64,000 bases of DNA from Chrysomallon squamiferum (Eukaryota; Animalia; Mollusca). Under the pieces are notes generated by a model. That model had not been told where the DNA came from, ran no database searches, and worked only from the letters and a program-made list of their open reading frames with translations. Both the position numbers and the translations under genes were made by a program. Every line of letters starts with the position of its first letter. Positions within the stretch are counted from its first letter, which is position 1. The DNA is taken from contig CM022671.1 in NCBI GenBank assembly GCA_012295275.1, forward strand, positions 6,200,001-6,264,000, written 5' to 3'. Positions 1 through 64,000 of this stretch are shown one piece after another.

Positions 1-182
1 CCCCAGGTAAATAGAAAACACTGAAAGTTTTTTTTAAATATTTACAAATAAGTCATATCAATATTTGTTTACATCACTAAAAAGGTTAGTACTTTTCAGT
101 AACTGAAATAACGCACATTCCTCAAAGAAAAAAGTATAATACCATTTTACTAATAATACACAAACTTGCAGACTAATATAGG

Positions 183-286
<104 letters not shown>

Positions 287-374
287 TGTATATGGATTAT
301 TGAACAAAATGTTTCTAATCTGCTTAATGAATGTATTAAGGAATAAATCAACTTTCCTCTTCTTCTTGTCTTCT

Positions 375-2507
375 TTATTCACACAATGGCGTCACTGAAT
401 ACACTCCAGACTGCCAGTTAGATTCTTGCGACTGGGATACGCTGTTTTCCCTTAGTGTGGAGTGACATCTCGGTTTTAAAACCTGCAAAACATTCTTCCA
501 GAACTGTTCAGTGGCCGCAGATTCGGCGGGATATTCAATGTAATTCCCTTTGTCAAGAATATCAAACAAAACATTGTTCATGTGCTTCAGGTCGATGTTG
601 CCCACCTTTATGTAGATGAGAGATCCTTCTTCGCGAGAACCCACGTGTTTTATTATCAAGTTCAGAGTGAACATGCTCCAGTCGTCCTTGGCTAAATTGT
701 CAGTTAACAGAACAATAAAACGTCTGCTAGTACGAATAGTTTGCATAATGCAGTCCACTTTGTATGCACCAGGTTCAAATTCTCTCTGGTGTAAACACAG
801 AGACAAATTTTCCTCGTTTTCCAGTTTGGGCAGAAGTTTGTTTACAACCCAAATGATATCGTCACCAGAATAACACAAAAATGCGTCATATGTGAATTCA
901 CTGATTATTGGTTGATATCTTGCTTGACGCAGAAGAAAGATGAAATAGCGGAAGTGCCATCTGAAATGGTACAAAACGGAGCCGATGATAAGAAGTATAA
1001 GAAAGAAAACGGAGGCAAAAATTATGATGAGAGAAACTGTAGATGCAAGCAGACATTTTTGTATTCCCATTGTTTTTGCAAAATCTGTCAAGTTTTTTCC
1101 GTTCTGAGAACTAGGGCTTGCACACTTGTATTCCTCTGTGGATTTCTTAAATATCTTGTTGTATCTGTCATCCGAGAACACCTGCAGAAACCAGAGCAGC
1201 TCGCACGTGCAGGCAAAGGGGTTGTAGCCCAAATCAATGGTGTCGATATCCTCAAAGTTTTCGGGGAGTGAAAATTCGTTGATGATGGTTATCTCGTTAT
1301 CATATAAGTTAATATATTGGATATTTGGAGGGAAATTGTTGCCGTGTAAATGAGTGATTTCGTTGCTGGCAATGCGGAGGCGAGTTAAGTGGGGAAAAGA
1401 TAAGTTTGGGAAGAAACGAAGTATGTTGTCACTGAGACCAAGATACTGCAGTGTGTTCCACATTGGCTGAAACAGTGAGGAGAAGTAAGTCGAGTTTGTT
1501 TCTGTCATTATGTTGCCACTGAGTTCCAAATTCTTGATATTGCTGCATCCGTGAAAAGCTTTTGACGATATCTGACCCTCAAAACGTATTTCGCTGTTCT
1601 TCATTGATATGGTTTGCACGTGACTGTTGTTGATAGCGTAAGCGTCGATCCGTTTTAAATCACTGATAAGGTTCATCTGCAGTTCGTTTAATTTCGACAA
1701 ACAAAAAAATGTATTGTTGTGAATTGTTCTGATTGGGTTTAGCGATAAATGCAGATAGGAAAGATTTGGAGCACAGCAGAACAGATAATGTTTTACGTAT
1801 TTGAAATTATTTTTCACCAGTTCCAGTTTCTTCAGGGCGGATATAGAAATGTTTTCGTAGCAGAACAAAGAGAGACTGTTGGAGTTGAGTACGAGGGTTG
1901 ACACTGTCATGTCACTCATCAGCGTGAGATTATAAATGAAATTTTTACTCAGGTCAAGGTAAGACAGATGACGAAGAGGACGGAACACAGACATATTAAT
2001 TTTTTGAAAGTTATTGAAACCCATATTTAGTTTCTGAATCCCGGACCGGTTAAGATTGACAAAGAAGTTTTCTTTGATGCCATTCAAAAGAAGTCCGTAC
2101 AAACTCAGGTGTTTAAACTTTGGACGATTCAGGGACTGAAAAGCTTGTTGCAAATCGGATTTATATATATCGTTTTGATCCAAAATTAATATCTTCAGAG
2201 ATGTTAATCTTGTGAAAGCATTACTGGACACGTGAATGATATGATTTTCAGAGATGTTAAGAAATGTGATGTTGTATCGAGGAAACGCTATCACTTGGAA
2301 AGTTTCACTGGTTAGATTTCCCAGATTGTTATTTCCAAAGTCGAGATCTGTAACGGTTGAAGGAAGATCTCTCGGTATGGAAGTCAGGCCTCTGTTTGAA
2401 CAGTCAGCGTGTGTTCCATACCAGTGCAGCTTACATTTTCTTTCCCTTCTAGTAGCTGCACAAGTCACCCACAACAAAAGACACAGCCTGATTACAGTGT
2501 CCCGCAT
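375..2507 (-). CDS. Toll-like receptor copy A, single-cysteine-cluster type, intronless, 710 aa
   Basis: Signal peptide (IRLCLLLWVTCAA), LRRNT (C..ADCSNRGLTSIP), many LxxLxLxxN repeats, LRRCT (NPFACTCELLWF...YKCASP), TM helix (SLIIIFASVFFLILLIIGSVLY), TIR box1 YDAFLCYS and BB loop LCLHQREFEPG. Confidence 0.95.
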   Translation of the reverse strand: MRDTVIRLCLLLWVTCAATRRERKCKLHWYGTHADCSNRGLTSIPRDLPSTVTDLDFGNNNLGNLTSETFQVIAFPRYNITFLNISENHIIHVSSNAFTRLTSLKILILDQNDIYKSDLQQAFQSLNRPKFKHLSLYGLLLNGIKENFFVNLNRSGIQKLNMGFNNFQKINMSVFRPLRHLSYLDLSKNFIYNLTLMSDMTVSTLVLNSNSLSLFCYENISISALKKLELVKNNFKYVKHYLFCCAPNLSYLHLSLNPIRTIHNNTFFCLSKLNELQMNLISDLKRIDAYAINNSHVQTISMKNSEIRFEGQISSKAFHGCSNIKNLELSGNIMTETNSTYFSSLFQPMWNTLQYLGLSDNILRFFPNLSFPHLTRLRIASNEITHLHGNNFPPNIQYINLYDNEITIINEFSLPENFEDIDTIDLGYNPFACTCELLWFLQVFSDDRYNKIFKKSTEEYKCASPSSQNGKNLTDFAKTMGIQKCLLASTVSLIIIFASVFFLILLIIGSVLYHFRWHFRYFIFLLRQARYQPIISEFTYDAFLCYSGDDIIWVVNKLLPKLENEENLSLCLHQREFEPGAYKVDCIMQTIRTSRRFIVLLTDNLAKDDWSMFTLNLIIKHVGSREEGSLIYIKVGNIDLKHMNNVLFDILDKGNYIEYPAESAATEQFWKNVLQVLKPRCHSTLRENSVSQSQESNWQSGVYSVTPLCE

Positions 2508-2685
2508 GACTGCACAGCTAATATTACAAGTAGTTTTATATGTTTACTTTTTAAACTTCTCTCAGCACTTGCTGGTGTGAATTTTCCTGTTTCAAACGTC
2601 TGTTTCCCACTTTCAAGCAGGAAGAAAATAATGTTCTGTTTTTTTTCTTATTCTGTGGTAAAAAAAAAAAAAGTATAATAAATAA

Positions 2686-2807
<122 letters not shown>

Positions 2808-3648
2808 ATTTAAAAAATAAAACACTTATATAAATAAAGAAAGAACTACCTTGTATAAATATTTTGTCGTCAGTAACCGTGTACACGTTAATGTTTCTGT
2901 TTCCAACTAGTGTGACAAACGTCTCTTGTTCCACCTTCAAGCAGGAAGAAAATTGATATGTGAAAAAAATCTTCTGTTGTCAACCGATTGTTTTTTGTTT
3001 TTCTTTATTCTAAAATAAAAAAAATGAAAAAATGAAAAAAATAAAAAATAAATAAATAAACAAATAAAAGTAAATTAAAAGTAAATTAAAATTAAATTAA
3101 AAATAATTTAGAAAATAAAATAATTCTAAATAAATAGAGAAGTACCTTGTGTAAAGATCCTGTCGCCAGTAGCCGTGTACACACCTCTCGTGAATGACAC
3201 TAAACCCGTTTTAACGTGTTCACAATGTATTCACGACACAAACACGGTATTCGCGATATTTTGACACAATATATCCTGACACGGTATCCGATATGTTTCT
3301 GTAAGAACAATATTCACTTTTATTTTCATATAGTTTATGCACATCTAGGTGTTAACAAACTGTGTCACAAAATGGCTTCCAACTTTACCTTTCCGAAACT
3401 ACCTTGCTCACAACGGAAATATATTCTGATCACAGAAAGTACCCTTAAGAATAAAATATAACAGAAAAAAAATCCGGGTCAGTATCAAAATCGCATTATC
3501 TCGAATATGTAGTTGTATGAATAAGGCACAAACATGTTTAGACAAACTTCTTATTTACTAGGGAACTGTCTGTTATTGATAGAACTCTATCTCCGAATCG
3601 ACGTCCGTAATATTAATTTTTTCGCAATGTCTGTGTCTGTATGTATGT

Positions 3649-3691
<43 letters not shown>

Positions 3692-4129
3692 TGAACCTGT
3701 TGCATTTCATATAAACTTTTAACAATGCACTGAAGTGAAAACACATACATGAAGACTGGAGGAAAACTAACAGATAAATCTAATGTATTTCTTTTTGAAA
3801 ATGTCTTTCATTAACTTACACGTAAGTAAAATATTTATCAAAAATCTTTATTACAATCTAATTTACAAATAAACGTATGCAAATCGATTCAGAAAAGGAG
3901 ATTATCGTGATATTAGCTTTGTGAAGTTTTTCACCATACAATTATTTCAAAGAACATAACATTTGTTTTTACTCTCATTGTTTGTTTTTTTGTTTTTTTT
4001 TTTTTTTTTTTTTTTTTGGGGGTCAGGTTGCATGAAGTGAATTTATAAGTTACGAACTGTTGTGTAATCTCTGTCTACTGACTAAAAAAAAAATAATAAT
4101 AAAAATAATAATAATAATAAAAGAAGAAG

Positions 4130-4395
4130 AAACAAGGTAGATAAAAATAACATATTTTTAATAAAGGTTATATTAACGTCATATTCTGATAAAGAAAACG
4201 CTGAAGATAATTTTTTTATTTTCTTCAGTTAGCTGCTGCAAGTAATCTTTTAAATGTGCAAATATGTATTACATGCCATGGTCTTTATTATTTCATTTTG
4301 AGAGCAACTAGCTGGAACGAGAAATAGACCGACAGCCCTAATCCCAGAGATCGATCCAAAAATCTATCGCAGATTAGATCAGATATGAGCTAAAT
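4130..4395 (-). mobile_element. Degenerate SINE-like remnant (duplicated at about 11525-11815)
   Basis: Motifs gctgcaagtaatcttttaaatgtgca...catgccatggtcttt...ctagctggaacgagaaatag...gatcgatcc resemble a gastropod tRNA-derived SINE recalled from memory; a related fragment lies in the opposite orientation at 37690-37860. Not verified by search. Confidence 0.45.
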
Positions 4396-5620
4396 TATTG
4401 CCCGATAATAAATAAATAAATGTAAAATGAAATACGGACAAAAGTTAATAACCAGTATAAACATAATTCAATGTTGGATGACAGTTGGTATGAATTACAG
4501 CCGGATTTAAGTAATATTACATAATTAATATTATTATTAATAAATAACATCTGATATAAAACAAGTTATTTGACAGTAGGTATATGTATTCTTTGTAAAA
4601 TGTACATTTAAATGTAAAACGTTTTTCACGAATGAGTTCAAAACTGCATGTTTGTTGTTTTTACTGTTTTAACTTTTAATTCTTTTTTTTTTTTTTTTTT
4701 TTGGTTGTGATGTTTTTGTTCTTTGTTTTGTTTGTTAGTTGAGTTATTTTGTGTGTGAGATTTTTGTTCTCTTTTTTCTTTCTGTCGTTTTTTTTTTTTT
4801 TTTTTTTTCGTGAAAGTAACTGGCTATCTTTGTGAAAATCTATCCATAATTATCTAGACAAGCTAAATGATGGATTCTAGGTTACGCAAGTATAAACCTA
4901 CTACTAGAACTTGACTCTGATACACTGTCAGATTTAAAACTGTTTTAGTGACACTCAGATTCATTATGTTTTATAATGGACATTTCCAACTGGAGAAAGT
5001 AACAAAAACAGAGTGTAAAATCTTTATGGTGGTAATAATCAGGAACTATAAATAATAATAATAATAATAACAATAATAATTGTTTTGTTGTTGTTTATAT
5101 GGTTGTATCTCTGCATGTTTTCTTTTCTTTCTTTCTTTCTTTCTTCTATTTCTTTTTTTTTTATTATTATCATTATTTATTTTTTATTATTATTATTATT
5201 TTATTTTTTTTGGTTTCTTTCGATCTACGTTTCTTAAACTGTTTGTATGGAAACGTGTTAATACATTTCTTGATGTTATTGAAAAACATGCTCAGATTTT
5301 TGCAATGGTTTACTTACTCGTAATGAACTTAATAAACAAGTCACAAGAAAAAACCATATATATGTGTATATATATATATATATGTGTGTGTGTATATGTA
5401 TAATTATATGATATCTATTTATTTTTTTATTTCCTTTGTTATAATATCATGGTTATACTTAATTATCAGAAAATATTTTATTTTTACCATATCGGATTAA
5501 AAACAAACAATAACGTCAAAATACAAAACATTTATTTAGGCTATAGTTCATAACACTGTAAGTTAGTAAGAAGATATAACAAAATAATTAGATTTTAAAA
5601 TATATTAAAATATTATCATG

Positions 5621-5669
<49 letters not shown>

Positions 5670-5701
5670 TAGTTACGTTATCGTTTTATTTGTTTCTTAT
5701 T

Positions 5702-5740
<39 letters not shown>

Positions 5741-6338
5741 TTTGTGTACTGAGTTGCATGAACCCAAACGATCAAATTGATTAAATTGGATTATTTCTTG
5801 TCCGTAGAGGTTAGTGTACAAAACGTTTGTTTAATAACCAGTCTTTATCACTCAGAAATTCGAGATGGGCGTTGCATTGAATTCAATCTGCACAACTGAT
5901 TTTTTGTTGTTGTTGTTATTTTTGTATACACAACCGGCCACTTACGTCGCTATGTCATGATTATACTTAATTATCAGAAGCTATGTCAATGGACGAAATA
6001 CAAATCAACTCGGCCGGTTTGCTAATTTAAACAAAAAATGAATGGCTAAATAATCTGTTTCTATCGCGTTTTGTGATCACTGAGAAAACACTGTTTTATT
6101 TAATTATATTTTATTTTATTTTATTATATTCATACATTCGTTCATTCATTGAAGACGAGTCAGTCTTTCCAAACATTTGCTTCAATTATTCATCTATAAT
6201 TATAGTGATATAAGTACAGTATTCACAATCTATTGATACAAAAATATTTACATTTTCTTTTAATACATATTAACACTAAGAGATCCTCTCCATAATAATT
6301 AAGAACCATGTCTTTTTTTTAAAATCATCATCATCAGC

Positions 6339-6388
<50 letters not shown>

Positions 6389-7595
6389 AATAAATTATAA
6401 AATAAAATAAAATACATATAAAAAAATAACACTTTTTCTCAGCATTTCAACTTCATATTTACATTAATTATATATTTGATAAAGTTCTAGTTTTATAAAT
6501 TAGTTATACTCCTATTAATTATAGTAAATTTTTACATTTTCATTTAAATTTGTATTTTATTTGCCTTTTACGACAGGCCATCAAGCTAATATATCTACTC
6601 TCATTTATTACACATAACTATTTGTTGTTTTAAAATTTACTTTATGATTTATCCTTAAATTTTTTATTTAAGTTCAAAATCTACATCTAATGACATTCAT
6701 TCAATATATGACGTCATAATTATAATTCATCTTAATGACGCCATTGTTGTTCCTTTGTGAATTTTGAAATCGAACAAGAACAGTCTGGTAATGTGTTAAT
6801 TTTATTATTGTTGTTTTGGAATTGTAGTGTTGTTGTTGTTGTTTTTGCTTTTTTTTTGATTGGTGGATTTACTTTTATTAATTAATTTATTTGTTTGTTT
6901 GTTTTAATATTCAAATTTCCATTTCCTTACAGTCATTTAATACGTCTGTTTTTATTTCTTGATCAGGAATATAAATTTACCTCAGTGCAGTTCTTTTAGA
7001 CAGCTGTACATTTACTATTATAACAAAAACAGAACAAAACTAAATTCACAGATATTCAAACATGTACAAGTAATATACAGTAGACGAGTAGGCGAAGAGC
7101 AACTCAGACGAACATTTGGATAGATATAACTGTTCTTCCGTCAGAGATAACTCTAAATAAATGTTTTTTTAGCTAATTCTTGCCAACCGTACGATTGGCA
7201 ACGATTGCGGCTAGGATGCTCATTTAACAATTATTTTGGCTTTACGTTCCTTTAGATCAGTCATTTTCGAGTTTCCTCGTACGAAAAAAAACAATAAAAA
7301 AAAAAAAAAAAAAAATGGCCATGCAGTCGTTCATACACACGCTACAAAATCTCTGTAATAAACCACTGATTCGGAAATCGTCGGACATTCTTGAATAGTG
7401 ACGTAACAGTTAGCTAATTAACACGTGACAACTTCTGAGCCCGATGAATGCTGTTCTCCGCCAGAGGATACTCGGGCTAAATGTACACTAAAACTCCAGT
7501 CTTAATTAATAACGAAGCATGAGAACAAAAGTTTTCTGTAGTGACGTTATCATGTAAAGGATGAATCCGATTTGTTACATTTCTTCATTCCCCCC

Positions 7596-7778
7596 CCCCA
7601 GGTAAATAGAAAACACTGAAAGTTTTTTTTTAAATATTTACAAATAAGTCATATCAATATTTGTTTAAATCACTATAAGAATATTATTTTCAGTAACTGA
7701 AATAACGCACATTCCTTCAAAGAAAAAAGTATAATACCATTTTACTAATAATACGCAAACTTGCACACTAATATAGGC

Positions 7779-7848
<70 letters not shown>

Positions 7849-10269
7849 AGATTTATGTATATGGATTATTGAACAAAATGTTTCTAATCTGTTTAATGAA
7901 TGTATTAAGGAATAAATCAATTTTCCTCTTCTTCTTGTCTTCTTTATTCACACAATGGCGTCACTGAATACACTCCAGACTGCCAGTTAGATTCTTGCGA
8001 CTGGGATACGCTGTTTTCCCTTAGTGTGGAGTGACATCTCGGTTTTAAAACCTGCAAAACATTCTTCCAGAACTGTTCAGTGGCCGCAGATTCGGCGGGA
8101 TATTCAATGTAATTCCCTTCGGAAAGAATATCAAACAAAACATTGTTCATGTGCTTCAGGTCGATGTTGCCCACCTTTATGTAGATGAGAGATCCTTCTT
8201 CGCGAGAACCCACGTGTTTTATTATCAAGTTCAGAGTGAACATGCTCCAGTCGTCCATGGCTAAATTGTCAGTTAACAGAACAATAAAACGTCTGCTAGT
8301 ACGAATAGTTTGCATAATGCAGTCCACTTTGTATGCACCAGGTACAAATTCTCTCTGGTGTAAACACAGAGACAAATTTTCCTCGTTTTCCAGTTTGGGC
8401 AGAAGTTTGTTTACAACCCATGTGATATCGTCATCAGAATAACACAAAAATGCGTCATATGTGAATACATTGCTTATTGGCTGATATCTTGCTTGACGCA
8501 GAAGAAAGATGAAATAGCGGAAGTGCCATCTGAAATGGTACAAAACGGAGCCGATGATAAGAAGTATAAGAAAGAAAACGGAGGCAAAAATTATGATGAG
8601 AGAAACTGTAGATGCAAGCAGACATTTTTGTATTCCCATTGTTTTTGCAAAATCTGTCAAGTTTTTACCGTTCTGAGAATTAGGGCTTGCACACTTGTAT
8701 TCCTCTGTGGATTTCTTAAATATCTTGTTGTATCTGTCATCCGAGAACACCTGCAGAAACCAGAGCAGCTCGCACGTGCAGGCAAAGGGGTTGTAGCCCA
8801 AATCAATGGTGTCGATATCCTCAAAGTTTTCTGGCAGTGAAAATTTGTTGATGATGGGTATCTCGTTATCATGTAAGTTAATATATTGGATATTTGGAGG
8901 GAAATTGTTGCCGTGTAAATGAGTGATTTCGTTGCTGGCAATGCGGAGGCGAGTTAAGTGGGGAAAAGATAAGTTTGGGAAGAAACGAAGTATGTTGTCA
9001 CTGAGACCAAGATACTGCAGTGTGTTCCACATTGGCTGAAACAGTGAGGAGAAGTAAGTCGAGTTTGTTTCTGTCATTATGTTGCCACTGAGTTCCAAAT
9101 TCTTGATATTGCTGCATCCGTGAAAAGCTTTTGACGATATCTGACCCTCAAAACGTATTTCGCTGTTCTTCATTGATATGGTTTGCACGTGACTGTTGTT
9201 GATAGCGTAAGCGTCGATCCGTTTTAAATCACTGATAAGGTTCATCTGCAGTTCGTTTAATTTCGACAAACAAAAAAATGTATTGTTGTGAATTGTTCTG
9301 ATTGGGTTTAGCGATAAATGCAGATAGGAAAGATTTGGAGCACAGCAGAACAGATAATGTTTTACGTATTTGAAATTATTTTCCACCAGTTCCAGTCTCT
9401 TCAGGGCGGATATAGAAATGTTTTCGTAGCAGAACAAAGAGAGACTGTTGAAGTTGAGTACGAGGGTTGTCACTGTCATGTCACTCACCAGCGTGAGATT
9501 ATAAATGAAATTTTTACTCAGGTCAAGGTAAGACAGATGACGAAGAGGACGGAACACAGACATATTAATTTTTTGAAAGTTATTGAAACCCATATTTAGT
9601 TTCTGAATGCCGGACTGGTTAAGATTGACGAAGAAGTCTTCTTTGATGCCATTCAAAAGAAGTCCGTACAAACTCAGGTGTTTAAACTTTGGACGATTCA
9701 GGGACTGAAAAGCTTTTTGCAAATCGGATTTATATATATCGTTTCGATCCAAAATTAATATCTTTAGAGACGTTAGACTTGTGAAAGCATTACTGGACAC
9801 GTGAGTGATATGATTTTCAGAGATGTTAAGAAATGTGATGTTGTATCGAGGAAACGCTATCACTTGGAAAGTTTCACTGGTTAGATTTCCCAGATTGTTA
9901 TTTCCAAACTCGAGATCTGTAACGGTTGAAGGAAGATCTCTCGGTATGGAAGTCAGGCCTCTGTTTGAACAGTCAGCGTGCGTACCATACCAGTGCAGCT
10001 TACATTTTCTTTCCCTTGTAGCAGCTGCACATGTCACCCACAACAAAAGACACAGCCTGATTACAGTGTACCGCATGACTGTACAGCTAATATTACAAGT
10101 AGTTTTATATGTTTACTTTATAAACTTCTCTCAGCATTTGCTGGTGTGAATTTTCCTGTTTCAAACGTCTGTTTCCCACTTTCAAGCAGAAAGAAAATAA
10201 TGTTCTGGTTTTTTTTTTCTTATTCTGTGGTAAAAAAAAATAATAATAATAAATAAATAAATACATTTG

Positions 10270-10306
<37 letters not shown>

Positions 10307-11013
10307 AAAAAATAGATTTAATAAATTAAAAACTTATTTAAAAAAAACACTTAAAAAAAAATGAAAAAATGAAAAAATAAATAAATAAATAAATAAATAA
10401 ATAAAAGGAAATTAAAAGTAAATTAAAATTAAATTAAAATTAAATTAAAAATAATTTAGAAAATAAAATAATTCTAAATAAATAAATAAATAAACACAGA
10501 AGTACCTTGTGTAAAGATCCTGTCGCCAGTAACCGTGTACACACCTCTCGTGAATGACACAAAACCCGTTTTAACGAGTTCACAATGTATTGAGGACACA
10601 AACACGGTATTCGCGATATTTTGACACAGTATCCGATATGTTTCTGTAAGAACAATATTCACTTTTATTTTCATACAGTTTATGCACATCTAGGTGTTAA
10701 CAAACTGTGTCGCAAAATGGCTTCCAACTTTACCTTTCCGAAACTACCTTGCTCACAACCGGAAATATGTTCTTACCCTTAAGAGTAAGTACCCTTAAAA
10801 GTAAAATATAACAGAAAAAAAATCCGGGTCAGTATCAAAATCGCATTATCTCGAATATGTAGTTGTATGAATAAGGCACATACATGTTTAAACAAACTTA
10901 TTTACTAGGGAACTGTCTGTTATTAATAGAACTCTATTTCCGAATCGACATCCGTAATATCAGTTTTTTGTCATGAGAAGCGAAAGCATTGTCTGTGTCT
11001 GTATGTATGTCTC

Positions 11014-11073
<60 letters not shown>

Positions 11074-12461
11074 TGAACCCGTTGCATTTCATGTAAACTT
11101 TTAACAATGCACTGAAGTGAAAACACACACATGAAGACTGGAGGAAAACTAACAGATAAATCTAATGTATTTCTTTTTGAAAATGTCTTTCATTAACTTA
11201 CACGTAAGTAAAATATTTATTAAAATCTTTATTACAACCTAATTTACAAATAAACGTATGCAAACCGATTCAGAAAATGAGATTATCGTGATATTAGCTT
11301 TGTGAAGTTTTTGATCATACAATTATTTCAAAGGATATAACATTTCCTTTTATGTTGTTTTTTTTGGGGGGAAGGGGGTTGTTTTATTCTTTCTCATTCA
11401 GGTTGCATGAAGTGAATTTATACGTTGTAGTACGAACTGTTGTGTAATCTCTGTCTATTTAGTAAAATAAATAAATAAATAAATAAATAAATAAAATAAT
11501 AATAAAAGAAGAAGAAGAAGAAGAAACAAGGTAGATAAAAATAATTATTTTGTTTAATGACACAACATATTTTTAATAAAGGGTTATATTAACGTCATAT
11601 TCTGATAAAGAAAACGCTGAAGATAACTTTTTTATTATTTTCTTCAGTTAGCTGCTGCAAGTAATCTTTTAAATGTGCAAATATGTATTAGATGCCATGG
11701 TCTTTATTATTTCATTTTTAGAGCAACTAGCTAGAACGAGAAATAGACCGACAGTCCTAATCCCAGAGATCGTACAAAAATCTATTGCAGATTAGATCAG
11801 ATATGAGCTAAATTATTTCCCGATAATAAATAAATAAATGTAAAATAAAATACGTACAAAAGTTAATAACCAGTATAAACATAATTCACTGTTGGATGAC
11901 AGTTGGTATGAATTACAGCCGGATTTAAGTAATATTACATAATTAATATTATTATTAATAAATAACATCTGATACAAAACAAGTTATTTGACAGTAGGTA
12001 TATGTATTCTTTGTAAAATGTACATTTAAATGTAAAACGTTTTTCACGAATGAGCTCAAAACTGCAAGTTTGTTGTTTTTATTGTTTTAATGGGTTTTTT
12101 TTTTTTTTTTTTGGTTGGGAGAGGTTTGTTGTTTGTTTTGTTTGTTAGTTGGGTTATTTTGTGTGTGACATTTTTGTTCTCTTTTTTCTTCCTTTCATTC
12201 TTTTTTTTTTTTTTTCCCCTGAAAGTAAGTGGCCATGTTTGTGAAAATCTATCCATAATTATCTAGACAAGCTAAATGATTGATTCTAGGTTACGCAAGT
12301 ATAAACCTACTACTAGAACTTGACTCTGATACACTGTCAGATTTAAAACTATTTTAGTGACACTCAGATTCATTATGTTTTATAATGGACATTTCCAACT
12401 GGAGAAAGTAACAAAAACAGAGTGTAAAATCTTTATGGTGGTAATAATCAGGAACTATAAC

Positions 12462-12500
<39 letters not shown>
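7596..12500. repeat. Segmental tandem duplication copy 2
   Basis: Colinear with 1-5075; homology ends inside an (AAT)n microsatellite. Confidence 0.9.
7944..10076 (-). CDS. Toll-like receptor copy B, tandem paralog of copy A, intronless, 710 aa
   Basis: Same architecture, colinear with copy A at a constant 7569-nt offset; about 28 aa differences by manual comparison. Confidence 0.95.
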   Translation of the reverse strand: MRYTVIRLCLLLWVTCAAATRERKCKLHWYGTHADCSNRGLTSIPRDLPSTVTDLEFGNNNLGNLTSETFQVIAFPRYNITFLNISENHITHVSSNAFTSLTSLKILILDRNDIYKSDLQKAFQSLNRPKFKHLSLYGLLLNGIKEDFFVNLNQSGIQKLNMGFNNFQKINMSVFRPLRHLSYLDLSKNFIYNLTLVSDMTVTTLVLNFNSLSLFCYENISISALKRLELVENNFKYVKHYLFCCAPNLSYLHLSLNPIRTIHNNTFFCLSKLNELQMNLISDLKRIDAYAINNSHVQTISMKNSEIRFEGQISSKAFHGCSNIKNLELSGNIMTETNSTYFSSLFQPMWNTLQYLGLSDNILRFFPNLSFPHLTRLRIASNEITHLHGNNFPPNIQYINLHDNEIPIINKFSLPENFEDIDTIDLGYNPFACTCELLWFLQVFSDDRYNKIFKKSTEEYKCASPNSQNGKNLTDFAKTMGIQKCLLASTVSLIIIFASVFFLILLIIGSVLYHFRWHFRYFIFLLRQARYQPISNVFTYDAFLCYSDDDITWVVNKLLPKLENEENLSLCLHQREFVPGAYKVDCIMQTIRTSRRFIVLLTDNLAMDDWSMFTLNLIIKHVGSREEGSLIYIKVGNIDLKHMNNVLFDILSEGNYIEYPAESAATEQFWKNVLQVLKPRCHSTLRENSVSQSQESNWQSGVYSVTPLCE

Positions 12501-12504
<4 letters not shown>

Positions 12505-12926
12505 TGTAATAATAACAAAACAACAGCAGCAATAATGCAACAATAACAGCAGCAGCAGCATCCACAACAGAACATTAATAATAGTAACAAACAACAACAG
12601 AAATATTAATAATAGCACTGACAATGAAAACACTTAGTGTTACGAGATATCACACATATTCGAATTTCCCCGAGTTTCATACAGTTATTCGTAGAATTCC
12701 CCAAACTGTTCGATTTTCAATACGAAACAGACGTCATAAAGTGATTTATTACGTTATATAATTCGAACAAAACAGACTGTACGTGATGCACGCTTCAGTT
12801 ATATAAAACTAAAACATCCATTACGTGGTGTACGAATAACTGCTGACACTGAAGAACGCAGAGTCAATTAACCCTGATGGCTATAAAAAAAAAAAAAAAA
12901 AAATGAAATTAAAATAACATGTTTAG

Positions 12927-12963
<37 letters not shown>

Positions 12964-13018
12964 TCGTTTCGTACTCCAGTTCTGAATTCCGGTCATTTCG
13001 GAAACTCAACAGGCTGAT

Positions 13019-13889
13019 TTATAACGTCTCCTCTTCCTTATCGAGATCCTCTGCTTTGAAGATACTTGACCTCTGCATGACCTCGTGAAGGGACGCAAGG
13101 TTCTTGACGCTGTAACCACGGCAACTGGGTGGTGCCGGAACATACTGAACCTGGTCTGCGGCGAAACTGCGTTTCCGCCCGATGTTCAGCGATTTTGGAG
13201 CTCGGTCGTCACGTGACTGGTAAGCGCGTGACGGCGCGTCTAGTGACGGAAGTAATATACTTGACGACTTCCGACGAGATATACTCGAAGTTGTATGTGC
13301 TCGTGTAGCAAATTGATCGTCGCCGCCAGGCTAAAATTAAAATTAAACAACAGTAAAATCGTTTTTGTTATTTATCACTTACCTAGCTTTCTTTTATTTT
13401 ACTTTCTTCTTCTTCTTCTTCTTCTTCTTCTTCTTCTTCTTCACAGATTGTCAGTGAAAATTTGAAATAAGTGTATTAATTTTCAAAACATGACAAAATA
13501 AGAGATACAGAGAAACAGAGAATGAGGCATACGCACACTTTCACACACGTACGCACACACAAATATAGTCAAACACAAATACACGCAAAGCGAAGAAGAC
13601 AAAGAGACACACAGAAAAGTACAAGTTATTTCAAATTAAGTATAGAACTATTTCTAAGTTGTCACTCGTTGTAACTGTGTTTTGTGTGTATGTGCGTGTA
13701 TATGGGTATGTATGTATATCTGAGTGTATGTGCGCACGTATATTTCTGTGTATTCAAAAGTTAAACAGTTTGTTCAATTTTGTCTCTGATTTGGGGCCTT
13801 AATTCTTTCACTGACTATACCTAATATTTATTTTCTGCATGTTCTGTACTTTCGTGATCCTTTTTTATTTATTTATATATATATATCTA

Positions 13890-13928
<39 letters not shown>

Positions 13929-14236
13929 ATATATATATATATAGTTGGGAGGTTTTGGTGGGGGAAGATAAGAAGAATGTCGGTCTTTTTTCTCTCTTTT
14001 TCTTTTATTTCTTTATTATTGTTGTTGTTTCCTCGCATATCTTGATTTAACTGAGGGAAAAATACATGTAAACCTGTATGTAAGGTGCTCCTGTCTAGCT
14101 TATTGTATATTAACTACTGGGTTTATAAGCGAGTGAGATTATTATACAAAAACATCTAGAGACGAGATTACAAAGCATAAAAACATGTATGCGATAATCT
14201 AAGCTTATCCTTTATTTCTTTCTTCGTTTATCTTAC

Positions 14237-14285
<49 letters not shown>

Positions 14286-15297
14286 CATATTAGTTTCAGC
14301 ATGATTTCATGCTTAATTTATGTATGCATGTGTGTATTTATTTCATATAATTGATCGCACCTCATTTATTAAAATTATCAGTTACTCAATTACTCCGAAA
14401 AAGTACACATGATGTATGTGTGACGATTAAATTCACAGTAGGTCTGTGTGATATCATTTTTTTGATGTTTTGGTGGGGGGGGTAATTGTTTTTGTTTGTT
14501 TGTTGTTGTTGTTTTGATTGAATGAAGAATCCATTTTGAGAAGAAAAAAAAAATAATAAGGGAAGGGGAAATTTTTTTAAAACCAACTGAAAATAAAGCA
14601 TATAATGATAAAAATTAATTCACTTACCCAGATTATCCCGGGTTCCACTCCATTCGGCGTTATTCCGTCCTCTGAATGAACGGTTCTTGGTGACAACAAA
14701 CTGGTATCGCTGCTCCTCCGCGGGTTTCTCTTTGCATTCAGTGTACTGGAATGCACGTGAAGGTAATTACTCAGCCCCGGGGTCTGAAGCATGTGTTTCC
14801 CCTGCTGCACCTAATTCACTGTGGTGTCGAGACGAGTTGAATTCAGAAACCTTTCGTCGAAATTCGTTTGTATACTGATTAACACCTTTAGGATAAACTT
14901 TACTACCATTCCTGCCATCGTCTTTTATGTGCGAATAGCTCACCTTGCTTTCTGGAATTAAGTTTAAGTTCGTGATTGCAATGTCTGTGTAAGATCGTTC
15001 AAATGTCGGCTGTTCGCCTCTCGCGACTATAGTATTGGATTGGCGAAATTTATTCGGCAGTATTTGATACCCCGTTGTCAAATGAGTGTCCGTGTTTAGA
15101 TGCAGTGCTGGCTTCGTCGAGCAGGTTGCAGTGGACGGCTTAGTTTTCGCTAGCTCTGAGTAAATAAGTTTTGTCTCGCTGTCTATCATTTCCAATGAAC
15201 GTTTGCGCTGAGTTTCTATTTCTTCTAACTTTAATTTCAGTTCATGTTTCATTGTATTCATGCGCTGCTTGTTTCCAGCGGAGAGCTCAGAAAGCAT
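13019..15297 (-). CDS. Uncharacterised protein with an N-terminal coiled-coil-like segment and Ser/Arg-rich disorder; proposed exons 15297-14944, 14810-14628, 13330-13019 (about 282 aa)
   Basis: AAAATG at 15297 opens MLSELSAG...; strong donor TGG|GTAAGT at 14627 is phase-compatible with acceptor ttttag|CCT at 13331; the last exon is open for 103 codons (PGGDDQF...KEEETL*). The junction between the first two segments is uncertain. Confidence 0.6.
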
Positions 15298-16794
15298 TTT
15301 GAATGCAGATTTGGAAAAAAAAATTAATAATTTCTTTTTAACCACAACTTTCCTTAATATTCATCCGAAATATTCCAAAAGAAATAATTTACATAATTTG
15401 GTGATTTTCGATGTGTATTTTTTACGATCCTTTCCGTCTGTCAGCGAGCCATGAATTAGTGCCACGACGAACCTCGGAGATTAAATGTTGTTAATCGAGA
15501 CTTTATATTGGATAATAATTTTATCGTCATTTGCCGCAACGAACTACAAATCACTGTTACGTTTGTTTGACGCCAATCGTATTTTTGCTTTCTTTTCTTT
15601 CCCTTTTTTTATTTTATTATTATTATGTTGTTGGTTTTTTTACTTTCCATAATATTTATTGATTAACCCACATTTTATTTCCTTGTATTTTCGAGCAGAA
15701 ACGAAAATGCCATTATCACGATTTAGCTTTTAAGCGACATCTGAACAATGGTTGAATTGCATTTACTCTTTTACGATGATGTTTGCTGTTTTATTAACTA
15801 ATCGCTATTGTCACTGGACAATTGATATTTGGAGTGGAACTAGTCGCTTGTAAGCACCAACAGTGACTGCTAATTACTCGATCAGATTTGATGTGTTCAG
15901 TATTGATACTTAGCTATATGTTGATTTAATTCTATTTATGTTTGTTCATTTTTTCTTCATTAATTTCAGTAACATGCTCATTCATCTTGTTTTGTCAACA
16001 ACAACAAAACAAAAAAAACAAAAAACCGCACACGTATATAACACAAACATTCAAACATACACATGCATCCCTACATATATACTTATATATGTATTTGCTT
16101 ACATACGTACAGGCATAGTCATATATGCATATACACACACATACACATACTATTTAATTCAAACATATACACACACACATACAACCGTTCATACATATAC
16201 ATGTATATACATATATACATACACTCATACATACATACATTCATATATAGATACATACATACATATGCATGTACACATTAAAAAAAAACAAAAAACTATA
16301 TAATATACAGATATATGTACAAAGTAGGCGTGTTTAGTATATATAATTCACAGCCATCTTCAATTACCCAATCAGAACCACCTGGATTTCTCACTTAACA
16401 TGCTATAAGAATTTGTTACCGAAATAAAACACGCATAACGCACACATACGCGTGTTTCTGTAACATATTAGCTTCATATTAACAAAAATTGCAAGGATTA
16501 GGTCAAGTATAAAATAACCGTTAATCTAAACGGATTAAGCGGCGCTGGGATTCGCTGATAATCTCGCGGGTTCAAACATTTTTATTCGCCGGGTATAATG
16601 TCATAACTGAAGAAAAACAGTTTTAAATTAAGCGCATTAACTGCAAATACGCGATTAATACGAGTTTATGTCAACTTTGCTCAGTGAGATTAAGTGTGGG
16701 ACAGGCCGAGGAAACTGATATTTGTGTAAATGTTTTCTGTAAGTCTGATGTGTCTGCTTTAATCTGGTTTATTTTACACTGGTGGTGTACTGAG

Positions 16795-16860
<66 letters not shown>

Positions 16861-17244
16861 TTGTGTGTCACTGTGTGACTGTGGTTTGTGTTTTTGTATC
16901 TATGTATCTAAAGATATATATATATATATATATGTGGATGTTTTTGTGTGAGTTTATATTTAAAGTTTAGATCTGATTAATTAAACTGTTATTTACGAGA
17001 ATACATATACATATCTCTGATCTCTTTGAGGAGACGGTTTTTTATGATATAAAACTTACAAACTTACTTACTGGCATATCTACAGTACTGGTTCTAAATA
17101 ACAGAACTGTTAATCGGTGAAACATTACTTACAAACGTTACATATTCATACTTGTATATCTGTATACAAGCATACATATATATATATACACAGATACAAA
17201 CATATCTATCTGTATGTATGTATGTATATATATATATGAGAGAG

Positions 17245-17321
<77 letters not shown>

Positions 17322-18204
17322 AGTATAAATATGCATGCATATTTATATGCCTGTGTTTGCATATGTATGTGGAAACATATCAGTGTCTAAATGTATGCAA
17401 GTATGTGAAAATAATTATCTGTGTGTTTGTGTGTATATGCATGCATGTATGTGTAGTGTTTGTATGCATATATAGAGTGTGTTTTAAGTATGAGGGTATG
17501 TATGTATATGTATACGATTATGTAATCTCCAATTTTGTTAACTGGATTTTTAAAAATAATTCCATACTCTTTTCCGTGTGATTTTCAAGAGTTATAATCC
17601 TTTGATTTGCTTGTTAAAAATATCGTATCAGACTGAGTACAAGGCAGCTTTCGAATTTAATTTTGATCAGTAATTTGTTTAGTACATTTGTTAGAGAGCA
17701 CTGGCCTTATAAACACTGACAATTAATTATTTTATTTTATTTTATTTTATTTTATTTACTTATCTGACAACTTACTTACTTATTTACTCACTTATTTTGT
17801 ATTTCTAATATTTCAATGTTTTTTTTAAAATTTTTTTTTTTTAATTATTATTACGATTTAGAGTATTAGCAAGACAATAGAGATGAACTTTAATCGTCGT
17901 TTTGAATGACATATTAAACACGAATATTATAAAGTGTGTCATCTCCTTTTTAATTGTAAGCATTTTGTGTCAGATTCTACATTTCACTGTCTTTCTCTCT
18001 TCCTCACACATATACGCAAACACAGAGACACGTAAACACACATATAAACACACATATTTACATGCACAGAGAGACACGTATGTACACAATGCATATAATT
18101 TGTGTGTATATATACGTATGAGGAGGTGTATTTCTCTGTGCACGTGTGTTACATATATACATAAATTTTTTAAACTACTGTCAAATAAATGACTATTTGG
18201 GGTT

Positions 18205-18244
<40 letters not shown>

Positions 18245-18917
18245 TTCATTTAGGTAGTTAGTTAGTTAGTTATTTTATATATATTAAGAAAGGCTAAACG
18301 TTTGTAGCGATATAATACTTTGAATCTTTTATAAGAAAATATTCTGTTTAAAGACTCAGTGAACACATATTTTAATCTACCTTTGTTGTTGTTGTTGTTT
18401 TTTACTGATATTACGTTAAACACTACATAGTTAATTAGAAAAGAAACAAGTGTAGATGGACAGAAAAGAACTCTCCTGACCTACAACTCGCCACGGTGTG
18501 AAGGAGAATTAGCGTTCTTATGCTGAATATACGCCTTTATTTTATTTTATTTTATTTTTGTTATTTATTTATTTATTTATTTATTTATTTTGTTAACCTG
18601 CTCAGAGAAGTAATGACGGCTCTTCATTGAGACATTCAGCTTTGTACGATATATTTGTGACTGAAGTATTAAAACGTATTTATTTATGTGGGCCAAAAAG
18701 ACCTGATTTTGCGCAGTTACATGAAAACAGAAGCAACCCGAGAACTAAACTACGTCTGTCAAATTTTAACTGCAGATAAAAACGGATAAAAGTTGTCATA
18801 GATATAAAATAAATATATTTTTTTTACGTTTTGTTTATGGTAATTAATATCAGTTGTCGTGTAACTTTATAAATTTAAAAGACAAAAAATTACAATTATC
18901 TAATCGAATTAACTCCC

Positions 18918-18966
<49 letters not shown>

Positions 18967-19074
18967 TAGAGCATAAAAATATTACGTTGCAGAATAATCA
19001 ATTTGCGAAAAACATGTATATAAATAATATACCTACGTATACTATAAATATTTGTTTTTAACGTCAGACGGCGC

Positions 19075-19110
19075 GATGTGCAGTGCGCAAACCAGGAAGT
19101 GAAAACATTC
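19075..19110 (+). promoter_or_regulatory. Putative SH2B proximal promoter with ETS/EICE-like motif
   Basis: CpG-containing stretch about 160 nt upstream of the ATG with CAGGAAGTGAAA (GGAAnnGAAA at 19095-19104). Confidence 0.4.
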
Positions 19111-19259
19111 AACTAGGTGTTCGGGAAGTAGCATTCAATCTTCGATTTGCTGCTACTTGGAAAGCAGACGCATTACTGACTGACTCATAAACAAGCACGT
19201 AATGGATATGTTTAACAGAGTGATTTCTGTTGTAGTGCAATGTTAGGACTAACTGTTTA

Positions 19260-19967
19260 ATGGCCACTGTAAACGGGGCCACAAACAACGAAGCCTCACC
19301 CCTGGGCCAAACGTGGATTCAGTTTTGTGAGGGTGAGGCCACAGCTGCGGCCCAAGATTTTGTTCGAGACTTCCTCGTTTACCGTAACAGTTCGTCCCAT
19401 AACAGAAACAGGGAACCGGTCGACCCATATGAATATTATCGGAAATTTGTGGAATGTTTTGAAAAACAATTTGACCTTGAAATACGTCGGACTTCATTTA
19501 TTTTTGATGATAGTAACACTGAAGTCAAGTTGACAAGATCTGAACATTGTCCCGTGCGTCAAAATGGCGAGTCTGAGCTATCAAACAATGATTATCATGA
19601 ACGCGGAGCCGGTGTCGAACTTGGGGTCAGCCCCTCGAGAAAACCCAACAAAAGTATTCTACGACGATTTTCATTCAAGAATATTAAGAAAGGAAAATTA
19701 TTTAAACAAACATCAGACGAACTCGACCATTCGCACGGCGATAACAACACGAACAGAAAACAAAAACAAAAACACGAGAAGGATACTAAAAAGCAAGCTG
19801 GTAAATTAAGCAAATCTGATGGGCGCGTTTCTGAGATTGAAAAAGAAGGTATTGTGCATGTTTTATCAGGAGAGGACTCCAAAGGCAAGTCTAGATGGGA
19901 ACGAACGAGGCTGGTTTTGTTAAAAACGACGGGTGATTATCTGCTCGAATTCTATTCACCGCCAAAG
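19260..19967 (+). CDS. SH2B: SH2B exon 1 (dimerisation domain, start of PH)
   Basis: ORF from ATG 19260 to CCAAAG|gtaagc. Confidence 0.92.
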
Positions 19968-20430
19968 GTAAGCCACACGCAGATTTTGGTCGTTTATGTT
20001 TACAGTGACATTCCAGTGTTATTTAACCATTGTCTGTGTTTTCTCTCTCGGCTTGCGACAGGTCGCCCGCATTACCACCACACAAAGCACTAGTGAGTTG
20101 ACAATGCCTGTCAGAGTGAGTGAGTGAGTGAATGAGCACTGCTCACTGCAGTGTATCATCATCATCTTCTTAATCATAACAGTTAACATTGTCACCATCA
20201 TTATTATTATTTCTATAAACAAAATTTCTCATATAAATAAAACATTTAATGAAAATTAACTGACAATCAGTTATCATTGTTTATTTGTGATACAGCTGAG
20301 TATTAACTTTACACATTTTGCAAATTTTATTCATTTATTTTGTCAAGTTTAAATATAGTTACTGGCAATATTGCTCCGAGTACTTAGATTTTGAGTTTAC
20401 TCACCTCTTTTTTCTTCCCCTCCCCACTAT

Positions 20431-20469
<39 letters not shown>

Positions 20470-22860
20470 CAAAAAATTTACATGATTTTTACCTATCTGG
20501 CAAGGTTAATATAAAATAATCCTTACTGTCAATAGCCATTACATGATAGTACCAAGTCCAATTTTCTTATGTATTAGACTGTTAGATTATAAATAATTTA
20601 TAGACTAAAAATGTTTCTTCCTTCCTTCCTTCCTTTTTCCTTTGTCTCTGTAGACACAGCAGTGTCTGTTATCCTACAGAAACAGTGGGTTATGAAAGCA
20701 GTGTAAATGTATAATTATTTATTTGTGTATTTATTCTGTCAGATGTATGTACGTACATATATGTACATAATTTATTATTTATATGAGGCTTGTTTTGTTT
20801 GGGGTTTTTTGAAACAAGAATGAAAAGGCAAGAAAAAAATCACCCAAAAAACAAAAACCTGTACACACCAATTTTTTTCAAATCTCAAATCAGCTTGTAA
20901 TGGGGAATGAATAATTCTTAAATGTTTTTTAAGTAAGAGCTATCTGCAATAGAGTTAATAATAATAACAACAACATTTTCTTATTAGTTTCATAATTAAT
21001 TTCTCGATGCATATATATGTTAAATAAATAAAAATATTTTTATTAAAAGAATCCATGTAAATAATACTTTTTTTGTGATTTTTTTTTTTGTGATCCAACT
21101 AATAATTTCCCCAAATTAGTGTGTATAAAATATAATATAATTTTTATTTTTAAATTAATACATTTACCTAAATAGATTATAGCTTGAGTAAATTTAATCT
21201 CTAATACAACAAGAACAGCAACAACAACAATAATACATTTTTAAATAATAAAAAAATATCCTTTCAGACTGGTCAAAACAACTGAAAGAAAATAAACATT
21301 TCAGTTTGATATTGCAGCTGTTGTTTTTGTTTTTCAGTTTAATTCAGATCTGAATGTAATAACACCACATATATATATTCTAAAATAGGTTAGTCAGTTC
21401 CTTAACCCTTCTGCATATTTTATCTGTCAAACAACAGGATGCTTTTAGACTATCTGATAGTTAGGAAAATGAAAAAGAAAAACGTTTTATTTATATTTAA
21501 CATATTGACACATCAATAATCATAAAAATAAAATAATATCTTTTGCATTCAGTATTTATTTTTATTATTTAAATTCTTGTTATTTATCTAAAACTCAATA
21601 ATTATGTATTCATTTATTTTGTTATTAATAATTTGTACTGGTGTTATTATTATTATGATTATTATTATTTCATGAATTTTTGTTAAAAGTGATGCATCCA
21701 TTATTATTATTATTATTATGATTATTATTTCATTAACTTTTGTTTCAAAATAAAGCATCCATAACCATTTTTTGTCACTAAAAGAAAAATGTGAAGGTTT
21801 TTGTATTGATAAATCAATAAAACATTAACATCTATTATTATATCATATTTCCTTAGAACTAAACAGTTTATAAACTGCAGTTTATACAAATGAAAAAACC
21901 CCAGATTATTTGTAAACTAAAAATTTAAGTAAATATCAACTGACCTTTAATCCTTATTGTGCATCATGCTAATACTGTTATCAAAGTATCTGTTAACATT
22001 TTCAAAATCTGACAGAGATAAATAAATGGCTGGTTGAAGGATGTGTGTATGTATGTACATGTTTATTAATTATTTTCATTATTTTGATAAATAGCTAAAT
22101 GGCATGTGTGTGTGTGTGTTAATCATTTTTGTAACAAGGTTACTATGGTTAGATATTTATGTAGTTACATTACATTATGCTCCTGTTATAACGTTTTAAT
22201 TTTTTTTTTTTTTTTTTTTTTTTTTTGATAAAACAATCCGATTTTAATGATTTCCATTTTTTTAGGTAGTTATGAAATTACTTAATTTTTAAACATTGTT
22301 GTAAACATATTTAATGTAGTAATTTATTTTTAGTTATTTATGTACTTAAAACTATAAATTATCTTTAATTTTTAATATTTAAATATTACTAAATAAAAGT
22401 ATTTTGTAAAACAGATTACTTATTTTTTCTTTTATTAAATATTCCGCCAAATTGGCTTTAAAAGGAATCTCTCCATTATAAACTTTCTCTCTCTATGTGT
22501 TTGTGTTTGTGTAGCCTAAGCCTTCCTTTCCCTATCTCTCTCTCCACACACACACACACACACACAAATATACACATTCATTTTACATTCATATAAATAT
22601 AAAAAAAACATAAATTTAAGTAGGTAAATTTGTGTAGTACATTTGTTAGCTCAGAATTATTGTCCATTTTTGTATATTGAGAAGATATCTGAGATTTGAT
22701 CCTGGTATGTTGAAAATAATGTCATTATCTGTGCTGGTTGAACATTGTGAAGATTAGCTCTGAAAATCTCACTGGACATTTTCTTTGTCTCTCTTAATAA
22801 AAACGATGACAAAATTGAATAATCAATATCTTGAAAAAAAATTAAGTCTTTTTTTTCTTT

Positions 22861-22902
<42 letters not shown>

Positions 22903-23027
22903 CTTTGCCCATCCTTATTTTAGATTAATATGTCACAAGATTAAAGTACTTTTTTTTTTTTTTTTCTCATATTTTATGTACCGTTACTTAAGTACAGATC
23001 CAAGGAATATACCATGATAAAAGATAT

Positions 23028-23058
<31 letters not shown>

Positions 23059-26000
23059 GTGAATCTGCACATTTATTTTGTATACATGTGTATAAAAAAC
23101 ATATGTCCACATGGACCACACATTCAAACATACAGATGTAACATTTTGTTATCTGTTATTTTCCATCAGATGTTGAGATTTTTCAGCTGTAGATAAAATT
23201 ACTTGTGTTGATCATTGAAAAGTGTGCTGTAGTAGATGTTTGTTTTCATTCATAAATAACATGAGAATTTTAGAATGTCATATTGTCGTTTATTCTATAA
23301 AATTTTGGAATGATGGGGAATCCATGAAGGCCATTGTTGGATTAGTTTCCTTATATAGAAAAATCTATTAGTTGTTTCTGAGAAAACTGGAAGTCAGTTG
23401 AACAACATCAAAAAGTAATAAGTTTTTTTTTTTATCCTCTTGTTGATCAGTGTACTTTTATTTTCTTTCATTTTTTTTTCCCCTTCAAATCCCATAGATT
23501 AATGAAAATTAAAGAATTTTTTTCCATCAAGAGAGATAATAATTTACATAAAAAGAGACGTCATAATTTAGGAATTTTTTAAAATGTATTCTTTGGTTTT
23601 AATAAAACATGTACACAAATGTACACACACACACAGACAGACTAAAAACCAATAGTACAGTGTCTTGGACCAGAGGAAAACAACAGATTAGGAAAAGATC
23701 GTGCCAGCCAAATTAAGCCAGATCAGTTATGGAACTGGCTTAGTATTGATCACACAAACATCTAGACACAAAACTTTACTTGTTCTAGCCACAGCAAAGC
23801 GTGGAATTCCTGAAACAGACCTCATACAGAATCATCTTTACAATGAGCATTTAAATGAGTAATCACGAAGTCATTGTACAAAACATTTTCACCTGATGTA
23901 GGTTTGTTTTGGGAATTATATGCACTGCAATAAAGTAGAATGTTGTTAATCTGGATTAAGTTTTCAGTGCTGCATATGGCATGTTGTTATACTGCATGCT
24001 GGGTAAGATCTCACATAGACAGTACTTCAGTGGACAAAAAAAAAAATACTAATTAATCAGAATTGTGTACAAAACCAGCTTTGAAATATCTCTAAAAACA
24101 CTTCAGTAGACTGGTTTTTAACTGAAATCAGGTTCAGTTGATTCCATTTGTGAAAATCGAGAAATATTTCTTGCAGCATTTCAGTAGAATGGTTTTTAAC
24201 TGAAATTTTGTTCAGTAAATTAGTACACAGTGAATCTGAAAGTTGAACTTTTACTAGTATCAGTAAAAAAATTAAGCTGTGAGAATTTTAATTTTTTTTC
24301 CAATGTCACTGATAATGAATGAATACAGTGATAATGCAACACAGTAATTTTTTAAATCAGTATTATCATTCATTTAAAAAATTTAAAAAAAATATATATA
24401 TATATATTGGTAGGTCAATGATAACATTCTAAATTTAAACCATATTTGAAATACTATCATTGATAAAACAGAGGCAAGCCAGGTCAGTCAGGGATATGAC
24501 AGGTACAGGTCTTGTTCAGATGGTAGGTTTTTTTCTGTTGACAGTGTCAGAGTATGTAAAGGTTTGGTTCATAGGTGTGTAATCTGCGTTGACTGTGGTG
24601 ATCTTTCAACACTGGTGTAAATACAGCTGTACTCGGTGAACCGTGTCAGTCTGCTAGGTTCAGTGTCAGCCTTGGAGATGGGTTTAAAAAAGTGTGATTC
24701 ATCAAAATAGTCATTTCACACATAACTGTGTTCAACATAGCTGAAAACAGGATCAGTTTAATTGTTGTTTAATACTCAGCATATACATATGTACTTGTAT
24801 ATATTGATTGTAAACGTTTAAAAAATATATATAAATTGGCCCTGTGTAATGCCTCACTGCAGACATTCCTGCATACCTACATTTACCTGTACACCCATTT
24901 AGTGCTTAAGTGCATAGATTCTAATACATACCATTTATATGAACACTGACACTGAAAAAGAACTGTAAATAAATATTTAGCAAAAGAATATATTTAAATA
25001 TATATATATATAAATAATATATATATATATATATTCAGTAAATGGTGTTTTGTAACTTCTCAGAGGTTAGAAATGTTGCCAGACAATCTCTGTCACTTAC
25101 CAAGTATGTGCATATTGCTTGTTTACTTTGTTGACTCTTGTATGAAAAGGTAGCTAGGTATGTTTATAATGTTTGAACCTATAGTACGTATGTACATACA
25201 TAAGAGTGTAAGGGATCATTAAATGTTTGCATTCAAAGAGAATCATTTCATTGTAAAGCTACCCATTTCATGATTTGTGTATCTTGTGCTGGTGTTGATA
25301 CAAAAATCCTTTGGAGCTGACTTAATCCATGTCATGTTAACCTAAGTTATTTGTCACTACTTTTCTACAAAGCTTTCAAAGAAAACAACAAGCACTTGCC
25401 ACCCACGTTTGTCTGTGCTTTAGCCATAACAGTATAGCCAGTGGAGAAATACAAACTATTCCTTGTTTTTTTACTGGCAAACTTCACTGTGTTATGTCAA
25501 CTGATAAATAAAAATATACATTTAAAACAGCTTCAGTCATTCTGCATTCCACAAGTAAATACATATATATTTTAAGAACATACATAATGAATGTTTACAA
25601 TAATATATAAATATTTAAAAATAATTATATATTCAAAGTGTTTGCAAGTTAATATTTAAAAAATAAAAAATATTTAAACTGTTACATTTGAGATCTGTAG
25701 TTTAGCTGTTTGTAGTGTTTATGTATATTGTTTCAATTTTTATTTTTGAAAAAGAAATAAAAATTATTAACACAAACACTAAGAAAAAAAGGAATTGGCT
25801 CATTTCAAACCTATTTGAAATATTTATTTATTTATTTTACTTTACTTTACTTTTATTTGATTATTTACCATTATCCACCCATTTGGAAATTTTATATATA
25901 TATATATACAAAATAAAATGTAATTTTTAAATACAAAATAAGCAAAATGCAAAACACCACAATAAAATTTGCTGCTAAAAGCTGTTAAAAATAAAAAAAA

Positions 26001-29000
26001 TTCTGACTTTTTCAAATTATTTATTTATGTATTTCACTTTTTATTTATTTATTTATTTATTTTTAATTATTTATTTATTTATTTATTTTGTAAGCATTCA
26101 TTGTTAGATTTCTTAAACCCTTTAGTTGTAGCAATGTTTGTAAATTAAAATCAGTTTAAGGTTAATTTCTTTCCATTCATTTCCATTTTTCTGGTATATG
26201 TTTCTGTTAGGATGGAATTAAATATTTTACATAAAATTTTCTGATATGTTTATGTTTTTGTTAGTATGGAATTATATATTTTACATAAAACTTGATATAT
26301 ATGTTTTTGTTAGTATGGGATTACATATTTTACATAAAACATTTTTTGCCAGTAAGAGTTATGAAAATATTTCTTCTTGAAATCATAACAGCATTTTTGC
26401 TACTTGCTAATAGATAAAAAGATGTCATCACTAGCAAAGATATGAACCTTACATTTTTTTTTGGTTTCTGTGTGTTTTCAAAGTATGTTAAGTGTATATT
26501 TTATATTTTGATTTTGAATATAATTTTTACTTTAATTTCGTCTCAGTTCAAAGTCCAAATGCACAGTGTATGCTTTTTCATGTGCCAGTATCTGAGTATA
26601 TATCTCCAGGAAATATGCTTGCAGATACTGATGGTCACAACATCTATAACTACAACAACAACATCTGTTACCAGTATTTCTACAGCAACTGCTTCTATGA
26701 TTTATAAATACAAAAGAGTACAACAACAAATTCAACTACTATTTTCATTATTAATAATTCTTAACAACAAAAGTATTTGTAATAATAGTTGTAGTAGTAG
26801 TAGTTTGATGGCAAAGGTAGTTGTTGTAGTAGTGTAGTGTTAGTAGTTGTCGTTGGTATATCAGCATTGTTGTTGATGTTGTACTAGCTATAGCACTTGC
26901 AGAAGTAGTATACAGACCATTTTAAAGTTGTTTAACTTACAAAGAAAACTGTTTTACTTGATGCTAAATACAAATTAAATTCTAATGGAGGAATCTCACT
27001 CTGATATATTTGTGTTGATAATGACTTGGGTTATTTGACTGTAACAGTGACAGATAGCTGAATAAATATTTTCCACTTGGTAAATGGTGTGCAGACAAGT
27101 CTTGTTTTTGCAGACTGAACTGCCCCAGGCACACACAATTAACACAACAGTTGACTGGAGTTCACTACCAGTAAATAATAGGTGGTAGTCTTCTGCTATT
27201 GAACACTACAGTTTTATACTTGTACCTGGTGAACCAGTGAAAAATCTCATTTACAGTAAAATTTAGTATTTCCTTATTAGACAGTGATGCAAGCCTACTT
27301 CCAATGTCAGTGTTTGATCTCTGTACATTATTTACTTACAAATTCAAAATAAAAAATAAATAAAAATTGTAGATTCTTTTGGAATAAAAAATGTACTTGC
27401 TCAAAATAAAGAAAATAATCAGTATGCATGTTTGGTCTTTTGTTGTTGTTGTTGTTGTTGTTTTCCTTTTACTAGAACAGCATACAGCATAATCTACAAA
27501 CTGGACAAATGACCACTTAGGAATATATCTGCAGAATGCCTATTCAGTGCCCCCTTGATCAGTGTTGTTTTTACATATTGGCCACAAAGATACAGTTCTG
27601 ACCAGTGTTAGTGTTGTGCACATGCTTACCACCCCTAGAGACCTGTACTTGACCTAGCTCAACTGACCAGTCTGAGTGACCCTTGGTTGACTTAGTGTTG
27701 TTGTTTACCAGACCAAGTGGTCATCTAATTGAAAGATTACTGCCCAGGCTACAATCACAACAACACTTTGTCGTCCATTGTCCACTGCGTTCTTCTTCTC
27801 CCTCTTTGTAACAGAAAAACATGTACATATTTCTCTCTTTGTGAATGCTGTTTTGTATTTACATCAGTTATAAGCTCAGATATGTATTAATATATATATA
27901 CATATATTTTCATAATTTTTAACAGATGTTTAATATATTTTCATTACTGTGAAAACTATATGTATGTATGCACGCATGTACACAAACACACACTAATATT
28001 TAAATGTATTTTCATTATTGTGAAAACATACATATTAACACACACACACACATCCCTATATACATACATACACAAACACATTTTCATTGTTTTTAACAAT
28101 GATATGTATTAAAACACACACACAAACACACATGCAAACACATATTTTTACACAGTTTGGCAAGTTTGTTGTTATATTGCATCATTTTTAACATTAATAT
28201 TTTCCTTATTGTGAGCACTGACATGCATAAACATATTTTGTAATTTTGAACACAAATTCAGATGTGTTTTAATCATTTTGTATGCACAGAATTATTTTTA
28301 TGAACTTTTTTTACTGAGAATGTATGTTTATGTATTTTCATCATTTTGTTAACCTAAAACTGTCCAAATATTTTCATTGTGAACATAAGGATTTATCTTT
28401 CTTCAATGAAAAGTGTTTGTAATTATACACACATTTACATATAAAACAAATACAGATTCTTGATACAGAAATTTCTGCATTTAAGTCACAATTTAAAATT
28501 CAATATCCTCACATACATTTATTTCTCTTTTGTACACATTTTTTGTCTTATTTTTTCTTCTTTTTATTATTATTTTTCTTTTTATTAATTTCTATTTTTA
28601 TATATTTCATTTTTCTTTATATTTATGTATTTATTTATTTTTATCTATTTATTTTCACATCAGTTTAACTGAAATGTGTTTAAAGAAAAATAAAGGCCCT
28701 CACAACAAATTTAAAAAATAACTAATTAATTAAGTATGTATTCTTTTCTTTAAAAAAAAAAAAAAAAATAATAAAATAGGAGAAATTTATTTCAAATAAT
28801 TCAGATTAATATTAAATTTTAATTCCTTCCTTTCTAAAAGCTTTGTTCTGTATTACAAAACAAGTCTGGAGATACTGAAAAATGTTGAGTACTAGAATTT
28901 GGAAAACATCACTCACAGTTACACTGAATACAGTCGACTTCCTCTTAACCTAGATATTTTAAAAAGTGCCTGGGGGATTACAAACGAGGTTATTATCCTG

Positions 29001-31380
29001 TGTTTTCACAATACGTGATGACAAACAGGTATTTAAGTTTACCTGCACCTACCTGTATATTACCTGTCTGTCACCTGTCTATACCATGCTAATCTAGTTT
29101 AAAACACCTTGCATGTTTGTACATGTCGCTGTCAACCTTTTGTACAAGAAGCTCACCATTAGAGCTTCAATATTTTTATATTTTATTTCATTTCATTTTA
29201 TTTTATTTTTTATTATTATTTTATTATTATTATTATTAATATTATTATTAATTTTTTTTTTTTTAATATCATTACAGAACTGTTAATTTGTTGAAAATAT
29301 GATTCGTGTAAATGGCAGAATAATTTTTTTATTAATATATATGTATTTATCATTATTTTATTGAACGTTGTTTTTTCCTGTGTATTTAAATTATTGCAGT
29401 TATTAATTAACATAAACAGTGAGTGATTAATGACTTCCCTTGCCATGTGTTGAATGTGTTGTTGTTGTTGTTGTGTTATACAACACCAGTTACTCAGTAC
29501 CTCATTAGTTCAGTTCTGTGTGGACACATCATCACAACTGTTTATTTTAACCACAGGACTTTCACAACAACAAACTTGCCAAACTGTGTCAAAGTATCTA
29601 CACTGTCTCAATAACATACCATATTTTTTGACCTATTGTTTAATTTAAAATGTAACTAATTAAACAGTGGTAACAAATTAAAATCAGTTTGCTTAGATAG
29701 GAAGTAAAAAACTGCAGTAATCAGTTGTGTTGAAGACATTGCCTGGGTTGAACATCAGTTACAGATTTTTGTGTTAGCCTCAGAGAACACACAATATTTT
29801 ATGTTCAACTTCAGATTAAAATATATGCAAGTTTGAACTGTAGATAAAATCAAGTGAATACAAGCAGAATTATGTAGTACAATATCAACATGGTTGAAAT
29901 AAGTGTGTTTATAACTTTGTATCTGAATGATAGCTAATGTTTGTTAACTAGTCTCATACTGTAACAAGTCCACTGATATAAATGTGTGTCTAGTTGTTTA
30001 TATCTGAACACTAGTTAATGTTTATTAGGTAGTCTCCTACTGGAACAAGTCCACTAATTACTGTGGAATGGAAGGTGTCAGTAATATGATGTATTATTAA
30101 ACTAGCAAGTCAAAGACATCATCTTCCTTATTGCACTCATCAATCTCTGACCCAATTAGAGTGATATATCAAAGACTATGGTATGTGCTCTCCTGTATAT
30201 GGGTAGGTTTTTTTATTTGTTAGATTCCTATTTTTTTTTTTGTTAGCAGACTTTTATAATGAATGTGGAAAAGTGTGAAGTGAAATGAAGTGAGTTACAT
30301 TATTGTATTTGTTTCTGAGAGTTAATAACACAGCTGAGATATTCTACACTAGAGATGTGTTTGTGTTGTGTTGCAACATCTGTACAGTTGGCTCATTAAA
30401 TTCATTTATAGCAGATGCGAACAATATAGATCAATGTTTATACCCTTGAAATAATTGTGTTTTTTGATTTTCAGACATTTTCATTGCGTTAATTGAATTA
30501 TTTATTGTTGTTGTTAGGTTGTTTTCTTAGTATTATTTTATTAATTTATAATTAATTTATTTATTTTCAGTCTTTGAAGCCAAAAAATGGACTGTTCTGT
30601 TTCCTAATTAAAGCAGTAAGGGAGACAACTGCATTGGAGATGCCTGACCATGAACATGCACTTGTCATGAAGGTAAACATTTTTTTTTCTTCATGTTTTC
30701 CATTCCTTTATTATTTTTTTTAAATAATTAAAAAAAAAAAAAAAAAAAAATTCAGTTTCACTTAGTAAATTTTTAGGTTTTTATTTCCTATTCATTTCAA
30801 ATCTTAAACAGAGACTTTTTAATTAAAAACAAATATGATTAATGATATTGCTTTAGGGATGTATTAATTAATTAAATCTAATTAACCTATATTCATGTTT
30901 TATCATGTTTCAGCATATAAATCAATAAATCTGAAGGGTTTTTCTCTTTATTACTTTTTTTTTACTATTAACAATTTTCATTTTGTTTACATGTTTAATT
31001 TCTAATTTAATTAACTCTGTTTTATTTTATTTTATTTTATTTTATTTTATTTTATTTTATAATTTATATTGTTTTGTTTAAATTTTTATTAACTGTATCA
31101 TTATCTACTAGATATTCAAACACAAAATTTCTCACGAAAATGTCACAATAAAGAAACAAAAGCTCCTGTTACATTTGATTTCTGAAATCGTGTCATGCCA
31201 TGTGACCTGTGTAAGAAAACTCAGACAGAATGTAGATCAGCTGACAGATAGAGATGATAAGCTGTTCTGAGTATTTATTATTTAAACATATACCACAACT
31301 GTCAACATCTTAAATTTAATTTAGTTTGTTTACAGTTATTTTTTTCAACAAAATTGTCAGGACTGCAGTTTTCTAAAACA

Positions 31381-31421
<41 letters not shown>

Positions 31422-31977
31422 AAATTGTTTGTTTTGACATCACTATATCTGAAAGCTATTATGGTTCATATTAAATATATTAGCATTAATTTAGAGCAGC
31501 TGGAATGTCTTATTGGAGTATTCATTAAAATAATTGACCAGTGTCTTGTACTGATTATCAAAGTTTATGGTATGTGTTATCCTGAATTGTGACATCATTC
31601 TTTCTCAAATCATCATTATCACACAAAACAAAATTTATAGATTAAAAAAATCTATACCTATTAAAATGTTTTGTCGTATTTTTATAATAAAGAAAAAGAA
31701 AGAAAGAAGTATAATCAAAATATGTATCAAACTTTCAAAATACATTTATTAAAATGTTTTGAGGTATTTTTTAAATATCCATTGTTTTCATTTTTAAGAT
31801 ATTTTGTTTTAAATAGTTAAGCTTTGAGTTAGATCTTTCTTTTTCTTACAAAACTGCTAAGTAAACTTGGTATAACTATGAAACATTCAATAATTTTTGA
31901 CTTTTCTATAAAAATAGTGATAAATGCCAAACACTACTACAACTTCCTTTTGCACGTGTGTATATATATATATATAT

Positions 31978-32017
<40 letters not shown>

Positions 32018-35000
32018 ATGTATTTGTGCGGGTCTTTATGTGTCTGTGTGTATCTTTGTTTTTATATGTACATACATGAGTGTGTATGTGTTCTTGTATA
32101 TGTATTTGTATTTACATATTTATTTGTCTGTTTTCTTGTATGTATCTATTTGTGTATATGTACATGAATGTAAATATGTGCATGTATGTAAACATGTATG
32201 CATTTGAATGCAGTGAGGGTAAATAATGACAAAAACAGCAAAGAAGTGGAGGCCATGTTCATTGTTTACTACTTGTACATCACATTTACAGAAATAATAA
32301 CACTAATACCATCACTAATTACTGCAGCAGAATGCAACTGGAGAGTCAAGATATCGGTCAGCGACCTTCACCTTGTTCTGTCTTCACTTCACAAAATTGG
32401 ATAAGACAAAGTTTCTCTCCAAATGAAATTTATGTACAGAAAAGTTAGACTTCATTATACCCAGAATATTCGTGTCAGGATTTTTAGTTCCTGGTATCAA
32501 GCCTCATCTAACTCATTTATCAAAAATCATACAACCTTGTTCTTTTTTTTTTTGAAGGGGGTGAGGGAGGGTTTAATTATAGTAAAATTTGTTTTGAACA
32601 CTTTTACTACTATCAGCTAAATACACTATAATATGTTACCTCTTTCAAGTCTTTGTTATTCAATAACAAGTACAATGTTTACAAATCAACATGATTTACA
32701 TATCTCTTCAGTGAAAATAAATTGGTATGTTCTTAAAGCATTCATTATTTATCACAAACAAAAACAAAACAAACAAACAAACTTCAGAACCAATTCTGAC
32801 AGAAGTGAAATAAGTTCAGAACAGCAAAATGATATTAACTGGGCAGCAGTGGTGAATTGAACTCCTTGACAGTGGTATATGAAACAACCATTCTCTCTTT
32901 CTTTGTTCAAACATAATATTAATACTTGGCAACATTACTTATGTAAAATTATAAAGTAAAGCAGTTGTTATAAAAACAGAACTGCTTGTAGAAAATCCAT
33001 ATGTCAGTTGCCAATTAGTCAGCATGTTTGTTTGATTCCCATGGTAACATGTGTGTTCTGTTGAAGAAAATATGTTATTGTGTTTATTAATTTCTCTGTT
33101 AGATAATTTCATATTGTTTAAAACTTTTCGGATTTATCACATTGTACCCATAACAAGCATACGTGAACAGCTCTGTGACACAAATTAATTGTACCTTTTT
33201 TGTGACTTGGAACAAAAAAATTGACCTTTGGCCCCTTAAAATATGTCAAATGTAACAACATAGAATTCTTTTTTCAGCAATACTATTATATATATATATA
33301 TATAACTCCAATACATTGACATCTGTATTTCTTAATTCTTTTTAAGTAATACTTACATTTACATTTAATTATAATACATAAACATCTGTATTTCTTAATT
33401 ATTTTAAAGTAATAATTACATTTTCATTTAATTGTAATACATCTTTATTTCTTAATTCATTTTAAATAATACTTACATATACATTTAATTATAATATATC
33501 AACATCTGTATTTCTTAATTATTTTAAAGTAATAATTACATTTACATTTAATTGTAATACATCTTTATTTCTTAATTCATTTTAAATGTTTACATATACA
33601 TTCAATTATAATACATCAACATCTGTATTTCTTAATTCTTTTTAAGTAATACTTACATTTACATTTAATTATAATACATCAACATCTGTATTTCTTAATT
33701 CTTTTTAAGTAATACTTACATATACATTCAATTATAGTACATAAACATCTGTATTTCTTAATTCTTTAAGTAATAATAACATTTACATTTAATTGTAATA
33801 CATCTTTATTTCTTAATTCTTTTTAAGTAATAATTACAGTTACATTTAATGATAATACATAAACATCTGTATATCTTAATTCTTTTTAAGTAATAATTAC
33901 ATTTATCATTTACATTTAATTGTAATACATCTGTATTTCTTAATTCTTTTTAAGTAATACTTACATTTACATTTAATTATAGTACATAAACATCTGTATT
34001 TCTTAATTCTTTTTAAGTAATACTTACATTTACATTTAATTATAATACATCAACATCAGTATTTCTTAATTCTTTTTAAGTCTTAATTCTTTTTAAGTAA
34101 TACTTACATTTACATTTAATTATAATACATCTGTATTTCTTAATTATTTTTAAGTAATACTTACATTTACATTTAATTATAATACATCAACATCTGTATT
34201 TCTTAATTCTTTTTAAGTAATACTTACATTTACATTTAATTATAATACATCAACATCTGTATTTCTTAATTCTTTTTAAGTATAATACTTACATTTACAT
34301 TTAATTGTAATACATCTTTATTTCTTAATTCTTTTTAATTTAATTATAGTAATACTTACATTTTACATTTAATTTAATTATAATACATCTTTTTTTTTTT
34401 AATTCTTTTTAAAGACATCTGTAATACTTACATTTACATTTAATTATAGTACATAAACATCTGTATTTCTTAATTCTTTTTAAGTAATACTTACATTTAC
34501 ATTTAATTATAATACATCAACATCTGTATTTCTTAATTCTTTTTAAGTATAATACATTAACATTAATTCTTTTTAAGTAATAATTACATTTACATTTAAT
34601 TGTAATACATAAACATCTATATTTCTTCATTCTGTTTTAAGTAATCCTACATATACATTTAATTATAATACGTTATTTTGTGTTAAAATTATAAAATTCT
34701 AATTAATACTCATATTAAAGATTTACCGAAATATCATTTGTGTTTGACAGGATTCGAAGAAACAGGAAATTAGAGGACATTAAGAACTTCAGATAGACTG
34801 ATTCTAAATTAATATTTGTTTTGGGGTTTTTTTGCATCTCAACATACTAATTTTTAATAAATACAAAAGTATTAGGTTGTCAGAGATTTTTAATGACTTT
34901 TTTTTGACATACAGATTGAAAATGAAATAATTTATCTACCAACATGACAAACAGTGGACTGAATTTTGTGTTGTTTGTTGATAAAGTTTGTTCAGGTAGT

Positions 35001-38000
35001 TACACTGTACATACAGATCATTATGAGACAACATGGTCCTCTAGACTCAATGTTTGAACATTTCTCGGGAAAAACAGTTAGTCGTTGGATCAGTCCTTCA
35101 AAGTTACCTTTCCTCTTTGCTCATTGCTTCTTAAAACACCAATTTAATAGTTCATTTCCCTAGTTCTGCAGTAACAGTGTTTGATTAGCAGTGATCCGTG
35201 ATGGGATCAGTTGTAACACTAGCGCTTACTGGTTCTCGAGTTCGGCAGTGTTTGATTACTTCTGGTCAGATGCAGGATCACTCGTTAGTGTCAGTCCTTG
35301 TCAGTGTACATGTTTTGTAGATGATTTGTCAGTCATTATTTGTCTTAGAATCAATTCTTTAGTGTAAGGTTACATACCTGTCTGGTAGAAACATCGTTTT
35401 TTTTTTTTTTTTTTTTTTTCTTTGTGGTGAATCACTGTGATGTTGTCTTTCTTTTCTGAACCATTTTGAACATCCAGAGAAAAACTTGCAGTTTTATCAT
35501 TATTATTGTTAGTTATTGTTATTATTATTATTATTACTATTATTATGATTATTATTATTATTGTTATTATTATTGTCATTATTATTATTATTATTATTAT
35601 CATTATTATTATTTTTATTATTATATCATTATCATCATGATTACTATTATTATTACTATTATTACTACTATTACTACTATTAGTATTATTACTATTATTA
35701 TTACTGTTATTATTATTATTGTTTTTTTATTATTATTATTTTATTATTATTATTATTATTATTATTTTTATTTTTATTTGTATTTGTACTGAGGGACTTT
35801 AAAAATGTGATAGAAGTAAAAAAAATTCCCAGAAACTGTCACATTTAAACATTTCAGTTTCATTATATTCACCTTCTAACACTTTTTATTCTACTTACGG
35901 GAAGGTGTATATAAAAAATCTTTCTTGCTTCCAGTTAATCAAGAGCATCACTTACAACACTGAGTTAATTTTTCATTACAGTGAGAGAAAAAAAACCCCT
36001 ATTAATTATTAACATGTTCACACATCATTAAACAAGTATTCATCTATTTACTGTGGTGAGTAATGTAAATATTTGACAGGGAGAGGGGAACATTGAGTAT
36101 GTGATTGAAGCATCTGACCATCATGAAATGATGTCATGGCTTGAAGTACTAGGAAGAGTTATCCATCAAGAACGACTCCCTGGAGATGAGGCAGCTGGGA
36201 CATCAGTCATGTAAGTGTGTCAGTAACAGTAAATAACTTAGTTAAAAATGTGACAGTAGCTGAATAACTTACAATTAAAAATGTGTCAGTAGCTGAATAA
36301 CTTACAATAAAAAATGTGTCAGTAACAGTAAATAACTTACAATTAAAAATGTGTCAGTAACAGTAAATAACTTACAATTAAAAATGTGTCAGTAAGAAAT
36401 AACTTACAATTAAAAATGTGTCAGTAACAGTAAATAACTTACTACTAAAAGTCTGTCAGTAACAGTAAATAAGTTATGAAAGTCTGTCAGTAACAAGAAG
36501 TAACTTATGAAAGTGTGTCAATAACAGTAAATAACTTTCAATTAAAAATGTGTCAGCAACAGTAAATAACTTACTACTAAAAGTCTGTCTATAACAGTAA
36601 ATAAGTTATGAAAGTCTGTCAGTAACAGTAAATAAGTTATGAAAATGTGCCAATAACAGTAAATAACTTGCCATTTAAGTAACTACTACAAGCGTCAGTA
36701 ACAGTAAATAACTTACAATTAAAAATGTGTCAGTAGCTGAATAACTTACATTTAAAAGTGTGTCAGTAATAGTAAATAACTTACAATTAAAAATGTGTCA
36801 GTAACAGTAAATAACTTACTACTAAAAGTCTGTCTATAACAGTAAATAAGTTATGAAAGTCTGTCAGTAACAATAAATAAGTTATGAAAGTCTGTCAATA
36901 ACAGTAAATAACTTGCCATTTAAGTAACTACTACAAGTGTCAGTAACAGTAAATAAGTTATGACTAAAAGTGTGTCAGTAACAGTAAATAACTTACAATT
37001 AAAAATGTGTCAGTAACAGTAAATAACTTACTACTAAAAGTCTGTCAATAACAGTAAATAAGTTATGAAAGTCTGTCAGTAACAGTAAATAACTTACTAC
37101 TAAAAGTGTGTCAGTCATGGTAAATAACTTATTACTAAAAATGTGTCAGTAACAGTAAATAACTTATTACTAAAAGTATGTCAGTAAAACAGTAAATAAC
37201 TTACAACCAAAAGTATGTCAGCAACAGTAAATAACTTATGACTAAAGGTGTGTCAGTAAAACGGTAAATAACTTAAAATTAAAAGTGTCAGTAAAACAGT
37301 AAATAACTTATGTCTAAAGGTAGGTCGGTAAAACAGTAAATAACTAACAACTAATAGTGTGACAGTAAAACAGTACATAACTTAAAACTAAAAGTGTCAG
37401 TAACAGTAAATAACTTACTAGTAAAAGTGTCAGTAACAGTAAATAACTTACTACTAAAAATGTGTCAGTAACAGTAAATAACTTACAACTAAAAGTGTGT
37501 CAGTAAAACAGTAAATAACTTACAACTAAAAGTGTGACAGTAAAACAGTACATAACTTAAAACTAAAAGTGTGACAGTAAAACAGTACATAACTTAAAAC
37601 TAAAAGTGTGTCAGTAACAGTAAATAACTTACAACTAAAAGTGTGTCAGTAAAAGTAAATAACTTACGACTAAAAACCAGCTTAGTCATAAGGTCATGGT
37701 AAGTGTCTTCCTGTTTATGGGTATGTCCATGTAAAATTTCATTTGCTGCTAACTGAAAAGGGGTAACCCATCACATGATGGCAGCTGATTTCCTGATTCG
37801 TTACGTTTTGTCTTTAACAGTGTATGTTAATGAACAGTAAATAAAATATTTCTTTCATTTTTATAAAAATAAATTATATACACAGAGTATCTAGTCACCA
37901 GTCTTGTTGATTCATAAACAATTTTATATTTTTCTGTTTACAAAATGTCAAAAATATGAATTTCTCTTTATGCAAAAATATAACGAACTTTGATGTCTTT

Positions 38001-38429
38001 GAAAAGTGAATTCTGTTATTTATATATTGTTAAGTTTTGTCATAAAAAGTTTTAGATAATCAGGTGCTGTTTAGTTCTGATTACAGAAAATTCATTAATG
38101 TACTTGAAAATGTTCTGTTTACTCATAAGTTCCTTTAATTTTATTCTTAAATATTTTATATTTAACTTTACTTTAAAACATTTTTCTATTATTATGAGTT
38201 TCCATATTTTTGAGAACAGAAAAAACAAAACTTAACAAACACATTTATTAATAAACAGAATGATAAACTTCTTTTTTAAACAAGTAAATTTGTCACATTA
38301 TTATCATCATTAATTTAATTTTTTTATATATAAACAAACAAGATAAAGTTTAACAGTGAAATATTAACTGTTGGTGTCTGTTATTAAAATGTTTTTTTTT
38401 TCTTTTCAAATATATTTTGTATATTATTA

Positions 38430-38482
<53 letters not shown>

Positions 38483-38506
38483 TATTTTTTATTTATTTAT
38501 TTATTT

Positions 38507-38537
<31 letters not shown>

Positions 38538-41500
38538 TTTTTTCTTTTTGTTCTTTTAGTTATTTATTTTATTAACATATATATTTTTTTTCCAGGCGAC
38601 CAAGACTTCCTACTGCACCTTCAGGATCAATAGAGAGAAAAGGTACAAATATAATAAATGTTTATCAACAACACAACAATAAATAAACATAGATCCAATA
38701 CAAATGTCTTTCATGAACCAGTTTCATTTTCAAAAATATAAATGTGTTGTGTGTCTGTGTGTCTGTACATGTGTGTGTGAAATTTAACTAGCTTTCTTTC
38801 ATCTACCCACAACAAAGCTGAGGCTTGTTTTTGAGAACAACTGGATCAGCTGTAGATTTATGTGTGTTAAATATTGATTTGTTGAGTTTCTACTGTAACT
38901 CCATGCTGTGTCACAGTGACATTTCTCTTTCACCATGGTCCTTTTTTCTTTTCTTCTTTTTTTTTTAAATTTTAAAAAAATACTAAATTACAAATATGCT
39001 GAGAGTTTAACTGCTTGGTCTTTTTGTATACATGTATAGTTGTTGGGGGTTTTTTGTACAAAAAAAGAAATGAAGAAGAGAAAGAATCGCCAAACAGAAA
39101 AATGTTTGTGTTAAATGAAAGGTTTTATTACTTTGTTTATCTTTTTTTCTTATTTCACATAAATAACTTCACCTACTCTGTGAAACATATATCTCATATT
39201 AATTGAATACTTGACAAAAACAACCCCCCAGAAAAGTTTAAATTCAATTTTATTTTTTGGAGACAAATCTGTTTATAATCCAGCAAAGGTTTCTGTTAAT
39301 AGTCAGTAAATGATCATTTCAGTCAGCATTGCTGTTAAAATTTATTTATCTATTTATTTATTTATCATGTTGTTGTCACTGATATTTATCAATTTTTTTT
39401 TTTTATTAACTTAATGATTATTTGCCATTTTATTGATGTCAGATAAGTGATATTATTATGCTAACTTTTGTTGTCAAACATTTATATTTTATTTATTTAT
39501 TTACTTAATTACTTAATTTATTAGTTACTTTTTTTTAATTATTTACTTTACTTTTCTTTACTTTACATATCTTACCTTATCTTATTTATTTTTTGTTTGT
39601 TGTTTTTTTTTTTTTATTTAATTAATTTTAGTTCATTTATTTCTGCTGGTATATCATTTATTCCTGTTGTTTGGTATGAACATTGCAAAATGACCTTTGT
39701 TCTGACAAAATTTAGCTTGAAAACATCAGAATTATGAAATAGTCAGTTGTTATCCATGGATCTAGAAAATATTTAACTGTATAAACTGAAATAACTGAGT
39801 AAATACATCTACTGTATCTTTAGTGTGTTTGTATCTTCTCTGTGTATGTGAGTTAGTGAAAGCAAGTAGCAACGATTTATGAAGTAAACAAGGTTAACAT
39901 TTCAGAAAACCAAATTTTAATACTGAAAGCTCCAAGATATTTGCTTCAGGCACAAATTAACTTTCTTCACATTTCAAGACTCTCAAACTTCTTGTCTCTC
40001 GGCTTAGAATTCCACTTTGATTTTTAACTTAAAACTTTTTTCTTTTATTTCTGACATTTTGACTCTTACAAGTGTACAATTAGGTGTACCCACTTAACCT
40101 TAATACTCATATCACCTAATAATACCGCAGACCAAATTTTACTCTTTAAATGTCTTTCTAATTATAAAATAATAATGGGTTTCTAAATTTTTATTGTTAA
40201 ATGATTGTCTAAATTCTTGTTATTAAATGTTGGTCTAAATTTTTGGTGGTCTGTGGTTTTTGTTTAGTTATGACAAGTCCAACTTCCAGTTTTTATTTTG
40301 AATAATTAAACATTGAACTGAATTGTTTTGTCCATTTGTCTTCTCCATAAGCATTTCACAAGTTTTTGTTTTAATTATTAACAGTAACAGATACTGTTAA
40401 TATATTACTGTTCCCTTTAGTGGTATATATTATAGGGTCATTCCGTGTCAAATCACCCAATGGTTTAAACCCGACCGTCTCAGATTTTTATGAAACTTGG
40501 CATACTTGTTGACTGGGATCCCACAGCACCAAATCTGAAATGTTAGCCCAATCAGACCAGTGGTGTGGGAGATACGGCCCACGGAATTTTGAGATTTTTG
40601 CCAAAAATGGGTGTGACCACCAACCTTAGAACCCTCATATCTCAGGAACTACTGGGCCAATCTTCATAAAATTGGTATTGTTAGAAAGGCAAAATGACAA
40701 GGATACCAAATCTGCCATTTTTGTTTAGTTTGGAAAATACTGGAGTACCTTGACCTTTTGACCTTTGCTATGACCTTGAAATTGACCATGTGGATCATGT
40801 TATCTTGAGATGACCTTTATTGAAATTTAATCTCCCACATGTTAACTAAAACATATAAAAGTTTCCTGGGTGTAATATTTTTTGTTTAGCCACAATATAG
40901 ATTCAAAAAATGCACATACATGAAAATAACACCTTTTCAGCCATTAACATCTGATTGACTAAAACCTGAATGATCAATTCTGGATTCTAGGAATCACCAT
41001 CTCTCTTGATCATCAAGTAAGACATTGTAGGCCTACATGTATGCATAAAGTTCACATATAAAAGTTTCCTGGGTATAATATTTTTTGTTTAGCCATAATA
41101 TTTTTTGTTTAGCCATAATAGAGATTTAAAAAAATGCATACCTGCATGGATGATTGATACAATGCATTACAATGTACATTTTCTCTGAGACTAAAAACTC
41201 ATCTTTGGAGTTAAAACCCACCTGACATGTCTGAAGGAATGCCTGAAGGATATGAAAAGATGCCAAATGGCATGACATATTCTACACAATCAGGCTCAAA
41301 GGATTAACAGGAAGTGATTCTTCAGGCAGGTCAGGAACTCCTTTAGATTCCCTGGTGCAATCCCCATTTAGCACATGGCAGTTAGAAGTTTAAGACAAAG
41401 AAGTTTCTTCATCTGCATTTCTTTGACAATCTGAAGCTTTTTAAGTTGGACACAATGTCAGATGTTGATATATAAACAATATTTTTATTTTATAAAACCT

Positions 41501-44500
41501 ATTAAGTAATTTTATCATGTCATGTGGGCCTTGCCATTGGTTTTGAACAAGGTTTCAATCAACAACAGTACAACCCAGTCTGATATCAGACGTCATCAAG
41601 TGATGTACTGCATAATGTATTTGTACACCAAGTCTTCGGCACAGAGTATGAACAAGGTCTACTTCACCTTAATAAACTGTGATTTATACTTGAGAAGATT
41701 GACATAAATGCCCAAGACTTGTGGGCCTTTGGCAATAACACATGTACTCTGCTGCCATTTTATGGCCTGCTTAACTTTACTGAAAGGGTTTCAGGATTTG
41801 ATTTAATATTTAGGAAAGCACTGACTTTGTTCTATTGAATTGAAGGTGCAGGCCAATACTGAAAATCCTTATTTCTTCCAGGGCTAACTGCAGCTTTAAC
41901 TCTCCTGAAAATGTGTGTTATCAACACCATCATATCAAAAAGGAGTTGTTGCGAAGTGTATGGAAAACTGAGGAAATCGAACTCCTCACTCTTTGAAGTG
42001 GGATCAAAACACGGGACATCAAGAGTATCATGAACAAGAACTTTTCATGAAATTTTCAACATTGCCGAAAAACTGTTGTGATCCCCTTAATCGCCACCCT
42101 GAGCAAGCACGCATTAGATCTTTAAGAATTGTTAGCATGGGCACTTACAAATGCTTAGTAAATCCTCCAAAGACACTAGTGCCAGGAGACAAGTTGTGCT
42201 GTGACTGTCTGATTACCCTTCAGAAATCAAAGGTCCTGCAGAGGATGGCTTTAGTATGGGTGGTATTACAATGGGAGAATTTGGTGATAACTTGCCAGAC
42301 AAACCGCTGGTTGTTGTTTCCCCAGAAAAGGACTTTGATTTGAATTCTATTCTGTTGAGTTTAGGCAAAACTTCTGTCAAACTCCATTAAATGAATGAAA
42401 GGACAGAAAAAAACTAGCATCAGCTACAGTAACATTAAAATGACATCTTAATGTCTGAATCCTACCCAGAGCGTGTGCAAATCTTGATTTTGTCACCCTT
42501 TACCATTGAAAGGCCAATGAATTGAAGGAGGAAATAATCCAATTTTATGAAAGTGATGAGAACAGTAGAATGTGTCTGGGAATGAAGGATACAGTGAGCA
42601 TTTGAAACAAACATAGTGAGAAAGTTAAGCATCAGAAACACCTAGTTCTCTCAAATTTATGTGAACTTTATGCATACATGTAGGCCTACAATGTCTTACT
42701 CGATGATCAAGAAAGATGGTGATTCCTAGAATCCAGAATTGATCATTCAGGTTTTAGTCAATCAGATGTTAATGGCTGAAAAGGTGTTATTTTCATGTAT
42801 GTGCATTTTTTGAATCTATATTGTGGCTAAACAAAAAATATTACACCCAGGAAACTTTTATATGTTTTAGTTAACATGTGGGAGATTAAATTTCAATAAA
42901 GGTCATCTCAAGATAACGTGATCCACACGGTCAATTTCAAGGTCATAGCAAAGGTCAAAAGGTCAAGGTACTCCAGTATTTTCCAAACTAAACAAAAATG
43001 GCAGATTTGGTATCCTTGTCATTTTGCCTTTCTAACAATACCAATTTTATGAAGATTGGCCCAGTAGTTCCTGAGATATGAGGGTTCTAAGGTTGGTGGT
43101 CACACCCATTTTTGGCAAAAATCTCAAAATTCCGTGGGCCGTATCTCCCACACCACTGGTCTGATTGGGCTAACATTTCAGATTTGGTGCTGTGGGATCC
43201 CAGTCAACAATTATACAAAAATCTGAGACGGTCGGGTTTAAATTTCTTTTTTTTGGGGGGTGATTTGACATGGAATGACCCTATAGCATTATTTATTTAT
43301 TATTTTTTTTAATTATTTGATAGAGGGGTATTTTTTTTTTTTTATTAATAATAAAATGGTATATTTATATTTTTTTAAATTATTTTTTTTTTTTTTTTTT
43401 TAAATTTATTTCAGAGACAACACAAATCACATCAGCACACAGAAGTTCATCACAGGGCAGTCTGGGAGGCAGTACCCCGGAAATACCTCCTCGCCCATCA
43501 CCACGCCCATGGAGCACACCACACCAAACTCCAACTTCTAGTCGTGTTTCTAGTTCTGTTGATGTGGCCAACTCTGCTAGATACGAAACTGGTTTGATTA
43601 TTTTGTTATTTGTGTGTGTGTGTGAGAGAGAGAGATAGTGATTCATTGAGTAATACCTGTGTTATAAAATGTATATGTTTGTATTATATATATCATAAAA
43701 CATATATGTTATATTACAGAACCAGTAGAAGGAGGTGTAGATTCAGTGTTATGTATGTTATTTTACAGAACCTGTAGAAGGAGGTGTAGACTCAGTGTTA
43801 TTTATGTTATATTACAGAACCTGTGGAAAGAGGTGTAGACTCAGTGTTATGTATGTTACATTACAGAACCTGTAGAAGGAGGTGTAGACTCAGTGTTATG
43901 TATGTTATATTACAGAACCTGTGTAAAGAGGGATATACTCAGTGTTGTGTATGTTATATTACAGAACTTGTGGAAGGAGGTGTAGACTGTGTTATGTATG
44001 TTATATTACAGAACTTGTGGAAGGAGGTGTAGACTCAGTGTTATGTATGTTATATTACAGAACCTGTGTAAAGAGGGATATACTCAGTGTTATGTATGTT
44101 ATTTTACATAACCTGTGGAAGGTGGTGTAGACTCAGTGTTATGTATGTTATATTACAGAAGGAGGTGTAGACTCAGTGTTATTTATGTTATATTACAGAA
44201 CCTGTGGAAGGAGGGATAGACTCAGTGTTATTTATGTTATATTACAGAACCTGTGGAAGGAGGGATAGACTCAGTGTTATTTATGTTATATTACAGAACC
44301 TGTGGAAGGAGGGATAGACTCAGTGTTATTTATGTTATATTACAGAACCTGTAGAAGGAGGTGTAGACTCAGTGTTATGTATGTTATATTACAGAACCTG
44401 GGAGGAGGTGTAGACTCAGTGTTATGTATGTTATATTACAGAAGGAGGTGTAGACTCAGTGTTATGTATGTTATATTGCAGAACCTGTGGAAGGAGGGAT

Positions 44501-44895
44501 AGACTCAGTGTTGAGAGAGTACCCCTGGTTTCATGGGACGCTGTCACGGGTGGAGGCAGCTCAGCTCGTACTACAACAAGGACCAGTAGGACATGGAGTG
44601 TTTCTTGTGAGAAAGAGTGAGACTAGGACTGGAGAGTACGTCCTCACCTTCAACTTTCAGGGTCGAGCCAAGGTAACATTTAAACATGAGATTTTTCATT
44701 TCAAAAATTACTTTCCATTTGTATAGTGTTGTATATTTACTTTCTGTAAATGTGTGCTATCACCATTGATTTTTTTAAATTATTATAGGTGTAGTTTTAT
44801 AATAACTTTTCATGGCAGGAAAGAAATAACAAATACAAAATATGGTGTTGCATTTGTTTTAATTAGAAAGTGAAAAAAGCATTTAATAGTTTTAT

Positions 44896-44948
<53 letters not shown>

Positions 44949-45439
44949 ATATATACACACATGCACAGTTACCCAGGTTATGATGTATGAAATATTTACT
45001 ATATTGTTGTTGTTGTTGTTGTTGTTTTCAGCACTTACGGATGACTATTAACAACGACGGCCAGTGCCGAGTCCAGCACTTGTGGTTTCAGGCAATATTC
45101 GACATGTTGGAACACTTCCGCACTCACCCCATCCCCCTGGAATCGGGCGGGTCCTCCGACGTCACCCTCACGGACTACATTGTGTTTATGGAGCGACCGC
45201 GGACGCCGACGACGTTGCCCCGGGGGTCACCACGGTCTCACGGGAACCCGAGCCTGCGGAACTCGCTGTCCGTCCACCACGGTCAGTTCGAGGCGAGCAG
45301 GGACGCTGCGGTGGTGGTCAGCGGGTCCATACGGTCTCGGACGTCGTCCATCGAGAACGTGGTGAGGGAGCAGACGCACGGGTCTCAGGGGCAGCTGTCT
45401 CACGGGCGGGCAGTGGAAAACCACTATTCTTTTGTGTAG
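19260..45439 (+). CDS. SH2B: SH2B family adaptor (SH2B1/APS/Lnk homolog), 7 coding exons, 587 aa
   Basis: Exons 19260-19967, 30571-30672, 36080-36210, 38596-38642, 43415-43591, 44482-44672, 45032-45439; all GT-AG with consistent phases (0,0,2,1,1,0), total 1764 nt. Phe-zipper (WIQFCE..A.AAAQDF), PH domain ([22 protein letters not shown]), SH2 ([39 protein letters not shown]), C-terminal [10 protein letters not shown]. Confidence 0.93.
26185..26340. repeat. Short tandem repeat, about 3 x 50 bp
   Basis: atgtttttgttagtatggaattatatattttacataaaa-like unit occurs three times. Confidence 0.8.
30571..30672 (+). CDS. SH2B: SH2B exon 2 (PH)
   Basis: ttttcag|[34 protein letters not shown]|gtaaac. Confidence 0.92.
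33310..34670. repeat. AT-rich minisatellite, about 56-63 bp unit, roughly 20+ copies (SH2B intron 2)
   Basis: Unit aatacatcaacatctgtatttcttaattctttttaagtaatacttacatttacatttaattat. Confidence 0.92.
36080..36210 (+). CDS. SH2B: SH2B exon 3 (end of PH)
   Basis: ttgacag|[28 protein letters not shown]...|gtaagt. Confidence 0.9.
36213..37675. repeat. Minisatellite, about 31-36 bp unit, about 40 copies, starting inside the SH2B exon 3 donor site
   Basis: Unit aagtgtgtcagtaacagtaaataacttacaactaa; the first unit begins at intron position +3 (gt|aagtgtgtcag). Confidence 0.93.
37690..37860 (+). mobile_element. Degenerate SINE-like 3' fragment
   Basis: ggtcatggtaagtg..ttgctgctaactgaaaag..gatggcagctgatttcc..taaataaaatatttctttc; partly the reverse complement of the 4130-4395 motifs. 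Confidence 0.4.
38596..38642 (+). CDS. SH2B: SH2B exon 4 (47 nt linker)
   Basis: tttccag|[15 protein letters not shown]|gtacaa; bridges phase 2 to phase 1. Confidence 0.75.
40435..43281 (+). mobile_element. Internally deleted Sola2-like DNA transposon, 2847 bp, long inverted arms, TATA target-site duplication
   Basis: Termini GGGTCATTCC...GGAATGACCC, flanked by TATA (40431-34, 43282-85); inverted arms 40435-41058 and 42658-43281; transposase remnants [79 protein letters not shown] ends plus a 4-bp TSD fit Sola2; the family assignment is from recalled motifs. Confidence 0.85.
41993..42675 (+). pseudogene. Fragmented Sola2-type transposase (N-terminal and central motifs only)
   Basis: Motifs listed above are interrupted by stops, frameshifts and deletions; no catalytic region recognised. 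Confidence 0.75.
43415..43591 (+). CDS. SH2B: SH2B exon 5 (Pro/Ser-rich linker)
   Basis: atttcag|TTQITSAH...[12 protein letters not shown]...RYET|gtttga; phase 1 to phase 1. Confidence 0.8.
43705..44512 (+). repeat. Tandem array of the SH2B intron 5/exon 6 junction, 49-bp unit, 17 copies (the last is the inferred functional acceptor)
   Basis: Unit gtatgttatattacag|aacctgtggaaggaggtgtagactcagtgttat = 16 nt intron + about 31 nt matching the exon start. Confidence 0.95.
44482..44672 (+). CDS. SH2B: SH2B exon 6 (SH2 N-half)
   Basis: attgcag|[18 protein letters not shown]...FQGRAK|gtaaca. Confidence 0.9.
45032..45439 (+). CDS. SH2B: SH2B exon 7 (SH2 C-half and tail)
   Basis: ttttcag|[19 protein letters not shown]...HPIPLESGG...[10 protein letters not shown]. 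Confidence 0.93.
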
Positions 45440-48400
45440 TGTGTATAGCTGTGTGCTGCCATGTTATATACGTCTGGTATGTCACACGCTCTCGCAGCAC
45501 AGTCGCCGATATTCTGTGAGAAAGGTTGATTCTGAGAAAGAATTATTCGGTTAGTGTCTGTAACAGTTTTTACCTTTCGTCACTAACGAGAAAGATGAGA
45601 TTTTGTTTCATGAGAGAAGTTGATTCTGCAAAAAGGATATATTTAGTTGAAAAAAAAAATGCTCTTTGCACATAAAGAAAGATGAAATGAGATTTTGTGA
45701 GAAGAAATTCTTTCTGAGAACAATGGAGTTTGTATATTACTCTTTACAAATAGGACGAATTTAGTAGTAATTTATGAGAAAGATTACTGATGAACTTACA
45801 GTGATTATTAAATAAAATATCACATACAAATGAATTCTGTTTAAAGTATATTTATAAAAGTATTTTGTTTAAAATGTTACTGTATAAACATTTTAAAAAG
45901 GCTCTTCAAAATAACAGAAAATGTTTCTGTACACTTTGAAGGACATTTTTTTTTTAATACTTTCTACTGATAAGAATTAATAATAATTATAATTCATTAC
46001 TATATAGATATATATATTTTTTTTTTTATCAAACAATATTTGTGTATTATTTTAGTTACTTTTATTCTAAAAGGTAATTTATTTACAAGAGCAGACTTGC
46101 TTATGAATTCTGTTTTACTTTACAGTATTTAAGAAATATTATGGTCTGCAAAACTGTTGACAAGGGTTTAAATTTCTTTGCTGTTTGGTCTGTTCTGTAC
46201 AGTTTTCATTTTACAAAGTAATGGAGTCTTGGAGATACTAAAGGTGTTTGACAGGTGTGTTGCATAGTTACTAAAAACACATTTTAATTGTCATGTTAAA
46301 AAGATCAGTGATGTTTTGTTACAGACAAATCAACAGTTAGGCTTTATTGATACTGGTCAGGTGTTTTAAACTTCACTTCTTAATTTATTTCTCTTTTTTT
46401 ATATATATCTTAATTTTTACTTTTTTCTATTTTCTATTTTTATTTTTTGTTACTTTATTATTATTATTATTATTATTATTTTAAATCAGAGTTGTTAACA
46501 TTTTGTTATACCTAATTAAGGTAATTTTATTGTTAAGACATTTAATATATAATAATATACATATAATAATTATCTTTCTTTTTTTCATTCCTTTTTTTTT
46601 TTTTGAATAAACTTTGTAATTAAAATAACTACCTGTTTTATTTGTTAAATATGTATTTTCAAATTAATTTATCATTTTAAACAGAGCAGAGTTCCAAACC
46701 AACCAGTTTAAAAAATATAGGCTATTTTAAACGACAATTTTGTTAAAGCATAGTTTTAAGATAGACTTATTTATTTTGGTTTTTCTCAATCAGAACACAG
46801 ATTTATGTAAACATAACAAATTGTTTTCATTATTTCACAAATTTAACTGAACAACAGTTTCTCTGAGAAGATTTAAGACTCAGTGTCGGACATCTGATGA
46901 CCTCTGACATCAAACATTCCTAGGCTGTTGTCCACTCAATGAAAAGAGTTCCTTATATTCTGATACCACGTGTATTGAGTTATGCAGATTTATCTCCCCT
47001 TACAAAATTTTACTAACCATTTCGAACAGTTTAAAAAGTTTTCTTTTTAAAATCAGCTTTTCTAGAATTTTGTAATTTTAATACATATAAATTTTTCTTC
47101 TTTATTTTTATTTATTTATTTATTTATGATTTTTTGACCTACAATTTAAAATTTGATTAAAGTTCCTTTTTGATTTATTTTTGAAATAACTATTTTAAAT
47201 ATGTAACTAGTGGATTTTTGGAATTGTTTTTTTTTCATGCCTATGGTTAGATAAAAAAAATTGAAAATATATTCTTAATGATAATTATATAGAAATGTGT
47301 ATTTTTATTTTTTCATTTATATAAGTAATCTATCATAGACAGGTATGCAGAATTCTTAGAACAATACAAACAAATCACTGATGCATATCGAATTTCAACA
47401 TTCATGACCAAGTTTACCCAGACATGCTGGCTTGTGTCTAATTTTGATTCTTTTAAAAGTTTTCTTCTTTTTTTTTTACATTTTTTAAATTTTTTTTTTT
47501 AATTATTATTATTACTTTTTTTTTTTTAAGCTCAACAAAGCTGTATATATTTAGCTACTAAATTAATTTGTAACTGAATTTTCCTGTTTATTTTTGTAAA
47601 AAAAAAAAAAATTAAATTAAAGACTGTCTTATATATATATATATATATATATAACTACATTTAATAACATAGATTGCGCTTTGCCACATTCAGTTTGTAC
47701 ATACCTTCTTTTTTTTTTTACAGTATTTTAATGTTTATGCTGTACTAAGTTCAAACATCTCCTCCATTCTGTAAATACTTGATGACAATTGTAAATCAAA
47801 TTATTTTGTTGTCAATGCATGACATTATTAGCATGCCAGCAAATATTCATTGTATTTACCATCTGTAAACAAACATGACATCATAACTGCATGCCTAAAA
47901 AGATATTTTATAATTTACATTTTAGTATTTTGCATATTGGTCTGTTTTTAATATTCCAGTATTTTACTCATTTTATTCTTCTTGTACATGTATAGCCAAT
48001 GTTGTTTTTTTTGTTTGATTTTTTTGTTTTTTTTTTCATTTCTATTCTGACAAATCAATTGTTTGTGATAACACATGCAGTGCATGCATGAACTTTTGTC
48101 TAGTGAGATTTTTTAAATTATTATATATCATCTTTTCCTTTCAAGAATTTTGAAATATATTCATCATTAAATTATTAAAAAAAAAAAAAAGTATAAAGCT
48201 GTGTATTTATTTGCATATAAATATTTTTGTCTTTAAATATCTTATAATCTACATTTTGTTGCATTGACTAAAGTAAATGTGTTAAATATTTTTACTTGTG
48301 TGCGTGGTTGAGACCAAAGTTATGGGTTAATGAATGGAAAAAGTCTTATAATTATCATGAATAAATTATTATTTTTAAAAGATTACATTTTATTATTTTA

Positions 48401-48948
48401 TTTTTTTATGAGTAGTAGGAACAGTAGCAGTAATGGTGGTAGTAGTATTTGTAGTAGTAATAGTAATACTGGCAGTAACAGCAATCGTGATAAAAATATT
48501 TGTACCAGTTGTTTATTATTATTATTATTAGTATTATTATCAAAGATATAAATAAATAAAACAGTTATAAATAATCACAAACTCAGTAACTAACAGGGAC
48601 TAGATTGACGTGATCCACTGGAGAGAATTGATCTTACAACTGTTCACACACAAAACTCTGCCAGCACTGTATGTGTATGTTAATATTGTTTACCTCAGAT
48701 GAAATGTCATTCACTTAGTTTTCTCATCAGTTGATCGATCTTAATTAAAAACTGTTTTATTGCTTAAATAACAAACTGGCAGAATGAACTTGTTGGTTTT
48801 ATTTATTCTGAAACACTATCTTGAAGTCAGTTTTGTAAAATCTCTTAATTATTACTTCTACTACCACTATTACCTCTACTACTGCCAATACTATTACTAT
48901 TACTACTATTGCTAATGCTACTGTTACTATTAATACTACTACTGCTAT

Positions 48949-48979
<31 letters not shown>

Positions 48980-49250
48980 GCTAGTACTGCTAGTGCTATT
49001 ACTATTACTACTACTACTCCTGCCAATACTATTACTATTACTACTACTACTACTACTACTACAAATAGCTTTTATTTTTTAATCTTTTATGCCCAGTGTT
49101 AAAAAATAAGAAGTATGTGAGGTATTTGTTTTTTTCTTAGTTGAGTATGTCAGACATTATGATGAAGGAATTAATCATTCAAATAACTTCTAGTCTGATT
49201 TGATCACCGACATCTGACATATTTTCTTCCAATTACATTTTTATAGCCCA

Positions 49251-49308
<58 letters not shown>

Positions 49309-50819
49309 CATCATTACTATTATTATCATTGTTATTAGTGTAATTATTAATTATTATTATGGTTACTGTTATTATTTATTTTATTAAGTTCTATTTTGTT
49401 CTGTTTTATTTTATTTTATTTTATATTTTTTATATTATTTATTTTAGATTTTTCTCTAAGATTGTTTTAGATTTTTTAATTTAATTTATTTGATTTGATT
49501 TTTGATTTTTTGATTTTTTGTATCAGGCATTGGTGTAAACATCTGAACATATTATTGACATTTTCAGCCCAGATTTACTGATGTGTTGCATAAATTGTTT
49601 TTTATCTGTGAGGTTCTTACTGCAGGAGGAAGTAAGCAGGTTTATTGTTTGAAAATTTTGACACCAGTAAAGCAAAATAAAACAAAAATATTATCACCAA
49701 AAGCAAAATATTTGGTTTTGAAATAATGTTTTATTTTTGTACAAAAAGAATTTATACTTTTCTAATATTTTTAGACAGTAATTTTATTATACTTTTTATT
49801 TTTTTTTTTTTCTAATTATGTTTTATGTTGCCTGGTTTTGTTGTATTTAAACAATGAAATTGTCCATTTCTGATTATTATTTTCTTTCACTTGATATTCA
49901 TTCATTTCCACTAATTTACATTAATATAAATAACACTTTTTTTATTATTTGTGAACCGATAATCACAAATTTCTATATAAAATTAATAATTTTATATCTT
50001 GTTACATCTTTCTAACTGCATGCTTGTTTTATATTCATTAGCACAGCAGATACAAATGTACTTCAAAAAGAAAGAAAAATGTATATTCATGAAAATTAAT
50101 GTTTTTGAAAAATAGAATGTTTATAAAATACTTGTCTGTAAATAAATCATTTCTTAAGAATTAATCAGAATTTAACATAAAATTTAAATACACATTAATT
50201 TTAAAAAGTGACCTGTTTCAATGTAGGGTACAAAAAGTTAGAGCAGTGATTACAGTATGGTTTAGAAGAAAAGTGGATAATTTTCTCAGTTTAGATTATG
50301 TTTCTTCGTATTATAAGCCTACAAAAAATCAGTTTAATTAGTAATGTAGATATTTTTTCAGAAGTGTTGCTGAAAGCATATAAGCTGTTATTTTGAAATG
50401 CAGTATACAATGTTTTAGTTACCTCAGAGTAACAATACTTGCATCAGTTTAAAGGTTATATTCAGTATATACTCTTAATAACCTGATGGCAAAAAATGTC
50501 TGCCACCAAAACATATTTTAAACAAAAATTTCAAAAACAAAAAATTATTTTATGTTTTTGGGGTTTTTTTTTTTTTTGTTATACTCTTCATGGAAAAGTC
50601 ACCAAAAGGACAGTTTTTTTGTTTGTTTTGTACATGCAAGTACGAGACTGATTTGTCCAATTCAGTCAGGTCAGTGCAGAGATTTCTTTATGTCAGTAAT
50701 TTTGTGAAGATAATTTATTACATATTTATTATACAGCAGTGTATGTACTGTGTACAGGTTGACTTGTGTGTGCAGGTACAAAGTTTTTCATGAAACAGGC
50801 ATTATGTTTTCATTCCCTT

Positions 50820-50879
<60 letters not shown>

Positions 50880-53689
50880 TACTTGTAATGCAATTATTTA
50901 ATTTCCTGTTTATTTATTATTACAGCATTTTCTTTTGTTTGTTGGTTTTCTTTGTTTTATTATTATTATGTATATTTTTTATTATTATTATTGATTTGTT
51001 TTTTTTTTTGTTTTTTTTAGAGTTAATATTATCTTAGGTAGATATTATAGGTGCAGACAGATGTGGTTTCCTCCCCCACCCCCCTCTCTCTCTTGCTCTT
51101 TCTTTAAAATATGTATAAGATTGTATTAATTTAAAATAAAATAATAATAATTTTTGAAAATTATTTAGAATTGTAAAATTAACTCTGTTTGCATTGAGAA
51201 TAATTTTGTAAAGTGTTGACAAGAACAGTTAATGAAAATAAGTTAACATTCTGCCTTCAGTATCAAGCATTCTGATTGGCTGATTCAGATTTCCCCAACA
51301 AATAGTGTCATTTGTAATATCTTGAGGCTGATTTTTCACTTGTAGTAATTTTAACAAAGACCAGTGCTAAATGAAATTACTACATTAAAACAAAACAAAA
51401 AAGAAACATACTCCTTATTTTTTAGAAAAAATGATTATATAGATGGGCTGATGTTTTTGTTTTCTTCTTTTGCAGCTGTTTATATCAGCTAAGCCACAAA
51501 CATGTTAGTCCAGTCATTTTAAAAGGTTTTTGTAACAGTTTTATTTGTAAAGTTTTCTTTTTATATCATGCCAATAGATTTGGGTTTTTTTTTTCTTCTT
51601 TGTTTTTCTAGCTTTCTTTAAGCCAAGTTTTTGTTAGAATTATCTCATTGTGTGTACAAATGTCAGTATGTTTGTTGTAAATGATTTGTACAATTCAGTA
51701 TTGAACACATTATTATTATCAGCTGGTTTCTTGTCTGTTGTCTCTCTGTAGTCATTACCAGTTTTGCATCAAAAAATTACACACAACACACAGACACACC
51801 CAAATACATACACACATACATACACAGACGCCCTCATTCATATACTTTTTTAAATGCAAATGTTTTTGAAAATTATAACAAGACAACTAGTAACAACAGC
51901 ATCTTTCATAGAGATAAAACTATTAACATATTTCTAACCGATTTGTATAATCTATTTAAACAAAAAAAATAAAATAATTGATAATAAAAAGATTTCTGTG
52001 TAGAATTGAAAGTCTGCAGCAGTCTTCCTTATTTTACCAAACTGCAACAGTCTGCTGCTTGGTTGTCTATAGGCTAATACACCTAACTACTAATACATAA
52101 CAAAAATAACTACACATTCATGTGCAGAATGGAATGAACACAAGCGCATTAACACCCACATATTGTAACAAACACAAACACATTAACACCTACATACAAA
52201 AATGTTCAGATTTGTAATAAATTAAAAACGAGTAGAACTGATGTACAAGATACTCATTGTTTCTCAACCCGGTTTTCCAACTGCCAACACAACAACAACA
52301 ACAACAACAACAAAAAAGATGAAAATGCTCATTTATGCACAATTATGCCATGTTTCTATTTTTGTCATCATGTACAACACACTGCCAGTTGAGATTAAAA
52401 CTTGTGTTGTAGGTGTGTGAAGATTTTTACACTACTCAGGTTCAAAGTCACTCCATGACCATTTAGATTCTTAAATTCACAATATTTTGTATTTCAGTAC
52501 TAGAAGAATTCTACAAAAAAACAAAACAAAAAACGTCACCGTTAGTGAAAAAGACCTGTAAACAACCAGTTTTTCTGCATAAAATATTATTAATAGAACA
52601 GAATAAATGATTACAATATTTTTAAAATAAGTCTCAGATAAATATATGTCCATATGTTCTGCAGCTGTTTCCAAACTGTGTGCATGGACCTTTGTGGTTC
52701 TCATAACAATGCTAAGAATATTACAGTGTTTTCATTTTTCCAGTTTCACTCTGATTCTGTCCTGAGAGTCCAATGATATTTTCAAATGTTTATGAGTCTT
52801 CACTAACTTATACAAATGTAACAGGGAAGAATTTGATAACCATTATTCTGCAGAGTTTAATATAAAAAATATTTAATATGTAAAATTAAATTTATTTCAT
52901 AAATCAGTTATCTCTAAAGAAAACAAAAATAAGAAGAAAAAAGAATGTGGAAATTCTACTAATATTTGGGGTGACATGGACTTATAGTTATTACATATTT
53001 TTTTTGTTGTGCAGTTTTTATAGTGCAGCCATTTCATCAAGATCAGTACACACATTTTTTTTTTTTTTTTTAAGAAACAGAAACAGAACTGATTCAGTTT
53101 TTATTTTTGAACTGACACTTTCATTATAACATAAAATTGTATGTATATATATATATATATATACGTTATTTACAGCTCATTTCATTTTATTAGCAAAACT
53201 GATTTTGAGACTTGTAAAAGAATTGTCTAAATTTATAAAAACAAAAAAACAACAAAAAAAATGTAAACATAAAAAAAAACATTATGATGATAAAGACAGT
53301 AATGATAATGATGATAAAAAAAAAAAACGATGTTGATGATGATACAGAAAAGATAGATTTCATACCACGACATTTCAAAACACTGTAAAGCAGAGTAAAG
53401 ATTTTGACAGAAATAATGTTATTACTTTACTGTCAGTAACTCCACAGACTATAGTAACAAGCAGTGGAGGAATTTACACAAAAACAAAACGCGTGACACT
53501 GAAATAGTTTTGCTGCTGTTGTTCTAATATTCTTTGAATGAATTAAACACATTATTAATTTTGTCTTTGTTGTTTTGAATTAATAAAAACATTGTATTAA
53601 GAATATACAATTATTATTATTATTATTATTACATTAAAACGTGGGTCAAAGTTTTGAGTAGACGGGTGTGATTCGGGCTAAGATTAAGT

Positions 53690-54399
53690 TATATATCGTA
53701 CCTTGAAGATTTTATGTGAGCAGTCTCTTTTATAATGGAAGTAGTGTCAATCGTTCTCAAGGACGATAGGAGAAGAAATTTAAACGTTCTTCTCCTATCG
53801 TCTTTTTTTTTTTTTTTTTTTTATGCGGCGTAATTTAGTAAACGAACGCTCCCCTGTGCAGTTTGTAACCACCATACACAAATACCTGCGTAGTATTATT
53901 TCAATATTAGAAAAACATGATTGCACGTTGTGATCTCTGATGAGACTGTAATAGCCGTGTTTTCCTGATCATCAGCTGCATTAATCAGACTGAGAAGCAC
54001 TCGGATCAGTTGTGGCCCGCTTGCCAAACTCCGTTGAGAAGTACCACGAACTGCAGAAGTTCGTTTGCCAGACTGACCTCCAAATCATGTGTATACTTGT
54101 TAATGAGCGTCATCGCCGATTTTGACAGTTGCTCCTCGGACATCGACCTAAATTTTGCAAGCAGCTAAACTTGTAACTGATTTCTTCATAGGCTTGCAAA
54201 TGTTTCTTCAGTGTTTTTGCGACAAAGAAAATTTCAACAACTGTTCAAAAACGTACCTCTACACAAAATAAATATCAAAGGCTGTAGTCAAAATCGTGAT
54301 ACCCAGCGTTCTGATTAAAAAAAGAAAAGAAAAGAAGAAAAAAAAGTTGTTCCGCGGTGCCCCTGAAAGTGCGGGGCCCGTAGCATTAATCCGGCACTG
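53690..54399 (-). mobile_element. Decayed hAT-superfamily DNA transposon (C-terminal dimerisation-domain remnant and one terminus)
   Basis: Minus strand reads ..NIEIILRRYLCMVVTNCTGERSFTKLRRIK..TIGEERLN (hAT dimerisation motif ERSFSxL) and LINKYTHDLEVSLANELLQF; hAT-like end CAGTGCCGGATTAA begins at 54399. Confidence 0.8.
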
Positions 54400-55673
54400 C
54401 ACACACACAGACACACACGCGCACACACACAGTCACACACTTTTAACTAGTCGACATTACCTATCACACTTTATTTAACGTATAGGTGCAAAAATATGAA
54501 TGAGTTATTTTCAATTTCCACACATAAATTTTATATAATAATACTAAATAAATAAATAAATATATTGAGAAATATAAAATAAAAATAATATGTGGACAAA
54601 GTGTTGCGAAACACTGATGCCATTTATAATTATATACGAAATTTCCGAACGAAATTATCCGAAAACAAAAAAAGAAAGAAAAATTGTATCCTCATGGTAC
54701 CGGTTTTGACGCAGATAAGCAACAATCTCGCGTTGTGCAGAAATATTGTGATTATTGCTTTATTTGGAAGATTAAAAAAAAAAAAAAATAAATAAAAAAT
54801 CTTCTTTAAACAAAATCTTGCCCATGATTATGGTCACTTGTTATTTAATGAAGGTGTGTCAAAACCCATACCGAGACGGTATTATCTGCATGAAATGTAA
54901 TAATTTTTATAAATTAACGGGAAAATATTGTTTAAAATTACGTTGCTGTTAGACATGCTTATTTTCAAGAATGCCAAAAACACGTCTTTAAAAACAAGGT
55001 AATTTATAAATTTATATCAGTACGAAAAGATGAAACGGAAACATATATTCTGCCATTGACGTCATTTGTTTGGAATAAACAGCTTGGCGTAGTTGAAATT
55101 CTGAACTATATTTCTACAGCGTTAAATATTAACAACTAGTTACTTAGGAGACAACACTGAGTTGGTTGATTTGTGTGTTTGTTGCAGTTTTTATTAATTT
55201 TTGTTTTATTGTTCATGTTAGGTTTTGTTATGGTTTCAACTTTTTTTTTTTTTTTTTTTTTTTTTTCGTTGTTGGTTTATTTTTATTTTTATTTGTTGTT
55301 GTTGATGTATCAAATGGTCGTATCTGACTGAGGAACCTGGCTTGAAGTAACCTTTTATGGTAACTATTATGATATTTACATTCCACAGAAATAAATGCAT
55401 TTAATTTGTTTCCTTTACATTACAAACATCTGCATTTTCTTGTTTGAGTTTCGGTATTTAAAACACCGATAAATTTATGTAAGAAGAAAACGAAATTCAC
55501 GAAGCACCCAACTACGCTGAACAAGAAGGAAAACAGTATTATAAAAATCTGTCAGAATCGTCGCAGACGTGCTTCACAACAGCTTGCTCTGATTAGCACG
55601 TTAATTTTTTTCCTATTCCTATTCCTAATGTTCAACTCGTAATTAAAACGTTAAATAATAATAATAATAACAA

Positions 55674-55882
55674 CATGGCCGTAACTAGACTGGTTTTGAA
55701 ATGAGGCAAAAATCGGTTTGATGGCTGATGTCTTTGAAGTCAGATATGTCTATCATCGCAACGATGTCGGTAAACTTCAAACGATAACCGTAGACAATGA
55801 ATTCATTCAAGTGGATATCGTTTCTATCGGAATATAGATTTATATCTTATATTTTTTTAAATAAAAATCTTTGTATAAAACC

Positions 55883-55955
<73 letters not shown>

Positions 55956-56000
55956 AAAAATCGTAAATTTCTGTATGAGGCGTTTGCCTCAATGTAGTTG
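55674..56000. mobile_element. Possible hAT-type MITE remnant
   Basis: Left catggccgtaactag..tgaggca and right tgaggcgtttgcctcaatgtagtt resemble hAT MITE ends; the right end is truncated and no TSD was found. Confidence 0.3.
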
Positions 56001-56001
56001 T

Positions 56002-56067
<66 letters not shown>

Positions 56068-58012
56068 TTTTCCACATCATTTAAATTATTTCAAATTAAA
56101 ACATTTCTTCTCAAGTTTATATCTGGTAGTCACGTACATTTGGTGACCCTTGATCCCATTAACCATCACATACCAATCCTGTTCTTTAATAGTTTATTTT
56201 ACTTTTTATCAAAACAAGCTTGTACAGAGGATTTAAATTTGTTTTTACAATAATTTTTTAATACACAATGAAATAACGCACAGGAATAATTTATTTAAAT
56301 TTTTTTTCCCATTCAGTATGAAATAAATACATGCAAAATATACAGGATATCGAATGTAGTTTATTTACAAAGTTAATGAAAAACAAAAGAAATTTCGTTT
56401 CTAGCAACTATTTTACAACTTTAATGTTAATCTGTATTTTCTGTATTCTGCTTGTAACACTGATCAGTAATTAAGTAATGTCCACAATAACTGAAACAAA
56501 AAAAATTAATTTAATAATGAGATTAAACATCTGAAGTCTTTAAATAATAAATGTTTTTATTCATTACAAAACCAACATGACTTATCGTGTATCTCTACTG
56601 TTATAATTTAGTTATTGTCACACTGCAATGTGATAATAAGTGTTAGTTTTATTTATAATGATAGTGTTTTAATTTACAACTAAATGTTGAGATTTAGATA
56701 TTTATACAGTATCACTGTTTGTATGTTATAAGTTAAATAATAAATATGATTAATTTTTTATTATTATTTATTTTCCATTTGATCATTAAAAACCAGTCAC
56801 TTGGCAATACAGCTTAATATGACTCAAGTATTAAATTGGATTTCAAATTTAATTCTGATTTTTTAAATTATATTCAGACTGGTATATGAAAAATGCTTAA
56901 CATAACATATTCAACTGTATTTTAGTTATTTTCATAATAATCTGCATTGTAAGAAAAATATTTAAATTAATTTGTAGTATAATAATGATATTATAATCTT
57001 TTATGTAATTTCATTACAATGAGAATAACCAACAAATTGATGCAAGTTGTTTAATGTGAACTGTGGTTAAAAAAAAAAAAAAAAAAAAATTACTTGATGT
57101 TATTTAAGGAATAGTTAGATCTAAATTTTCTCAGTTGTTGAGGTAAGCTATTTGTTAAAAGAAATCAATAAAGACAAACCATAAATATTTTCTACAAAGT
57201 TTATTTGTAGGAAAAACATTTAAAAAAAAAAAATAATAATCGTGCAGTTATACACACAGATAGATAAATAAATGTTTTAACAAAACAAACAAAAATAAAA
57301 AATATAAAAATAAAATAAAAAGGAGTTCAATTCTAACTTTTTTTCACATTTCAGATAAATATACATATATTTGTGTGAATACTCCCATTTACCTTTTCAG
57401 CATGGAAATTAAAAAATAAAGAAGACAAGAAAACCCCCAAACATTTAAAATAACGTGTCTATGGACAAGCAAAAGATTTTTAAAAAGATTTAAAACTAAA
57501 AGATAGCCAATAAGAATGTTTTAGTTTTTTTCTGCTGTATCAGAGAAATGCAGTGCTGTCACACAGTGATACACAATACACATATTTACATTTGTACATG
57601 AATAGATGTTTATCCCCCCCACTCCCCTCACAAAAAAACAACACAAAAACAAATAGAGAAAAAAGAAAAGAAATGAAGACTTCTATACATTTAATTCTAT
57701 AAAAGCTGTTGTACACTTATTTACACATGTACTCTATTTACCTATACATATATATATATATATATATATATAAATATACACAAACTGTAAACAGTTATCT
57801 CCCTTTAAATATTTTACATAAGCTAGTATGTACATCTACCGGTATCCAAATTGTTTACTTGTGTAAGTGAATTTTTTAAAATTTTAATCAGAAAATTAAT
57901 ATTTAATTTGAAAACTGTCAAATAAAAAGTAACTTATTATGTTTTACAATAGATCAATTATTTTTGAATACATACACTGATGTTTACATACATTTTATGT
58001 ATTTAAAAACGA

Positions 58013-58050
<38 letters not shown>

Positions 58051-58362
58051 TGCTGTGGTACAATAAACTCTTTTGTGTACATATACTGTTTTAACAGTTT
58101 TAGTTTTTCAATTTCGTATTCTATTATTTTATTTTGTTTTGTTTCATTTCATTTCATTTAACTGAAGAGTATTAGTAAGTTTTTTGTTAAAGTTCAGACA
58201 GTGTGGTAACAGAATATTCTAAACACATTTTCTTCACTTCACAGCAAGTATTTTGTGTTTTATTTATTTCCACATATTAAATATTTTCTTTTAACAAGAC
58301 CTCAGTACAGAAAGAAATACCAACATTGTTTAGGCATAAATGTATTAATGTGTGAAAAAAAC

Positions 58363-58429
<67 letters not shown>

Positions 58430-59269
58430 AAAGTGTGACAATATTTTAATATGTAATAACTAATAATATAACAATAATAATAATAACAAAATAATAATAA
58501 TAATAATAATAATAATTAAATGCAGGTATTTTTCTTTCTTTTTTTTACACACACATTAAACAATTGAAACTGCAGTGTCAGAAATAAAATATGAAATAAA
58601 AAAATCAGTTTACAAATGATAAACAAACACAGGCATGTTACATCCCATAACACAGAAATTTACAAAAACCGATTTGCACTAAAAGGTTTAAAAAGTGAAA
58701 CTTAAGCTACCTTTAAAAGTATAAATAAAAACACAGCCAACATGAGGTGAAAAATAAAAAATACTGTCACCATGACAACATCTGCAGCATTACCCATGAT
58801 ACGCATGAAATAAATAGTTAAAAAATTTGTGATATCACACAATATGTACACAGTCACACAGCATTGTCACACATAGTGCATAAATACTAAACTAACACTG
58901 TTTTATTCTGCCTTGCTTGTTATCAACTCATTGCAACACTGTACTTACTCAACATTTAACCTTTCCTTCCTAACCCTATTTTTTAACACTGAACCATTTA
59001 CCTTTTAAGTCTGTTTAAAGTTTAATTTTTACTTCCTAAATCTGTTTTTAAAATTCAATTTTTTTTTTTCTTCCTAAATCTGTTTTAAGTTCAAACTATT
59101 TCTTCCTTAAGCTGTTTTTAAAATTCAACTTTTTCATCTTCCTAAATCCTTATTTAAACATTTCTGTAATTAATAAACATTACTGTTAAAGGCTGCCTTT
59201 TCCAAAGAGTATCAACCATAAATATTTAATTTTTAAATTTTTAAAATTTATTTTTTTTACATTGAAAAC

Positions 59270-59301
<32 letters not shown>

Positions 59302-59903
59302 GTTAATCTATTATGAACAAAAGAGTGTAATCAAAATGTGCATTTTAATTGTTACTATACATCTGTAATACATTCTTCTCTGTGTTGTAATCCTATAGTT
59401 TATGATAATAAAGTCATTATCAATGATTTAGGGTGTAAATTCCAGAAAAAAAAAACCAAGTTGTACAGTAATTAGTTTTGTCAACATAGGCACACAATTT
59501 TGCAAGTATAATCACTTCTTAAATAATAGCAGTAATTTGCATGTAATTAAGCTACCATGTGAAATGGAGGCTTAATAAATAATATTGCCATACTTCATGT
59601 AATTACCATGTGCACCTAAATGAACAAGATTATTATTAGTGTGTCAATTCATTCATTTGGATGCAGTGTCAAAAGCAGAAGTCTACATAAATACGTATGG
59701 AACACATTTTGCATTGTCTTACTCAATTAGTCATAATGACAGAGCAACCTACAAAAATCAGCAAAATTAGTGTACACAAGTTTTAAAAAAAAAAATGTGT
59801 TCAATGTCGGCATTTAATCACAACAATAAAACAATGCATTTTTGCAGCTGTTCATACAATTAATAAATATAATTTAATCAAATGATATTAAAAAAAAAAA
59901 AAA

Positions 59904-59934
<31 letters not shown>

Positions 59935-60602
59935 TAAACCAATAAAAGTAAAAAAAAAAAAATAGTAAAAAGAAGGCAACTTACATATGGGTTAAAAGTA
60001 AGGCGTGTATTTTGCCTGTCACCCCCCTCCCCATGAACCTTGGCTATTTGAATTTTAATCTCAGGTCATTATAATCTTTAGACAGCACTGCGTCTGAGTT
60101 TAGTCCATACAACATTAAATATAAGCGTTTAGATATTAAAATTATTAATTTGACAAATAAATTTTAAAATAATTAGTATGATTAGTCTGAAGATTCTGTT
60201 CAATGGACACATGCACTATGCCCCAACACCCAGAACTTTTTATTCTTATTAGAAAGTCAAATTTCTCTGAATTATTAACTGAAATCTATAATGTATCAGA
60301 CAGCATACTGCTTTTTTTTTTTTTTTTTTTTTTTACATGGCTACATTGGTGAAAAACTTTCTACATCTTCTCCAGACAGGTTAATTAAATAACATCAATG
60401 AACGTGTAGTTTGCACAAATTTAAAATTACTTGACTAGCACTTTACTGACCCCAGATTTACGAGAGGTAAACTCTCAAACATAGTCATAAATTTAAAAAC
60501 TAATTTAGAAGACTTGTTGTGTTTTGTAATGGAAATTTTTCATTGCAGAAATCAAAAATATAATCTGTGAAATATATCTGGTGGTAAAAATTAGGAACTC
60601 TA

Positions 60603-60641
<39 letters not shown>

Positions 60642-61274
60642 TAATAACAAATTTCTAATAATAATAATAAATATGAAATTATCACCAGTTTTTTAACACA
60701 AATGAAATTTCTTTTTTTTTTTTTATGTTTATCTAATATTTAACGTATCTACTGTTTTCTACTTGATTATCTTTTTTTATTAACTTACATTAACAAAAAT
60801 TCATTTCACTCCAGTACATTTTTAAACAGACTCAAAGTATCACTCACTGAGGTAACTGACACAAACTGATTCCATCTTGAACTGTTAAAACATTCATCAG
60901 CCAAACACATCCAGTTAAATCACACAAGAGTCATTTTAACTCATTTTTTTTTTTAACTGTTCTCAAAGGAAAAGACTGAAAGCATGCCTGTCCAGGGCAC
61001 ACTGATGTCAGAGAGATAAGAAACAAAAATGAGTCTTGGAATATTAATTTTCTGTTTATGAGTTGAGCTGGATTTAGACATGAACCAAGCAAGTAACAAC
61101 ATTTATGGCCTCCTAGTGAGAACTGACTTTCCACATTCTTCTGTTTAGTTATTACGTAAATTTCTATACATTTGTAAGATCTGTCCTCTGTGTTTGAGAA
61201 GTTCACTGATATTGTTATGTCATGTTAATATATGTTAAAACTTGCAAAAAGGTCTGTTCTCTGAACTTCCACAG

Positions 61275-61470
61275 TGGGTTTTATTTTAACAAGTGTTTCC
61301 TCTTCTTCTCTACGAATTTCATCAAACTTGTTATTTCAAACTACACTTGTCAAAGGTTTACCCTTTTTTTCTCAGAAGTTCGGTAAAGTTATTACATCTC
61401 ACTCTTTTCTACTAACACTTGTAAAATATTTTTCCTCTTCTTTTTTCTCAGAATTCCATTAAGTTGTTAT
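61275..61470. repeat. Degenerate repeat, about 3 x 60-80 bp, in the presumed RABEP1 3' UTR
   Basis: ttcctcttc..tctcagaa..aagttgtta..acacttgt motifs recur three times. Confidence 0.55.
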
Positions 61471-61590
61471 CCTATATAACACAGATACAACACAGTCCCT
61501 GTCTTTCCTTGGCTAACATTGAGACTCGGGACATGTCTAAATCTGCTCTGATGACAACTAGAAAAACGCACAGCAAGGTGAAACATAGAG

Positions 61591-64000
61591 CTAATCTGGG
61601 GTTGTTGGAGGCTCAGTGCTGAAGTAGGGAGTCGCATCTTTGACCAGAATCGTGTGGCAGACGTCGCACACCTTCGCGACGCGGTTGTTGGGTCCCTGCA
61701 CCACAGACTTGGTTATACACTCCGTACAGAATATTCTACCACAGTGCTTGCAGTGATGCTGAAAGTAAGTAAATAAGTAAATAAATAAATAAATATGATG
61801 ATGATGGTAATGATAATGATGATGTTGGTAATAATAATAATAATCATAACATTAACATTAACAATAATAATAATAATTAAAAAAATATAAATTATAGTAA
61901 TAATAACAATAACAATAATAATATAGAAATAGTAATAATTACAGTAATGACAGTTAGTTATACTATAACAAGGATAATAATAACTGGTATGATGATGATG
62001 ATGATGGTGGTGGTTTACAAAATGATAATTATTATAATAATACTTATACTTATGTTGATGGTAACTACACTGAAATAATGTTTTATATGAAGTAACAATA
62101 ACAATAATAAATAAAAAAATATATAATAATAATAGATAAATAAATATATAAATAAAGAAATAAAATAAATTAACTAAATTATATATAAATATATATAAAT
62201 AAATAATTAAATAAAACACCTTGCGCCGGGTGACGCTAAAAGCTTGTTTACAGTTGTTACAGTCGTCAACATCGTCTTCATGTTGCCACCGAACTTCTGT
62301 CTCTGCCTGTCTTATCTTCTCTAACTGAATCTAAACACAACAACACAACATTTTATAAATAAATACTTTACAAAAACTTAACTACCTACACCCTCAAACT
62401 AGTAACAACGAAGAGTAAGAATAGTAAAAAAAAAAAAAAAAAAAAAAGGAGTAAAAAAGACATAACCAACATATCCACACACAAAAAACTTAATATTAAA
62501 ACGATACTGTTATAAAGTGACAGAAAGTAAATAAATGATTCTTTTTATCAGTAACTGGTTATGTGTAAGCATGAATTTCTAAATTGCCTGCAGTAACTAG
62601 TTACCTGTGATTTAATCAGTGACTAAATTATCCAGTGGTTTATGTCAGACTAAATTACTTGTAACCAATGATTTACATCACTGACTAAATTACCTGTAAC
62701 AATGGTTTTACTTGTAACCAATGATTTACATCACTGACTAAATTACCTGTAACAATGGTTTACATCAGTGACTAAATTACCTGTAACCAGCGATTTACGT
62801 CAGTTACTAAATTACCTGTAACCAGTGATTTACATCAGTGACTAAATTACCTGTAGTGACTGTGACAGTTTCACAAAGTCACGTTGAACTGCCTCGCTGT
62901 TATCCAGGTCAGTTTGCAGTGAGTAAATCTGAGTTTTCAGTGACTGAATTTCATTTTCCAATTTCGACTGATTCCAAAAAAAACAAAAAAAATAAACAAT
63001 TAATTTGTAACAGCAAGATTAAAAATAACATGCATATCTGAAATTTTAATTAACAAAACATTTTATATGATTCACAGTAAACTGCATATCTTTAAAATTC
63101 ATTGAAAAAAATCAGTCATTAATAGTCTTTAGGACAGAGCTTTGAAAAAAAATGGTTCCAGCCTAATTCACTGTCAACAACATGATATAAAAATAAAAAT
63201 AAAATAAGAGAAAGAGAGAGAGATAGAGAGAAAGAGAGAGAGAGAGAGATACCGAGACAGAGAGAGATACACACACATACACAGACAAACAGACATATAC
63301 CTTTGTGTTGCCGTGTTCTTCGACTCTCTGCTGCAGACACTGTATGAGTTGTCTGGACTTGGCCTGGACACTTTTTAGCGAATGTTCCGCTTCTCTCAGT
63401 TTACTCTCACACTCAGCACGCACAGATGACTCTCTCTCTAGTTCTGACTTGATGCTTTCATTACATGCTGCAAATACACGCCATTTCAGTTACTTTAAGT
63501 CTTTGTCATATCTATATATGTATAAACTAGGTTATATCCTGGACTTCTGGTAAGTTATGTATAACACTGAAGTGTGTGGGTGTCAGTGTTTAAAAGAAGT
63601 GACAGATCTGACACTGAAATGACTACTGCAGAATATGTACTTCTCTCATAATGCTAAATATTTTAAAAGTTTGTTTTATATGGATAAAAATTTTACATAA
63701 AAAGACAACAGTTCTGAAAGTCATTTACAGTCACGAGGTTTTCTATTTTATTTTTTATTTTTTCATTACTATTTTTTTTTTTACTTTTTTTTTTTATTTG
63801 TTAATCATTTATGCTATTTTATGTTATTTATTTCGTTTATTTTTTATGTTATGTTGTGTTATGTTTACAAAGCACACTGACCTAGTTTTTCTTGAAGGGC
63901 GTGCAACTCATTGGTCAGTGTTTCCTCAATAGTTGTCTTCTCCTGCTGCTCACTGACGACCTGGTCTTTGAGAAAAAGAATTTCACTGTGCAGCGACTCC
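61591..64000 (-). CDS. RABEP1: Rabaptin-5 / Rab GTPase-binding effector protein 1 with C-terminal FYVE domain, last 5 coding exons (5' part outside the window)
   Basis: Exons >64000-63882, 63467-63301, 62967-62851, 62330-62220, 61758-61591; all GT-AG and phase-consistent. SEILFLKDQV..EETL and LQTDLDNSEAVQRDFVKLSQSLQIQLEKIRQ match the Rabaptin Rab5-binding region; RWQHEDD..CNNC..RRKHHCKHCGRIFC..KVCDVC is a FYVE finger. Confidence 0.92.
62600..62855 (-). repeat. Tandem array of a RABEP1 exon/intron donor junction, about 35-bp unit, about 7 copies
   Basis: Minus-strand unit tacag|gtaatttagtcactgatgtaaatcactggt = last 5 exon nt + 30 intron nt; copies decay with distance from the exon. Confidence 0.9.

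Follow-up and report, generated by a model that had tools for sequence, protein, structure and literature searches.

Minisatellites of the mirage kind, likely harmless, at splice junctions of SH2B and RABEP1 in the gastropod Chrysomallon squamiferum

The window, which is the whole 64,000-nt stretch of Chrysomallon squamiferum DNA that was analysed, contains two neighbouring genes, SH2B and RABEP1, and raises the question of why tandem arrays are found at three of their splice junctions and how normal transcripts are still made from them. The SH2B product carries Phe_ZIP and SH2 domains, and the RABEP1 product carries Rab5-bind and FYVE domains. The genes and main arrays are laid out as follows.

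19260..45439, + strand: SH2B gene, seven coding exons, 587 aa; from the open frame and homology, with the exon 5-6-7 joins in RNA contigs
19260-19967, 30571-30672, 36080-36210 and 38596-38642, + strand: SH2B coding exons 1-4
43415-43591, 44482-44672 and 45032-45439, + strand: SH2B coding exons 5-7
33310..34643: AT-rich minisatellite with a 63-nt unit in SH2B intron 2 (TRF), a counter-example away from modelled splice sites
36080..36210, + strand: SH2B exon 3, donor at 36210/36211, from frame and homology only
36206..37706, + strand: array on the donor side of SH2B exon 3 (TRF 36213-37675, 35 nt x 42)
43702..44512, + strand: array at the SH2B exon-6 acceptor (TRF 43705-44512, 49 nt x 16.9)
44482..44672, + strand: SH2B exon 6, first part of the SH2 domain, from RNA contigs and the domain
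61594..64000, - strand: 3' part of RABEP1, exons (64000)-63882, 63467-63301, 62967-62851, 62330-62220 and 61758 to the stop
62851..62967, - strand: RABEP1 exon ending the Rab5-bind region, before the FYVE exons, from RNA contigs and domains
62600..62855, - strand: RABEP1 donor array (TRF 62655-62855, 35 nt; degenerate copies to about 62600)

The original prediction placed arrays at these three splice sites and held that the reading frames were intact, and both statements hold: TRF recovers each array, along with a fourth main array at 33310-34643 that lies 1437 nt from the closest modelled splice site, and the SH2B frame is open across its seven coding exons. All three junction arrays are head-to-tail with units of minisatellite size (TRF periods of 35, 49 and 35), and the GC content of the arrays is only 27-36%. 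The same prediction stated that each array extends only into the intron, which is incorrect for two of them: exon 6 contributes its first 31 nt (44482-44512) to the SH2B acceptor array, and the 5 nt at the end of the RABEP1 exon (62851-62855) are likewise part of that gene's array. As two arrays include exon bases, their units are copies of the junction itself and not mere neighbours of it; this exon sequence inside the units is the defining feature, and it had been overlooked.

The SH2B exon-6 array consists of 17 copies of a unit that is mostly 49 nt long, made of 18 intron bases and 31 bases of exon 6. The working acceptor is that of the 17th copy (44481/44482), leaving 16 spare acceptor copies upstream, of which 15 retain the AG; when compared with exon-6 bases 1-31, these 16 upstream units match at 20-31 of the 31 positions, three of them perfectly. 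In the window, 15 occurrences of the acceptor motif were counted against an expectation of 3.0, and all 15 lie inside this array. The first copy retains the native AG-free upstream stretch, with the previous AG at -71, whereas in the working copy an AG lies at -24; a simple scan for the first AG would thus pick the wrong site. Neither the first nor the working acceptor has a branch-point pattern match within 60 nt. All 16 read-through acceptors are predicted to yield products of 391-459 aa, and all 11 possible mini-exons products of 391-444 aa, compared to the normal 587 aa. The unit variants recur in blocks, as would be expected from repeat turnover. With the native-context copy skipped and the last of 17 used, the array serves as a neat natural test of 3' splice-site choice.

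The RABEP1 array is built on a donor, its 35-nt unit combining some 30 intron bases with at least 5 exon bases and the donor. Splicing uses the donor of the first copy (62851/62850, - strand); 7 more donor-like GT sites follow, all of them leading to a predicted stop ahead of the FYVE domain. The donor motif occurs 7 times in the window, in every case within 62579-62855 (expected 1.4). A 7-nt direct repeat flanks the donor, in exon and intron, and likely acted as the seed for slippage. The term decoy splice-site arrays, proposed for all three loci, is apt for the SH2B exon-6 and RABEP1 arrays but not for the exon-3 array, which is without intact donor repeats in register.

Read checks covered two arrays, SH2B exon-6 and RABEP1, at the two outermost units of each; RNA evidence consists of contigs assembled for two samples (X5 and X7) from a single study, and DNA evidence of short-read contigs from three studies (runs X1, X2 and X6). 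In loose-end sequences of the RNA contigs from both X5 and X7, SH2B exon 5 is joined to 44482, and the next RABEP1 exon follows directly on 62851. The normal junction is therefore seen in both RNA runs at both junctions examined, with the exon-side copy alone used in the main transcript; as contigs lose rare forms, low-level decoy use is compatible with these RNA contigs. One contig of X5, at depth 2, contains a unit-to-unit joint, and the same run has an intronic RABEP1 contig at depth 2.4 that suggests unspliced or DNA background. In the DNA contigs, unit-to-unit and unit-to-exon joints are present in runs of three studies, the two arrays being taken together. Depth, which does not translate to copy number, was heaped up over the units, reaching 1734 in X1 and 181 in X2 for SH2B, compared to 58 and 7, and 545 in X1 and 488 in X6 for RABEP1, compared to about 70-90 and 36-46. 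As no contig or long read crosses a whole array, array copy numbers rest on the assembly.

The phenomenon is already in the literature, in the form of lancelet mirages and a human VNTR in F7, and by anatomy and splicing the snail arrays would belong to the mirage kind of repeat, first described in lancelets. The mirage of lancelet Adh3 was reportedly first described by Canestro in 2002. Two lancelet papers (PMC3087553, PMC3902484) place mirages in Adh3, the globins BflGb6 and BflGb9, troponin C and PGBD5, with allelic length variation and somatic instability, and present them as possibly general in lancelets. These mirages share with the SH2B exon-6 and RABEP1 arrays tandem boundary-spanning units on both donor and acceptor sides, retention of AG or GT in many but not all copies, and normal mRNA splicing; the snail unit sizes fall within the 10-72 bp quoted for lancelet Adh3, whereas the host here is a gastropod. 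The 37-bp VNTR of human F7 intron 7 (PMC1557585) resembles the RABEP1 array in that its first unit lies across the exon-intron junction and identical donor copies follow downstream, the most upstream alone being used; it repeats donors only, however, while the SH2B exon-6 array repeats the acceptor and uses the last of its 17 copies, although the native upstream context is that of the first. Variable internal tandem repeats of human duplicated genes (PMC2812944) are also alike, their minisatellite units being about 30 bp long and able to sit at exon-intron boundaries. Such repeats can make new introns or alternative transcripts; for the snail arrays neither a new intron nor a changed exon is seen, and the SH2B and RABEP1 gene models contain no extra intron. 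In the open-licence literature, searched mostly by title and start of abstract, no gastropod case or genome-wide enrichment test was found, and the portions seen of a paper on human splicing repeats (PMC10078293) contain no test of junction-spanning units. Taken singly, the snail loci are ordinary examples of a described, little-studied repeat type.

The exon-3 array fits this type less directly. Its units are 31-37 nt long and begin 3 nt inside intron 3 (intron base +3). Of the 29 copies in register, seven agree with the junction at 25-28 of 31 nt and carry GA in place of the donor GT, and GT is found in one of the 29; a second junction-like copy by the array has GT at 37699. The junction 24-mer compared with the adjacent intron gives p 0.013. 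On the exon side the match is weak, at 5 of 7 bases; its P of 0.013 holds for a single try, whereas the choice was among several unit variants. The consensus unit does not match the exon end, with 60% of random 14-mers scoring equally well. The array is probably a decayed mirage whose unit once spanned the boundary.

The preferred reading, held at a probability of roughly 0.82, is that these are mirage minisatellites which arose from local duplication of the junction, grew by ordinary processes and are tolerated; unit anatomy, open frames, units in short-read DNA contigs and exon-side site use at two junctions form its observed basis. Each array would have started as a short local tandem duplication with a unit across the exon-intron boundary (at two junctions, and probably at the third), and ordinary slippage or unequal exchange would have enlarged it. 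Tolerance is likely, as splicing in the sampled RNA takes place at the exon-side copy, and a duplication that spans a junction would always leave one copy on the whole exon and can thus be neutral. In the SH2B acceptor array, exon definition may select the last AG because only this AG would pair with the exon-6 donor at the normal exon length. Rare use of a spare site would result in a premature stop, with the transcript cleared by nonsense-mediated decay, and the array would have no regulatory job; the arrays are likely harmless repeats. An excess at junctions would call for more than neutral tolerance.

Such an excess is suggested within this window, as of five long arrays in introns, three lie at junctions (P about 0.00075 for at least 3 of 5) and at least two strictly span one (P about 0.014 for at least 2 of 5), although these P values overstate the case because the window was chosen for this pattern. 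Chance combined with ascertainment is the rival that survives best, although the odds lie against it: minisatellites would start anywhere in introns, those in coding exons would be purged, and the scan, which spans about 250,000 windows, would pick the windows where arrays touch junctions. Given the layout of these genes, a unit has a 3-6% probability of touching a junction, and two of the five long and all four short intronic arrays lie away from junctions, the closest short one being 30 nt off; this account is opposed by the within-window P of about 0.0008 and by the view of the lancelet authors that mirages are possibly general in lancelets (PMC3087553, PMC3902484). A real genome-wide excess of such duplications at exon edges is, on balance, slightly favoured. 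A single dispersed satellite or mobile element that targets splice sites was rejected, as units are unrelated between loci and junction motifs are confined to their own array. The units had been said to be dissimilar, and this was borne out by comparison with shuffles for 15 of 15 pairs among six arrays (lowest p 0.047), the three junction arrays giving pairwise p of 0.06-0.39; the two 35-nt units look similar by eye, yet have p 0.12. Hidden decayed copies at other junctions were likewise rejected, with 17 of 20 junctions having no self-copy in the adjacent intron (all p >= 0.07).

An exon-edge mutational bias is improbable on present evidence, and it would not replace the preferred reading but supply a cause of enrichment on top of it: in a very polymorphic genome, repair or recombination between alleles would find its best pairing within exons, and slippage or template switching would occur where homology falls at the intron edge, so that duplications across the junction would arise there by preference. 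Comparing X6 to the window, about 400 exon bases hold 6 substitutions and no listed gaps, while 269 intron bases (63468-63736) hold 12 substitutions and 5 listed indels; two unlike intron haplotypes in X1 and the junction location of three of the five long arrays also agree with this bias. All of this comes from a single window selected for the pattern, greater intron divergence is normal in any animal, and the 17 of 20 junctions that lack a self-copy speak against it. The mechanism originally proposed, in which splicing-coupled polymerase pausing or R-loops drive slippage or repair at exon boundaries throughout the lineage, fits the within-window excess, as other causes do too, and the transcription of both SH2B and RABEP1 in the RNA runs, but is very doubtful, as affected sides include both donor and acceptor, and R-loops favour G-rich RNA whereas the arrays are 27-36% GC.

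Even less credible is a role for the arrays as splicing regulators that divert transcripts to decay, with SH2B or RABEP1 dose set by copy number. Most spare sites have an intact consensus, every spare site would yield a premature stop, and human tandem repeats can alter splicing (PMC10078293); however, the main RNA contigs carry normal junctions only, and decay is visible in the units, with deletions, the loss of one AG and GA in place of GT. The SH2B exon-6 acceptor also has no array in 22 of 22 distant-animal loci, a weak control in which none is a proven close relative; these came from 27 of 64 parts of a metagenome scan and include two near-duplicate pairs and one apparently intronless transcript. 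An assembly artefact can practically be set aside, for although whole arrays are not bridged by any contig and the assembly may derive from one of the DNA runs, differences between units are patterned and DNA runs of three studies contain unit-to-unit and unit-to-exon contigs.

In extending the preferred reading beyond these loci, a tentative and rather doubtful proposal is that in snails, as in lancelets, tandem duplications are seeded at exon edges by a mutational bias acting throughout the genome, possibly at the points where the alleles become less alike on passing from exon into intron. If this were true, junction-spanning minisatellites would be a common invertebrate repeat class and a steady supply of new splice sites and introns, and would offer natural tests of how the last among many identical acceptors is chosen. 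If the exon-edge excess holds genome-wide, it would indicate an unexplained mutational bias and lend support to a tandem-duplication route to intron gain.

The window is animal DNA of AT-rich composition. For exon 1 of SH2B there are 31 longer homologues, the named ones all molluscan, with abalone proteins closest (54-56% identity) and other gastropods next, consistent with a gastropod host. The coding exons are matched by abalone homologues in tblastn and are as follows:

19260-19967, plus strand, SH2B exon 1
30571-30672, plus strand, SH2B exon 2
36080-36210, plus strand, SH2B exon 3
38596-38642, plus strand, SH2B exon 4
43415-43591, plus strand, SH2B exon 5
44482-44672, plus strand, SH2B exon 6
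45032-45439, plus strand, SH2B exon 7

Joined, these seven GT-AG exons give an open frame of 587 aa with Phe_ZIP and SH2 domains (Pfam), in agreement with the intact frame of the original prediction, and the 3' end of RABEP1 is represented by five minus-strand exons with Rab5-bind and FYVE matches (Pfam). Counting coding exons only, the two genes supply 20 coding splice sites and 10 introns. The SH2B exon 5/6 linker (43570-44512, ahead of SH2) is ~4-10 residues shorter than in all eight aligned homologues having it. Two minus-strand open stretches (14767-15297 and 13022-13330), oriented away from SH2B and without Pfam match, are possibly parts of a further gene whose splice sites fall outside the 20 counted. 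Elsewhere, a pair of Toll-like-receptor-type ORFs without introns, both 710 aa long (375-2507 and 7944-10076, minus strand; LRRNT, LRR and TIR domains), lies 7569 nt apart, which reads as a recent tandem duplication. SH2B intron 4 holds a DNA-transposon-like element (~40435-43281) with inverted arms of 562 nt that are 99% complementary, TATA on both flanks and an internal open stretch without Pfam match, and 25 consecutive T abutting 46 A (55883-55953) form a perfect fold-back that may be an assembly quirk.

TRF recovered the three arrays noted at splice junctions, namely the SH2B exon-3 donor (35-nt unit), the SH2B exon-6 acceptor (49 nt) and a RABEP1 donor (35 nt), along with a fourth at 33310-34643. 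The filtered inventory comprises 16 non-simple arrays, six of them at least 100 nt long; five of these six are intronic in the gene models. Of the five, three reach a splice site (at 3, 0 and 0 nt), and the other two are separated from one by 1437 and 4231 nt. The ten short arrays all lie more than 5 nt from modelled splice sites, and 17 of the 20 junctions have no self-copy in the adjoining intron. Minisatellites at 26194-26340 (49 nt x 2.9) and 58997-59148 (36-38 nt x ~4) are likewise distant from modelled splice sites. Among the six long arrays, no two share related units (15 of 15 pairs compared, lowest p 0.047), as had been proposed. Under a null model in which every array is collapsed to one unit, with a 3-6% chance per unit that any of the 20 sites is spanned or touched, finding at least three of five long intronic arrays at a splice site has P = 0.00075, and at least two of five strictly spanning one has P = 0.014, both in a window chosen for the pattern; adding the four short intronic arrays would weaken the first value to ~0.003 by hand estimate. 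The claim that chance is unlikely is favored by the first value within the window, but as a very large scan preceded the selection of this window for its pattern, the excess is a hint rather than a test.

The unit of the exon-6 acceptor array consists of 18 intron bases and exon-6 bases 1-31, and acceptor-like sites number 17 between 43720 and 44482, with a usual spacing of 49 nt. In the 16 upstream copies, 20-31 of the 31 exon bases are identical to exon 6 (three copies are perfect), and 15 retain the AG. The last copy is the start of exon 6 itself, which makes the view that each array extends only into the intron inexact; without the array, intron 5 would be ~128 nt. Read-through from any of the 16 spare acceptors is computed to yield 391-459 aa, and inclusion of a mini-exon from any of the eleven units with a donor-like hexamer 16 nt ahead of the next AG, 391-444 aa. 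At position 44507 the exon-6 copy has a synonymous A/G difference, G in RNA runs X5 and X7 and DNA run X1, and A in the window, DNA run X2 and all array units of the window; this could serve as a marker of exon-array exchange.

At RABEP1 the exon ends at 62851, and seven further donor-like sites lie 35-246 nt beyond the donor, preceded by CAG in five and CAA in two. The junction motif occurs seven times in the window, all within the array (1.4 expected). Extension to any spare donor is computed to meet an immediate in-frame stop with loss of the FYVE domain.

The region is contained in nine of eleven runs from three studies, as contigs only, which were compared over 44410-45600 (SH2B) and 62770-64000 (RABEP1), thereby covering the two outermost units per array. 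In X5 and X7 (one study), the end of exon 5 is joined to 44482, followed by exon 6 to exon 7, and the RABEP1 exon is exited at 62851 to the next exon; as contigs are blind to rare splice forms, this describes the main transcript at two junctions. A single depth-2 RNA contig of X5 has a unit-to-unit joint, and the occurrence in X5 of an intronic contig with a depth of 2.4 points to background. In DNA, X1 and X2 (two studies) show SH2B unit-to-unit joints with ~26-30-fold depth excess over the units, and X1 and X6 link the first RABEP1 unit to the exon with ~6-13-fold excess, depth not being equal to copy number. The assembly itself may derive from one of the DNA runs. Run X6 differs in the RABEP1 intron 63468-63736 by 12 substitutions and 5 listed indels per 269 nt, and by 6 substitutions over ~400 exon bases.

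The exon-3 array begins at intron base +3. The donor is not repeated in its commonest units, and in one typical unit the similarity to the exon end is at the level of random sequence. However, seven of 29 in-register copies match 25-28 of 31 junction bases, having GA in place of GT, and the array end is closely followed by a second junction-like copy with GT at 37699. The score of the junction-like copy was equalled by none of nearly 5000 random 100-nt windows, in a test picked after the match was seen. Judging from its sequence, this array is probably a decayed junction repeat.

Tandem duplication across a junction would leave one copy joined to the whole exon, the first for a donor and the last for an acceptor, and the copy so joined is the one spliced in the RNA contigs (RABEP1 donor first, SH2B acceptor last). 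A 7-nt word immediately before and after the RABEP1 donor is a plausible slippage seed, and recurring unit variants suggest that the arrays grew via slippage or unequal exchange. Donor choice in RABEP1 is consistent with the upstream-first rule described for F7 (PMC1557585). The first SH2B acceptor copy keeps the native upstream sequence, AG-free for ~70 nt, and in the working copy an AG is present at -24. Since scanning for the first AG would not lead to the copy that is used, the acceptor may be chosen by exon definition together with the exon-6 donor, and rare errors may be removed by decay. Duplications could favor exon edges through a mutational bias where allelic pairing falls off at the intron; intron alleles are indeed far more divergent than exon alleles here, but such a contrast is normal in animals. 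Polymerase pausing or R-loops, put forward originally as an example of a cause, find no support in the present data.

The presence of arrays at splice junctions is real, and their anatomy is clearer than the first reading gave. Boundary-spanning tandem repeats, named mirages, are described in PMC3087553 for lancelet Adh3 and globin genes, at both 5' and 3' boundaries and with AG or GT in many, not all, copies; splicing is undisturbed, length unstable and the origin mechanism unclear. PGBD5 and troponin C were added to the mirage-bearing genes (PMC3902484), and for duplicated genes of humans, boundary repeats that give rise to new introns are reported (PMC2812944). A gastropod case or genome-wide test was not found in a search of the open-licence literature. 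On the features testable here the SH2B exon-6 and RABEP1 arrays are mirages, and the exon-3 array is probably one, making these arrays further examples of a repeat type already known from lancelets.
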